Origin: a virus
Length of the DNA stretch: 64,000 nucleotides
IMG/VR virus record: IMGVR_UViG_3300010352_001169
Reading direction: 5' to 3' (one strand)
The position numbers and the translations under genes are program-made. The notes beneath the pieces are model-generated. The model saw only the letters and a program-made list of their open reading frames with translations. It had not been told where the DNA came from and ran no database searches. This document shows, in pieces, positions 1 to 64,000 of this stretch. How positions within the stretch are numbered: position 1 is the first letter of the stretch; each line of letters starts with the position of its first letter.

Positions 1-317
1 TAATTAAATTTGTAGGTAAACAATAAATGGCAATTATAAAATGAACGCTGAGAATATGATGAGTATTCCAACTTCTTTAACAGGCAAAGTTGCCGCTGAA
101 TCTTTTGTTGAAGATGTTGTTTTAGCGTAAGCCGAAGCAAAATTCAGTGAAACTCTATTCGATAAAATCCGTTTAGAGTATAAACATTAACGGTTTCGGG
201 GTTTTCAAATTAGACCAATCAAATTTGATATTTTGTTAATAGTAGAAAAATTAAATAAACTTGTAGTATATTTCTTAAAAGCTTTGTTGGACGGGGGTTC
301 AACTCCCCCCGGATCCA
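1..317 (+). ncRNA. ssrA: tmRNA, 5' end outside the window
   Basis: T-arm GGGGG-TTCAACT-CCCCC (293-309) and acceptor 3' strand CGGATCC-A (310-317, U70 position present); resume context AATAAAT-GGC at 22-31 opens a tag frame ending ...EDVVLA-TAA (128-130); CCA not fully encoded. Confidence 0.85.
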
Positions 318-325
318 CGTAATTG

Positions 326-358
326 AAAACCAATCGTTTACAAACGATTGGTTTTTTT
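326..358 (+). terminator. Intrinsic terminator after tmRNA
   Basis: AAAACCAATCGTTT-AC-AAACGATTGGTTTT hairpin followed by a T run. Confidence 0.8.
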
Positions 359-377
359 GCGATTTAGTATTGCAAAT

Positions 378-408
378 AAAAAAAGAGGACTTTATGTCCT
401 CTTTTTTT
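378..408. terminator. Bidirectional intrinsic terminator at the end of folA
   Basis: A7-GAGGAC-TTTAT-GTCCTC-T7. Confidence 0.7.
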
Positions 409-913
409 CATAAATTTCGTAGGTATAATCATACTCATTTTTATCATCTTTTTTGTGATCTTCTTTAAAGATGATTTTCCATTCATTTTCATCTATATCT
501 GGAAAATAAGTATCCCCTTCTATATTTATATGTATTTTTGTTATATAGAGTTTTTGAGCATGTGGAAGAAATTGTTTATAAATTGATCCACCACCAATAA
601 TAAAAATTTCTTCATCTGATTCTTTTAATCCATTTTTAAAATTTTTAGGCATATCCATTGCTTGTTCTATTGATTTAGCTAGATATGCTCCATAAGGAGG
701 TGTAAATTTCGGATCATCAGATATTATAATATTCATTCTATTGGGAAGAAGTTTTCCAATAGACTCGTGTGTTTTTTGCCCCATTATAACTGGATGACCC
801 GTAGTAATATCTTTAAAACGTTTTAAATCAGCTGATTGCTTCCACAAAAGTTCATTATTTTTCCCTATTGCTCCATTATCAGCTATCGATACTATTATGC
901 TTATATTTTTCAT
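392..913 (-). CDS. folA: Dihydrofolate reductase
   Basis: IGKNNELLW, DLKRFK, VIMGQKT, LPNRMNI, IIGGGSIY, GDTYFP motifs. Confidence 0.95.
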   Translation of the reverse strand: MKNISIIVSIADNGAIGKNNELLWKQSADLKRFKDITTGHPVIMGQKTHESIGKLLPNRMNIIISDDPKFTPPYGAYLAKSIEQAMDMPKNFKNGLKESDEEIFIIGGGSIYKQFLPHAQKLYITKIHINIEGDTYFPDIDENEWKIIFKEDHKKDDKNEYDYTYEIYEKKRT

Positions 914-926
914 GATTTTAAATTTT

Positions 927-953
927 AAAAAGGGGGATATGAAACCCCCCTTT
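927..953. terminator. GC-rich hairpin, probable terminator
   Basis: AAAAAGGGGG-ATATGAAA-CCCCCCTTT. Confidence 0.55.
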
Positions 954-955
954 GA

Positions 956-1246
956 TTAGACATCTAATGATTGTTTAAGAACATCCAATTTGTTTTGATA
1001 ATGTTCATTAATTTCGTTTGTGTTGAAAAGAAATTCGGCTTGTTCTATCGCTAAACGCATATCAGCAATTCTTTCACATACATCATTATAAGTAGAAGCA
1101 TAATTTAAATAATCTTCTTTGATGTTGGTTTTCTTAAACTCCTGAATGGCAATTGCTGTAAGCAAGCTCTTTTCGGCGATCATGTCCAATTGGGTTTCCT
1201 CTCCCAATTTTTCAACAGCGGTTCTCATTAAATTTTTGTTTTCCAT
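956..1246 (-). CDS. MazG-like all-alpha protein with degenerate acidic motifs
   Basis: G-x3-Q...AEK and CERIADMRLAIEQ resemble the MazG EExxE / EEIADV pattern, with metal ligands partly lost. Confidence 0.45.
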   Translation of the reverse strand: MENKNLMRTAVEKLGEETQLDMIAEKSLLTAIAIQEFKKTNIKEDYLNYASTYNDVCERIADMRLAIEQAEFLFNTNEINEHYQNKLDVLKQSLDV

Positions 1247-1395
1247 AGTTTTATAGTTTATATAAGTTTTTCAATTTTTTCTCTGACATATGATTTTAAT
1301 TTTTTCGTCATATTTTATATGATTACAATTCTACGGAGTTTAAAAAAATCGGAATTTTAGAATTAATATATAAAGAAAATAAAAGTTTTCAACGA

Positions 1396-1848
1396 ATGAA
1401 TAATCTTATATCTTATGATAATTTTTTAAATGAAGGTATTTTTAGATCGGATGAAGATGATATAGCTCAGAAATTATATGATGCTATAAGTAGAATGCCA
1501 AATAATAGAATAACTGGTGAATTGAGATCCGGTAGTAGTTTTTTTGAAATCGCTTTAAGAGTTGGTGAAAATGAAATTAAATCCAATGATCCTTATAGTG
1601 AAGAAAATTGGGGAAACGCTGTTGAAGTGAGATCGGATTATGAGGAAGGGGATGTCTATAGATCAATTATTCCAATTCCCATATATAGTTTAACGATTAA
1701 TGGTGAAGATTTAAAAGCTAGTTATAGAATGAGAATAAAAGTTCACAATTTGATGAAAAGTAAATTTAGAAGAAGCAGAAAAGCCGTTGAATTGGCAGCG
1801 GACGAAGAAAGAAAAAGAGCTTTAAGAGGAGCGATAGAAAATTTATGA
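1396..1848 (+). CDS. Hypothetical protein, N-terminal tag + DPYSEENW; paralog 1 of tandem array
   Basis: MNNLISYDNFLNEG start; overlaps next gene via ATGA. Confidence 0.8.
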   Translation: MNNLISYDNFLNEGIFRSDEDDIAQKLYDAISRMPNNRITGELRSGSSFFEIALRVGENEIKSNDPYSEENWGNAVEVRSDYEEGDVYRSIIPIPIYSLTINGEDLKASYRMRIKVHNLMKSKFRRSRKAVELAADEERKRALRGAIENL

Positions 1849-2261
1849 ACAATTTAAAAGCATATGGCGATTTTATAAATGAGGGATTGTTTAGTTCTAA
1901 ATACAAACATGTAGTAGATAAAATATATGATTATATAATGAAAATGGATCCTAGTAACATCACGATAGACAATCTCAGTTTTTATGATACAATTGTTTTT
2001 GTAATTAAAAAAGAGCAGAACAAAGATGTTGATCCTTATGGAGAAGAAACTTGGGATGAAGATGTTGAAATAAAATTATCAAAGGATTTTGTGGCGTGTG
2101 TAGATAGATATTACGACTACTATCTTTTTGTAAATGGAGATAAAGTAAAAACAACAAATCATGAAGCTGGAAAATTATATAGGGCGGCAATCAGAAGAAT
2201 TAAGAGAAAAGCACAAGACGAAAAAAATGCTAGAATAAATAAAGCAATAAAATATATATGA
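1845..2261 (+). CDS. Hypothetical protein, N-terminal tag + DPYGEETW; paralog 2
   Basis: MNNLKAYGDFINEGLFSS start; shared LxxNG(D/E) element. Confidence 0.8.
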   Translation: MNNLKAYGDFINEGLFSSKYKHVVDKIYDYIMKMDPSNITIDNLSFYDTIVFVIKKEQNKDVDPYGEETWDEDVEIKLSKDFVACVDRYYDYYLFVNGDKVKTTNHEAGKLYRAAIRRIKRKAQDEKNARINKAIKYI

Positions 2262-2692
2262 ACAATTTAATAACATATGATGAATTTTTAAATGAGGGAT
2301 TGTTTACTTCTTCGAGGTATGAAAAACTTTTGACGAAATTACGTGAACATATTGATAAAATGAATCCTGATGATATAGGAGGAAGAGGTCGGATTTTCAC
2401 GTTTACTATAAAAAAATCCGCTAAAAATCCAGATGACCCATACGGTGAGGAAAATTGGGGCGATGATATAAATATTCGAGTAGAATTAAGAGTCGACGAT
2501 GAGGGTGATAAAAAATATTCACTTTATATAAACGATGAAATAATAAATGTGTCTAAAGGTGAAGCTAAAAGTTTATGGAAATATATAAATCATAAGAAAG
2601 AATCTTATAATCGTCTTGCTGCAGCTAGAGCCAAAAAACAAAAAGATGTAGAAGAAGAAGAGCGTATAAAAAAATACTTAGATGCTTTATGA
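2258..2692 (+). CDS. Hypothetical protein, N-terminal tag + DPYGEENW; paralog 3
   Basis: MNNLITYDEFLNEGLF start. Confidence 0.8.
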   Translation: MNNLITYDEFLNEGLFTSSRYEKLLTKLREHIDKMNPDDIGGRGRIFTFTIKKSAKNPDDPYGEENWGDDINIRVELRVDDEGDKKYSLYINDEIINVSKGEAKSLWKYINHKKESYNRLAAARAKKQKDVEEEERIKKYLDAL

Positions 2693-3075
2693 AAAATTTA
2701 AAAACATATGACAATTTTATAAATGAAGGATTATTCTCTTCAAAATATAAAAAACTTTTGAATAAAATCCACGATTATATTATTGATATGGATTTAAATG
2801 ACATTAGACATGAAATTGATAGTTATCATTTCATTATGAAAAAAGATGATGAAAATATGAAAAATATAGAAGTGGTAATTATACGAAAAATTTCATTTGA
2901 ATTCTGCAAAGATTTTGATTATTCATTAAAAATAAATGGTGATGTAGTTGATGGTGTGAGTAATTATAGCGTTTGGAAATTATGGGATTTGATAGAAAAA
3001 TTAAAAAATAAAAGAGAAAAATTAAGAAATAGTGAAAATGATCCTTATGGTGAAGAGCAATGGGGAGATGATTAA
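2689..3075 (+). CDS. Hypothetical protein, N-terminal tag + C-terminal DPYGEEQW; paralog 4
   Basis: MKNLKTYDNFINEGLFSS start. Confidence 0.8.
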   Translation: MKNLKTYDNFINEGLFSSKYKKLLNKIHDYIIDMDLNDIRHEIDSYHFIMKKDDENMKNIEVVIIRKISFEFCKDFDYSLKINGDVVDGVSNYSVWKLWDLIEKLKNKREKLRNSENDPYGEEQWGDD

Positions 3076-3142
3076 ATAGAAGATTCGCTAATAGAACGAG
3101 AGATGAAAAAGAATTAAGAATAAAAAACATAGCTAATAAATT

Positions 3143-3724
3143 ATGAACAATCTATCAACATATGACAATTTCATAAATGAGGGTTTATTTTTTGGTAAAA
3201 AGAAACCAAAAGAAGAATACGAGCAAGACGACGATTTAATTTATCAGATAATTAATAAATTGGAGAAAGGAATTAATTTAAGATTTTTAAAATACGATTG
3301 TCAATATCATTATTCTGCTATAAAAACTAATGACAGGAGAGATATATTATCTTATACGTATAGAATTACTAAAAATAAATTAAATCCATTAGATCCATAT
3401 GGTGAGGAGCAGTGGGGGGATGAAACTGAAAATATAATGGAATTAGTAATTAAAATTAGTAGAGAAAGAGAAGATTCTGATAAAAATAAGAGAGTTATAA
3501 AAATAAATTCTGTCGAGCAAACAGTGAGTGATAAAGCTTTCTATAAATTATGGAATATATTTGAAAATGCAGAAAGTATAGAAAAAGAAAGATTAAAAAA
3601 AGAAGCTGAAAGAATAAGATTAGAAAAGCTAAAAGAAGAAGACGAAAGAAGGCGAGAGAGAAGCGCTGCTGTAAAATCTTCTTTTATGGATTTTCTAAAA
3701 GAATATCATAAAAATAGATTATAA
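3143..3724 (+). CDS. Hypothetical protein, N-terminal tag + DPYGEEQW; paralog 5
   Basis: MNNLSTYDNFINEGLF start; charged coiled C-terminus. Confidence 0.8.
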   Translation: MNNLSTYDNFINEGLFFGKKKPKEEYEQDDDLIYQIINKLEKGINLRFLKYDCQYHYSAIKTNDRRDILSYTYRITKNKLNPLDPYGEEQWGDETENIMELVIKISREREDSDKNKRVIKINSVEQTVSDKAFYKLWNIFENAESIEKERLKKEAERIRLEKLKEEDERRRERSAAVKSSFMDFLKEYHKNRL

Positions 3725-3769
3725 AAAATTAATATATAAAGACAATATTAAAAAATAAATCATAAAACC

Positions 3770-4231
3770 ATGGCAAAAGAAAAAATAGGAAATCTATTAA
3801 AATTTACAGAATATGATCATCTTCAACCAAAACAAACTCCAACCAAAAAGACAGAAGTTGGTGGTTTTGCTGTTTTGGAAAGTAAAGAAGAATTGATCGC
3901 TAAATTAGTTAAGAAAACTGGAAAAAAGAAAAAAAAGTTTTCAAACTTAACTGAAGAAGAGTTGAAGAAAAAACTCAAGAAATTAAAGAAAAAGGCAAAA
4001 ACAGAAAAAATAGAAAAGTTTGACGATAAAGCCGAAGATAAAGCAGCGAAGCCCGAAGAGAAGGTAGAAAAACCAGAGGAGAAAACTGAGAAAGAAGAAG
4101 AAAAGAACGAGTCTTTACTGAATGAGAAAAAAGCTTCTGCAAAACAACTTGCCGCTAGAAAGAAATTCATGGAAATGATCGCTAGTAAAAAAGGTAAGAA
4201 AGAAGATAAAGGATGTGGTTGCAAAAAATAA
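3770..4231 (+). CDS. Lys/Glu-rich low-complexity protein
   Basis: Poly-Lys tracts, LLNE site, ends GCGCKK; TAATATATA element upstream. Confidence 0.7.
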   Translation: MAKEKIGNLLKFTEYDHLQPKQTPTKKTEVGGFAVLESKEELIAKLVKKTGKKKKKFSNLTEEELKKKLKKLKKKAKTEKIEKFDDKAEDKAAKPEEKVEKPEEKTEKEEEKNESLLNEKKASAKQLAARKKFMEMIASKKGKKEDKGCGCKK

Positions 4232-4240
4232 TTATTAAAC

Positions 4241-4564
4241 ATGGATAAATTCACAAGCAAAATTGGAAAATTTGAAGAGCATAAATATGCAGACAAAACC
4301 AGAAACGACATTTACACTTTCATAAAAGAAAATTTGACCGTTAAAATAGATGGTAATAAAGGCTATATTGAAGGTAATGTTGATATATCATTAGATGGTA
4401 TTGAGCAATTAACAGATGTTCTTTATAATTATGTTCAACAAGAAAAAGCAAAGCAAGAAGTTTTGACATTAGAAAACATTAAAGCTAAGGCTTATGTTGG
4501 TAATTTCGATGTTAAAGATATAAACGAACGCATAGAAAATATCAACGAAAAATACAAAGCTTAA
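4241..4564 (+). CDS. Hypothetical protein
   Basis: 107-aa ORF co-oriented in the operon. Confidence 0.7.
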   Translation: MDKFTSKIGKFEEHKYADKTRNDIYTFIKENLTVKIDGNKGYIEGNVDISLDGIEQLTDVLYNYVQQEKAKQEVLTLENIKAKAYVGNFDVKDINERIENINEKYKA

Positions 4565-4586
4565 TATAAAAATATATAAAAATAAA

Positions 4587-4838
4587 ATGAAAATAATAAA
4601 ATTCGAAGACACCATATTAGAAGAGCAAGGCTCAGGTGATCTTCCATCACCATGTATTTGTGGTAGTAAAAAGAAAGTTAAGAAAAGAGCTAAAAAAATG
4701 AAAATCAAAAACACACCTGGCGTTTTAATGGAAAAATGTGGAGTTTGTGGGGGCATGAAGAAAAAGAAGAGCAAAAAAGAAAAAAAGATGAAATGGTCTT
4801 CTGATCTCATGGTTGAAAAAAAGAGGAAAATGTTGTAA
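4587..4838 (+). CDS. Small basic Cys/Lys-rich protein
   Basis: MKIIKFED start; CICG and CGVCG motifs; poly-Lys. Confidence 0.6.
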   Translation: MKIIKFEDTILEEQGSGDLPSPCICGSKKKVKKRAKKMKIKNTPGVLMEKCGVCGGMKKKKSKKEKKMKWSSDLMVEKKRKML

Positions 4839-4912
4839 AGGTGTGGAATATGGAAGTATAAGGGATTAGTAAATTAAAAATATTCTATTTTAAATATGCC
4901 AACGGTTGAAAT

Positions 4913-4942
4913 AAAAAACCACTCATTTTGAGTGGTTTTTTT
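4913..4942. terminator. Bidirectional terminator between convergent genes
   Basis: A6-CCACTC-ATTTT-GAGTGG-T7. Confidence 0.8.
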
Positions 4943-4945
4943 GTT

Positions 4946-5686
4946 TTATTCTCCATAAAGTTCTTTTTTCATATCCTCCATACAATATACTACTGCATCA
5001 AAGGTTCCATCAATTACATAATCATAAAGACTTTCGACTTCGGGTGGGTCGTCATAATAATTTCTGTCATTGAGTATTTGATCTATATCAGCTTGGTATT
5101 TTAAATAGAAATCAAAAATATCAGCGTCCTCTACAAAGGCATCGAGGATTTCTTCCGAATCTGGTTCGATGTAACTATCAATGAAATTTTGTAACTTAGT
5201 TGTATCGCTTTTTAAAGTATTATCGAGAAGCTCTAATATTCCACGTTTAAGTGAAACATATTTATCTGATAACTTTCCCTTTAATTCTTCTTCGAACCCC
5301 TCATTCATTGGAGTTTCATCTATGAAAATTTCTCCAAATGTTTTAATTTTTTCATCCATTTGTCTTATATTAATTTCCAATTCATAATTTTTTAATATAT
5401 TGTAAAGATTTTCAATATCTTCGTAAACACTATCAATAGGTTGTTCGTCTTTCTTTTCATCAAAAATCTTTTCTTTCTTAGCATCAATAAAATAATTTTT
5501 CTTTCCGCTTCTATTAAAGAGTATAACAAAACCATCTTCAGTTTCTTTAAATTCATCAAAGAATTGACTTTTGACTACATCGCGATTATAAACAAAATCA
5601 GATACTTCTTTTGCTAGATTCATTAAATCTGTAAAAGAATGATAATTTGTATAAGTTTCAAAATATTTATTAAATGTTAATGCCAT
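4946..5686 (-). CDS. Acidic hypothetical protein
   Basis: 246-aa ORF, MALTFNKYFE start. Confidence 0.75.
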   Translation of the reverse strand: MALTFNKYFETYTNYHSFTDLMNLAKEVSDFVYNRDVVKSQFFDEFKETEDGFVILFNRSGKKNYFIDAKKEKIFDEKKDEQPIDSVYEDIENLYNILKNYELEINIRQMDEKIKTFGEIFIDETPMNEGFEEELKGKLSDKYVSLKRGILELLDNTLKSDTTKLQNFIDSYIEPDSEEILDAFVEDADIFDFYLKYQADIDQILNDRNYYDDPPEVESLYDYVIDGTFDAVVYCMEDMKKELYGE

Positions 5687-5772
5687 AATTAATAGGAATC
5701 TATTTTAGAACATATATATAAAATTACAAAAATCAAATTTAATATATAAATAAAAAATAATTTCCTATTCAT

Positions 5773-7006
5773 ATGAACAATTTAAAAAATTACGACGAAT
5801 TTCATCAAATCAACGAAGATCTTGGAGTAGAGATATTTCTTGGCATATTTTTTACCATATTTAGTATAATGGCGATGTGGGTTGGGTATATCTACCTTGT
5901 TAAGCCGCCGGTGGCATATATACGTAGATATATAAATAAATTAAGAGCAGACAAACAATTCAAAAGAGAATTAATAGATATAATTCATAGCATGACAAAA
6001 TCTCAAAAAAGAGAATTGAAAAGATATGTTAAAAATTCTGTTTTTGCAAAATGGGATATTCAAACTACATATCACCAAGGCGGTTCGGAAACATCATACG
6101 ACAGAGATCCAAATTTGAATGAAGAAAAACAAAGATTATTAGATATTTTTGAAGGCGAACAACGCGAGAAATTAGAAAATCTCTTAACAAAAATGGAAGA
6201 TGAAATTCTACACCAAACTATGAGAGATAGTGATAAATGGGGGGTTAAAAATCCAGATCCAAATCTATCATTGTCGTGGAAACCAAAGTTGGATTTAAGA
6301 TCTTTAAAAGATAAAAGTAGAGAAGAAGAATGGATGGGAGCGCAGAAAAAAATATACGGAAGAAGAAGAAAAGAAAAAAGCCGAAATTGATAGAATAAAA
6401 AAAGAAAAGAAACAAAAAATTCTAACCAATATCAATATTGGAGGGAAGAATCAATCGGACACTCAAGCGTGGGACAGTTATAGATATAATGGGGATAAAT
6501 TGAATGAAGAATTATTTGGCGGTGTAGAGGAAGCAACTTATCGTGGCAAAACTTACAAAGTTGGAGATTGAATAATCGAATTTGAAGACTGGGTAAGTCA
6601 TCCAAGAGAAGTTGAGATTGGAAGAGGAGTAATCAAGAAAATTAAAGCAGACAGTTCTGGTAAAGTCAAAAGATTTTTTGTTCTTTTCGATCCAAAAAAC
6701 GGCAAACCATCTTATCTGGATAAATTTGTTTACCCCGAACTAACAGAACCAGAAGAAGGATGGATACAAGTAGATGTCCAAAGAAAAAAGTATGCTGATG
6801 AAAGAAAAGAAATATTGAGATATAAACAATCTTCTGACACCAAAACATGGGACAATTACAAATATAAAGATGACCAAGTCCTCTTTTTTTATCAGATCAA
6901 TCCATTTTAAACTCTGGAAACATTTTATGAAAGATATCTGAAAACCAAACATAAGTATTGTGAAATATTTAACACGTTGATTGATAATATATTAACACAA
7001 AAATAA
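5773..7006 (+). pseudogene. Tagged membrane-anchored protein gene, apparently disrupted (intact part 5773-6390)
   Basis: MNNLKNYDEFHQINE + TM helix; removing one A in the A7 run near 6345-6351 continues a protein-like frame to TAA 7004-7006, interrupted by TGA 6569-6571 and TAA 6908-6910. Confidence 0.5.
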
Positions 7007-7098
7007 TTAAACATTTATTTTTTTATTGACTATAATAGGTGTAAATTCGTATTGTTAAAAATGAACAATTAAAAACTAAATTATAGGAGGAAATCTAT

Positions 7099-7986
7099 AT
7101 GGGTTATGGATATTATTCAATGGAAGAAAGAACAACCAGGGCTGATACCTTAGGTTATAAAACAAAATCCGCTCGTGAGATCTTCAAGGAAAGGCATCTA
7201 AACAAAGAAATGGATCCTAAAGATGTAAAAATCAGAGAATCGCGTGATTCTGATGATCATCCCGAGTCAATCTCTATTATCATCGCCCTTGACCACACCG
7301 GTTCAATGGGTTCGGTTCCACATCATTTAGTAAAGGAAGGTCTTCCTAATCTTATGGCTAAGATTATGGATAAGGGAATTAAAGATCCTCAGATTCTTTT
7401 CTTAGGAATTGGCGACCACAAATATGACAAAGCTCCTTTACAGATTGGTCAGTTTGAATCCAGTGATCCACTTATGGATAAATGGCTTACAGAAGTTTAT
7501 CTCGAAGGTGGCGGAGGAGGAAACGGTGGCGAAAGTTATCTTTTAGCTTGGTATTTCGCATCGCGTCATACAGCGATTGATTGTATGGAAAAACGTGGTA
7601 AAAAAGGTTATCTTATTACTATTGGTGATGAGCCTACTTTTAGAAGTATTCCCGAAGATGCCATTAAGAATATTATGGGTGAAGTAGCTCCACTTCCTTA
7701 TGATGAAGAAGATTGGACGCCAGATGATGAGCTTACCGCAGAAGATCTTTTAGCAGAAGCTAAAAGAAAATATGAAGTTTATCATATTCATATTCATCAG
7801 ACTAAACAGGGTCAGATGGAAAAGAATATCGATAGTTGGAAAGATCTTATAGGTGATAATCTAATTGTAGCTGAAGCTAAAGAAGATATTCCTGACATTA
7901 TCGCTGGTATTGTTTGTAACAATTTCGGTGAGATTAAATGGTATGGTAATGGAAAACTTGAAGAAGAAAAAGTTGTAACTCTTTAA
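7099..7986 (+). CDS. von Willebrand factor A (MIDAS) domain protein
   Basis: IIIALDHTGSMGS, EGGGGGNGGESY, LITIGDE; AGGAGG upstream. Confidence 0.8.
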   Translation: MGYGYYSMEERTTRADTLGYKTKSAREIFKERHLNKEMDPKDVKIRESRDSDDHPESISIIIALDHTGSMGSVPHHLVKEGLPNLMAKIMDKGIKDPQILFLGIGDHKYDKAPLQIGQFESSDPLMDKWLTEVYLEGGGGGNGGESYLLAWYFASRHTAIDCMEKRGKKGYLITIGDEPTFRSIPEDAIKNIMGEVAPLPYDEEDWTPDDELTAEDLLAEAKRKYEVYHIHIHQTKQGQMEKNIDSWKDLIGDNLIVAEAKEDIPDIIAGIVCNNFGEIKWYGNGKLEEEKVVTL

Positions 7987-7997
7987 AAAATAGTTAT

Positions 7998-9110
7998 ATG
8001 AAAAAAGCTGTAATTGGTCTAGCCTTTGGTGATGAAGGAAAAGGAATGACCGTTGACTATTTGGTTTTCAAATCAGAAAATAAACCTCTAGTAGTTCGCT
8101 TCTCGGGCGGACAGCAGGCCGGTCACAATGTTGTAGTTGGTGATAAAAGTCACATCTTTTCTAATTTTGGAAGTGGTACATTAAGAGGTTCGCCCACATA
8201 CTGGTCAAAATTCTGCACCATCGATCCTGTAGGATTATTAAAAGAAATGGATATTCTTAAAGAAAAAGGTGTGGATCCTATTATCTACATCGACGGTGAT
8301 AGTCCAGTAACAACACCCTATGATAAATTCCACAATAAAAATAATAAAGTTGACCTGGATCACGGAACCTGCGGACTTGGAGTTGGATCGACAATAAATC
8401 GTGAGGAGCATTATTATTCCTTTACTTTTAGTGATTTGTTTTATCCTTGGATTTTAGATACCAAATTAGAGCTTATTAAAAATTTCTACGGAGATATTGA
8501 TTTGTCTGAACAGGTGGATGAATTTTTGATGTCTTGTTATAAAGTTACAAATGATGATAGCATCAAATCGACATATGGAATTCCCATTGAATATAAAAAT
8601 TCTGATGATATTATTTTTGAAGGATCGCAGGGTCTTTTATTGGATCAGTGGTATGGTTTCTTTCCACACGTTGCTAGAACTAACACAGGAACAAAAAATA
8701 TTTTAGGAATAACTGACGATGATTTTCAGTTATATCTAGTTACAAGAGCTTATCAGACAAGACATGGAAACGGACCGATGACAAACAAAGAATTGGATAT
8801 AGAAATTAAAATCGATCCTAATGAAACAAATGTGAATAATAAATATCAGGGTGAATTTAAAAGAAGCGTTTTGGATGTTTCTTTACTTAAATACGCTATG
8901 AATAAAGATGAATATATTAGAAAGTCTTTAAATAAAAATCTGATTATCACCTGCTTAGATCATCTTACAGAATATGTTTTCACATATGATGAAAAGATAA
9001 TCTATTGTAAAGATGAGAAGGAATTCGTTAAGAAAATTTCTGATATTCTAGGAATTGAAAATGTTTATGTAAGTAGAAGTCATTTTGCTGAAAAAATTGA
9101 AAAAATATGA
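7998..9110 (+). CDS. purA: Divergent adenylosuccinate synthetase (PurA family)
   Basis: GLAFGDEGKG, RFSGGQQAGHNV, FEGSQGLLLD, TRAYQTRHGNGP. Confidence 0.85.
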   Translation: MKKAVIGLAFGDEGKGMTVDYLVFKSENKPLVVRFSGGQQAGHNVVVGDKSHIFSNFGSGTLRGSPTYWSKFCTIDPVGLLKEMDILKEKGVDPIIYIDGDSPVTTPYDKFHNKNNKVDLDHGTCGLGVGSTINREEHYYSFTFSDLFYPWILDTKLELIKNFYGDIDLSEQVDEFLMSCYKVTNDDSIKSTYGIPIEYKNSDDIIFEGSQGLLLDQWYGFFPHVARTNTGTKNILGITDDDFQLYLVTRAYQTRHGNGPMTNKELDIEIKIDPNETNVNNKYQGEFKRSVLDVSLLKYAMNKDEYIRKSLNKNLIITCLDHLTEYVFTYDEKIIYCKDEKEFVKKISDILGIENVYVSRSHFAEKIEKI

Positions 9111-9319
9111 AAATAGAATTAAATAAAAAAGATTTGATATCATTGGTTATGGGAACAACCCCATATTATGATGTTATGGATAATCCATTAGTTAAAGAAT
9201 GTGGTGAATGGATAGGGGGGATGGCAGATAGATGGAGTTGGGAAAAATACAAATTAGAAAATTTGGATGAAAAAGAACTTTATGATTTGTATTTGATTTG
9301 CAAAAATAGTTGGAAATAA
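9107..9319 (+). CDS. Hypothetical protein
   Basis: 70-aa ORF coupled to purA by ATGA overlap. Confidence 0.65.
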   Translation: MKIELNKKDLISLVMGTTPYYDVMDNPLVKECGEWIGGMADRWSWEKYKLENLDEKELYDLYLICKNSWK

Positions 9320-9321
9320 TT

Positions 9322-11013
9322 TTAATCCGCATCTTCTTCTGTATAATCATCAGCGTTAAAGAGCATTCCAACTTCTGGTCCTTCTTCTTCCTTAACTTCT
9401 TCTACTTTTGTTTGCTTTAATTTGAAGTCAAATAATGATCCTAAAACGCCCATTCTTTTATTGATCATTGGAAGATCCAAGGCTTTTAAGAAACTATTGC
9501 AAATTGTTAGAACGGTTTTATCAAACTGAGCGTCATAATCAAAAAAGACTCTTTCTTTTTCTGTTATTTCTGTTGGATGCATTCCTCTTAGATAACCAAA
9601 TACATTATGTTTATCGTGTTTACAATAATAATATTTTATTCTTCCACCACCTCTAATCATATCGTATTTAGTCTTAAATTCTGAATTTTTGTTAAGCAGA
9701 TAATTATAGAAAGCCGCAGCCTTTACTCCATAATGAGCTCCAAGGACTGTTTCCAAATCAGTAGTGTCATTAATAACCTTGTCTTGATAATTTGAGCAAC
9801 CCGTTTGACTTGAAATATTATCTATTTCTTCTAAATCAAATTCTTTTCTAATTTGTTTTACTATCTTTAAAATATCTTTAATATTCAAACTATCAGAGTT
9901 GGCGAATAAATATTTAATAAAATCCCAAATACCACCCTTTTGATCCTTACCACGCACAAATGGTGGAGTTTCACTTCTAACAATCTTAATACCAGTTGGT
10001 GAAAAATAAGTAAGTGGATCGTAGAAAATGCCGTCTTCCCATCGAATTGATTTGAGATAATTTTTCTTTTCGAAAAAGAGAATTGATTCACTGATTGTTT
10101 CCAATTCAAAGTCTTGTTTATTAGCTACGCCAAATCTCTTAGCATAAATGTCTAGAAACTCCGCGTGTTTCTTCTTCATTAAAACTTTGTCAAAATGTAA
10201 AATAAATTGAAGTTGATCTCCTTCATATCCACAGGATTCCATGATTGGTTTATAAGAAAAATAGAACGAATCTGTGTCCCCGTACATGGAGACCTTATTC
10301 GGACCGTTATAAAACATAGAGTCGTTATCTACACCTTTTATCCATTTTGGATTAGGATCTAATGACGCGACTTCTTTTAAATCAAATATTTTATATTCAT
10401 ACATCAATTCATAATCATCAACTTCACCTTCAATCTTTTTTAATTTATCCAGAGTTAAACTTCTACTCAAAAGAATATCACCAAGCTCACCATTATTGAA
10501 ATATGGATAAGGTCTATCTATCTTCTTGTATTCTTTATTTAAAAAGTAGTATTTGCCATCTATTTTATTTTTTACAATGAATTCAGTACCAAGTAGATCG
10601 TGATTCTTTGTGTCTGCAGCCCATTCATTATAGAAATAATTTTCAGTGCAAACAATCATATATCTAATAAGATCTCTACCCATGGCTGTAATAGCGTTGG
10701 CTATTTTTGAATTGGATAATACAAAATATCTGTTAGCAAAAGCACCATATGTAGCATTCAACACAGTTTTAAGTGCCAGCTGCATAGCCTTATTATAAGA
10801 ATATGAAGCTGTTAAATCTGATACTTTCTTTTTCAGATTCAATATGTGATTTAACTTATCTATTTGCTTTGGCGGATATTCTTGATCTGGTTTGATAGTA
10901 AAAGCTTTCTTATAAAGATCTAGTGCATTATCATAATCTTTACTTCTACAATACTGGTCCGCTCTTTTTATTGTTTCGTTATATGATCTATTTGTGAGTG
11001 CTACATCTGGCAT
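9322..11013 (-). CDS. Family B DNA polymerase, C-terminal subunit (split enzyme)
   Basis: Motif B KTVLNATYG and motif C YGDTDS present; no exonuclease motifs or motif A; TPR-like N-terminus. Confidence 0.88.
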   Translation of the reverse strand: MPDVALTNRSYNETIKRADQYCRSKDYDNALDLYKKAFTIKPDQEYPPKQIDKLNHILNLKKKVSDLTASYSYNKAMQLALKTVLNATYGAFANRYFVLSNSKIANAITAMGRDLIRYMIVCTENYFYNEWAADTKNHDLLGTEFIVKNKIDGKYYFLNKEYKKIDRPYPYFNNGELGDILLSRSLTLDKLKKIEGEVDDYELMYEYKIFDLKEVASLDPNPKWIKGVDNDSMFYNGPNKVSMYGDTDSFYFSYKPIMESCGYEGDQLQFILHFDKVLMKKKHAEFLDIYAKRFGVANKQDFELETISESILFFEKKNYLKSIRWEDGIFYDPLTYFSPTGIKIVRSETPPFVRGKDQKGGIWDFIKYLFANSDSLNIKDILKIVKQIRKEFDLEEIDNISSQTGCSNYQDKVINDTTDLETVLGAHYGVKAAAFYNYLLNKNSEFKTKYDMIRGGGRIKYYYCKHDKHNVFGYLRGMHPTEITEKERVFFDYDAQFDKTVLTICNSFLKALDLPMINKRMGVLGSLFDFKLKQTKVEEVKEEEGPEVGMLFNADDYTEEDAD

Positions 11014-11053
11014 TAGAATTAAAATATATTTTTATTTATATAAAAGAATTTCA

Positions 11054-12568
11054 TCAATTAGTTTTAAAAATATATTTTAATTGACCAGAATCGTATATTC
11101 TATATATTTTACGTTCTAACATTATTTCATGTTCTGTTTTACTCGGATCAAATCCTTCTTTAATTAATTTATCTTTTCTAAAATTAAATCTATAATTTCT
11201 TATACCGTTTATAACATAATAATAATTTGGTCGTGTTTTGTGTTCCAATTTAAATCCAAGTTTCTCGTATAAATCACCCTGACTCCAAGATCTATCAGCG
11301 TAACTAATTATTTCTAGCGGAACATATTTTTCAATAAAATATTTAAACAAACGACTAGCCCCCCCTACAACATTAGTGTTCAATTTATTACAAAATCTAA
11401 GCATTTCATATGTTCCTTCTTTTGATATTTGACCCATAAATTTTCTCAATTTCCCGAAAGTCATCAAAGAAACCAGTTCGTCGTTATAAAATAATCCTAT
11501 TTTTATTTTAGAAGAAACATTTCCTTGTAAATGATTTTCATCTAGAAACTTTCTAATCAATTTATTATTATTTACTTCTCTTATATCACATTTGCGGGCA
11601 TAAATTTTATCAGATTTTCCAAGCAAATTTAATATTCTAGATTTAATTATATCTTTTTTATAGAACCAATCGTCTTGATATATATGTATTAGTTTAATGC
11701 CTTGTTTTTCAGCCAACTCAGTTTTTTCCTGATGATAATTATTTGGTTTGTGTATTTCATTATGCCAATAAATACCATTAAATTCAAATCCGATTTTTAT
11801 GTCAGGTAAATAAATATCTATTTCTTTTCCTGTTTTCTTGTCGTTTGATAAAATTATTTTATCATAATTACTTTTAATAAATTCTTTTAACAATATCTCC
11901 TGACCACTTTGAGTGTGAGACCCAACTGGATTACAAATTGTACACAAAACAGTTTCTTTATTGTTCTTGGTTCTGTTTTTTAAAATTTCAGAATCGATTT
12001 TAAATTGATGTCCCTTGTCACAATACATAATATAATTATAATCCTCGTCTATATCTATAACTCCTTTGTTTTTTAATTTTTCTAATAAATTTTTTTTGTA
12101 AACACCGTCTCTTTTTTCTCTGTATTTATTACTGAAATTATTTATAGCTAAATAAAATTTGACTCCATATTTTTCTAACATGGTTTCTTTGTGTTTTTCT
12201 ATATTATTATAATTTTCATCACCGTATTTCTCTTTTTTAATTCTTTTTACTTCGTCGGAATATCCATTCAATTTTACGTAGTTATCCACTCCATATTTTT
12301 TGATACTTGTTAACTTTTTTTTCTTATCGCTACATTTTTTGCAAGTAAAAAAACCATAATGAGAAATGTTCTGATAGTATTTAGCATACATTAAAGAATA
12401 CTCTTTCTTACAAATATCACAAATAACTTCTATTTTAATATGAGAATTGTTTGTAAGATCTTTAGTTTTTATAAGTAAAGTATCTCCTGTAACAACATAC
12501 CCCAGATGTTGAAAATACGATTTATTCCTATTGGAAATATTAATTTCTATATTATCATTTTTTATCAT
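11054..12568 (-). mobile_element. Free-standing homing endonuclease (Hef-like, PD-(D/E)xK type)
   Basis: CxxC pairs, KxTxxxKYGV repeats, EIDIYLPDIKIGFEFNGIYWH core, FLDENHLQG C-terminal domain. Confidence 0.75.
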
Positions 12569-12634
12569 AATAATATATATTAAAAATTAAAGGCCCCAAA
12601 AGTGGCATTTTATAAAAAAATATGAAAAAAGATT

Positions 12635-13861
12635 TTATTTAAGAGTAATTTTTTGTGTCTTCGAATTATATCTAATAACATCTTTCAATTGATTATCTTT
12701 ACTCATGTAATATTCTTCAAAATCTTCGATTGTAACTTTAAAGAAATCCAGAATCTTTTTAAATCTCGCAGAATCAATAGTGTCAGATTCAATCTTATCG
12801 CATATATCTTCTATAATTTCTACAAATTGACTCAAATCGACCTTCTGCTCGAAACCTATTCCTACATATTTTTCAAATTGACGAAGATTTCCCACCGTTT
12901 GATCATTCAATGAAATTATACCATCTTCAACTTTTATATGTATTCTTACTTCCTCGTGCCATTTAGCGAATATCATATTCAATCCTGGTTCAAATTCATC
13001 ATCATTCAAACATTTAAAATCGAAATTATCTAAGTATCTTTCAAGAGTATAGAATATTTCTTTATCGCTTTTTAGATTCTTAAATTTTTTAAATGTATGA
13101 ACTGAAGCTTCTGTTTTAGATGTTTCTTTTTTTGGAACTCTAACCGATGGCAAATTCTCCCAATCTATATGAAGAGCCGCCTCTGCAACTTTTTCTAGAT
13201 AAGCCATATCTACATATTCACGTACTGAGTGCTCTTTATAAGTACCACTGGATAAATTAGTTACCTCAGGAATAACATCAATGAAAACTGCTGTATCTGT
13301 GTACCATCCAGTTTGATCTGGTTTAAACGGAAGACCGTATCTGGCAAATTGATCTGTAAGAGATTCTACAAACTCTTTGCTACAAGTGAATCTAGCCATT
13401 TGACGAATTACTATAGAACCTTCATGTTTTCTGTCAAAACAAACAGCTCTTTTAAATTTTTTGAAGAATTCTGGATTCGCTTTCAAAGCGTTCTTTGATC
13501 CATATAATCCACCATCTTTAGCAGTTGGTTCTTCACCAGCGAAGAAATAATAAGTTCCAGGAATATTGTGCTCGATCATATTTAGAAGTATTACTACACC
13601 CGTTTTGTTATCTCCACCAAGTATTGTACTGCCATCAGTAGATATTATATCTCCTTTTATAACATGATGGACTTTTTCAACTTCCGTAGAAACGGTATCT
13701 AGATGTGATGTAAATAAAGTACTACTTTGACCTATTGAAATATAATAATTTCCAAATTCATCTTTTTTAGATCCTTTAGGCATATATTCAGCCAGTGAAT
13801 CTTCGCGACCGTGTGGAACAGTAAATTGAGTTAATTTCAAAAACATTTCTCTGATATTCAT
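12635..13861 (-). CDS. M28/M20-family metallopeptidase with C-terminal extension
   Basis: SHLDTV, GGDNKTG, FAGEE, FDRK, YTD, EHS ligands. Confidence 0.8.
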   Translation of the reverse strand: MNIREMFLKLTQFTVPHGREDSLAEYMPKGSKKDEFGNYYISIGQSSTLFTSHLDTVSTEVEKVHHVIKGDIISTDGSTILGGDNKTGVVILLNMIEHNIPGTYYFFAGEEPTAKDGGLYGSKNALKANPEFFKKFKRAVCFDRKHEGSIVIRQMARFTCSKEFVESLTDQFARYGLPFKPDQTGWYTDTAVFIDVIPEVTNLSSGTYKEHSVREYVDMAYLEKVAEAALHIDWENLPSVRVPKKETSKTEASVHTFKKFKNLKSDKEIFYTLERYLDNFDFKCLNDDEFEPGLNMIFAKWHEEVRIHIKVEDGIISLNDQTVGNLRQFEKYVGIGFEQKVDLSQFVEIIEDICDKIESDTIDSARFKKILDFFKVTIEDFEEYYMSKDNQLKDVIRYNSKTQKITLK

Positions 13862-13961
13862 ATCTTTATATTATTTTAAAACTATTAGTATTTGTCATTA
13901 TATATTAAATTCCTAAAATATTTTTTTAATATATAAACCAGAAAAAATAACAAGTTTTAAA

Positions 13962-14285
13962 ATGATCGGGAAAGACGATACAACTATAGAAGAAATTTAT
14001 AAAAGATTAAAACATATAGTAGATGACGTTTATAGAAAAAAAGGAATGTCATCAATAGACATTAGAAACTATTTCATGAAAAGAAAAAATTTCAATAGAT
14101 TATTAAAAGTATTAGGGGAATTGAAACAAATATATGATGAAAGTAACTATCCAATAAAATTCGAAAATGAAGTTTATGACATACTATTTTATAGAGTTCT
14201 TATGGATAGAATATACTACGAGAAAGACAATCCACAAAACGAAAATCTCGATACTACGTACGAAGATTTTATTTCCGAAAAATAA
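13962..14285 (+). CDS. Hypothetical protein
   Basis: 107-aa ORF ending TYEDFISEK. Confidence 0.7.
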   Translation: MIGKDDTTIEEIYKRLKHIVDDVYRKKGMSSIDIRNYFMKRKNFNRLLKVLGELKQIYDESNYPIKFENEVYDILFYRVLMDRIYYEKDNPQNENLDTTYEDFISEK

Positions 14286-14482
14286 TTTATTTTTTTTTAT
14301 TAAAACACATTTTATAAATTAAATCAATTCGTTGATGTAGTGTGCTGTGCGGTGTTTTCAATCAATATTTTAGAAAAAAATGATATTTCTATGTGTATAT
14401 ATACCGCAAACTTTTATAAAAAATAAAAATAAAAGTACGAAATACCAATAAAACAAATGAAAGGAGAGATAAAACATTTTAA

Positions 14483-15523
14483 ATGAAAACAATTGATGCG
14501 GATGTCTGGCGCACGGAAGTCGCCAATTCCATTAAGAACATGCAACAATTAAAAGAAAGATTAGAATTAAGAAAAGAAGAAAAAATAGAAAATGTAAAAA
14601 ATCTCCCAGTTAGGATCCCACCATATTTTTTGAAAGTAGTTGAAAGCAGTGATGCTATTAGAAAAACTATGGTCCCAACTGTCGATGAATTTAATGTCTC
14701 TGATGAAGAGAAAGAAGACCCCCTCTCTGAAGAGAAGTACAAGAAAACAGATTGTTTAGTTCATAAATATCCGAATCGTGTGTTATTTTTATGCAACACA
14801 CAATGTTTCGGTTTCTGTAGATACTGTACCAGATCAAGAATTGTAGGAAAAAATAAAAACTATACTAAAACTGATTGGGATAATGCTATAAATTATATAA
14901 AAGATCACAATGAAATTTTTGATGTTTTGTTGAGTGGTGGAGATCCATTTATGTTGAACGATGATAAAATAGAATATTTATTAAGTGAATTATCGAAAAT
15001 ATCTCATGTAAAAGTTATAAGGATCGGAACAAAAATGCCGGTTTTTCTTCCACAGAGGGCTAATGATAAGCTTATAAATATTCTAAAAAAATATAAACCG
15101 TATATTAATATACACGTAACACATCCATCTGAAATCACTAAAGAGTTTGTAGATTGTTGTAATAAATTATCTATTGATGCTAATTGTATACTAGGTTCTC
15201 AAACCGTTTTGTTAAAAGGAATAAACGATGACGCTAAAATATTACAAGAACTTTTTAATAAATTACTAGAAAATCGTGTCACTCCTTATTATTTATATCA
15301 AATGGATAGGATAATCGGTGGATCTCATTTTAGATGTGATTTAAATAAAATGATAGAGATTATGCATCAATTAATAGGTTGGAACTCAGGAAGAGCTATT
15401 CCAGAATTCGTTGTCGACTGCGAGATAGGTAAAACACCACTTCGATATGGTTATATAGAAAAGAAAGAAAACGACAAATATGAATTAAAAAATTTTGAGA
15501 AGAATACGTCTATAGAATATTAA
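14483..15523 (+). CDS. kamA: KamA-family radical SAM enzyme (lysine 2,3-aminomutase-like)
   Basis: CFGFCRYC, LLSGGDP, RIGTK, QTVLLKGIND, PYYLYQMD, GK at the PLP-lysine position. Confidence 0.85.
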   Translation: MKTIDADVWRTEVANSIKNMQQLKERLELRKEEKIENVKNLPVRIPPYFLKVVESSDAIRKTMVPTVDEFNVSDEEKEDPLSEEKYKKTDCLVHKYPNRVLFLCNTQCFGFCRYCTRSRIVGKNKNYTKTDWDNAINYIKDHNEIFDVLLSGGDPFMLNDDKIEYLLSELSKISHVKVIRIGTKMPVFLPQRANDKLINILKKYKPYINIHVTHPSEITKEFVDCCNKLSIDANCILGSQTVLLKGINDDAKILQELFNKLLENRVTPYYLYQMDRIIGGSHFRCDLNKMIEIMHQLIGWNSGRAIPEFVVDCEIGKTPLRYGYIEKKENDKYELKNFEKNTSIEY

Positions 15524-15532
15524 GATTTTAGA

Positions 15533-16330
15533 TTATATAACGTAGGCCGTTATATTTTTATCATTCTCATTAATTACTTTATATCCCATTCTTATGAATA
15601 ATTCTTTATATATTCTTATTCTCTTTGGATCGGAATTGATTTGAATTTTATCAAATTCTTCTTGATGTTTATCTAAAATAATTTTTAAAGTAGGGAAAAT
15701 TCTATTCATTTCGAAATTGCCGATGTCATCATGACACCCTCTTCCACTAACAAAAAATCCAATGTTCAAGGTTCTTTCTTTGAATGATAATCTGACTACA
15801 TAATAAAAATTTTTATCTGTTTTAAATCTATATTCATAGACTTTATCGAAATGTAAGCGTTTTTCAATTTCAAAAGGTCCTTCAATGTTATATGGATTGG
15901 AATCGAATAATTCTCTAATTAATTCCAAATCATAATCTATAAAATCTCCTTCTTTAATATTATTTACATCACAAAAACCAGCATTTACCTCAACGACGTA
16001 TTTAGCTGGTTTTTTTGATATAATACTTTTGATGTTCATAGGCTTAGCTTCTCTAATATCTACAATTTGATATTTGCTATTAACATAAATAATATCAAGT
16101 GGAATATAAGTATTTTTCATCCAGAAAGATAGAATTTGATCGCTATCAAATTCAAAAAACATTCCAGCATCATCTGGAAGATCTTTTCTGAACATCAATC
16201 CTTTAGCGTTGGTTTCTGCTAATTCTATATTTATTTTTATATTATTTCTTTTAGTAAAAAATGTAAGTTCACCGTCTTTTTTGAATATTGTTTTTTGTTC
16301 AAAGACTGCGTATTTCATTAAAATTTCCAT
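15533..16330 (-). CDS. DUF192-domain protein with C-terminal extension
   Basis: KGLMFRKDL, GMFFEF, FWMKNTYIPLDII, YVVEVNAG. Confidence 0.8.
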   Translation of the reverse strand: MEILMKYAVFEQKTIFKKDGELTFFTKRNNIKINIELAETNAKGLMFRKDLPDDAGMFFEFDSDQILSFWMKNTYIPLDIIYVNSKYQIVDIREAKPMNIKSIISKKPAKYVVEVNAGFCDVNNIKEGDFIDYDLELIRELFDSNPYNIEGPFEIEKRLHFDKVYEYRFKTDKNFYYVVRLSFKERTLNIGFFVSGRGCHDDIGNFEMNRIFPTLKIILDKHQEEFDKIQINSDPKRIRIYKELFIRMGYKVINENDKNITAYVI

Positions 16331-17355
16331 TATTGTTGAAGCAGAGGAGTTATTTTTTCAATTATTTTATCATATTCGCTATTTTTTAATTTGACAACTC
16401 TCTTTCCTATTGACATTTTTGGATATAAATTTAAAGGAATATTTTTTATCAACATTCTTTTTGTGTTAGTGGATATTATTAACTCAATCGGTTCTTCCCA
16501 TTGCTCTTCCCCTAAAGGATCATGTGGATTATTTTCATCGTCCATATTTATATTTATGTAATAAAAAGGACCATAGTCTCTTTCACTGTCTTTTTTTCTA
16601 TAATCCATCAAATAAAATTCAACATCTGTAGCTTCAATGATATTGGGCAGTCCTCTAAAATTATTTATTAATCTTACCTGAATGTCAGCGTTTTTTGCTT
16701 TTTTAAGAAACATTGTGAACAATTTTTTTGTTATAATACCTCTACTGAAAAATATGGTAATAAAAATTAAACATATCCCAGCGCTTATTAAAGTAAAAAA
16801 TTGTTCATTTAGATGGTCGGATTCAAATAAATCATTTTTTAAGGTTTCTTTCTTATTTCTTAGATCTATTATAGCTTGTTTCTTTTGTTCTATTTCTCTT
16901 CTTTTACGCTCTCTTTCAGCTATTCTTTTTTCTGCTTTATCGTCTCTTTTTCTTTGAGCCAATCTTCTTTTTCTTTCTCTTTCTCTTCTTTTTTCTGGAT
17001 TTTTGAACATGGATAATAAAAATAATTTTTGAGCGTACGGCACTTTCATTTTCATATCATTAACATAAAGATCTATTTTAATTTTCTTTTTCCATGCTAT
17101 CATATAAATATTAAAGATTTTAGGTGGGCCTCCAATTTCTTCTTCCCCATATGGATCATCTTTAGAAAATACTTGCTTTATTTTACGGAGTCTATATCTA
17201 TATGTATTTCTCCATCCGAGATCTTCACTATCTAAATCTTGAAAAACAAAATTAGTTCTTAGTTCATTTATTATTCTAGTAACTATTTTTATATCAAGAA
17301 TAGAATATTCCTCATTTATACTTTCAAAATTATCATAGGAATTCAAATATTCCAT
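16330..17355 (-). CDS. Two-module tagged protein with TM helix and two DPxGEE motifs
   Basis: MEYLNSYDNFESINEE start; DPYGEEEIG; internal HLNEQ then TM; DPLGEEQW. Confidence 0.75.
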   Translation of the reverse strand: MEYLNSYDNFESINEEYSILDIKIVTRIINELRTNFVFQDLDSEDLGWRNTYRYRLRKIKQVFSKDDPYGEEEIGGPPKIFNIYMIAWKKKIKIDLYVNDMKMKVPYAQKLFLLSMFKNPEKRRERERKRRLAQRKRDDKAEKRIAERERKRREIEQKKQAIIDLRNKKETLKNDLFESDHLNEQFFTLISAGICLIFITIFFSRGIITKKLFTMFLKKAKNADIQVRLINNFRGLPNIIEATDVEFYLMDYRKKDSERDYGPFYYININMDDENNPHDPLGEEQWEEPIELIISTNTKRMLIKNIPLNLYPKMSIGKRVVKLKNSEYDKIIEKITPLLQQ

Positions 17356-17386
17356 TATAAAATTTATTTTCTACTATATATAAAAA

Positions 17387-17653
17387 TTAAATTTCGAATT
17401 TTTCGAATAATTCTTTAACAGGAGGAAGCGCTTTAAATATTTTTTCTAAAAGATCATTTAAATGTTCATACTCATAAATTGTCTTTACTTTCAATATATC
17501 TAATAGTTTATCTTCAACAGTGAGGACATAGTTGCAGCCCCTATTAAACCAAAAGATCATTTGATATATTGTATCTTCTACATTTATAGATAATAAGATA
17601 GCCACGCCATCTTTAACTTTTCCGATATAATCTACAACAGATATACTGACCAT
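17387..17653 (-). CDS. Hypothetical protein
   Basis: 88-aa ORF with TAATATATA-like upstream element. Confidence 0.65.
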   Translation of the reverse strand: MVSISVVDYIGKVKDGVAILLSINVEDTIYQMIFWFNRGCNYVLTVEDKLLDILKVKTIYEYEHLNDLLEKIFKALPPVKELFEKFEI

Positions 17654-17711
17654 TTATGAGTTTGCTTTTTTAATATATATAAGAAAATTAAAGTTCGTTT
17701 TTTTTCTAACT

Positions 17712-18401
17712 ATGAAAACATTTGAGCAATTTAATGATCTGAGTAAAGAACAAGAAATTAAAAAAAGAATTTATGAAGTAATAAATTATTGTAAATTGAA
17801 CGGATGGACAAAAAGTATCGAGAATAAGATAACAGAACAAATGCCTTTCAGTAAAAATGATTGTCAAAATTTTCTAAATGCTAATTCACCTAATCTTTAT
17901 GATAAATTGGGGGATTGGAAAAAGGATACAGAATTAAGAGTATCTAATGGTGTAAAAGAATACGAACCAGCTGCAACTAAGTTTTTAGATTACTATTTTT
18001 TAAAAATAATAAAAGAAGCTTTTGGTGATAATAAAAAATTAAAATTATGTGATCTCGGTTGTGGAATTGGAAATGTAATATATTTTTCAGAAAAACTATG
18101 TTACGATTCTATGGGAGTTGAAAAACTAGATATTTTTAAAGAAATTTATAAAAAATATAACTTAAATGTAATAGTCGGTGATTTACTGGAAATAGATCTA
18201 TCATTTCTAAATGATATTGATGTTGTTTATATGTATAGGCCTATATCGGATATCGATAAATTAAATTATTTAGTTGACAAAGTATCTAATAATATGAAAA
18301 GTAATAGCATTTTATACTTCAATTTTGCTCCAGGAGTTAAATTCCAAAAATTTGAATTAATGGTTGATTTTTGGTCGTCAAAGATACTAGTTAAAAAATA
18401 A
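17712..18401 (+). CDS. Class I SAM-dependent methyltransferase with N-terminal tag
   Basis: CDLGCGIG motif I, GVE motif II, DVVYMYRP; MKTFEQFN start. Confidence 0.8.
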   Translation: MKTFEQFNDLSKEQEIKKRIYEVINYCKLNGWTKSIENKITEQMPFSKNDCQNFLNANSPNLYDKLGDWKKDTELRVSNGVKEYEPAATKFLDYYFLKIIKEAFGDNKKLKLCDLGCGIGNVIYFSEKLCYDSMGVEKLDIFKEIYKKYNLNVIVGDLLEIDLSFLNDIDVVYMYRPISDIDKLNYLVDKVSNNMKSNSILYFNFAPGVKFQKFELMVDFWSSKILVKK

Positions 18402-18410
18402 AAAATAAAA

Positions 18411-18779
18411 ATGGTCTTAGATTTTAAAGATTTGTATATAAAATATGATGGACATCCAAGATTTCACACGGATAGAATTGTAGAAGATGATGTTGTTGAA
18501 GTGATTGTTCAGAAGTTAGAAATGGTTCTATTTACCGTAAAAGGATCTCTTTACGGCGAGCCTAATTTTGGAAGTAATCTCGAGTATTATCTATGGGAAA
18601 CTAAGGTCCCTTCTTCTGATATAAGAAGTAATATTGCTAAACAAATAGACACTTATGTTCCAGAGTTAAACGAAATTGGATATACTCTATCTGTTGATTT
18701 ATATGAAGGATCATACAGAGATATTTTATATTTAAATTTTATTATAAAAGGCTATAATTATCAAATGTTATTAAAATGA
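18411..18779 (+). CDS. Baseplate wedge subunit, T4 gp25/GPW-like
   Basis: LFTVKGSLYGEPNFGSNLEYYLWE and YVPEL pattern. Confidence 0.75.
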   Translation: MVLDFKDLYIKYDGHPRFHTDRIVEDDVVEVIVQKLEMVLFTVKGSLYGEPNFGSNLEYYLWETKVPSSDIRSNIAKQIDTYVPELNEIGYTLSVDLYEGSYRDILYLNFIIKGYNYQMLLK

Positions 18780-19261
18780 TGAACAACGTCAAAACATATG
18801 AAGAATTTAATGAGGCTATTATTATAAATAAGCCTGATGATAATATCCCAGTTGTGGTTAATAAAGAATATTTTACAACGGATGAAATTAAAATGCTGGA
18901 GAATAATGAAGGATTTGAATTTGATCACATAACCAAACAAAAAGCTGTAAGTATAGCTGGAAAATATAGATTATCAATTTATAAAGTAAAAGAGGGATTC
19001 TATATTTATAGAATAAGAAACATGGAAAAAATTAATAATCCAATAATATTTGATGAAGTAGCTAATAATATTATAGATTGTTTAAATGGTCTTGATAATT
19101 TTTTATGGGAACAAAGTAAAAAAGAAAAAGAAGAATTAGACAAAAAGAAAAAACTAACTTATGAGGAAGATGAAACTACTACAAAGAAAGAAAAACCTCC
19201 AGTATTCAGTGGTTATCCCTTTAGTGGAAAAGGAAGTTTAATAGAAAAAAAAAATATATAA
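18776..19261 (+). CDS. Hypothetical tagged protein
   Basis: MNNVKTYEEFNEA start. Confidence 0.7.
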   Translation: MMNNVKTYEEFNEAIIINKPDDNIPVVVNKEYFTTDEIKMLENNEGFEFDHITKQKAVSIAGKYRLSIYKVKEGFYIYRIRNMEKINNPIIFDEVANNIIDCLNGLDNFLWEQSKKEKEELDKKKKLTYEEDETTTKKEKPPVFSGYPFSGKGSLIEKKNI

Positions 19262-19263
19262 AC

Positions 19264-19572
19264 ATGAAAAATTTAAAAAACAGAGACAAATTTTTATTCG
19301 AACAGAATAACGATCCTTTCAACGAAGAAAGAGAAGATGAGAATGATGTTACACAAGATGATGTAGCATGGGTTAGTGCTGATTGGAAAGATACAGAAGA
19401 ACTTATAGATGGTTTTAGAGAAGCCCTAGAAAAATTTGGGCTTCATATGTATGAAGATCCAGATTTTGATGACACTGACTCTTATGGATTTATAATATCC
19501 AAAACAGAGCTTTCTGACAATCAAATAGAAGCTTTATCCAGAGCGCACAATCAAGATTTTTTTGAAGATTGA
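19264..19572 (+). CDS. Acidic hypothetical tagged protein
   Basis: MKNLKNRDKFLFEQ start; degenerate DPFNEE. Confidence 0.7.
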   Translation: MKNLKNRDKFLFEQNNDPFNEEREDENDVTQDDVAWVSADWKDTEELIDGFREALEKFGLHMYEDPDFDDTDSYGFIISKTELSDNQIEALSRAHNQDFFED

Positions 19573-19643
19573 TAACATCATAATTTATTTAAACATTTCT
19601 AGTTGGTTATCATATATTATAATGATAACCAACTTTTTTATTC

Positions 19644-20039
19644 ATGGCGGATTTTATAGAGATAGTAAATAGAATATTTATTAATAAGAAAGCATATAAA
19701 GAAATATCAGATAAAGATAAAATAGACGCTTTCTTTAAGATAAATAGTAAATTTGGAAAACAATTTCCCGAAACAGCTCAACAATTCAATCACAAATCAA
19801 TAGATAAAGCGTCGGCCATTGACATGTGGTTTGATTTTTTTAAAAACGATCACAGAATTCCAGATTGGTATTGGGATCCAAAAGATAGAATTAAAAAAAC
19901 AAAGGCTACAAAAAAGAGCAATTATGAAATTATAAAACAACGCGAGGAACTAAAAGATTATGAATTGGATTATCTAGAGAAATATTATGAAGATGATTTA
20001 AAAAAAGAAATGAAAAAAGTTAATAAATTTGAGCAATGA
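19644..20039 (+). CDS. Hypothetical protein
   Basis: 131-aa ORF coupled to fcl. Confidence 0.7.
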   Translation: MADFIEIVNRIFINKKAYKEISDKDKIDAFFKINSKFGKQFPETAQQFNHKSIDKASAIDMWFDFFKNDHRIPDWYWDPKDRIKKTKATKKSNYEIIKQREELKDYELDYLEKYYEDDLKKEMKKVNKFEQ

Positions 20040-20983
20040 TGAATATAGAAGATAAAATCTATGTAGCCGGACATAAAGGTCTTGTAGGCTCAGAAATATG
20101 TAAAAAACTAAAAATGCTCGGTTATCAAAATATAATTACAGCCACTCATAAAGAATTAGATTTGACTAGACAAGATTCTGTTGAACATTTTTTTGAAATG
20201 ATGAAACCAGATTACGTATTCCTCGCAGCAGCAAAAGTTGGTGGTATATACGCTAATTCTACATTTGCTGCAGATTTTACATATGAGAATTTAATGGTTG
20301 AATGCAATGTAATAAAAGCGTGCCACGATTATGGAGTGAAAAAATTATTATTTTTAGGATCTAGTTGTATTTATCCAAGAAATTGCCCACAACCAATAAA
20401 AGAGGAATATTTTTTAACAAGTCCTCTCGAGAAAACAAATGAAGGATATGCCATAGCTAAAATAGCTGGCATAATAATGTGTCAAAAATTCAATTTTCAA
20501 TATGGAACAAATTTCATATCGGTAATGCCAACAAATCTTTATGGAAGTGCCGAACATGATAATTATGATCCAAAAACGTCTCATGTCTTGCCTGGTATGA
20601 TATACAAATTTCATAAGGCCAAAATGGAAAATTCACCAACAGTTGAATTGTGGGGGACTGGATCGCCGCTTAGAGAATTTTTACATGTTTCTGATATGGC
20701 AGATGCTGTAATATTTTTGATGGAAAATTATAATGATAATGAAATAATAAACATTGGAAGTGGAAGAGAAGTTTCCATTAAGAAACTAGCATCTATGATA
20801 AAAGAAATAGTTGGATATAAAGGTGAAATAGTTTTTAACGCTGATTATCCCGATGGAACTCCAAGAAAGATTATGGATTCTACAAAATTAAGAAATTTAG
20901 GTTGGGAACCACGTATTGATCTTTATGATGGAATAGATAATTTATATCAAGAATTGGTAAAAATTAAAAAGTTTGACATATGA
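20036..20983 (+). CDS. fcl: GDP-L-fucose synthase
   Basis: VAGHKGLVGS, AAAKVGGI, LGSSCIYP, YAIAK, PTNLYG, WGTGSPLREFLHV, PDGTPRK. Confidence 0.95.
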   Translation: MMNIEDKIYVAGHKGLVGSEICKKLKMLGYQNIITATHKELDLTRQDSVEHFFEMMKPDYVFLAAAKVGGIYANSTFAADFTYENLMVECNVIKACHDYGVKKLLFLGSSCIYPRNCPQPIKEEYFLTSPLEKTNEGYAIAKIAGIIMCQKFNFQYGTNFISVMPTNLYGSAEHDNYDPKTSHVLPGMIYKFHKAKMENSPTVELWGTGSPLREFLHVSDMADAVIFLMENYNDNEIINIGSGREVSIKKLASMIKEIVGYKGEIVFNADYPDGTPRKIMDSTKLRNLGWEPRIDLYDGIDNLYQELVKIKKFDI

Positions 20984-21071
20984 AGTATAGAGAAGAAATG
21001 GATAACATTTTTTCTGATTTAAATATGATGGTAGATAAAGTGATGAATTATAAATAATTTTTAAATTTTAA

Positions 21072-21340
21072 GCATTAAAAAACCGACATAAAAATCGGTT
21101 ATACCGAGAACGAAGTGGAAGCCGGAAGCGGAACAGCTGAGGTATATGCTAACGGTTACGGTTATTGGGGAGATATCTATATCACTATTCCCGAAAATGG
21201 TTACGATGGTGTGATGGTTTATTGGGCAAAGACGAAGGACGGAACCCAACAACCTATGATGCAACTTATGTCAAAGGGGAAACCCGTTGGTTTAGAAAAG
21301 CCAATTAAATAGGTTTATCAGAAACGCATTAAAAAACCGA
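21072..21340. repeat. 15-bp direct repeat GCATTAAAAAACCGA at 21072-21086 and 21326-21340
   Basis: Exact match read from the sequence. Confidence 0.85.
21079..21312 (+). pseudogene. Start-less coding fragment, possibly the inverted 3' half of the adjacent lipoprotein gene
   Basis: Open frame KTDIKIGYTENEVEAGSG...KPIK-TAG begins directly after a TAA; GC content elevated like 21318-21527. Confidence 0.4.
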
Positions 21341-21527
21341 ATGCTGGACAATACATGTTGTATCCACACCAATTTACATTAACGGAATACTCAACATAAT
21401 TATCGATAACAAAGGTGCCTTTTTTAACTTCGTCCTCCTTTTTGCAACCGCTTGTGGAAAACACCATAAATATTCCGACCAACGCAATCAAAAATAGTCC
21501 GCCTAATCTTTTCAAGAAATTTCTCAT
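21318..21527 (-). CDS. Lipoprotein (Bacteroidota-type signal), possibly truncated
   Basis: Basic N-terminus, hydrophobic core, STSG-C-KKEDE lipobox and acidic export signal. Confidence 0.6.
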   Translation of the reverse strand: MRNFLKRLGGLFLIALVGIFMVFSTSGCKKEDEVKKGTFVIDNYVEYSVNVNWCGYNMYCPAFGFLMRF

Positions 21528-21706
21528 AATTTTTGGATTTTTTTTTAAATAATTAATTTATTGCTTTTTATATAAAGTTAAAAAATAAAAGTTTAATTTT
21601 TATTAAGATTGTATGAAAAAACAACATGTTTAAAATAAAAATATGTTGTTTTTTGTTTTTAAGACCACCTTTGTATAATATATACTCAAAAATAAGTTTT
21701 ATAAAT

Positions 21707-22873
21707 ATGAAAATTTTTACAAAAGAAAACGTTTCAGAAATAAATGAAAAATATAATATGGGTCATCCAATATCAAGGTATGATAATCTATGGTTTCAAA
21801 ACAATCACGGTTTAAGAAAATCTGGAATTAAATATTTTTTAAATAATGAAGAGCTAATCGAATACGCAAAATGTTATAATGGCGTAGAGTATTTTATAGA
21901 AAAATATTGTAAAATATTTATTCCTGGAATTGGAATGTCTGATGTTGTATTGAGAGGTTATCAAAAAGAAGCAATAAAACATTATAAAGACAATAGATTT
22001 TCTATATTTTTAAAAAGCAGGCAAATGGGTATTCAAACTATTTTAGGACTGATGTTTTTACACGAAATATTATTCAATGAAGATAAACATATACTCATCT
22101 CTTCTTATAAGACTCTGGAATGTAAAGAAATTTTTAAAATAATAAAAAACGCATACATGGCATTACCCTTCTTCTTAAAAGTTGGTGTATTTAATTGGAA
22201 TGAAAAATATATATCTCTAGAGAACAAAAGTCATATATCTTGTGTTGGAGGGGCAAAAGAAATAGCGTTTGGATGCTCTTACGACATTATATCTTTAAAT
22301 GATTTTTCAAGATTTCACAACGCTGAACATATCTATAATTCTGTAGTTCCAATTATATCCAATAAAAAAGATTCAAAAATTGTAATCAATAGCGGTCCAA
22401 ATGGACTTAATTTCTTCCATGAATTAGTTCGAGATTCAGAACGCCCAGATTTAGATCCAAAGAAAAATATGTTTTCCACTATGAGAATCCATTGGTGGCA
22501 ATTTCCAGGAAGATTGGATACTAAATTAATATTCACGGATGATAAAAGATATCCAATTGAGCATGTATTAAAATATTTAGAGGATCAAGGATTAGAATTT
22601 TATGAAAGAAAAACAAAAGATGAAACTGTGTTTTTCATAAAATATGATCATAAAAATCCAAAGACTGATATATCTTCAATAAGACAAATTAAAATATTTG
22701 ATTTTTATTTAACAGATATTGCAAATATAACAAACTGGCGAGAAGAAACAATAAAAATTTTGGGAAGTGAAATATTGTTTCTCCGAGAATATGATATGAT
22801 GTTTATTTGTAACGAATTAGAATATAAAAATATCAAAAGAACAGAAATAATAGATAAAATACTGGGAGAATAA
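21707..22873 (+). CDS. Terminase large-subunit ATPase paralog (T4 gp17-like), catalytic motifs degenerate, no nuclease domain
   Basis: YFIEKYCKI, LRGYQ, SRQMGIQT, ISLNDFSRF, NSGPNG, FLREY; start moved to MKIFTKE at 21707. Confidence 0.75.
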   Translation: MKIFTKENVSEINEKYNMGHPISRYDNLWFQNNHGLRKSGIKYFLNNEELIEYAKCYNGVEYFIEKYCKIFIPGIGMSDVVLRGYQKEAIKHYKDNRFSIFLKSRQMGIQTILGLMFLHEILFNEDKHILISSYKTLECKEIFKIIKNAYMALPFFLKVGVFNWNEKYISLENKSHISCVGGAKEIAFGCSYDIISLNDFSRFHNAEHIYNSVVPIISNKKDSKIVINSGPNGLNFFHELVRDSERPDLDPKKNMFSTMRIHWWQFPGRLDTKLIFTDDKRYPIEHVLKYLEDQGLEFYERKTKDETVFFIKYDHKNPKTDISSIRQIKIFDFYLTDIANITNWREETIKILGSEILFLREYDMMFICNELEYKNIKRTEIIDKILGE

Positions 22874-23017
22874 CACCATTTCATTAGTTCTGGTGAAGTT
22901 TCTTTAGTTGTTTGAGACAATCTACATTTCATTAAAACTATTCCTATAATCATTCAAAATGGTTTTATATTTTTTCATTTATGTTCTTTAATATATAACA
23001 GAAAAACTATTTTCCTA

Positions 23018-23542
23018 ATGAAAATTCTATCAGACAATCCTCCAGAAAATCCACAAGGATATTTTAAAGTTCATAAACTTACTTTACAAAATAAAAAGAA
23101 CGGACAAGTTGTAAGAGAATATCTAAACTCTAAAGATGCTGTATGTGCTGTAGTTTTTGATTCTATAAAAAATAAATATATTTTCGTAAAACAATTTCGA
23201 CCAGGACCAAAAATACCATTGATAGAATTGTGCGCTGGAATGGTTGATAAGGTCGGTGAAGCAGAAATAGAAACAATGAAACGTGAAATATTGGAAGAGA
23301 TAGGTTATCAAGTAGATACTATAAATCTTTTAGTAAAAACTTATTATACAAGTCCTGGAAAAACTAACGAAAGAATGACAACATATTTTGTTACAGTTTC
23401 TAAAAAAATTGCACAAGGTGGTGGATTAGAGAGTGAGAACGAAGAAATAGATATAATTGAGTTAACAAAAGAAGAAATAAAGAAAACAGAATTTGTAGAC
23501 GGGAAAACATTGTTAGCTCTCGCCGTTTTAAAATTAAAATGA
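23018..23542 (+). CDS. NUDIX hydrolase (ADP-ribose pyrophosphatase-like)
   Basis: KQFRPG, ELCAGMVD, REILEEIG, SPG, EEIDI. Confidence 0.9.
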   Translation: MKILSDNPPENPQGYFKVHKLTLQNKKNGQVVREYLNSKDAVCAVVFDSIKNKYIFVKQFRPGPKIPLIELCAGMVDKVGEAEIETMKREILEEIGYQVDTINLLVKTYYTSPGKTNERMTTYFVTVSKKIAQGGGLESENEEIDIIELTKEEIKKTEFVDGKTLLALAVLKLK

Positions 23543-23558
23543 TTAATTATATTAAGAA

Positions 23559-24530
23559 ATGATATACAAATATAAAGAATATACTGAATCATATAATAAC
23601 ATATGTCCTTTTTGTCTAAACAATTATTTAGATAGAATGAGAATTGATAATTCTATTTTTGAAGGAGTTGAAAATAAAGTTGATATAAGAAGCATGTCCA
23701 TATTAGTTCCAACTCATGGGTGTGTTAATTCTTGTAAATTCTGTGTTTCTAAGATTAGTCAACTAAAAGATGAATATAAAGATTTATCAAAAGATGAATT
23801 GTTCGAGGAGATATACTTTAAACAATTCGAAAAAGTAAATGAAATGGGGTGTAGATACGCTATTTTAACTGGAACAGGTGAACCTATTCAAAATAAATCT
23901 TTTCTAGCTATGATAGGAAGAATGAATAAAAGATTGGAAGAACCTTTTAAGCTCGAAATTCAAACATCTGGGGTTATGTTAGATGATGCTAATTTAGACT
24001 TCTTAAAAAATGAAGTTGGTGTATATCTTATATCTCTTTCTGTATCTGATATGTTTAGTGATGTTTCAAATGCGTCGTTTATAAGAATAAAACCGCGTTT
24101 ACAATTTGATTTAAAAGATTTATGTCATAGAATAAAAGCAAAAGGATTCATTCTTAGAATGTCTATAAATCTTGTAAATGTTTATGATAAATACACTCCC
24201 GAACAAGTTTTTGAAAGGATGAGAGATCTTAAGATCGATCAAGCCACTTTTAGAGTTCTTTGGGCAGGACACGACGACAATGAAATAAGCAGATGGATAA
24301 AGAATAATAGTGCTGCTCAGAATTTTATTGATGATGTTAAAATATATTGTCAAGATCATGGAAAAACTACTACAGCTCAATACACAAGATATCAAGTGGG
24401 AAATATAACCGTCGTTATTGATTCCGATTGCATGGCAGAGCATTCAGTGGGTGAAATAAGATACTTGATACTTCGCAGTGATTGTAATTTATATACAAAG
24501 TGGGATACTGCTACAAGTATTTTCAAATAA
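23559..24530 (+). CDS. Radical SAM protein with N-terminal tag
   Basis: CVNSCKFC, ILTGTGEP, EIQTSG; MIYKYKEYTES start. Confidence 0.85.
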   Translation: MIYKYKEYTESYNNICPFCLNNYLDRMRIDNSIFEGVENKVDIRSMSILVPTHGCVNSCKFCVSKISQLKDEYKDLSKDELFEEIYFKQFEKVNEMGCRYAILTGTGEPIQNKSFLAMIGRMNKRLEEPFKLEIQTSGVMLDDANLDFLKNEVGVYLISLSVSDMFSDVSNASFIRIKPRLQFDLKDLCHRIKAKGFILRMSINLVNVYDKYTPEQVFERMRDLKIDQATFRVLWAGHDDNEISRWIKNNSAAQNFIDDVKIYCQDHGKTTTAQYTRYQVGNITVVIDSDCMAEHSVGEIRYLILRSDCNLYTKWDTATSIFK

Positions 24531-24712
24531 ATTTTTTTATTTTAAATTTTTGTTTTAATTTTGTACAAACTAGAAAAATTGGAATGAAAAAAATATTTAG
24601 ACAAGTCGTCATTTGCCTTAAAATTTTTTTATTTTAAATTTTTGTTTTAATTTTGTACAAACTAGAAAAATTGGAATGAAAAAAATATTTAGACAAGTCG
24701 TCATTTGCCTTA
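24529..24712. repeat. Perfect 92-bp tandem duplication containing a TAATTTTG promoter box and a gene start
   Basis: 24529-24620 identical to 24621-24712. Confidence 0.9.
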
Positions 24713-25088
24713 TTATATATATATACCGTGTTTAATCTTATTAAACACTATTGCGGTATTAGTAGGGTTAAATCCATCTACTTGGTGGGTTTGCGGCATC
24801 TGTATAGGTTTATCTTTCATTTTTTATATGTATATGGGTGATTGGATAGGAGAAAAAATAGAACAGCGTAAACGCCGCCGAGAAGCACGTGCACACCCAA
24901 GAATTATCTGGGAAAGAGCAGAGCAGCGCGAGGTAGGATTGGATGCATATCGTCTAATGTTAGAAAGACAGCGAAGAAATTTAGAAAAACTAATCCATGA
25001 ACAAGAAATGAAAGAAAGAGCATCCAGAACACAAGGACAGGTTATATCTCCAAAAGATCCTTATGGTGAAGAAGATTGGGAAAATTAA
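24676..25088 (+). CDS. Membrane protein ending in DPYGEEDW; frameshifted at a (TA)6 tract
   Basis: ATG 24676 gives MKKIFRQVVICLIIYI; removing one TA at 24714-24725 joins it to PCLILLNT... of ORF 24705-25088. Confidence 0.6.
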
Positions 25089-25147
25089 TTTTTTTATTGA
25101 ATAATTTTTTGTATTTTTGTTAAGATAGTTTGGAAAGAAAAAATAAT

Positions 25148-25303
25148 ATGTTAAAAACAGGACTTGAAAAACCGATAGAAAATTTAGAAAAATATTTTCA
25201 AGATAAGTTTGGAAATGTAAAATTTGAAGAACTTAATGATGAAGATAAAAAAGAATATTTGAGAATAAAAGAAATTCTTGATAAAACTAGATTTTTGAGA
25301 TGA
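25148..25303 (+). CDS. Small hypothetical protein (51 aa)
   Basis: MLKTGLEKPIENLEKYF...RFLR-TGA overlapping the next ATG. Confidence 0.55.
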   Translation: MLKTGLEKPIENLEKYFQDKFGNVKFEELNDEDKKEYLRIKEILDKTRFLR

Positions 25304-25722
25304 TTATAGATTTTTTATATGATCTATTTTATGGAATAACCATCATACAAGCCATAATGTTCTTCGTTTGTGGTTCGGTATTATTTCTAACATTGTTTTC
25401 CATCGTAATAAATTTTGTTGATTGGTTAACTCAAATAATAGCCTACGCAAAACTTGGATGGCTTCAGTTCAAATATCCAGATTTCGATGAAAAAATATTG
25501 CGCGTGAAATTTGATATTTATGTAGTTGGTTTTCCAAGCGGTGAGATTTTTTATGTTAACAGAAGGAAATTAAATAAATTAAAAAGAAAAGATTTGGTAA
25601 AATGGGATATTGAATATCTATGCTATACATTTGAAGATGAAAATTCGGAGAAAGTTCAGAAAATAGTATCACCGATAATAGTTTTCAGATATGAAAAGAA
25701 TTATTATAATCTAGATTTATAA
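25300..25722 (+). CDS. Hypothetical membrane protein
   Basis: N-terminal hydrophobic helix. Confidence 0.7.
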   Translation: MIIDFLYDLFYGITIIQAIMFFVCGSVLFLTLFSIVINFVDWLTQIIAYAKLGWLQFKYPDFDEKILRVKFDIYVVGFPSGEIFYVNRRKLNKLKRKDLVKWDIEYLCYTFEDENSEKVQKIVSPIIVFRYEKNYYNLDL

Positions 25723-25741
25723 ACAATTAAAAAACAAAAAA

Positions 25742-25954
25742 ATGTCAAAAGTAAGAAAGTTTGGAAGAGTTGAATTTGAAACAAAGGGATTCAAGGTGGT
25801 TCCTTTATTCAAAAACGAAAAACCCAGTGGTAAATATGGAATCGTCGCTGGTAAATATCTCGTATCTGATGTTATGTCAAAGAAAGAAGCAATTGATAAG
25901 CTTTCTGACGAAAATTTCAAACCAAAGAAAAAGAATAAGAAATTTGATTTCTAA
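25742..25954 (+). CDS. Small basic hypothetical protein
   Basis: 70-aa ORF in operon. Confidence 0.65.
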   Translation: MSKVRKFGRVEFETKGFKVVPLFKNEKPSGKYGIVAGKYLVSDVMSKKEAIDKLSDENFKPKKKNKKFDF

Positions 25955-26217
25955 TGATTCCTCATTTCAGGATACATAAAATTGATTATAGAAGATATGT
26001 GATCAAACGTAAAATTTGGTTATTGTATCCTTTATATCATATGAAAGTTATGACAAAGAATGAATTCTTTGGAGATCTAACTTCATATGGTGAGTATGTC
26101 ATGGGTGAGCACGAAGCTACATTCAATACTTTGGATGAGGCTTATGATGCTCTCCATGTTCATGCTATGATAAAAGGATATCCTGAAGTTATTTTGAAAG
26201 TTGGAGAAAAATATTAA
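25954..26217 (+). CDS. Hypothetical protein
   Basis: 87-aa ORF, TAATG overlap. Confidence 0.65.
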   Translation: MIPHFRIHKIDYRRYVIKRKIWLLYPLYHMKVMTKNEFFGDLTSYGEYVMGEHEATFNTLDEAYDALHVHAMIKGYPEVILKVGEKY

Positions 26218-26624
26218 TCTTTCCATTCCTCCTCACCGTAAGGATCCAGCTTTATATTCTTTTCTGTTTCTTTGTCATACGGTCTAACATGGTGTTGATC
26301 TGCGTCCAATAAATCGCCATCGTCAAAACATATTCTATATTTTCCATCATCTCTCATACTAACAAATGTTGCTGTTTCTCCGTTGTGATCGGACTTAGGG
26401 TTTACATATGTAATTTTATCACCTTCTTTAAGTTTTTTCATTAAAAGATCGACTAAATCAGAAACATTATCTCTACGATTTCTTCTTTTTTCGCGATATT
26501 TTTCTAAATCGCCAAGCACCACTTGTTCTAAATCTCTTCTTTTTTCTTCTCTAATACGTTTTCTTTCAGCTCGTTCTTCTGGATCAAACCAACCGAATTC
26601 TTCGAAAGTTTTTAAATAAATCAT
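26214..26624 (-). CDS. Tagged protein with SH3/KOW-like domain and C-terminal DPYGEEEW
   Basis: MIYLKTFEEF; KEGDKITY...ATFVSMRDDGKYRICFD matches the C-terminus of 29820-32132. Confidence 0.75.
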   Translation of the reverse strand: MIYLKTFEEFGWFDPEERAERKRIREEKRRDLEQVVLGDLEKYREKRRNRRDNVSDLVDLLMKKLKEGDKITYVNPKSDHNGETATFVSMRDDGKYRICFDDGDLLDADQHHVRPYDKETEKNIKLDPYGEEEWKD

Positions 26625-26627
26625 AGG

Positions 26628-27137
26628 TTATACATTTTTTCTCCATATATAATAACCATCACGATCACCACTAAATGTATATCCCGAAACCGATGTTATT
26701 ATTCTTTTTAGCTCATCGATAGTTAAAAGATTCTCAAAAGAAAATTTAAGATCTTCTTTATTTACAAAAGATATTGGTTTAAGATCTATACCGAAGATAT
26801 TAATATTATTTGGAAGATTGGAATAAAATTCATTCATAGAAAGATTTACGATATTACCACGAACAACCGTTTCCAATTCTTGTTCTCCAAAAATCATAGC
26901 GTTAAATTGAGTTCTACCGTTATTTAAAATATCGCCAGTTAAATCATTAACTTTAAATATATGTTTTGCTGGATCATCTATATCTATATAATTCTCATAT
27001 GTATTAAAGAATATGGATAATATATTTTTATGTGCTTTTCCAGCTGGTTCTAAACCATTTAAAAATTCATCAATTTTTAATCCTGGTATAACCAAACTTT
27101 CAAAATAATTATTCCAAGTTTTTATCATATCTTTCAT
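26628..27137 (-). CDS. Hypothetical tagged protein
   Basis: MKDMIKTWNNYFES start. Confidence 0.7.
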   Translation of the reverse strand: MKDMIKTWNNYFESLVIPGLKIDEFLNGLEPAGKAHKNILSIFFNTYENYIDIDDPAKHIFKVNDLTGDILNNGRTQFNAMIFGEQELETVVRGNIVNLSMNEFYSNLPNNINIFGIDLKPISFVNKEDLKFSFENLLTIDELKRIITSVSGYTFSGDRDGYYIWRKNV

Positions 27138-27142
27138 TTATT

Positions 27143-27568
27143 TTATATTCCAAGAACATCTAAAACATTCTCATATTCTATTCTATCTTCTTTTGACATT
27201 TTATTTTTTAGATAATCTGACAATTCTATATATTTTTTACGTGTCATTACAACATCACCCTTATCAGTTTTAATATGATATATGGCGGTGTTAATATCGT
27301 GAATATATCCATCAACCTTATCATCCTTATATTTATTTACAATTTTAGACAATTTTTTCAAAGATTTGATTTTTCTCTTATCAGAAATTATATCTTTTAA
27401 CCAATATTTTAAGCCAGCATAACCAAAATAAGCGAGACCCAAAGATATGACAATTATTAAAGCCGCTCCTTCTATTAATTCACCTAGAGTTATAACTACA
27501 TCCATTCCAAATATCTGGAACTCTTCGTTTACTTTTTCGTAATCTTTAAATCTTTTTATTTCCATCAT
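27143..27568 (-). CDS. Tagged protein with TM helix
   Basis: MEIKRFKDYEKVNEE then hydrophobic helix. Confidence 0.7.
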   Translation of the reverse strand: MMEIKRFKDYEKVNEEFQIFGMDVVITLGELIEGAALIIVISLGLAYFGYAGLKYWLKDIISDKRKIKSLKKLSKIVNKYKDDKVDGYIHDINTAIYHIKTDKGDVVMTRKKYIELSDYLKNKMSKEDRIEYENVLDVLGI

Positions 27569-27589
27569 TGAAGCTATATATTAATATTT

Positions 27590-28258
27590 TTAATTGTCTT
27601 TTATAAAATGATAAATTTGATCTACATAAGTTAATTCCGATCTAATATCAGTTCTCAAATCACCAGAATATATATGTTGTCTAAGCTCTTTTTCAAACAA
27701 ATAATCAATTTCATCCTTTGTCATCTGTTCCATTTTTTGAGTTTCATCGGGTGTCGCTAATCTTTTCTTTTTAAGATCTCCATAAAAATATACTATAAAA
27801 GGAGTGTGTGTTATTTCCCCTTTATCTCTTTTTTCTATGAATTTTTTTTGATATTCGCGATAAGCGTAGTGTTGATCACGTGGTAAAAATTCCAACATGT
27901 GTTTCAGACTTTCTTCATCATCCTTGATTTTTTCTTCTTTTGTTCTCTTATCTTCTAATTTTCTAAAATATCTTATATCGCCTATTAAATAATAATTTCC
28001 ACTATTACATTTGATAAAAACATCATAGATTGGTTTTTGACCAAAGTCACCTGTTCTATTTGTTAATACTTTATATAAATTTTCTTTGATCAGATCGTCT
28101 TTATTTATATCCCACTGCTCTTCACCATAAGGATCTTCTTCCGTTACCATTGTTTGCATATCAACATTTTTCTTATCTAAATCTTTCATAGATCTAATTC
28201 TCGATGGAAGTTCTTCCCTCCATTTTTTACTATCAAATTCTTCAAATATTATTATCAT
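27590..28258 (-). CDS. Hypothetical protein with DPYGEEQW
   Basis: Likely start MIIIIFEEF at 28258 within ORF 27590-28351. Confidence 0.7.
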   Translation of the reverse strand: MIIIFEEFDSKKWREELPSRIRSMKDLDKKNVDMQTMVTEEDPYGEEQWDINKDDLIKENLYKVLTNRTGDFGQKPIYDVFIKCNSGNYYLIGDIRYFRKLEDKRTKEEKIKDDEESLKHMLEFLPRDQHYAYREYQKKFIEKRDKGEITHTPFIVYFYGDLKKKRLATPDETQKMEQMTKDEIDYLFEKELRQHIYSGDLRTDIRSELTYVDQIYHFIKDN

Positions 28259-28378
28259 GATGGTTCTATATTTTTTTTCTTTCCAAGTCCTATGAAAGGA
28301 ACGTTCTCGGCATCCTTTCCATAAACGTATGTATTTACTTTTTTTTGTCACTTTTCTATTTTGACATTATCTATAAAA

Positions 28379-28948
28379 TCATGCTGGCTCTATATCTTTT
28401 TTATCTCTCAGACCAATAAAAGGTATATTTTCTGTGTGTTTATATTTTTTATTATATCTAATCTGATTTGCTTTTGTTATAATATCCATTTCATTATACC
28501 AATCTTCTTCACCATAAGGATCTTCTTTTTTCTCTTCATGAAAATATTTTTCAACATAGAAATCTTTTATCTTTTTATATAAAGATTTAGCTTCTAATCT
28601 ATATCTCTTACTAAGACTCGTATAAAGAATCCAAACCAAGAATAAAATGTACACCTCTTTATATGTCACTGGAGATATAAATATTTCTTTAGATATAGCC
28701 AAAGAAGCTAATATTGTATAAAACAATAAATTTTTCACAGGTGAGAAAAGTTTATCTATATTATTGGAAATCTTAGCTATAGCAATCAATTTTTCTTCAT
28801 CGGATAAGTTTTTTACTTTTTTTTCTGTATATTTTATAATAGGCCAACTTATAAATTCTGAAATTTTGTCGACAAAACAATCAGCTTTATCACCTATTTT
28901 ACCCCAGTTTATTTTTTCATTAATATAAATATCGAACTTTGTTATCAT
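28379..28948 (-). CDS. Tagged membrane protein with DPYGEEDW
   Basis: MITKFDIYINE start; two hydrophobic helices. Confidence 0.7.
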   Translation of the reverse strand: MITKFDIYINEKINWGKIGDKADCFVDKISEFISWPIIKYTEKKVKNLSDEEKLIAIAKISNNIDKLFSPVKNLLFYTILASLAISKEIFISPVTYKEVYILFLVWILYTSLSKRYRLEAKSLYKKIKDFYVEKYFHEEKKEDPYGEEDWYNEMDIITKANQIRYNKKYKHTENIPFIGLRDKKDIEPA

Positions 28949-29814
28949 AATTCAATTTTATATTTTAGAAGTTCTTTATCAAAAGTGTAAGATTGTGTAT
29001 CTCTGTTTAGGTTATATCTAAGACCATTGTTTTGCGCATCGAAAACATATAAGTCTTGTCTATTTGTAAAAGAAAAATAATCAACTCTATATTCACCAGG
29101 ATTACTTATATTACTGAAAATATATTTATCTCCTGTTTGAAACATCTTTCTGTAAGTCTTACATTGTAATTTTTTATTTACTCCATTTAATTTAAAACTT
29201 ATATCAACTCCTCCTTGTGTGTCAACTCTTTGACCGGGTTTACTTTTAATAACATCTGTTATGTTTCCAAGTTCTGATAATGTTCCTAAAGTTAAGCTTT
29301 CGCTTAAATTTCCTATGTATGTTGATGTGGCAATTGCCCCCATTATTTTCCAAAAAACTCTTAAATCTTTTTCAGGCATAAAAATATATTTTCCATACTT
29401 GTTTAATATGACTTTAAATCTTTCTAATTCTTCAAAATAATTTGTTTGAAAAGTAAATATTTGTTCATTTTTTATCTGATCTGTTGATATCCAATAATTT
29501 ACAACGTTTATAACATGCATGAAACTAGTATAATGTGTGTTAACATAATTTAATAACGACCATTTTGGATCCATATTACTATAAACTGAAGTATAAAACT
29601 CTCTTATTTCTTTACTCATAGGAGCCTTTTCTAATGACACATTAGTATTTATAACGCCATAATTACCATCAGATAAAAGTTTTCCCCATTTACCCTCATT
29701 TTGATAAAGTCTCCTCATCAAAAAGTTAATGTGATCGGAATATGATCGTCTAAACTTCTCAATAGCAAAAAGTTTTCTAAATACACCGCTATCTTCAAAT
29801 TTTTTGTATTCCAT
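28945..29814 (-). CDS. Putative PD-(D/E)xK nuclease-fold protein
   Basis: E in helix then VDTQGGVDISF...LQCKT (D..QxK); MEYKKFED start. Confidence 0.5.
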   Translation of the reverse strand: MEYKKFEDSGVFRKLFAIEKFRRSYSDHINFLMRRLYQNEGKWGKLLSDGNYGVINTNVSLEKAPMSKEIREFYTSVYSNMDPKWSLLNYVNTHYTSFMHVINVVNYWISTDQIKNEQIFTFQTNYFEELERFKVILNKYGKYIFMPEKDLRVFWKIMGAIATSTYIGNLSESLTLGTLSELGNITDVIKSKPGQRVDTQGGVDISFKLNGVNKKLQCKTYRKMFQTGDKYIFSNISNPGEYRVDYFSFTNRQDLYVFDAQNNGLRYNLNRDTQSYTFDKELLKYKIEL

Positions 29815-29819
29815 GATTT

Positions 29820-32132
29820 TTATTTTTCTTCAGCCAATGATAAGAATTTTGGAGCGACTACTAATTTCCTATCATCTTCATCGAATATGAGTTTGCATTT
29901 TCCATCATCTCTTGCACTAACAAAAGTGGCTATTTTATTGTAGTATTTTGAGCCATCTTTTTTATAAATTACTTTATCTCCTTCTTTGAATCCAGGTTTT
30001 CCTACTGCTGGTGCTGGTCCTGGTCTATCTTCTGCTTTAGGGGCATCATCCCATGTTGGCATTACAAAATCTTCCTTCATTATCCAAGTGCTACCATTAC
30101 TTAAATATTGATAACCTTTTCCATCTCGAAGACTGAATGTATCAAAGTGATCAAGAGCATCAACCCCCATTCTATAACTTTTCTTTGCATTATATAAAAG
30201 ACAAACCATATTTGATGGTCTTTGACCATATCCTCTACCGCCAGCTGCGTCAGCACAGATCCAACCGCGTTGTTTAGCAAACATTAAAAACAATTCCCTA
30301 TCCTTATCATAACGCGAGTAAATATACTCCATATAAGTAGCTCCATATGGTTCTACGAGTCTCCAAATGTTAGCTCTACCTAATAATTTTTTATTATCAT
30401 CCAATAATATCAACATCTGAACAACATGTGGGTTGTCAACAAACATTTGCATTTCTCTTCCTTTACTATCACCCTGCATACACGATCCGTTTAAACTTCC
30501 ACCGCCTTTAACATAATTTTTACCATTATACCAGAAACGCATATCTTCACCCGATACTAATCTTAATTTATTAGATAATCCACTTATACAAATATCATAA
30601 GCTCCTTTTAATCCGTTAACATATATCTCAACTTCTTTATCTGTTAGATCTTTATTTAACATTCTAAAGAACTTTCCAATCTTTATTTGTTGACGAAGTC
30701 TTGATTTATAAGGATTTTCATCTTTCTCCAATCTTTTGAATTTATCTAATGGTAAATAAGAAACTACATCGTTTTTATCTGTTGTGTCAAAATAAGATTG
30801 TGTCATAAAAGGAGTTTTTAGTCTGAAATTTATTCTCGATAAGAGCATTGATAGGGGTGAGCTACATTTAAAAGGTATCAGCTCGTTATTTTCAACTTTC
30901 TTCAATAACTCATCAATATTATCTCCTTCTTTTGGACGTGACAAAGACGCACGATTTATAGTATAACTATTTTTATATTTACCTATTTTCATCAATTGGC
31001 TATCAAAATCAACCATAAATTCTATATCAAAAAAATCTCTTGGTTTTGCACCTTTTATATTTCTTATTATACCTATTTGTCCATCTAAATTCAAATTCAT
31101 GTAACTACCTTGAGTTATGACATATTCACCCACCTTATAATCATAATTAAATTCAGTTATTTCATCTTGTAAATTCTTAACGTCCAGTTTTCTCTTTTCT
31201 ATTTCTTCTGGAGTTGCTTCTCTTACATAAGATTTCGGAAAATAATAACCAGCTGGTTTACCAATGAGATAATTTATATCATAAAGATATGACGAAAAAT
31301 TATTTAAAAATTGAACACCGTATTGTTTTCTGTAACCTACTTGATCTTGAATATCACGAACGACTCCTATTTCATTCTTCACTACCACACCATTATAATT
31401 TCCATCAACAATAACAACATCACCTAATTTAAAAACTATTTTAAGACTATCTAATTCACTTTTAATTTTATTTAGTTTTTTCGCAACTCTTTCTTTTTCT
31501 TCCTCGGTTGCTAAACGCATATGGATTTTATCAACGTTCATGCCAGATCTATTCTTTGGAATGCCATCATAATCGCAATTCATGTTTTTATCAAATCGAT
31601 CTAAAAAACCAATCCAATAAATTTCATTATTTTTTTCATTTCTATCTGCTGGATCTAGTGATCCTTTTCCAGCACTATAATAAACAACTCCTACTTCACC
31701 ATCGAGATTTACTTCATTTCCACCCACATATCTATTTTTAAGCCTTCCGACACCTACAATAATATCACCTTCTTTATATTGGGCATTTAACCTCAACGCT
31801 TTATTTCTCTTTTCTTCGCCAACGGTTTTGATAATTTTTTCAAATTCTTCTTTATTATTTGTAGATATATTTTCTAATGGAACATAGAAACAATGTCCTG
31901 GTTTTCCAATATCTTTAAATCCAGCATGAAATTTTTTACTAAAAGATTTATCAAATTCTACAAGAATATTTCCATATTCTTTCATTGATATAATTTTACC
32001 TGTTTGATATTCTAGATTTACACCATCAAACTCTCCGCATGTCATTACACTGTCACCTATTTTGAGATCAGATCTTTTAATCTTATTTTTAACGTTGGCT
32101 TCATTTAAGAAAGAATTATAATTTTTTATCAT
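29820..32132 (-). CDS. Large multidomain tagged protein: repeated SH3-like beta domains + SCM...GRAxxW domain
   Basis: MIKNYNSFLNEA; repeats of (K/F)xGDxV...GxI...VxF; GSCMQG, LLGRANIW, YMEYIY. Confidence 0.7.
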   Translation of the reverse strand: MIKNYNSFLNEANVKNKIKRSDLKIGDSVMTCGEFDGVNLEYQTGKIISMKEYGNILVEFDKSFSKKFHAGFKDIGKPGHCFYVPLENISTNNKEEFEKIIKTVGEEKRNKALRLNAQYKEGDIIVGVGRLKNRYVGGNEVNLDGEVGVVYYSAGKGSLDPADRNEKNNEIYWIGFLDRFDKNMNCDYDGIPKNRSGMNVDKIHMRLATEEEKERVAKKLNKIKSELDSLKIVFKLGDVVIVDGNYNGVVVKNEIGVVRDIQDQVGYRKQYGVQFLNNFSSYLYDINYLIGKPAGYYFPKSYVREATPEEIEKRKLDVKNLQDEITEFNYDYKVGEYVITQGSYMNLNLDGQIGIIRNIKGAKPRDFFDIEFMVDFDSQLMKIGKYKNSYTINRASLSRPKEGDNIDELLKKVENNELIPFKCSSPLSMLLSRINFRLKTPFMTQSYFDTTDKNDVVSYLPLDKFKRLEKDENPYKSRLRQQIKIGKFFRMLNKDLTDKEVEIYVNGLKGAYDICISGLSNKLRLVSGEDMRFWYNGKNYVKGGGSLNGSCMQGDSKGREMQMFVDNPHVVQMLILLDDNKKLLGRANIWRLVEPYGATYMEYIYSRYDKDRELFLMFAKQRGWICADAAGGRGYGQRPSNMVCLLYNAKKSYRMGVDALDHFDTFSLRDGKGYQYLSNGSTWIMKEDFVMPTWDDAPKAEDRPGPAPAVGKPGFKEGDKVIYKKDGSKYYNKIATFVSARDDGKCKLIFDEDDRKLVVAPKFLSLAEEK

Positions 32133-32205
32133 GACGCGATTTACTTTTTAAACAATGTTAGTTATTCACTATATATAAAAAAAACGGAATCATTTTTTTT
32201 TAAAA

Positions 32206-32604
32206 ATGAAAGATAAATTAATTTTTAATAACAAAATAGAAGTAAGGCGTTCGCCAATTCACGGCTGGGGAGTATTCGCTAAAGAAGATATTAAAGCTGG
32301 GGAAATATTAGAGGAAACATATTTTTTAATCATTCCAATGTCCGCCAATGAATCGTCTTCAATTTTTATTGATTATCGTTTCAATTTTCCGCGAACCAGA
32401 CCCCTTTATCAAGTAATACCATTTGGATTTGCCTGTATTTATAATCATTCAGACAAAGCAAACGCTGGTTGGGAAACTGACGAAAATAACGACTTGTTCG
32501 TTTTCTTCGCTATAAAAGATATTAAAAAAGACGAAGAAATTTGTACATATTATGGAAATGAAAACTATTGGCGCGATGGTCGCTCTCACACTAAAATAAT
32601 ATAA
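32206..32604 (+). CDS. SET-domain protein lysine methyltransferase
   Basis: SPIHGWGVFAKEDI, YNHSDKAN, DIKKDEEICTYY. Confidence 0.9.
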   Translation: MKDKLIFNNKIEVRRSPIHGWGVFAKEDIKAGEILEETYFLIIPMSANESSSIFIDYRFNFPRTRPLYQVIPFGFACIYNHSDKANAGWETDENNDLFVFFAIKDIKKDEEICTYYGNENYWRDGRSHTKII

Positions 32605-32606
32605 TC

Positions 32607-33674
32607 ATGGATAAAACACACCACAAATTAAAATTATACAATGGAGATCATGCCATTGTAATGGAAGATGATAATATCAAAACATTAGGAAGCCACAATT
32701 ACAATTTTATATTTAACAAGAAAAATGGTTTTTTTGTTAGATGGGGCAAAACAAAAGATGATGATGGGGATCTAGAATTAGGACTTCCAGAAATAGCTGA
32801 TATAGAAATTTCTACCGTTTGTAATGGAGTTAAAGGTCTTTGTAAATTTTGTTACAAAGAAAATAATCCAAAAGGAAAAAATATGTCTTTTGAAACCTTT
32901 AAAATCATATTGGGCAAACTCCCTCCAACAGTAACTCAAATCGCACTAGGAATAGGAAATATAGATGGAAATCCCGATCTATGGAAAATAGTTGATTATT
33001 GCGTCTCAAAGGGAGTTATACCTAATATAACAATAAATGGTGCTAGAATGAATGACGAATCATTTGATAAAATAGCTTCTTTTATGGGGGCGTGTGCTGT
33101 TTCTAAATATGACAAAGATGTTACTTATAGAGCTGTCAAAGAACTGACTGACAGAGGATTGAAACAAACAAACATTCACTTCATGTTAAGTGAAGAAACT
33201 TTTGATGACGCTATGGAAACTTTAGATGATATCAAAAAAGATAAAAGATTGAGCAAATTAAATGCCATAGTTTTTCTTTCGCTTAAAACTAAAGGATGTG
33301 CTAAAACTGGTTTTCTACAACTAAGTCAAGACAAATTTAAACAACTAGTAGATAAGGCGATTGAAAATAATATACCAATTGGTTTTGATAGCTGTGGCAG
33401 TCTTAAATTTTTAAAAGCTATAGAGGACAGGAAAAATTATGAATCCATGGCTATGATGGTTGAGCCGTGTGAAGCTACTATATATTCAACATATATATCT
33501 GTTGATGGAGCTTATTTCCCCTGTAGTTTCTGTGAAAACGAAGATTGGAAAGAAGGATTATCTGTTATAAAATGTAAAGATTTTTTAAAGGATATATGGT
33601 ACAACGAAAAAACAATAAATTTCAAAAAAAGACTTATTAAATGCGGAAGGGACTGTCCGATTTATAAAATCTAA
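32607..33674 (+). CDS. Radical SAM protein with SPASM/twitch-like C-terminus
   Basis: CNGVKGLCKFCY, NITING, CEATIYSTYISVDGAYFPCSFC, terminal DCPIY. Confidence 0.85.
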   Translation: MDKTHHKLKLYNGDHAIVMEDDNIKTLGSHNYNFIFNKKNGFFVRWGKTKDDDGDLELGLPEIADIEISTVCNGVKGLCKFCYKENNPKGKNMSFETFKIILGKLPPTVTQIALGIGNIDGNPDLWKIVDYCVSKGVIPNITINGARMNDESFDKIASFMGACAVSKYDKDVTYRAVKELTDRGLKQTNIHFMLSEETFDDAMETLDDIKKDKRLSKLNAIVFLSLKTKGCAKTGFLQLSQDKFKQLVDKAIENNIPIGFDSCGSLKFLKAIEDRKNYESMAMMVEPCEATIYSTYISVDGAYFPCSFCENEDWKEGLSVIKCKDFLKDIWYNEKTINFKKRLIKCGRDCPIYKI

Positions 33675-33712
33675 AAATAATATATAGTATAAAAAAATAT
33701 CGGAGAAACGAT

Positions 33713-34261
33713 ATGAAAATAAGAAATGGTTTTATAAGTAATAGCAGTAGCTCATCTTTCATTCTTGTGTACATACCAGATGACTTTGATTATGATTCAC
33801 ATGTAGAATATATGCTTGACAAATATCAAAAGAAAGGTCCTAAAAATTATGAACGTTTTAAAAAAGATATTGTTTTTTTCAAAAAGAGTGGAATAGATGA
33901 CTTCGTTAAAAAGGGAAGAATGGGTCAATTCGCAGTTGATGATCTAGCTTTTTTCTTAGAAGATTATGTTGTTTATCAAACTACATTAGATTATGAAGGA
34001 TATGACACCATTAAAAGAATTGATAAGAAATTTTTAGAAAAAATCGACAAAATGGCCGATTTATCAAAAAATAATATAGAAAAATATAAAGAAGTAGCAG
34101 CTTCTAAAAATAGAAAAAGACAATATCTAAAAGACAAAATGAAACTCTACGATCCATATGGTGAGGAAGAATGGGATGAAGATCTTGATAGTATAAAAGA
34201 TCCATTAGAAAGAGGATCGATTGATGAGTCTAATAGAATAAAAAAATTTAAAGAATTATGA
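33713..34261 (+). CDS. MKIRxGFxSNSSSSSF-family protein 1, with DPYGEEEW
   Basis: Conserved N-terminus; ends IDESNRIKKFKEL. Confidence 0.8.
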   Translation: MKIRNGFISNSSSSSFILVYIPDDFDYDSHVEYMLDKYQKKGPKNYERFKKDIVFFKKSGIDDFVKKGRMGQFAVDDLAFFLEDYVVYQTTLDYEGYDTIKRIDKKFLEKIDKMADLSKNNIEKYKEVAASKNRKRQYLKDKMKLYDPYGEEEWDEDLDSIKDPLERGSIDESNRIKKFKEL

Positions 34262-34782
34262 AAATAAGAACTGGTTTTGTTAGTAATAGTAGCGGTTCTA
34301 GTTTCGTTTTAGTGTATTTGCCAAAAGATTTTGACTTTGATATCGCTATGGAATCCTTTTTAGAAAAATACAAAGGAAATAAAAAGCACAATTATATGAT
34401 CAAAGAAATTGATGGATTGACGAAACACGATGTCGATAATTTTATAAAACATGGCATTTATCATCAAGGTGAGGATGATAATAATTTTTATTCATTAAGC
34501 GCATTTTTTAATGATTATACTGTTTTTGTTGCTTACGAGGCTTGTCTTGAAGAAGGTGGAATTATTAAATTAATAGATGATAGAATATTAGATAAATCAG
34601 TTGAAATTGATAATAAACATAGAGAAGATTGCATCAAATATAAAGATGCTGTAAAGGACAGAAAGATAAAAAGAGAAATTATAAAAGACAAAATGAAAGG
34701 AATCGATCCTTATGGCGAAGAAGAATGGGATGATGAAGATAATATTGTCGAATCCTATAGAATAAGAAGATTTAAAAAGTAA
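34258..34782 (+). CDS. MKIRxGFxSNSSxSSF-family protein 2, with DPYGEEEW
   Basis: Conserved N-terminus; ends IVESYRIRRFKK. Confidence 0.8.
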   Translation: MKIRTGFVSNSSGSSFVLVYLPKDFDFDIAMESFLEKYKGNKKHNYMIKEIDGLTKHDVDNFIKHGIYHQGEDDNNFYSLSAFFNDYTVFVAYEACLEEGGIIKLIDDRILDKSVEIDNKHREDCIKYKDAVKDRKIKREIIKDKMKGIDPYGEEEWDDEDNIVESYRIRRFKK

Positions 34783-34791
34783 TAATTAATT

Positions 34792-35286
34792 ATGAAAATA
34801 AGAACTGGTTTTGTAAGTAATAGTAGCTCAACAAGTTATGTGGTTTTTCTACCAAAAGATTTTGATTTAGAAGATTATATGGCAGAGTTCACTAACGAGC
34901 AACTTGAGCAAATGGGGAAATGGGCCGATTGTTCATTTGAAGAATTAATAGAAAGATCTCTTGCTGAATTTCAAAGAGCATTGGACGCTAGAGATTCATC
35001 AACATATCAATATGGTGATGATTATGGAATATTTGAATTCTTTGAAAAATTATTTGAACAATTAATTATATCTGCTGTTGAACAAGGTGGTGATGGTGAA
35101 GGAGTTATGAAATTTGTCAGACAAGAAGATCTTGAAAATAAAATAAAATACAAAGCAGATCCAGAAAAGAAAAAGAAAAGAGAAGCAAAAAAAGAAGAGT
35201 TGAAGAAAAAATATAAGGACGTAGACCCATACGGAGAGGAAAAATGGGAGGAAGAAAATATAATTAAAAGATTTAAAGATCTATGA
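34792..35286 (+). CDS. MKIRxGFxSNSSSTSY-family protein 3, with DPYGEEKW
   Basis: Conserved N-terminus; ends EEENIIKRFKDL. Confidence 0.8.
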   Translation: MKIRTGFVSNSSSTSYVVFLPKDFDLEDYMAEFTNEQLEQMGKWADCSFEELIERSLAEFQRALDARDSSTYQYGDDYGIFEFFEKLFEQLIISAVEQGGDGEGVMKFVRQEDLENKIKYKADPEKKKKREAKKEELKKKYKDVDPYGEEKWEEENIIKRFKDL

Positions 35287-35291
35287 AAAAG

Positions 35292-35320
35292 AAAAGGGGA
35301 GTTTTTTAACTCCCTTTTTT
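35292..35320. terminator. Bidirectional terminator
   Basis: AAAAGGGGAGTT-TTTT-AACTCCCTTTTT. Confidence 0.75.
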
Positions 35321-35337
35321 ATATTTACTCTCCTTTC

Positions 35338-36174
35338 TTACTTTTCTTTTTTTTCTAAAGGCATCAGTTCGACCGTTTTTGGCTTGAACTTAGAAAGAGA
35401 TATAATTAATTTTTCATCTAATTTGTTTTTCATGTGTTTACATATATCATCAATCCATCTATGTTCCAAAGAAGCCCAGTAAGCATTTCGATTTTTTTCT
35501 CTAAAATCCTTTTTTGTATTATATTTTAAAGCTTCTTCCTGACATTTTTCTTTTGTCCATTTTCTATGACCACCACCTACACCACCAGTTTTAGCTACAT
35601 TTAAAATTATCCATCCATCGTTTTTATATTTTCTCTCATATTCGCCCTCTTTAATTGTAGCCTCTTTTACATCAATGTAATCGGTTAATTGTATTAAGGT
35701 CGGCTGTAATCCTGTTTCTATTATATGTTTAGTTACTTTATCGTTTTCTTTTTGTTTTCTTTCTTCGTCTCTTCTCTTCAAATTAAAAGTTAACCCAATA
35801 TAAACACATTTATCAGAAAATTCGTAAGCATATATACAACGATTATATAAATCCCCCAATAATTCCATGTGTGAACAGAATTCATCTAACCAATTATTTG
35901 TTCTACATAATATATAAGCCATTCCAGATTTTTTTTGAAATTCACTTCTATATTTATATTTCAAAGCCTCTTCTCTACATCTTTCTTTTGTCCAATAATT
36001 ACGCGGTTTTCTAATTTCGATCATATGTGAACAAATTTCATCCAACCACCCGTTGCGTAATGATTTTAGATAAGCCCCACATTGATTTTTATAAAAATCA
36101 CTTCGATATTTATATTTTAAAGCTTCATCTTTACATCTTTCTTTTGTCCAATATCCATTAAGTTTTCTTAACAT
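35338..36174 (-). mobile_element. GIY-YIG homing endonuclease with WTKERCxEEALKY repeats
   Basis: CIYAYEF...VYIGLT; three WTKE(R/K)C repeats; abuts phoH. Confidence 0.8.
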
Positions 36175-36942
36175 TTATTTATTATATTTTTCCAGAATTT
36201 TACCTATTATTGGATTTCGAACTATATCTTCTTTACCGAATTCTATAAAACCCATACCTTCAATTCCTTTTAAATTATCGAAAGCATATTTTAAACCAGA
36301 TTCATTTGGGTTTTTAAATCTATCAATTTGATTAATATCTCCAGATAGAATATATTTACAATTATATCCAATTCGAGTCAGCAACGTAAGCATCCCTTTC
36401 TTAGAAATATTCTGGCTTTCATCTATGATTACCACACAATTATCCAAATTTACTCCTCTTAGGTAGGATATACATAATGGTTCAATTATTTTATTTTCAA
36501 CTAGTTTTTTTCTCGTTTCTTCACCAACAATTTTATCTATTAAATAATAAATTGAAAATAAATATGGATCTAATTTATCAGCAAGGCTGCCTTTCAAATA
36601 ACCTATTGACTCTCCCTCATTAGAGTCAATAATTGGTGTGATAATATAAATTTTATCATAACCATTTGTCCCATCCCTCAACAGTTCTAAAGATTTAGCT
36701 ATACTCAAATAAGACTTTCCCACACCAGAGTCCCCCGCGCATATAGTTATTTCGTTTTCATCTATTGTTTTAATAAACTCTTTCTGTTTTTGATTCTTAC
36801 ATTTTAAATTAATTTTTTTCAATAAAACCTCAGCGTACTGTTTTTTGGTAAAAACTACGTCGTTCGAAATTTTTCGATGGTTATAAATATCATCAAATAC
36901 ATCCATGTCTTCGACGTTCAATAAATTGTTTCTTTTCCCCAT
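36175..36942 (-). CDS. phoH: PhoH-family ATPase
   Basis: GDSGVGKS, YLRGVNLDNCVVIIDESQN, LLTRIG, SGDINQID, DIVRNP; likely start MGKRNN at 36942. Confidence 0.92.
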   Translation of the reverse strand: MGKRNNLLNVEDMDVFDDIYNHRKISNDVVFTKKQYAEVLLKKINLKCKNQKQKEFIKTIDENEITICAGDSGVGKSYLSIAKSLELLRDGTNGYDKIYIITPIIDSNEGESIGYLKGSLADKLDPYLFSIYYLIDKIVGEETRKKLVENKIIEPLCISYLRGVNLDNCVVIIDESQNISKKGMLTLLTRIGYNCKYILSGDINQIDRFKNPNESGLKYAFDNLKGIEGMGFIEFGKEDIVRNPIIGKILEKYNK

Positions 36943-37164
36943 AAGCTTAGATGATTTTTTTGTGTTCGCAATAAAAAAGCCAGACTTTTTCTTATAAAAA
37001 ATCAAATCTGGCTCTAATATATCGAATAATTTAGCACGGTCAAACATACACGAGTATATATTGACAAAAAATATTGGTTTTTTATATTTTTTTAAATTTT
37101 AACATAATAAATTTATTAAACTTAATAAAAATATTAAATATATAATAGAAAAAAATATATAACT

Positions 37165-37812
37165 ATGAGAGTACCAAAAACTTATTCGATTGAAGAAAGA
37201 GTTTATGAATCTTTCGATGAAATAACCGCTAAAATGAACATTAATAAAAGTTCATTCATAGAAGATAAAATAATAAATTTTATCAAAGAAAATAAATCTA
37301 TATTAGATAATGAAAGAGAAAGAAAAAATTTAACCAAATGGAGACCTATAATGGAATCAATGAATTTGAAGGTGGAATATAGAAAAAAATTATCTTTTTA
37401 TGCCGAACATTCTATGGAGTTAGCCAATATTAGAATGACTCGCGTGCCTAGTGCTACTCTTTATATTCCAATGGAATTAAAAATATTATCGAGATTGGAT
37501 TGTGATAAATTTGATATATCTACATTACCAGCAGCCATTATAGATGGAAAGGCTAGACAAGCTATGGATTCTAGAAATAAATTTTCTACAACATATCAGT
37601 TTCCTGTCCCTGGTGTTGATATGATTCATTCTTACGAGCAAGAGATTATTGAAAAATCAGTAGAATATTTTGAGAAAGTTTTGGAAAAATATGACAAGAT
37701 ATATTTCTATTGTTTGATTTCTAATATTTTAATAGAAGTCAACAAAGAAGATAATAATCTTACTGACATTAGTATTTTCCATCGCTTTATGTTGGGAGAT
37801 GAGAAAAATTAA
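37165..37812 (+). CDS. Hypothetical protein with N-terminal ribbon-helix-helix-like segment
   Basis: KTYSIEERVYESFDEITAKMNINKSSFIE pattern. Confidence 0.65.
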   Translation: MRVPKTYSIEERVYESFDEITAKMNINKSSFIEDKIINFIKENKSILDNERERKNLTKWRPIMESMNLKVEYRKKLSFYAEHSMELANIRMTRVPSATLYIPMELKILSRLDCDKFDISTLPAAIIDGKARQAMDSRNKFSTTYQFPVPGVDMIHSYEQEIIEKSVEYFEKVLEKYDKIYFYCLISNILIEVNKEDNNLTDISIFHRFMLGDEKN

Positions 37813-37820
37813 GCCATTTG

Positions 37821-37893
37821 TCCGACAGACAGGACTTGAACCTGCAACCAGAAAATCTAGAGGTTTCTGCTCTACCAATTGAGCTACTGTCGG
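37821..37893 (-). tRNA. Amber suppressor tRNA, anticodon CUA
   Basis: CCGACAG-TA-GCTC-AATTGGTA-GAGC-A-GAAAC-CTCTAGA-TTTTC-TGGTT-GCAGG-TTCAAGT-CCTGT-CTGTCGG-A; U33, G37; one C31:U39 mismatch; CCA not encoded. Confidence 0.88.
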
Positions 37894-37897
37894 ATTT

Positions 37898-38032
37898 GCG
37901 GCCTTGGTCAACCACTCGCTGCCCATCGTCTAGATATTTGGTGCTGGACGGTGTCTCCGAACGAATCTTTCTGACCACGTATCTTTCACACCAAATATCA
38001 TCAACGCCTAAGCCTTGTCCGTTGTAGGCCGC
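37898..38032 (-). ncRNA. Unassigned 135-nt structured RNA immediately 5' of the suppressor tRNA
   Basis: GC-rich island; terminal 7-bp stem GCGGCCT/AGGCCGC; internal 11-bp stem 37933-37943/37989-37999. Confidence 0.6.
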
Positions 38033-38046
38033 TTTATTTTACTATA

Positions 38047-38054
38047 CAAAGATA
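38047..38054 (-). promoter_or_regulatory. Bacteroidota-type -7 promoter box TATCTTTG for ncRNA + tRNA
   Basis: Matches TAnnTTTG, 14 nt upstream of the RNA 5' stem. Confidence 0.6.
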
Positions 38055-38077
38055 AGTAAAATTATCTAATTAAAAAA

Positions 38078-38545
38078 TTATTTATAAAAATCGCCTTTTT
38101 CTTCTTTGTAGGCTTTCAAGAGTTTATCGGCCTCATTTCTTGCTTTGATCCACTCTTTTCTTCTTGCTTGAATTTTTTCTTCCTTTAAGGATTCTTTGAT
38201 ATAAGGACAACGAACGAATTTATCATTCTCCATTTCACAAAGACCAAAAGTTTTGGTCAATAAATTAAAGAAAGTGTTTACTTTTCTTCGTGTAGGATTC
38301 TTCTGAATCCAGAAACAATATTTCTGAATTTTTTTCATTTTTCTTTTAGAAATATCTCTCCAATTCTTTTCTAAATTTTTATAAACATTAAGAGTGACAT
38401 CGTCTGTCAAATGTTTACTGATTTTAATTCTGTAATCATTTTCTTCAATCCATTTCTTGATATTTTCAACGGTTTCGTTAATCTTAGCGATAACTTCACA
38501 TTTGTTATAGGCGTACGTAACACCAGCTTTTGTCATTGTTTCCAT
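38078..38545 (-). CDS. Basic hypothetical protein
   Basis: 155-aa ORF downstream of the amber mini-ORF. Confidence 0.75.
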   Translation of the reverse strand: METMTKAGVTYAYNKCEVIAKINETVENIKKWIEENDYRIKISKHLTDDVTLNVYKNLEKNWRDISKRKMKKIQKYCFWIQKNPTRRKVNTFFNLLTKTFGLCEMENDKFVRCPYIKESLKEEKIQARRKEWIKARNEADKLLKAYKEEKGDFYK

Positions 38546-38636
38546 AATTTAATTTTATTTTGTTATAAATTTCATTATCTTTTATTTACAAGTCGATAAT
38601 GATTAAACTTGTTTTGCTGATTGTACTTTACACCAT

Positions 38637-38660
38637 TTATGGCGGCTTTACCTATGACAT
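38637..38660 (-). promoter_or_regulatory. Leader mini-ORF ATG TCA TAG GTA AAG CCG CCA TAA (M-S-amber-V-K-P-P)
   Basis: AGGAGG at 38665-38670, 4 nt from ATG; immediately followed by ATG GTG TAA. Confidence 0.65.
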
Positions 38661-38673
38661 TGTTCCTCCTTTC

Positions 38674-38979
38674 TTAGAAAATTTTATTGTTAATAATTTT
38701 AATTAATTCTTCACTCATTGGTGAAGTTAATAAACTTGATATGGTTGTTTCACCATATTTCCTATTTGACACAAAATAGAATGATGAGTCTTCTATATTC
38801 TTCTCAATAGCAAAACCATATCTATAATCTTTAAATATCCATTCCATTAATAAAGAGTCTTCACTTTCTGGAAAAACGACTAATTCATTTTCGTCTGCCA
38901 TTGGAAAATTCTTTTTAAAGAAGTCTCTGAAAATCTTCACAGATTTTTCAAATTTATGGTCTAACTCATTTATTTTCAT
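38674..38979 (-). CDS. Hypothetical protein
   Basis: 101-aa ORF in operon. Confidence 0.7.
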   Translation of the reverse strand: MKINELDHKFEKSVKIFRDFFKKNFPMADENELVVFPESEDSLLMEWIFKDYRYGFAIEKNIEDSSFYFVSNRKYGETTISSLLTSPMSEELIKIINNKIF

Positions 38980-39200
38980 AATGTTTCATCCTTTTCATAA
39001 TTAACATAATTCATCTCATTCCAACAATCTACACAAGGAAGATCTTCTGGAACTGGATCTAGATTTCTATATTTACACGTATAACATTTAATTTCTTTAA
39101 TTTTCGTCGGCGTTTCTGATATTAATCTACTTGCTGTTTTTCTTAAAATTTCTAATTCTTTACCTTTCATTGGTTTGGTTCCTTCAAATATACTCTTCAT
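38976..39200 (-). CDS. Small protein with CxxC...CxxC
   Basis: CYTC and CVDC; ATGA-coupled to PTH2. Confidence 0.65.
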   Translation of the reverse strand: MKSIFEGTKPMKGKELEILRKTASRLISETPTKIKEIKCYTCKYRNLDPVPEDLPCVDCWNEMNYVNYEKDETL

Positions 39201-47738: not shown

Positions 47739-49517
47739 ATGACTAAAACGAACTCAGACAAATATCAAAAATTAACACATAAAGAGCATGTTCTTCTTAG
47801 ACCAAACATATATGTAGGATCTATTGTCGGTGAAACAAAATCCATGTTTGTAGTAGATGATATAAAAAATATTAATAATATTAAAATAGTCAGCAAATCA
47901 ATTAATTATAACGCCGGATTTCTTAAAATATTTGACGAAATACTCACAAACGCATCAGATCATTCTATCAGAACGAATCAAGTAAAATATATCAGAGTAG
48001 ATGTCAACAAAGAATGGATTTCGGTAGAGAATGATGGTCCTGGTATTCCGGTCGAAATTCACGATAAAGAAAAAATTTACATACCAGAGCTATTGTTTGG
48101 ACATTTAATGGCCGGATCTAATTTTAATAAAGACGATGAAAGAGTGTGGGGCGGCCAGAACGGGATGGGTTGCACCCTAACCAACATATTCTCTAAAAAA
48201 TTCATAATAGAAACTTGTGACGGCAAGAAAAAATACGAACAAGTATTCGAGAATAATTTGAATAAAATAAATAAACCCAAAATAAAAGCTAGTAAGAAAC
48301 AATATACTAAAATAATATTTTATCCTGATTTTGCACGTTTTGATTTAAACGGTATAGATGAAGAGATTGAGTCAATTTTTATAAAAAGATGTATTGACGT
48401 GTCTGTTTATTGTAGTAAAGTAAAAGTATATTATAATGGTGTTCAAATTCCTACAAAAAATTTCAAATCTTATATGGAAATGTTTGTAGGCGAGCATGAG
48501 ATATTTTACGAAAAATTAGATGATAAGTGGGAAATAGGGATATCTAAATCATTGGATAATTCTTTCAATCAGATATCTATGGTCAATGGCATTTCTACTT
48601 ATAACGGTGGAACACATGTAAATTCTATTACCAATCAAATAACAAAGAAAGTACAAGAAGCGCTAATAAGAAAGAATAAGAAATTAAATATAAAACAAAA
48701 CGATATAAAGAATCATCTTTTTGTTTTTGTCAACACTAAAGTTGTAAATCCTGTCTTTGATACTCAATCAAAAGAAAATCTTATAAGTAAAGTCTCCGCC
48801 CCAGATATATCTGATGGCACCATCAAGAAGATAGTGTCATCTCAAATGATAGATGAGCTTATGAAATTCTTGATGATTAAAGAAGAATTTGATACCAAAA
48901 AGGAGATAGGCAAACATAAGATAAAGATTAGTAAGCTCGAGGATGCTCCCAAGGCTGGAACTTCGGAGAGTAGCAAATGTCTTTTATTTTTAACAGAGGG
49001 GGATTGTTTGCAAGAAGATACTTTTGTAACTATAGTAAGAAACGGAGAAAAAATGAAAATAAGAATAAAAGATATAAAATTAAACGATGCAGTCATTACA
49101 CACAACAACAATATTGGACTTATCAATAATATTTCTAAAAAAATAGAGAAAGTGGTTAAAATTAAATTGAAAAACGATGATGTTATTTTATGCTCCGAAA
49201 ATCATAGATGGTATATCTATAATAAAGAAACTAATAATTTTTCATTTGTAAAAACTAAAGATATAGATATCTCTAAACACAAAATGATAATAAATAAAAA
49301 TTCTTTTTATGATAATCTTATCAAAATAAAAGATATAGTTGAATATGACGATAAAAAATATGATAATATAGTGATGTTAGAAGACGGTGTTGAAATTCTT
49401 TCAACTAATCAACACAAGTTTTCTGTTTTTAATATTAATAACCAGTCTTTTGAAATGATAAAGTGTTGTGATCTAAATAAAAATGTTCATTTTATAGTAT
49501 CGTATGAAAAATTATAA
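47739..49517 (+). CDS. Type IIA topoisomerase N-terminal part (GHKL ATPase) fused to N-half of a split intein
   Basis: HVLLRPNIYVGS, FDEILTNASD, VENDGPGIP, GGQNGMG, LFLTEGD then CLQEDT. Confidence 0.92.
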   Translation: MTKTNSDKYQKLTHKEHVLLRPNIYVGSIVGETKSMFVVDDIKNINNIKIVSKSINYNAGFLKIFDEILTNASDHSIRTNQVKYIRVDVNKEWISVENDGPGIPVEIHDKEKIYIPELLFGHLMAGSNFNKDDERVWGGQNGMGCTLTNIFSKKFIIETCDGKKKYEQVFENNLNKINKPKIKASKKQYTKIIFYPDFARFDLNGIDEEIESIFIKRCIDVSVYCSKVKVYYNGVQIPTKNFKSYMEMFVGEHEIFYEKLDDKWEIGISKSLDNSFNQISMVNGISTYNGGTHVNSITNQITKKVQEALIRKNKKLNIKQNDIKNHLFVFVNTKVVNPVFDTQSKENLISKVSAPDISDGTIKKIVSSQMIDELMKFLMIKEEFDTKKEIGKHKIKISKLEDAPKAGTSESSKCLLFLTEGDCLQEDTFVTIVRNGEKMKIRIKDIKLNDAVITHNNNIGLINNISKKIEKVVKIKLKNDDVILCSENHRWYIYNKETNNFSFVKTKDIDISKHKMIINKNSFYDNLIKIKDIVEYDDKKYDNIVMLEDGVEILSTNQHKFSVFNINNQSFEMIKCCDLNKNVHFIVSYEKL

Positions 49518-50857
49518 TTCATCCTTCAATTTAAAATAACCCTCGGTGAAAAAAAGTGATTATTTTTATTTAATATATAAAAATAAAACGATTTAAATAT
49601 GGTATCTTTATGTTATGAATATAATAACAAATTAATAAAAACAAAAACAAATAGTTTTATTGATTATGACAATTTCAACACAGATAAAATTATATTTTCT
49701 ATGAGACAATCATTAATGAAAAAATTTAAAATAACATTAGAAGAATATTTACATAATATTGGATTTGAAGTTAAAAAATGTGGTTTTTGTGGAAGTTTTG
49801 CTAGGGCTAGTATATCAATTGATATAATAAAAATAAAAAACAGAAAGAAAATAATAATAAAGGATGTTCTATATCCTTATGGGTATTATTGCAAAGGACA
49901 AAATAAAAAATGTGATGGAAGAAATTATAATCCAAATTCAATTACATTTGTAAGCAAGACAAAAGGAGTTAAAGAAAATGAAGCTATAAGCATAATTCAT
50001 AATAGAAATAAAAGTCCATTTTATTTAGAAAATCACAAAAATTATAACGATTATAAAAATTATCAATCATTAGAGAATAGATTGGATGATGAAAAATATT
50101 CATCTTTTATAGAAAATTTAAAAAAATCAAAAACCATTGAATATTATGTAGATAGATTTGGGGAAAAAGACGGGAAAATAATATGGGATAATATATGTAA
50201 GAAAAAAGATAGTATGTCTTTAGATTTTTTTCTAAAAAAGAATAATTTCAATTATGAAAAATCAATAGTGGAATATAAAAATAGATTAAAATCGTCTTGT
50301 CCTAATACTAATTTCGGTCATTATTCACCGGCATCTTTTGATTTTTTCAATAAAATCGTCGATATATTAAAAATAAAAAAATATATGTATGGGAAAAACG
50401 AACTTATATTAGAGTATTTTAACGAAAATAATATCAAGAAAAAATTCTATTATGATTTTGTAGATTTAGATAACAACATTATTATTGAATATAACGGATT
50501 AGTATGGCATCCAAATAAAGAAAAAATGACAGAAAATCAATGGAATAACTGGTATTTTCCTTATGACAAATCAATAAAGGCCGAAGATATAATCAATAAA
50601 GACAAATTAAAAGAAAAAATAGCCTTGGAAAATAAATATAAATTTATTTCTATATGGAATAGTGACGATGAAAATGAAAATTTAGAAAAAATTGTTTCGC
50701 TATATAAAAATTTAAATATTATAAAATGATTAAAAATTATTTAGAATTGATTGAAATAGACAGAATTGATTTCACAGACGAATATGATAATATGGTAGAT
50801 ATATCAATAGATATAGACGAAACATTTTGTTTATCAAATGGAATTGTTTCACACAAT
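49005..50857 (+). mobile_element. Split intein (N-half 49005-49517, C-half 50726-50857) with intervening endonuclease
   Basis: Cys1 after TEGD; C-half ends NGIVSHN followed by Ser+1 (SAM); halves in different ORFs and frames. Confidence 0.85.
49599..50729 (+). mobile_element. Vsr/DUF559-like homing endonuclease between the intein halves
   Basis: CxxC zinc motifs; YDFVDLDNNIIIEYNGLVWH...DKLK...ISIW; own TAATATATA element at about 49575. Confidence 0.75.
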
Positions 50858-52843
50858 TCAGCAATGAGCTCGGTTCAAGCTGGTATGGCAGCTGTGGGTA
50901 AAGAGAGAGAATATATCGGTGGTTTTCCTCTACGTGGAAAACCTTTGAATGTTAGAGAAGCTGATTTATCAAGACTCAGAGAAAATGAGGAAATTAAAAA
51001 CATAATTACTATATTGGGATTAGAATATGGGAAACATTATACAGACATAAATAAACTGAGATATGGAAAAGTGGTTTTAATGGCTGACGCGGATTGTGAT
51101 GGAGATCACATCAGAGGTCTTCTTATGAACCTCTTTGATGCTTGTTGGCCAGAATTGCTTAAAATGAACTTCATTTACGATTTTATCACTCCAATTATTA
51201 AAGCAACAAAAGGCAAAGTAGTTAAATACTATTACAAGTTAGATGAATATAAAAAAGATAAAGATAAATTACACGGTTATGATGTTAAATGGATAAAGGG
51301 TTTGGGAACCGTTGAACCAACTGAAATGAAAGAGTTTTTCAAAAAAATTGATAAACATCTTATTCGTTTTCATTATGATAAACCCGAGACACCCGAGCTT
51401 TTCGATATGCTTTTCAATGGTAAAAGAGCAGATGATAGAAAAGAATGGTTAAAAACCTACTCTCCAGTTGATTTTATTGATAAGTTTAGTGTGAAACAGA
51501 CTTATGATAAATTTATTAACAATGAATATATTGAATTTTCAATGTATAACAATGTAAGACAAATTCAAAATGTTATTGACGGATTTAAACCAGGTCAAAG
51601 AAAAGCCTTTTTTACATTAATCAAGAAAAATATTAAAAATGAAATTAAAGTAAGTTCACTATCAGGAGCTGTTATTGAAACCGCAGCGTATCATCACGGC
51701 AACACAAGTCTTGAAGAAGCTGTTGTTGGAATGGCGCAGGAATTTGTTGGAACCAACAATATAAATTTATTATCTCCGAAAGGGCAATTCGGATCACGTA
51801 TAAAAGGTGGAGCTGATAGTGCATCGCCAAGATATATCTTCACACGATTGAGCGATTTAACTCCATATATTTTTAGAAAAGAAGATAACGATATTTTAGA
51901 TTATTTGGATGACGATGGCTCGCCAATTGAACCTAAATATTATGTTCCAATTATACCTATGGTTTTGGTGAACGGAGCTTTTGGTGTAGGTTCTGGATAT
52001 TCTTCTAATGTTCCAATGTTTAATCCTTTGGATATTATTAATTGTTTAGTCAATAAACTACAAGGAAAAAAATACAAGGGATTACAACCTTTTTATAAAA
52101 AATTCAAAGGTGATATAATTTTAGATGAAGAAAACAAAAGATATATCACACGCGGAATTTATGATAAACCAAATGCTAATGTGATAAAAATTACAGAACT
52201 TCCAATAGGAATGTGGAATGATAAATATTTTGAAAAATTAGATAAATTAGTTGAAAGTAAAAAAATAAAAGATTATTCAAAGAATTGCACCGATACAGAA
52301 ATTGACATTAAACTTATTCTTACAAAAGAGAATATGGATGAAATGTTTGATGGAAATAATGTTTATAAGAAATTGAATCTCGAGACTTACATATCCATAG
52401 ATAATATGCATTTATTTGACGCTAATTGTCAAATAAAAAAATACAAAGATCAATATGAAATTCTAGATGATTTTTATAAAATAAGAATAGAATATTATAC
52501 TCGAAGAAAATTACATCAATTAGCTGAAATGGAAAGAGAGATAAAAATAGCTCATCAGAGAATAAAATTCTTAAAAAATATTATAGATGGAGATATCATT
52601 GTTTATAAAAAGAGTAAAGACATTCTTGAAATAGAGTTAGAAAAACACAACTTCGAAAGAGTTGACGACTCTTATAATTATTTATTAAATATGTCTATAT
52701 CATCTTTAACCAAAGAAAAATTATTAGACATAAAAGACGAATATGATAAATTAAGAGAACAATATAAGAAACTTGAACATACAAGTGAATCTGATATCTG
52801 GTTAGAAGAATTAAAAGAATTAAAATCTAAAATCAAATTTTAA
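50726..52843 (+). CDS. C-half intein + type IIA topoisomerase TOPRIM and breakage-reunion domains
   Basis: FPLRGKPLN, MADADCDGDHI, KGLGT, DGFKPGQRK, YHHG, ASPRYIFT. Confidence 0.92.
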   Translation: MIKNYLELIEIDRIDFTDEYDNMVDISIDIDETFCLSNGIVSHNSAMSSVQAGMAAVGKEREYIGGFPLRGKPLNVREADLSRLRENEEIKNIITILGLEYGKHYTDINKLRYGKVVLMADADCDGDHIRGLLMNLFDACWPELLKMNFIYDFITPIIKATKGKVVKYYYKLDEYKKDKDKLHGYDVKWIKGLGTVEPTEMKEFFKKIDKHLIRFHYDKPETPELFDMLFNGKRADDRKEWLKTYSPVDFIDKFSVKQTYDKFINNEYIEFSMYNNVRQIQNVIDGFKPGQRKAFFTLIKKNIKNEIKVSSLSGAVIETAAYHHGNTSLEEAVVGMAQEFVGTNNINLLSPKGQFGSRIKGGADSASPRYIFTRLSDLTPYIFRKEDNDILDYLDDDGSPIEPKYYVPIIPMVLVNGAFGVGSGYSSNVPMFNPLDIINCLVNKLQGKKYKGLQPFYKKFKGDIILDEENKRYITRGIYDKPNANVIKITELPIGMWNDKYFEKLDKLVESKKIKDYSKNCTDTEIDIKLILTKENMDEMFDGNNVYKKLNLETYISIDNMHLFDANCQIKKYKDQYEILDDFYKIRIEYYTRRKLHQLAEMEREIKIAHQRIKFLKNIIDGDIIVYKKSKDILEIELEKHNFERVDDSYNYLLNMSISSLTKEKLLDIKDEYDKLREQYKKLEHTSESDIWLEELKELKSKIKF

Positions 52844-52878
52844 TATATAGAAGAAAAAATTGTAATCGAATAAGTAAT

Positions 52879-53340
52879 ATGAAACTTAAAAGATTTAATA
52901 ACTTAAACGAATCGAAAGGATTTGATTTCAGAAGAGTTGGTGGAGCAAAGTTAGATTGCATGTATTTACATCTAATTTATGAAGGCGGTGACGCTGATAC
53001 CAGGCATCCAGAGAAAATAAAATTACCCTGGAAATATTCAGAATATAAAGATCATATAGAAGAGCTTAATGAATTAATCGATAAATATAAAAGACTCGAA
53101 AAAGTTCTTCATTGTGGTAGTTATGGTGGTAGAATTTGCTCAGAACGCATCAATGGACAACATAAGTATGTAATAAAAGCATATAGAAGTCCAGATGTTG
53201 AAATAGAAGATGATTTACAAGACCTTATAGATGATGTTCCAAATGATCCTCAAACAGATTATGACACAAAATGTTATCTTGGTCATATGACACTGATAGC
53301 ATACGATCAAGAAGGAAATAAATTAGAGTCTTATATTTAA
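52879..53340 (+). CDS. Hypothetical tagged protein
   Basis: MKLKRFNNLNES start. Confidence 0.7.
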   Translation: MKLKRFNNLNESKGFDFRRVGGAKLDCMYLHLIYEGGDADTRHPEKIKLPWKYSEYKDHIEELNELIDKYKRLEKVLHCGSYGGRICSERINGQHKYVIKAYRSPDVEIEDDLQDLIDDVPNDPQTDYDTKCYLGHMTLIAYDQEGNKLESYI

Positions 53341-53356
53341 AAATAAATTTAAAAAA

Positions 53357-53659
53357 ATAGAAAAATATATTAAAAAATATCGCATATTTGAGCAACAAAA
53401 TCAAGACATAGATCCTTACGGCGAAGAAAGCGGATTACAAAAAGGAAGTTTGGATTATCAACCCGGCGGAGATATTATCGGTTTTCTAAGAAATCTAGAA
53501 AATCCAGATATAACAAATGCTTTAGATAAGTTGTTAGCGTCTGATGATTTAGACGAAAGAATAGATTTGGCTGAAGATATATTAGGATATGTAGATGAAA
53601 ATTTTGAAGAAATCTATGATTTGGTAGAGGACGATATAAAACAATTGACTCTAGATTAA
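53357..53659 (+). CDS. Acidic tagged protein with DPYGEE; apparent ATA start
   Basis: Frame open from ATA 53357: IEKYIKKYRIFEQQNQDIDPYGEESG, continuous with ORF 53450-53659. Confidence 0.55.
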   Translation: MEKYIKKYRIFEQQNQDIDPYGEESGLQKGSLDYQPGGDIIGFLRNLENPDITNALDKLLASDDLDERIDLAEDILGYVDENFEEIYDLVEDDIKQLTLD

Positions 53660-54369
53660 AGTTGTTCGTGTTTATTAAACTTTCTTTTCAATTGTAAAGG
53701 TGGATCAAAACGAAATCTACGATTTAAATATTTTCTAAATTCATTTTCAATGAAAAATGGAGGCACAATAGCATCATCATCTTGATATTTAATTTTCTTT
53801 ATTATATAATAACTAAAATCTACAACATGTTCTTTTCTTACCATTTTTATAAGACCCTTTTCAATAGCGAAAGATTTATAAAACCAATCTTCTTCTAATA
53901 ATCTTGTTATTTCGCCCTCTGTTAAATCCATGAATTTAGTTATAATATTCATTAGAAAACCATCATATTTTCCATTATCCATTTTTAATACTTGAATCAA
54001 TACTTTATTTATAGCTCGTGTGGTACCAAGCGCTTGAGATATAAGCCATATTGGATAGAAAATTGGAGCGAATAAAAGAGGAATACCACGCCATAAGGAT
54101 TTTTGTATTCCTTGTTTGAGTTCTCTATTTTGTTTGAATTTTAGTGCATCCGCATGTAAAGCTTTTAACATTCCAAAACTTAATTGTCTTTGTCCTGTAA
54201 CCAAATATTTATAAAGATTACCATGTTTTGCGATTTCTTTTATACGTTGATACTCTGGGTCTTCGGGCTTTGTTGGCATATTATCTATAAGAGATGTAAG
54301 ATTTACTCCATAATCAACATCTAGAACTTCTTCATTTAATTTATCTTTATATGATTTTACGTGTTTCAT
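53656..54369 (-). CDS. Tagged protein with hydrophobic segment
   Basis: MKHVKSYKDKLNEE start. Confidence 0.72.
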   Translation of the reverse strand: MKHVKSYKDKLNEEVLDVDYGVNLTSLIDNMPTKPEDPEYQRIKEIAKHGNLYKYLVTGQRQLSFGMLKALHADALKFKQNRELKQGIQKSLWRGIPLLFAPIFYPIWLISQALGTTRAINKVLIQVLKMDNGKYDGFLMNIITKFMDLTEGEITRLLEEDWFYKSFAIEKGLIKMVRKEHVVDFSYYIIKKIKYQDDDAIVPPFFIENEFRKYLNRRFRFDPPLQLKRKFNKHEQL

Positions 54370-54450
54370 TCCTCTGAAAATAAATAATTTTTAATATCAT
54401 CCGATTTTTGAAAAATAGATTCGTTAATATATTCACTATAGTTTTTTAAA

Positions 54451-54846
54451 TTATTCATCATCATTTTTTAATTTTATTACACTATTAGTTCTAATCGGCA
54501 ATATATATTTTTTATTTTTTTCATCTATCAAGTATATAATGTTCAGAATATAACCATCTCCAGAATCGCATTCCACATCTTCAATCTTTATGCATACTTC
54601 TTTACCATCTTTTTTAAAAGTGGCGAAATTTTCTCCTGGTATGAAATATGCAGTTTTTCCAACAAATTTATCTTTTAAGAATCGTTCGAATTTTCTTTTT
54701 GAATTAATTCTCGTTAATGGAATTACATCGAGATTCATCATTAACTCAAAAACATTGATAATTTCATCGTATTCATTCCAATCTTCTTCACCGTAAGGAT
54801 CAATGTCATAATCAAGTTTTTCAAATATTTTGAATTTAGTTACCAT
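54451..54846 (-). CDS. Tagged protein with DPYGEEDW
   Basis: Likely start MVTKFKIFE at 54846. Confidence 0.7.
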   Translation of the reverse strand: MVTKFKIFEKLDYDIDPYGEEDWNEYDEIINVFELMMNLDVIPLTRINSKRKFERFLKDKFVGKTAYFIPGENFATFKKDGKEVCIKIEDVECDSGDGYILNIIYLIDEKNKKYILPIRTNSVIKLKNDDE

Positions 54847-54894
54847 GTCACTATATATAATTTTTATTAAACCATTATTATTTTTGCTTATATA

Positions 54895-55311
54895 ATGATT
54901 ATGAAACAAATAAGTTATTTTAAATTTTTAAAAGCTCATCCCGAGTTTATGGATGTTGATGATACAGAAGATGTTAAATTATTTCTTTTAGATTATGTTA
55001 AAAAAAGAGTTTATAGAAAAAAGGAGGGAATTTGTGAACTATTGCCGATGAAAGGTCAGGGTTATAGAAAAAATACAGATGATTTTAAGGATAGTAAAAT
55101 AATAAAAGATCATTCTATTTACAGAATAATGTTTAGAAAATATAAATTGATGACTATTTATTTTTTAAAAAATGAAACATGTGTGATAGTCAATAATCAT
55201 ACACAAGAAGATAAATGGGTCACTAATAATGTAAAATGTAGATATTTATCTAAAGAAGAAATAAAAAATATAAAACGAACAATATTAATAGATAATTTAA
55301 TAAAATTGTAA
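54895..55311 (+). CDS. Hypothetical protein
   Basis: 138-aa ORF ending in a RTILIDNL tail. Confidence 0.65.
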   Translation: MIMKQISYFKFLKAHPEFMDVDDTEDVKLFLLDYVKKRVYRKKEGICELLPMKGQGYRKNTDDFKDSKIIKDHSIYRIMFRKYKLMTIYFLKNETCVIVNNHTQEDKWVTNNVKCRYLSKEEIKNIKRTILIDNLIKL

Positions 55312-55890
55312 ATGTTATATGTAGAGTCATATAAAAATAAACTTTCGTTGCCTGATACGGCAATTATAATAGATACAACTTCAAAATCTGATGATTGGTC
55401 AAAAGAACTTTCGCCATTTGTAGTTCGTTGTGGACCGCTATATGGTGATTATTTTGCCAAGAATGTAGAAAATGGTTGGCAATTCAGCAAGGTCTATAAA
55501 GAATATGACAATAATGGTGAGCCATCGCCAGCGTATTTTGAATGGGCTCAAAAAGGGTGGAAATCCAGTTATGCTTATCGATATCCAATGGGAAAAGGTG
55601 TTGTGCCATTATATTCGTGGTGGAATGGCGAAAAATTAGATTATATCGCAGCAAGAAAAAAGATATATGTTCCTTTATATGCAAGAGGCGTGATGGCTAC
55701 TAAAGCTTTTAAAAAACTTTTATACATTTATCGTCATACAAAGAAAGATATTTATCTAATCGATTTTGATGGGTATAATCATATAAAAATGGGAAAAAGT
55801 TTAACAGAGGTTATAAATGATCCTAAAATGAAAATGGGACACGCGTTTGTCATTTATAGTTTGCTAGAGAAATCAAAAATTGAAAAATAA
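55312..55890 (+). CDS. DUF6939/NADAR-like protein
   Basis: LSPF...NVENGWQFSKVY...YIAARKKIYVPLY...GHAFV; family call from motif recall only. Confidence 0.5.
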   Translation: MLYVESYKNKLSLPDTAIIIDTTSKSDDWSKELSPFVVRCGPLYGDYFAKNVENGWQFSKVYKEYDNNGEPSPAYFEWAQKGWKSSYAYRYPMGKGVVPLYSWWNGEKLDYIAARKKIYVPLYARGVMATKAFKKLLYIYRHTKKDIYLIDFDGYNHIKMGKSLTEVINDPKMKMGHAFVIYSLLEKSKIEK

Positions 55891-55893
55891 TAT

Positions 55894-56157
55894 ATGAATG
55901 AAGGTTTAGTTTGTCCGAATTGTGGATCGGGAGGAGGCCGTCACTGGTTCCAGATAGAAAAAGAAAATTCCACATCGAATAAATCATGGGGTCATGATGA
56001 ACTAATGAAGGTTTTGCACGATTTTAATGGTAATGCAATAGGAATTTATTGTGGAAATTGCGGATATACAATAAAAAATACAAATGAATTATTGAATTCA
56101 GATGAATTTGTAAACCATAAAAGAACAAAAACAATAGATAAAATGTTAAATAAATAA
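55894..56157 (+). CDS. Zinc-ribbon protein
   Basis: CPNCG and CGNCG. Confidence 0.65.
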   Translation: MNEGLVCPNCGSGGGRHWFQIEKENSTSNKSWGHDELMKVLHDFNGNAIGIYCGNCGYTIKNTNELLNSDEFVNHKRTKTIDKMLNK

Positions 56158-56161
56158 AAAT

Positions 56162-56521
56162 ATGATACTAAAGGGCGTGGTATATAGAATGGGAAAAGGA
56201 AGTGATAGAGTTTATTTGTCGCTTTTGAATCCTGTTACAAATGAAGTAACAAACGGTTTTCCTATAATAGAAGAAGATTATTACTTATTAGAAGAAAATC
56301 AAATTTGTACTGTACAAGTTGAGTTTCAAGACGGGACACTAGAACTTGAAGAAAAAGAGGTCATTGAATTTCTGAATGTGGAAAGGGGACTTGAAGTAGG
56401 TGAAATTTTTTATAGAATAAAAAGATTTATGGTTTTCGGATTTCCAGATCCTATTAAAGAATGCGAAGAACATTTAGAGGATATTTTTATAGATGTAATC
56501 AACAGAACAAAATACGAATAA
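56162..56521 (+). CDS. Hypothetical protein
   Basis: 119-aa ORF coupled to the gp46-like gene. Confidence 0.65.
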   Translation: MILKGVVYRMGKGSDRVYLSLLNPVTNEVTNGFPIIEEDYYLLEENQICTVQVEFQDGTLELEEKEVIEFLNVERGLEVGEIFYRIKRFMVFGFPDPIKECEEHLEDIFIDVINRTKYE

Positions 56522-58203
56522 TGATAATTAATTCTATTTCCATACGCAACTTCAAAAGTTATGGTAATAACTTACAAAAACTCAGCTTCTCAAAAGATGC
56601 TCAACTCATTCTGCTCACAGGTCAAAATGGAAATGGAAAATCGAGTCTTTTAGAATCCATAGATTTTGCTCTTTTCAATATTGTAAGAGGTAAAAACACT
56701 AAACGTGTTCCAAATTATATTCTTCCAAATCGAACCAATAAAAATCTCGAGGTTGAAATTGATTTTGTTAATTGGAATAATGACAATGTAGTTATCAATA
56801 GAAAATTGAATCCAAAAGGATTTAAAATAAGTATGAATGATGTTGATAAGACTGATAAGTATGAGTTGATGCAACAACATGAAAAAGATGATATTATAGG
56901 TATAGAATATAATACTTATAAATCTTTGGTTTCGTTAAACTTAGCAGACTTTGCGAATTTTATTAACCTAGACACAGAAACCAAAAGAAAGCTTCTTAAC
57001 AAGTTATTCAATATAGATGAAATTGATGTTTATTTTGCTATAGCTAAAGAATTACTCAAGAATGAATATAAACGCAAAGAAAAACTCGACTCATTAATAA
57101 CATCCAATACAAATACAATAGGCACTTATAAAAATAATATTTCTAATATTTTAGAAGTCACGGGAAGTAAGATCGACAAAGAAAAAATGTCAGAATATAA
57201 AAATAATTACATAACTCTAAAAAGTGAAATCCGTGAGTTGAAAGAAAATCTTCAATTGACTTGGCCTGAGATAGTTTCCAAAAAAGAAGTTATACAGGGA
57301 AAGAGAAATAAAATAATGGCTGACGAACTTCAATTAGAAGAGCTTTCTAAGAAATTAGATATATTCCACTCGGGAAATTGCCCTTTCTGCGGAACTATTT
57401 TAACTGATGAATCTCATTTGGAAGAACTTTCTAAATTGGAAAACGATTATCAAGAAGCTTCAAAGGATTTGTTAGAAGTTAAGAAGAGTATGAATTCTTT
57501 AAAAAGAGAATATTCTTCGAAGGTTATGGAAAGAAGTGATATGATAAAGGAATTTCATGAAAAAGAGTTTCAATATGATGTTATTAGAAAAGAATTAAAA
57601 GAAATTAAAGACATGACTTTAAACAACGCGTCTATAAATGAGTTGAATAGAAACATCGAGATTTTAGAAGACGAAAATGAAAAATATAAAAGGGGATTAG
57701 ATAATCTAAATAAAAAAATAACAAAATACGAAAAACTTGTAGAAATATTATCAGAAAAAGGAATTCGTAGAGGAATTATTAACACTGTAGTAGATCCTAT
57801 TAATGAGCATTTAGCAAGATATTTAATAGAATTGGAATCTAAATATAATGTAAGATTAAATGATAGTTTTGACGCTATAATAAAAGAAAGATACATGGAT
57901 GACATTCATGTTGAATCTTTATCAACTGGCGAGGCGAGAAAAATAAATGTTGCTATAGCCCTTTCTTATATGGAAATGGTTATCAGTATGAATAAGAAAA
58001 CCAATATTTTATTCATGGATGAAGTTTTTGCATCTGTTGATGATGAAAATGTAGATTTGATTTTAAAAGTTTTACGTAAATTTTCAGAAATAAATAATAT
58101 AAATGTTATTATATCAACTCCTCTAAAATTTGATGTTACTCATTTTGATAGAATAATTGATGTTGAGAAAGAAAATGGTTATTCTTTTATAAGAGAGAAT
58201 TAA
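56521..58203 (+). CDS. Rad50/SbcC ATPase, T4 gp46-like recombination nuclease subunit
   Basis: NFKSYG, GQNGNGKS, CPFCG zinc hook, LSTGE, LFMDE; start MIINS at 56521. Confidence 0.9.
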   Translation: MIINSISIRNFKSYGNNLQKLSFSKDAQLILLTGQNGNGKSSLLESIDFALFNIVRGKNTKRVPNYILPNRTNKNLEVEIDFVNWNNDNVVINRKLNPKGFKISMNDVDKTDKYELMQQHEKDDIIGIEYNTYKSLVSLNLADFANFINLDTETKRKLLNKLFNIDEIDVYFAIAKELLKNEYKRKEKLDSLITSNTNTIGTYKNNISNILEVTGSKIDKEKMSEYKNNYITLKSEIRELKENLQLTWPEIVSKKEVIQGKRNKIMADELQLEELSKKLDIFHSGNCPFCGTILTDESHLEELSKLENDYQEASKDLLEVKKSMNSLKREYSSKVMERSDMIKEFHEKEFQYDVIRKELKEIKDMTLNNASINELNRNIEILEDENEKYKRGLDNLNKKITKYEKLVEILSEKGIRRGIINTVVDPINEHLARYLIELESKYNVRLNDSFDAIIKERYMDDIHVESLSTGEARKINVAIALSYMEMVISMNKKTNILFMDEVFASVDDENVDLILKVLRKFSEINNINVIISTPLKFDVTHFDRIIDVEKENGYSFIREN

Positions 58204-59031
58204 TTATATTCTATATCTAGCGGTATTAATTACCTCATTTCTAAGATAATGTAATTTTTTCTTAAAATATTCTTCATTACATTCTTCCAATTTAACTTCA
58301 TTGGTCTGGTTGAAATCATCAAATTGTAAGAAAGTGCCATTTCTTTCATCATCGTCTTCATTTTCGTGTTGATAAACGTAAAAATTTCCAGGCATACGGT
58401 TGAAAGAAATGTTGAAAGAAATATATGACATTCCTCTATTGTAAAAATTTATATTTTCAATACCATTTATATTTTTGAGAATTTCATAGTATTCTTCTAA
58501 TGAATAATATTTTGGTTCCTCCCATTTTTCCTCCCCATACGGATCTATATCGTTGTTAAAATTTTCGCTAGTTTCCCAATCATCTTCAAATTTACCACCT
58601 TTATACCATTTAATAGTTTCTTTTGGTGTTGCTTTTGTTGGAGCATCATAATAACCAATACCATTAGTCATATCAACAACATAATCTTTTTTTGTTCCTT
58701 TTAACATAAATTGCCACCCCATAAAAGCATTAGGATCTTCTTTCCAATATCCACCCAAAGATATTCTTTCTTTTTTAATAAACCTTCCATTTTTTATATC
58801 ATAAAAAACAACCTTTTTTCCTATTGTATTATCTATTAGATCTAAAACATATTTTCTTGATTCTTCATTGGATACGTTTTTCATAAGTCCTATTATGAAG
58901 TTATCTCCATAATAACACGTATTAAAATCTTCACCCTTTAAATTTAATAATTTTTTAGGTTCTGGTTCTTCAAGAGAAGAATGTGACAGTTTTCTTAATT
59001 CTTCTGTTATAAAACTTTCGAAAGATTTCAT
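58204..59031 (-). CDS. Tagged protein with IKWYKGGKF and DPYGEEKW motifs
   Basis: MKSFESFITEE start. Confidence 0.72.
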   Translation of the reverse strand: MKSFESFITEELRKLSHSSLEEPEPKKLLNLKGEDFNTCYYGDNFIIGLMKNVSNEESRKYVLDLIDNTIGKKVVFYDIKNGRFIKKERISLGGYWKEDPNAFMGWQFMLKGTKKDYVVDMTNGIGYYDAPTKATPKETIKWYKGGKFEDDWETSENFNNDIDPYGEEKWEEPKYYSLEEYYEILKNINGIENINFYNRGMSYISFNISFNRMPGNFYVYQHENEDDDERNGTFLQFDDFNQTNEVKLEECNEEYFKKKLHYLRNEVINTARYRI

Positions 59032-59378
59032 AATTTTCCTATTTCAGCTTTGGCATCTCCAATTCCTTTGACTTCAGCTATAATATTTCTTACTTTTATA
59101 AGACCCTCTTTGTCCATATCTTTTAACATATCGGCCATTTTCTTTACCGTGTCGGGAAACTTAGTAACGGATTCGTTGTTATAATTTGATAAATCTCCGC
59201 TTTTTTCTTCTTGAGATGTTTGTTGTGGTTGTTCGGTTTCAGTCGTTCCACTTTGAGCAGGTTGAGCTGCTGGCTGTGCTGCTGGTTCTGGAGCAGGAGC
59301 TGGGGCAGGAGCTGGTGCTGGGGCAGGAGCTGGAGTGTCAGCTTCATTTAGAAAATCTATGTATTTTTTTATTTTCAT
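59028..59378 (-). CDS. Tagged protein with Pro-Ala repeat linker
   Basis: MKIKKYIDFLNEA then (PA)n, PAAQ repeats (about 59255-59336). Confidence 0.72.
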   Translation of the reverse strand: MKIKKYIDFLNEADTPAPAPAPAPAPAPAPEPAAQPAAQPAQSGTTETEQPQQTSQEEKSGDLSNYNNESVTKFPDTVKKMADMLKDMDKEGLIKVRNIIAEVKGIGDAKAEIGKL

Positions 59379-59394
59379 ATTTTTATATATTATT

Positions 59395-59733
59395 TTATGA
59401 TTCCCATCTTTCTTCACCGTGTGGGTCCAGATCATTGAAAACTCTTTTGTGTTCTTCTTGTTTTGTTAAATTGTAAGGCGAAACCCACCAATCTACCTCC
59501 GATATATAATATGTCATTCTTTTATTATATCTATAATAATCACATTCGCCCTTTTCGTTTCTATCTGTCCAAATAGTATGATATCCTTTATCTGATATTG
59601 TTCCTTTTAGATTATTAAATTCTTCTTCATCAACAACACCATTAACTATAACTTCATCGCCTATATTAAAAATATCATCAACGTCTTTTTGATCGTTTTG
59701 TTCTTTTATATATGAATAGAATTTTTTCATCAT
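59395..59733 (-). CDS. Tagged SH3-like protein ending DPHGEERW
   Basis: MKKFYSYIKEQ; FNIGDEVIVNG. Confidence 0.7.
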   Translation of the reverse strand: MMKKFYSYIKEQNDQKDVDDIFNIGDEVIVNGVVDEEEFNNLKGTISDKGYHTIWTDRNEKGECDYYRYNKRMTYYISEVDWWVSPYNLTKQEEHKRVFNDLDPHGEERWES

Positions 59734-59772
59734 GAACCTATATATAATTTTTTGTAAATAAATAAGATGAAT

Positions 59773-60675
59773 TTAACTAAAATAAGAATAGAGTCTTTCA
59801 ATATATCTACGGTATATTTTCTTTTTTCTTTCTACTTCTTTCTCTAATGATTTATAGAAATTATCAACTTCTTGCTCTGTAAAATGTTTAATATTAATAT
59901 CATGATCATCCAAAAATTTTCTAAATTTAATTCCTAATATTTTAATTTTAGATGTTGTATTGAGTATTTTATCTTGGTTGATTTTATAATACTTTTGTAA
60001 TAAGTAGTAAAGTTTTAATATTACATTTTTATCATCTTTAGATATTTCATCTACAATGTCTTTAATATCATTATCATTTAAATAATTTAAATTACTTTGC
60101 AATCTAGAATATTTTAGATATTTTTTTATATCATTATTGAATTTATGTTTATTTTCTTTAAAATTTCTTATATCAGAATGATAGTAAGCTTCAATTTCGT
60201 TCATTTCAATTATATACATAATATAAAAAAGTATATCAACGTTTTCATCTGATGATGAAATTTCAGAGAAAGGCGAAAGTTTAATTTTATCTTTCATTTT
60301 TAAAAATCCGCCAGATTTTATAAAATCATAGATGTGTTTTATTTCGTGTTCAAATGACATTAATGTTGGTCTATGAAATTTATTAACGCTTATTTCAATA
60401 TTTTTTGTTTTATAATATTTTGATGTGTTGAACCATGCGGTCATTTTACGACCAATATTTCTATTTGAATATTCATCTATAAATAATTTATTTATAGAAA
60501 TACTCATATTCTTCTTAGAATATTCATTGAGATCAATTACTCTCTCACCTTGCTTGTATAATTTCCAAATATATTCAGCAAGTTGTGAAACTTCTTCATT
60601 ATAACCTAATCTTTCAAATAATTTGAATGTATCATCTAATGACTCTTTTAGATATTTAGAATAATTCATTATCAT
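59773..60675 (-). CDS. Tagged putative zinc metallopeptidase (HExxH)
   Basis: MIMNYSKYLKES; FEHEIKHIYD and downstream NEIEAY. Confidence 0.6.
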   Translation of the reverse strand: MIMNYSKYLKESLDDTFKLFERLGYNEEVSQLAEYIWKLYKQGERVIDLNEYSKKNMSISINKLFIDEYSNRNIGRKMTAWFNTSKYYKTKNIEISVNKFHRPTLMSFEHEIKHIYDFIKSGGFLKMKDKIKLSPFSEISSSDENVDILFYIMYIIEMNEIEAYYHSDIRNFKENKHKFNNDIKKYLKYSRLQSNLNYLNDNDIKDIVDEISKDDKNVILKLYYLLQKYYKINQDKILNTTSKIKILGIKFRKFLDDHDINIKHFTEQEVDNFYKSLEKEVERKKKIYRRYIERLYSYFS

Positions 60676-60757
60676 GATCCTATATATAATTTTTCGTAAA
60701 TAAAAACTTTTATAATTTAATAAGATAAAAGAGAAAAAAATAATACGACAAAATAAA

Positions 60758-61114
60758 ATGCCTTCACGTAAATGGATAGATACAGATGAATTAGAATTGG
60801 AATTTAATAAATCGTTAGAAGACGATAAAGCTACAGACGAACTCAAAAAAATGTTGCTTTTAATGACAGAAATGATATCTATAAAAATTATTTATTTATA
60901 TAGAGATTTAAGATCACACGATTTATGTATAAATATAACATATGAGTATATGTTAGATAATTGGAAAAATTTTAATAAATCTAAAAATCCAAAAACTAAA
61001 TTACTTACTTATTATGGTGAGGTCATAAGAAGAATTATGATTGAAGCTTCAAAAGATCCATATTTTATGATCAATAAAAGAAGGACCAAATTAATTGATA
61101 GAATGTTACAATAA
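60758..61114 (+). CDS. T4 gp55-like late sigma factor paralog (short)
   Basis: WIDxxEL...MLLLM...Y...DxC...NWKNFN...TYY pattern recalled from gp55-like proteins. Confidence 0.45.
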   Translation: MPSRKWIDTDELELEFNKSLEDDKATDELKKMLLLMTEMISIKIIYLYRDLRSHDLCINITYEYMLDNWKNFNKSKNPKTKLLTYYGEVIRRIMIEASKDPYFMINKRRTKLIDRMLQ

Positions 61115-61160
61115 ATTTTTTTATTCTAATTAAAAATTGTAATTTTGCAAAAATAGACAT

Positions 61161-61940
61161 ATGAACATAAAACAATTATTTTTAAATTTAACATCCTATA
61201 CCATTCCACATGGTATGGAACACACTCTCGAGAAGTATTTTCCAAATGGAATTCAAAAAGACGGTTGTGAGAATTATTATATGAAAATAGGTGATAGTAG
61301 AACCATTTTCACTTGCCATATGGACACCGCTTGTGGGGAGTATGAAAAAGTAAATCATGTGATTCGAGGAAATATGATTTCTACTGATGGAAGAACAGTA
61401 TTGAGCGGTGATGATAAAAATGGAATGACAATTCTTCTTTATATGATTTATAGAAAAGTTCCTGGAACTTATTATTTCTTCGCTGGCGAAGAATGCGGAA
61501 TGGTTGGAGCTCACTATATTTTACAGAAAAATAGAGAATTCTTCTATGATTACGATAGAATGGTGTCTTTTGATAGAAGAGCTTATCATTCTGTTATCAC
61601 ACATCAAATAGGAAGACGTGGATGTAGTCAAGAATTCGCATTAGCTCTTGCCGAAGAATTGAATAGTAAAAATGCTGATTTTAAATATGTTCCAGATTCT
61701 ACTGGAATATATACAGATAGTGCATCTTTTATTGGAATTATTCCCGAAATAACTAATTTATCTGTTGGTTATTTTGGTGAGCACTCGCATGGTGAAAGAA
61801 CTGATATAAAATTCTTATCCGATTTAGCAAGAGCGGCTTGTGCCGTAAATTGGGAATCTCTTCCAGTTGGAGATAAGAGCAGAGACAAAGATGTCGATAG
61901 ATGGGGATACGGCGGTAACGAATGGGAATGGGGATATTAA
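61161..61940 (+). CDS. M28-family metallopeptidase, paralog of 12635-13861
   Basis: CHMDT, SGDDKNG, FAGEE, FDRR, YTDS, EHSH; TAATTTTG box at 61140-61147. Confidence 0.8.
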   Translation: MNIKQLFLNLTSYTIPHGMEHTLEKYFPNGIQKDGCENYYMKIGDSRTIFTCHMDTACGEYEKVNHVIRGNMISTDGRTVLSGDDKNGMTILLYMIYRKVPGTYYFFAGEECGMVGAHYILQKNREFFYDYDRMVSFDRRAYHSVITHQIGRRGCSQEFALALAEELNSKNADFKYVPDSTGIYTDSASFIGIIPEITNLSVGYFGEHSHGERTDIKFLSDLARAACAVNWESLPVGDKSRDKDVDRWGYGGNEWEWGY

Positions 61941-61950
61941 AAACATTTGA

Positions 61951-62136
61951 ATGGTGAAAGAGTGGTACGGAATAAGTCGTTTTAGAAAGGTAAATGAAAA
62001 CTTTTCGAATTTTGATGATTCTGATTTTTTAGAGGAAGAAGATTCTCTTAAACAATCAAATCTTCACGGCGAGAAACCGATCATTGATTTTAGCGACACA
62101 TCAAAACTTCTATTTCAAATGGAAAAATTATTATAA
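61951..62136 (+). CDS. Small acidic hypothetical protein
   Basis: ISRFRKVNEN tag-like segment. Confidence 0.5.
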   Translation: MVKEWYGISRFRKVNENFSNFDDSDFLEEEDSLKQSNLHGEKPIIDFSDTSKLLFQMEKLL

Positions 62137-62193
62137 ATTAAAATAAATCGTCGCGGTTTAAAAATTGCACGATTCAAAAAATAATGAAGAAAC

Positions 62194-62361
62194 ATGGGAA
62201 CATCATCCAGAAAAAGAACAAAGAGAATTTATAGTAAGAACAAAGAAAATCGCAACAAAAAAATTGAGAGAATTGAAAAAAACTACGAAGTTTTAAAAAG
62301 TCTTGGATATTATGAAATTCTTAACGCTGAAAAAAAGACTATTCCTCCAGAAAAAAACTGA
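62194..62361 (+). CDS. Small basic protein (55 aa)
   Basis: MGTSSRKRTKRIYSKNKENRNKKIERIE; not in the ORF track. Confidence 0.55.
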   Translation: MGTSSRKRTKRIYSKNKENRNKKIERIEKNYEVLKSLGYYEILNAEKKTIPPEKN

Positions 62362-62431
62362 CAAATTGACACATTAAATCATTTGGAATAGTTATTGATA
62401 ATAAAAAAAAATAAAAAAAAAATTATCTTAT

Positions 62432-62707
62432 ATGAATATTAAATTACTACAAGATTATGTATTGGTTCTTCCCGATAAAGCGGAAGAAAGAACAAAAGCT
62501 GGAATCATCATTCCAGATACAGCAAAAGAAAAACCAAATAGAGGAACAGTTATGGCCGTTGGCAAAGGAATAAAAGATGAGCCAATGGAATTAAAAGAAG
62601 GCGACGTTATATATTATGGTAAATATAGCGGAACTGAAATTAGTAAGGATGGTGTAGATTACATGTTAATGCATCAAAAAGACGTATATCTTATAATAGA
62701 TGAATAA
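62432..62707 (+). CDS. groS: Co-chaperonin GroES
   Basis: LLQDYVLV, GIIIPDTAKEKP, GDVIYYGKYSGTE. Confidence 0.95.
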   Translation: MNIKLLQDYVLVLPDKAEERTKAGIIIPDTAKEKPNRGTVMAVGKGIKDEPMELKEGDVIYYGKYSGTEISKDGVDYMLMHQKDVYLIIDE

Positions 62708-62734
62708 AAATGAATATTATTTAATAGAAGTGGA

Positions 62735-62956
62735 ATGAAAAAGTGGAGTTATAAAAAAGATAAAGAAACTGATCCAAACAGGGATAAGGATGATATAAAA
62801 ATTTCTAAAGATTGCACTTTCGTAGATTGGAACAAGTTTTCGATGGACGAGCTCGCTGATTATCTTGAAAATAAATGGAAATATATGAGCAGCGGTGAAG
62901 CGCTGGCGATATATAAAATGGTACAATTTTATAGAGAACATAAAGATGAAAAATAA
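62735..62956 (+). CDS. Hypothetical protein
   Basis: 73-aa ORF between groS and groL. Confidence 0.65.
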   Translation: MKKWSYKKDKETDPNRDKDDIKISKDCTFVDWNKFSMDELADYLENKWKYMSSGEALAIYKMVQFYREHKDEK

Positions 62957-62957
62957 T

Positions 62958-63173
62958 ATGAAAAGATTGGAATATTTTAATAAAAACGATTGGGATCATT
63001 TACACGATGCTGTTTTAGAATCAACTGGAGAAAATAAAAATATGGAAGAATTGAATAAGATATTCGATTCTCTTCCATCGGACTTAAAAAATCTCGCTTA
63101 TAAATTCGGCATGAATGATACAGTATTTAGAGATAATGTAATAGAATATTATTTAAAAAAACAAATAAAATAG
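62958..63173 (+). CDS. Small protein ending in TAG, in frame with groL
   Basis: MKRLEYFNK...YYLKKQIK-TAG-AAT-ATG. Confidence 0.6.
   Translation: MKRLEYFNKNDWDHLHDAVLESTGENKNMEELNKIFDSLPSDLKNLAYKFGMNDTVFRDNVIEYYLKKQIK

Positions 63174-64000
<827 letters not shown>

Follow-up and report, generated by a model that had tools for sequence, protein, structure and literature searches.

A short peptide motif on many unrelated proteins of one huge-phage sublineage looks like an undescribed sorting or docking code

Motif copies in the window and the full contig

The window (the whole 64,000-nucleotide stretch analysed) belongs to a viral contig of 116,659 bp and carries many copies of the peptide motif DPYGEExW, in genes on both strands (Table 1). 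A six-frame scan of the window gave 22 matches to DPxxEE, 21 of which fit D-P-(Y/L/H)-(G/S)-E-E, with a tryptophan two residues on in 18. The initial annotation had reported 20 such copies, 18 with W, in 19 otherwise unrelated ORFs; the enrichment and the number with W stand, the total is corrected to 21, and the unrelatedness was overstated, as many carriers are indeed unrelated but the 20 carrier ORFs group into ~12 families. As that annotation had also described, the copies lie on both strands and at N-terminal, internal and C-terminal positions, always in frame within long ORFs. Exact DPYGEE occurs 17 times in the window against a mean of 0.002 after residue shuffling of all ORFs of >=80 aa, a control that had been proposed at the outset, and the looser D-P-(Y/L/H)-(G/S)-E-E pattern is seen 21 times against a shuffle mean of 0.012. 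An unbiased search for gapped words with five fixed positions of eight placed DP..EE.W at the top, in 22 genes against 0.006 expected, and the motif ranks first in both G000 and G001. When a weight matrix was built from two other genomes only, it recovered 25 sites here and none in shuffled proteins. The full contig has 32 copies, in 27 of its ~155 genes.

The core comprises eight residues, seven of them fixed, and an extended form of ~11-12 residues reads [DE]-[IVL]-D-P-Y-G-E-E-x-W-[EDG]-[ED]. Three of the families have several members in the window: five tandem paralogues (ORFs 1396-3724) together with the N-terminal half of ORF 16330-17355; the three SNSSS-family ORFs at 33713-35286; and the 45755/46425 pair, a duplicate and its remnant that stem from a recent duplication. 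The family of ORF 54451-54846 has at least nine paralogues in a 243 kb relative. Outside these families, similarity between carriers in the window is limited to the motif and 10 aa on either side. Pfam and PHROGs profile searches of 20 carriers were almost entirely blank, and shared upstream 7-mer words, considered as a late promoter of the carriers, were uninformative in this AT-rich DNA. A literature search with the DPYGEE peptide returned unrelated eukaryotic matches only and no description of the motif; one on huge phages and short linear motifs found no match.

Table 1. Motif copies and one neighbouring gene in the window
Feature	Position	Strand	Context
DPYSEENW	1588..1611	+	Internal loop copy, ORF 1396-1848, five-paralogue family, N-tagged
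DPYGEETW	2031..2054	+	ORF 1845-2261; flexible 55-73 loop between two beta-strands (AF2)
DPYGEENW	2435..2458	+	Loop copy, ORF 2258-2692
DPYGEEQW	3040..3063	+	Extreme C-terminus, ORF 2689-3075; loop copy precisely deleted
DPYGEEQW	3392..3415	+	Loop copy, ORF 3143-3724
PYDEEDW	7696..7716	+	Degenerate, ORF 7099-7986; variant DPYDEE.W known in homologues elsewhere
DPLSEEKY	14717..14740	+	ORF 14483-15523, KamA-like radical SAM enzyme; no W, probably a false positive
DPLGEEQW	16498..16521	-	Second copy (aa 279), ORF 16330-17355, past hydrophobic segment
DPYGEEEI	17134..17157	-	W lost; aa 67, ORF 16330-17355; loop position homologous to five-paralogue family
DPFNEERE	19312..19335	+	ORF 19264-19572; doubtful or decayed copy
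DPYGEEDW	25056..25079	+	C-terminal copy, ORF 24705/24828-25088, without N-tag
DPYGEEEW	26223..26246	-	C-terminal copy, ORF 26214-26624, N-tagged, weak Tudor-like match
DPYGEEQW	28112..28135	-	Close to N-terminus, ORF 27590-28351
DPYGEEDW	28499..28522	-	ORF 28379-28948, N-tagged
SET-domain lysine methyltransferase, minimal	32206-32604		PF00856, 55.5 bits
DPYGEEEW	34151..34174	+	SNSSS-family ORF 33713-34261; unchanged in orthologues at 42-60% identity
DPYGEEEW	34705..34728	+	SNSSS-family ORF 34258-34782
DPYGEEKW	35224..35247	+	SNSSS-family ORF 34792-35286; tag-like ...IIKRFKDL tail behind motif
DPYGEEQW	45860..45883	-	ORF 45755-46423, N-tagged
DPYGEEQW	46515..46538	-	45 aa remnant ORF 46425-46562; 22 residues identical to 45755-46423 copy
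DPYGEESG	53411..53434	+	W lost; ORF 53327-53659; probably decaying
DPYGEEDW	54778..54801	-	aa 16, ORF 54451-54846, straight after N-tag MVTKFKIFEKL
DPYGEEKW	58522..58545	-	ORF 58204-59031, N-tagged
DPHGEERW	59404..59427	-	C-terminus, ORF 59395-59733

Conservation, turnover and structural context

Selection on the peptide, as the initial annotation supposed, is evident in 20 barrel modules that share 17-39% identity, where D, P, E, E and W are the sole invariant columns. Orthologues conserve the motif in the SNSSS family (Table 1). A homologue search with an SNSSS carrier found 4 proteins only in 5.8 billion, so that no deep alignment was possible. The motif is also portable. Within the five-paralogue family, ORF 2689-3075 has had its loop copy deleted and a C-terminal copy gained; homologues retain the motif in 9 of 12 cases; and eight non-carriers, all of them N-tagged, have motif-bearing homologues. 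The motif has thus been lost or gained between homologues, and this turnover, together with the relocation inside one family, bears out the earlier claim of portability and position-independence. DPYGEExW has the sequence and context properties by which short linear motifs in the ELM sense are recognized: a length within 3-12 residues with few fixed positions, occurrence in unrelated proteins in any domain context (~12 families, two different AF2 folds), plasticity through gain, loss and relocation among homologues, and placement in accessible or flexible segments, the last on moderate evidence from shallow alignments. We conclude that it is a portable short linear motif, selected as a peptide.

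AF2 models of two carrier folds give the motif a pLDDT below 56 beside domains at 70-92, values that come from shallow alignments (8-20 sequences), so that the low confidence may partly reflect depth. ORF 59395-59733 is laid out as N-tag, small beta-barrel, basic helix and motif, and its barrel is modelled at 70-83, the tag and tail at 34-56. The motif flanks are more hydrophilic and more highly charged (charged fraction 0.44 vs 0.31, p=5e-11). There are 11 C-terminal copies where 1.3 are expected, and in the 735 kb phage LR756501 40 of 106 are C-terminal; the share at the extreme C-terminus, 2-6 residues before the stop codon, is 30-38% in two complete relatives and 19% here. Multi-copy carriers have 3-6 evenly spaced motifs between repeated barrel modules, and a basic helix (...RLKHMDI) recurs directly before the acidic motif, often in tandem arrays. 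These models and compositions point to display of the motif on exposed, flexible, charged loops and tails. Foldseek searches of both AF2 models against the PDB found nothing significant; the barrel gave weak Tudor/chromo/PWWP-like rows.

Distribution among phages and cells

LR756501 has 109 coding sites, and four IMG/VR relatives have 25-38 sites each, with none for a reversed-motif control. Across the lineage, the motif is present on 9-17% of proteins. No sites were found in the sister huge phages LR745206, LR756502, LR756504, LR756500 and Lak-C1 (634-642 kb, 462 kb and Lak), nor in T4, PAU, PTm1 and MA9V-2, so the survey of related phages that the initial annotation had proposed separates the two groups. 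Exact, gapped and weight-matrix searches of the sister clade turned up no dialect of the motif, and LR756502 has no degenerate version. The motif is therefore a hallmark of one Mahaphage huge-phage sublineage, that of the 735 kb LR756501, this contig included, and it arose within that sublineage. The lineage includes the largest known phage genome, with about one in ten proteins tagged, and the motif is a simple marker for fragments of the lineage in metagenomes and for mis-binned contigs.

Cellular genomes gave 72 single matches in 596 Gbp, against a rough estimate of ~70 by chance. Many of these are one orthologous protein, which we take to be enolase. Host mimicry was rejected, since cells yield chance-level single matches only.

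Relationship to an N-terminal tag and a T4-type head module

A separate N-terminal tag (N-tag) occurs on 43 of 155 proteins, compared with 16 of 1277 control windows. Carriers of DPYGEExW are enriched for it, with an odds ratio of 7.7 here and of 5.1 and 4.7 in two further genomes (p=2e-9 in LR756501), although between one third and one half of them have no recognizable N-tag. The two elements had been described as separate. They are indeed distinct, as the N-tag is present in motif-free sister phages too, but with 5-8 fold enrichment they are not independent. The motif lies directly behind the N-tag, at residues 12-26, in 9% of copies. Downstream of the motif, tag-like elements are confined to the SNSSS family and one other protein, and show no general enrichment (1.9% vs 1.6%).

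The N-tag resembles the capsid targeting sequence (CTS) of T4, MKTYQEFIAE (PMC8442874), which scores 12.3 bits. Among the 265 proteins of T4, the three top-scoring with an HMM of the N-tag are gp61.1, IpIII and IpII, and IpI ranks 8th. The N-tag carries a T4-type (I/L)-x-E site. DPYGEExW is not CTS-like: its sequence is unrelated, it is mostly not N-terminal, and it has no (I/L)-x-E site, as Y-G-E and G-E-E offer no aliphatic P3. The clade has a gp23-type major capsid protein (MCP; PF07068, E=6e-25) adjoining an 811-817 aa ORF with a weak gp21-like Peptidase_S77 match (E about 1e-5, below cut-off), and its head module is of T4 type. Counting against a capsid setting, the motif was looked for and is absent from the MCP and the protease/scaffold ORF, and no carrier lies among the structural genes of the 243 kb genome, which makes the link between the motif and the virions of these uncultured phages an indirect one.

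Proposed function and alternative explanations

Portability, selection as a peptide and exposed display fit a docking signal, and we favour this reading, at a probability of roughly 55%: a sublineage-specific portable motif would bring many proteins of unrelated kinds to a single common putative partner that the phage itself probably encodes, likely in a capsid-internal or ejected setting. We infer both the binding to a single partner and the capsid or ejection setting. There the motif may help to sort or anchor proteins that are carried inside the capsid and ejected, or to recruit them later; the prohead protease would remove the N-tag, and DPYGEExW would stay on the mature protein. This setting appears the most likely because carriers are enriched for a CTS-like N-tag and the head module is of T4 type. 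We consider a phage partner more likely than one from the host, since cells make no use of the motif and its appearance in one sublineage is abrupt. Phyletic profiling singles out no receptor, since 94 genes are conserved in the motif-bearing genomes and absent from the sister. More tentatively, the motif could be a second, position-independent peptide code atop the T4-like tag, read by one lineage-specific receptor and marking ~100 proteins per genome for packaging, retention or post-ejection recruitment, with no described counterpart in bacterial viruses; we regard this fuller version as possible rather than probable. In huge phages, hundreds of small proteins have neither an assigned function nor a described organization. 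A motif on this share of the proteome marks out a coherent class of proteins that is open to experiment, and it predicts a single receptor; if found, this receptor would reveal how megaphages sort or deploy a large cargo of proteins, and would place the innovation on a single branch that separates two clades with sequenced genomes. Like the T4 CTS, which is already so used, the motif could also serve as a compact tag, free to sit anywhere in a protein, for loading cargo into large phage capsids.

Alternatively, the motif could be a processing site, where a phage protease (gp21-like prohead or other) cuts in or after DPYGEE, freeing polyprotein modules and trimming tails. Here P1 would be Glu, like that of T4 gp21 and phiKZ-type proteases, and G-E-E formally fits the phiKZ-type prohead cleavage motif S/A/G-x-E (PMC5694885). 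Cleavage would also suit the evenly spaced copies that separate repeated barrel modules, the copies just behind the N-tag, which resemble a propeptide junction, and a small gp21-like paralogue in LR756501 with the motif at its end. This paralogue is, however, missing from the complete 243 kb genome, the N-tag already has its own site, and the eight-residue conservation on both sides of the bond far exceeds the three-residue motifs of T4 and phiKZ. Moreover, the motif is missing from sister phages that share the MCP family and the N-tag, the MCP is likewise without it, a cut at the extreme C-terminal copies would remove almost nothing, and the shift of a copy from a loop within a domain to the C-terminus is hard to square with cleavage, which we therefore consider unlikely. 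A self-contained sticker without a receptor, in which an acidic-aromatic turn binds the carriers' basic helices or DNA-binding surfaces, or a cation, for co-assembly in, e.g., an inner body or condensate, ranks below cleavage and is doubtful. It would account for the strongly charged flanks and for the basic helix right before the motif, often in multivalent tandem arrays, and the same word in cellular proteins would form a defined strand-end to helix-start or hairpin-turn element. However, in many copies there is no basic helix, AF2 gives no confident docking within the molecule onto the neighbouring barrel, and seven strictly invariant positions suggest a stereospecific pocket instead of loose electrostatics.

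A site for recruitment or modification by a phage enzyme or chaperone, such as the clade-specific SET methyltransferase acting on the upstream lysine-rich stretch, or Hsp70/GroEL, seems improbable. G000, G001 and LR756501 all encode the SET protein (72-77% identity), and four motif-free relatives do not. Its gene is the first in a run on one strand whose last three members are carriers and, in G001, adjoins a six-copy carrier; some carriers have weakly matching Tudor/chromo-like barrels. Its candidacy as a specific co-occurring partner was downgraded after a NUDIX control gene (23018-23542) showed the same phyletic pattern, as do 94 genes in all; the co-occurrence therefore reflects a single shared-ancestry event. 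Nor is there a lysine at a fixed distance from the motif. The phage encodes Hsp70, GroEL and GroES, as well as a DnaJ-type zinc-finger carrier, but Hsp70 also occurs in motif-free sisters and was rejected as a clade-specific partner; acidic peptides are not what Hsp70 typically binds. Codon usage bears on a last, highly improbable explanation, that the motif is mainly an element of the DNA, a short cassette or a recombination hotspot that duplication and microhomology would have spread, with the peptide as a by-product. The synonymous variation that the initial annotation described is confirmed: the D, Y and E codons follow genome usage, and Pro and Gly are skewed to CCT (p=5e-4) and GGT (p=4e-3). 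This skew shows some DNA-level relatedness or constraint too, part of the similarity being shared DNA ancestry; many copies share the most frequent 18-mer letter for letter, and the 45755/46425 pair is identical around the motif. Against such an element, all four Pro, all four Gly and both D, Y and E codons are used across copies, strand and reading frame are always those of the gene, the peptide is unchanged in the divergent barrel modules, and no flanking repeat or palindrome accompanies a conserved stretch of only ~24-33 nt. That short stretch, the synonymous variation and the lack of a palindrome also led us to reject an in-frame insert (~100-150 bp) like the Rickettsia palindromic element.

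Comparison with known peptide signals

The docking signal that we favour recalls the CTS of T4 IpI-III, likewise a short peptide on unrelated proteins in a T4-type head system, which sorts them to one destination. In sequence, DPYGEExW does not resemble the CTS. It is not tied to one position, being found in loops, at N-proximal sites and, in 19-38%, at the extreme C-terminus. As it is without the (I/L)-x-E cleavage context, it is probably retained on the mature protein; it is also confined to one sublineage, unlike the CTS-like tag, which motif-free sisters have as well. Encapsulin cargo-loading peptides are short tags, for the most part C-terminal, that attach to the inner face of a shell with the HK97 fold. 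They share with DPYGEExW a length of about 10 residues, unrelated carriers, frequent C-terminal placement on a flexible linker and the HK97-fold shell; they are Gly/Ser/Leu-rich and serve few cargos, whereas DPYGEExW is acidic-aromatic, often internal or multi-copy, and on ~10% of the proteome. Eukaryotic DP[FW] and FxDxF adaptor-ear motifs are short and multi-copy and lie in disordered regions of endocytic proteins. Like the phage motif, they have an Asp-Pro-aromatic core, occur in multiple copies and are rapidly gained and lost, but the phage motif is longer and far stricter, and there is no kinship in organism, machinery or partner domains. The acidic tails of single-stranded DNA-binding proteins (E. 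coli SSB ...DDDIPF; the T4 gp32 tail with Dda, PDB 8s9i) are also acidic and aromatic flexible segments, and they draw proteins to a hub. There, one hub with a tail meets many readers and the segment is C-terminal; here, many carriers would meet a putative reader, and placement is not only C-terminal.

The cellular element ...SIEDP(F/Y)x(E/Q)(E/D)DW belongs to a protein that is presumably enolase; in Lactobacillaceae and some CPR bacteria this protein reads ...IEDPYGEEDW, nearly the same word. Unlike the phage motif, this element presumably occurs once per genome, as a buried part of one enzyme fold; the peptide can therefore, if this assignment is right, adopt a defined strand-end to helix-start conformation.

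Occurrence and consensus of the motif

The window is part of a viral contig of 116,659 bp and 29% GC, in which it occupies bases 43390-107389. Its gene products include an SbcC-like ATPase, S1-domain proteins, pieces of a family B polymerase, a T4-type terminase domain, GroES and GroEL, and a split type II topoisomerase. The topoisomerase is divided into a GyrB-ATPase part and a Toprim plus GyrA part, with an unannotated 376 aa ORF between them. A six-frame scan of the window returned 22 matches to DPxxEE, of which 21 fit D-P-(Y/L/H)-(G/S)-E-E (the initial annotation had counted 20), 17 are exactly DPYGEE and, as counted earlier, 18 are followed two residues on by W. Both strands are used, as also described there, and every copy is in frame within a long ORF. 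The comparison with shuffled sequences proposed in that annotation set the 17 exact copies against a chance mean of 0.002 and maximum of 1 (500 residue shuffles of all ORFs of at least 80 aa). In an unbiased gapped-word search with N-termini excluded, DP..EE.W was the top word, found in 22 genes versus 0.006 expected. Across the whole contig the count rises to 32 copies, spread over 27 of about 155 genes; one 732 aa protein has three of them. The conserved core is [DE]-[IVL]-D-P-Y-G-E-E-x-W-[EDG]-[ED] with variable flanks.

Some initial assignments need revision. The copy at 14717 is probably a false positive because it lies within a KamA-like radical SAM enzyme and lacks the W, and the DPFNEE at 19312, assigned to an ORF at 19264, is doubtful. 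The carriers (proteins with the motif) had been called otherwise unrelated, but three tandem paralogue groups occur among them, and the N-terminal half of ORF 16330-17355 belongs to the first. Peptide-level selection had been proposed from synonymous codon variation. Codons for D, Y and E do match genome usage, whereas CCT is over-represented for Pro and GGT for Gly; this combination indicates that the peptide is under selection and that the copies also retain some signal of common DNA ancestry. The KamA-like enzyme is phage-encoded, has Radical_SAM and LAM_C domains, and is 61% identical in a complete relative of 243 kb (below, the 243 kb relative).

Positions of the features discussed
Feature	Sequence	Position
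Five-paralogue family (tandem)	window	1396-3724
SNSSS family, three carriers (tandem)	window	33713-35286
Third tandem paralogue group	window	45755/46425
KamA-like radical SAM enzyme	window	14483-15523 (+)
N-tagged proteins, range	window	1396-63173
N-tagged proteins, examples	window	1396, 1845, 17712, 29820-32132, 41073-42221, 42212-42643, 59773-60846
Barrel modules	window	59395-59733
Barrel modules	contig	112680-113474
Barrel modules	243 kb relative (G001; locus L197/L018)	77009-79030
SET-domain protein	window	32206-32604 (+)
SPASM-like protein	window	32607-33674
Split topoisomerase and intervening ORF	window	47739-49517, 49599-50729, 50726-52843
GroES, GroEL, Hsp70/DnaK and zinc-finger carrier	window	62432-62707, 63177-64000+
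GroES, GroEL, Hsp70/DnaK and zinc-finger carrier	contig	18506-20377, 17165-18478
Third-tag proteins (C-termini)	window	21626-22873, 54895-55311, 55894-56157, 60758-61114
Third-tag proteins	contig	11500-11700
Small gp21-like paralogue	locus L188	1429-1965
Small gp21-like paralogue	LR756501	11386-11787
T4 gp61.1 (locus L246)	AF158101	18966-19130

Distribution across phages and cells

Relatives of the contig encode a gp23-type major capsid protein (MCP; PF07068, E=6e-25), and the MCP gene adjoins an ORF of 811-817 aa with a weak match to a gp21-like protease domain. Between the 243 kb relative and LR756501 the MCPs share 85% identity; LR756501 is a 735 kb phage of the Mahaphage clade with Bacteroidetes as predicted host (Al-Shayeb et al. 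2020; PMC7162821). DPYGEE-coding sites number 109 in LR756501 and 25-38 in each of four IMG/VR relatives, and a reversed-pattern control gave 0 in the same genomes. There are likewise 0 sites in the sister huge phages LR745206, LR756502 and LR756504 (634-642 kb; MCPs about 50% identical), in LR756500 (462 kb) and Lak-C1, and in T4, PAU, PTm1 and MA9V-2. Exact, gapped and weight-matrix searches of LR756502 found no variant motif. At least 109 DNA stretches in IMG/VR have the pattern, and the loci among the matches listed hold 252 copies in 850 kb. Bacterial and archaeal genomes (596 Gbp) gave 72 matches, all single, where a rough calculation predicts about 70 by chance. Given its presence in the LR756501 group, its absence from the sisters and its chance-level frequency in cells, the motif is an innovation of one phage sublineage and not a host feature.

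About 20 of the 72 cellular matches, roughly a quarter, are one orthologous protein (...IEDPYGEEDW), which we take to be enolase, the segment being its SIEDPFxxDDW element. It occurs in Lactobacillaceae (loci L115, L128-L130, L134, L137 and others) and CPR bacteria (L118, L167), and suggests that a strand-end to helix-start element can be built from this word. Around five other matches are beta-propeller-like repeats, and a handful of short contigs of low GC content from Bacteroidetes bins resemble mis-binned phage fragments. Three near-identical 3.3 kb contigs (L116, L172, L180; 36% GC) from lake Bacteroidetes/Bacteroidales MAG bins encode a 100 aa ORF ending ...IDPYGEEDWEN. These are probably fragments of this phage lineage, and their probable mis-binning with Bacteroidetes agrees with the predicted LR756501 host.

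Portability among proteins

Twenty modules consisting of a small barrel, a basic helix and the motif share 17-39% identity, and their sole invariant columns are D, P, E, E and W. Conservation in orthologues, on which the initial annotation had made its reading depend, is seen in the SNSSS family, whose orthologues retain the motif at 42-60% identity. In searches with motif-masked queries, the homologues had retained the motif in 9 of 12 cases. In the five-paralogue family the motif occupies an internal loop; in ORF 2689-3075 this loop copy has been precisely deleted and a new copy stands at the extreme C-terminus, and other members have the one-residue variant DPYDEENW, a decayed DPLGYTDW or loss of the W.

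The motif tends to lie in exposed, charged segments. In the model of 1845-2261 (mean pLDDT 76.8), low confidence is confined to two segments, the N-terminal tag and the motif-holding loop (residues 55-73), and in that of 59395-59733 the barrel has pLDDT 70-83 while the tag and C-terminal motif have 34-56. The charged fraction of the flanks is 0.44 versus 0.31 at random positions of the same proteins (p=5e-11). The 243 kb genome has 11 copies within six residues of the stop codon where 1.3 are expected, and the corresponding numbers here are 5 and 1.2; in LR756501, 40 of 106 copies are C-terminal.

The recurrent module has a small beta-barrel (hGDxVxxxG...) followed by a basic helix (...RLKHMDI) and then DPYGEExW. 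One 673 aa protein in the 243 kb relative has six tandem repeats of this module, and the barrel gave only weak Tudor/chromo/PWWP-like structural matches.

Association with an N-terminal tag

Many proteins begin with M-x(1-5)-[KT]-[YF]-x-x-[FY]-[IL]-x-E. An HMM trained on these N-termini scored at least 6 bits in 43 of 155 contig N-termini versus 16 of 1277 internal control windows. The T4 capsid targeting sequence (CTS), MKTYQEFIAE (PMC8442874), which the tag resembles, scores 12.3 bits, and among 265 T4 ORFs only gp61.1, IpIII and IpII reach 10 bits, with IpI eighth. The best T4 match is gp61.1 (N-terminus MKTFKEFIKED), a 54 aa hypothetical protein whose gene adjoins the primase gene; it may be an unrecognised CTS-bearing protein.

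Carriers are enriched in the tag in this contig (odds ratio 7.7, p=1.6e-5), in the 243 kb relative (5.1, p=5e-5) and in LR756501 (4.7, p=2.4e-9). Eight non-carriers have motif-bearing homologues, and all eight are tagged. The motif directly follows the tag in 9% of copies. The tag, in the dialect MKHLKxYxIFES, is also present on 115 of 580 genes (about 20%) of the motif-free 642 kb sister LR756502, which bears out the initial view that the two are separate and indicates that the tag is older than, and separable from, the motif. The T4 CTS guides proteins into the scaffolding core, and gp21 then removes it (PMC5694885). By this parallel, many of the carriers probably reside inside the capsid or are ejected, and the mature protein would still have its DPYGEExW.

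Interpretation and candidate partners

We found no description of the motif in the literature searched. It would belong with known targeting and docking peptides, and is unusual in strictness, position-independence and proteome coverage. The likeliest explanation (about 0.55, somewhat more probable than not) is that DPYGEExW is a docking motif specific to this lineage, which a single putative partner would recognise, and that it acts mainly within the CTS-tagged class. The main rival, a protease site, is unlikely in view of the eight-residue invariance, the C-terminal copies and the relocation event, and because the N-tag already holds a T4-type site. A sticker with no receptor seems slightly less likely again. 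An element acting at the DNA level is the least credible reading, given a codon pattern that, some shared ancestry aside, indicates selection on the peptide.

Recruitment of an enzyme or chaperone, such as a SET protein, is improbable, though a little less so than a DNA-level role. The occurrence of the SET protein follows that of the motif over seven genomes, in two of which it is a neighbour of carriers, but a NUDIX control gene has the same phyletic pattern, and 94 genes in all combine conservation in the genomes that have the motif with absence from LR756502, among them SET, NUDIX and those for proteins of 284 aa and 400 aa. Neither the MCP nor the protease/scaffold ORF contains the motif. 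Hsp70 was rejected as a motif-specific partner, as it is also found in motif-free sisters.

The SET-domain protein is minimal (132 aa; PF00856, 55.5 bits, E=9e-15), shares 72-77% identity with its counterparts in the two relatives of 243 kb and 735 kb, and is absent from four motif-free huge phages. Its gene is followed by that of a SPASM-like protein and then by three DPYGEE carriers, and within 29820-33674 DNA-level similarity to LR756501 is confined to the SET stretch. In LR756501, DPYGEENWSE is also the C-terminus of a second, small gp21-like paralogue (178 aa; weak Peptidase_S77 match), for which no counterpart was found in the complete 243 kb relative. The phage also encodes a chaperone set of GroES, GroEL (Cpn60, E=2e-42) and Hsp70/DnaK (E=1e-247, C-terminus ...VEYEEVK); the set further includes a DPYGEE carrier of 437 aa that has a zinc finger of the DnaJ type (CXXCXGXG).

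A third portable tag is mainly C-terminal. In five proteins, one of them the terminase-domain protein, the C-terminus reads ...N-x-[KR]-R-T-x-x-I-D-x-[MIL]-[LI], where shuffling predicts 0.1. The same sequence occurs in 9 proteins of LR756501 and in 19 within 400 kb of motif-free LR756502, nearly always at the C-terminus.
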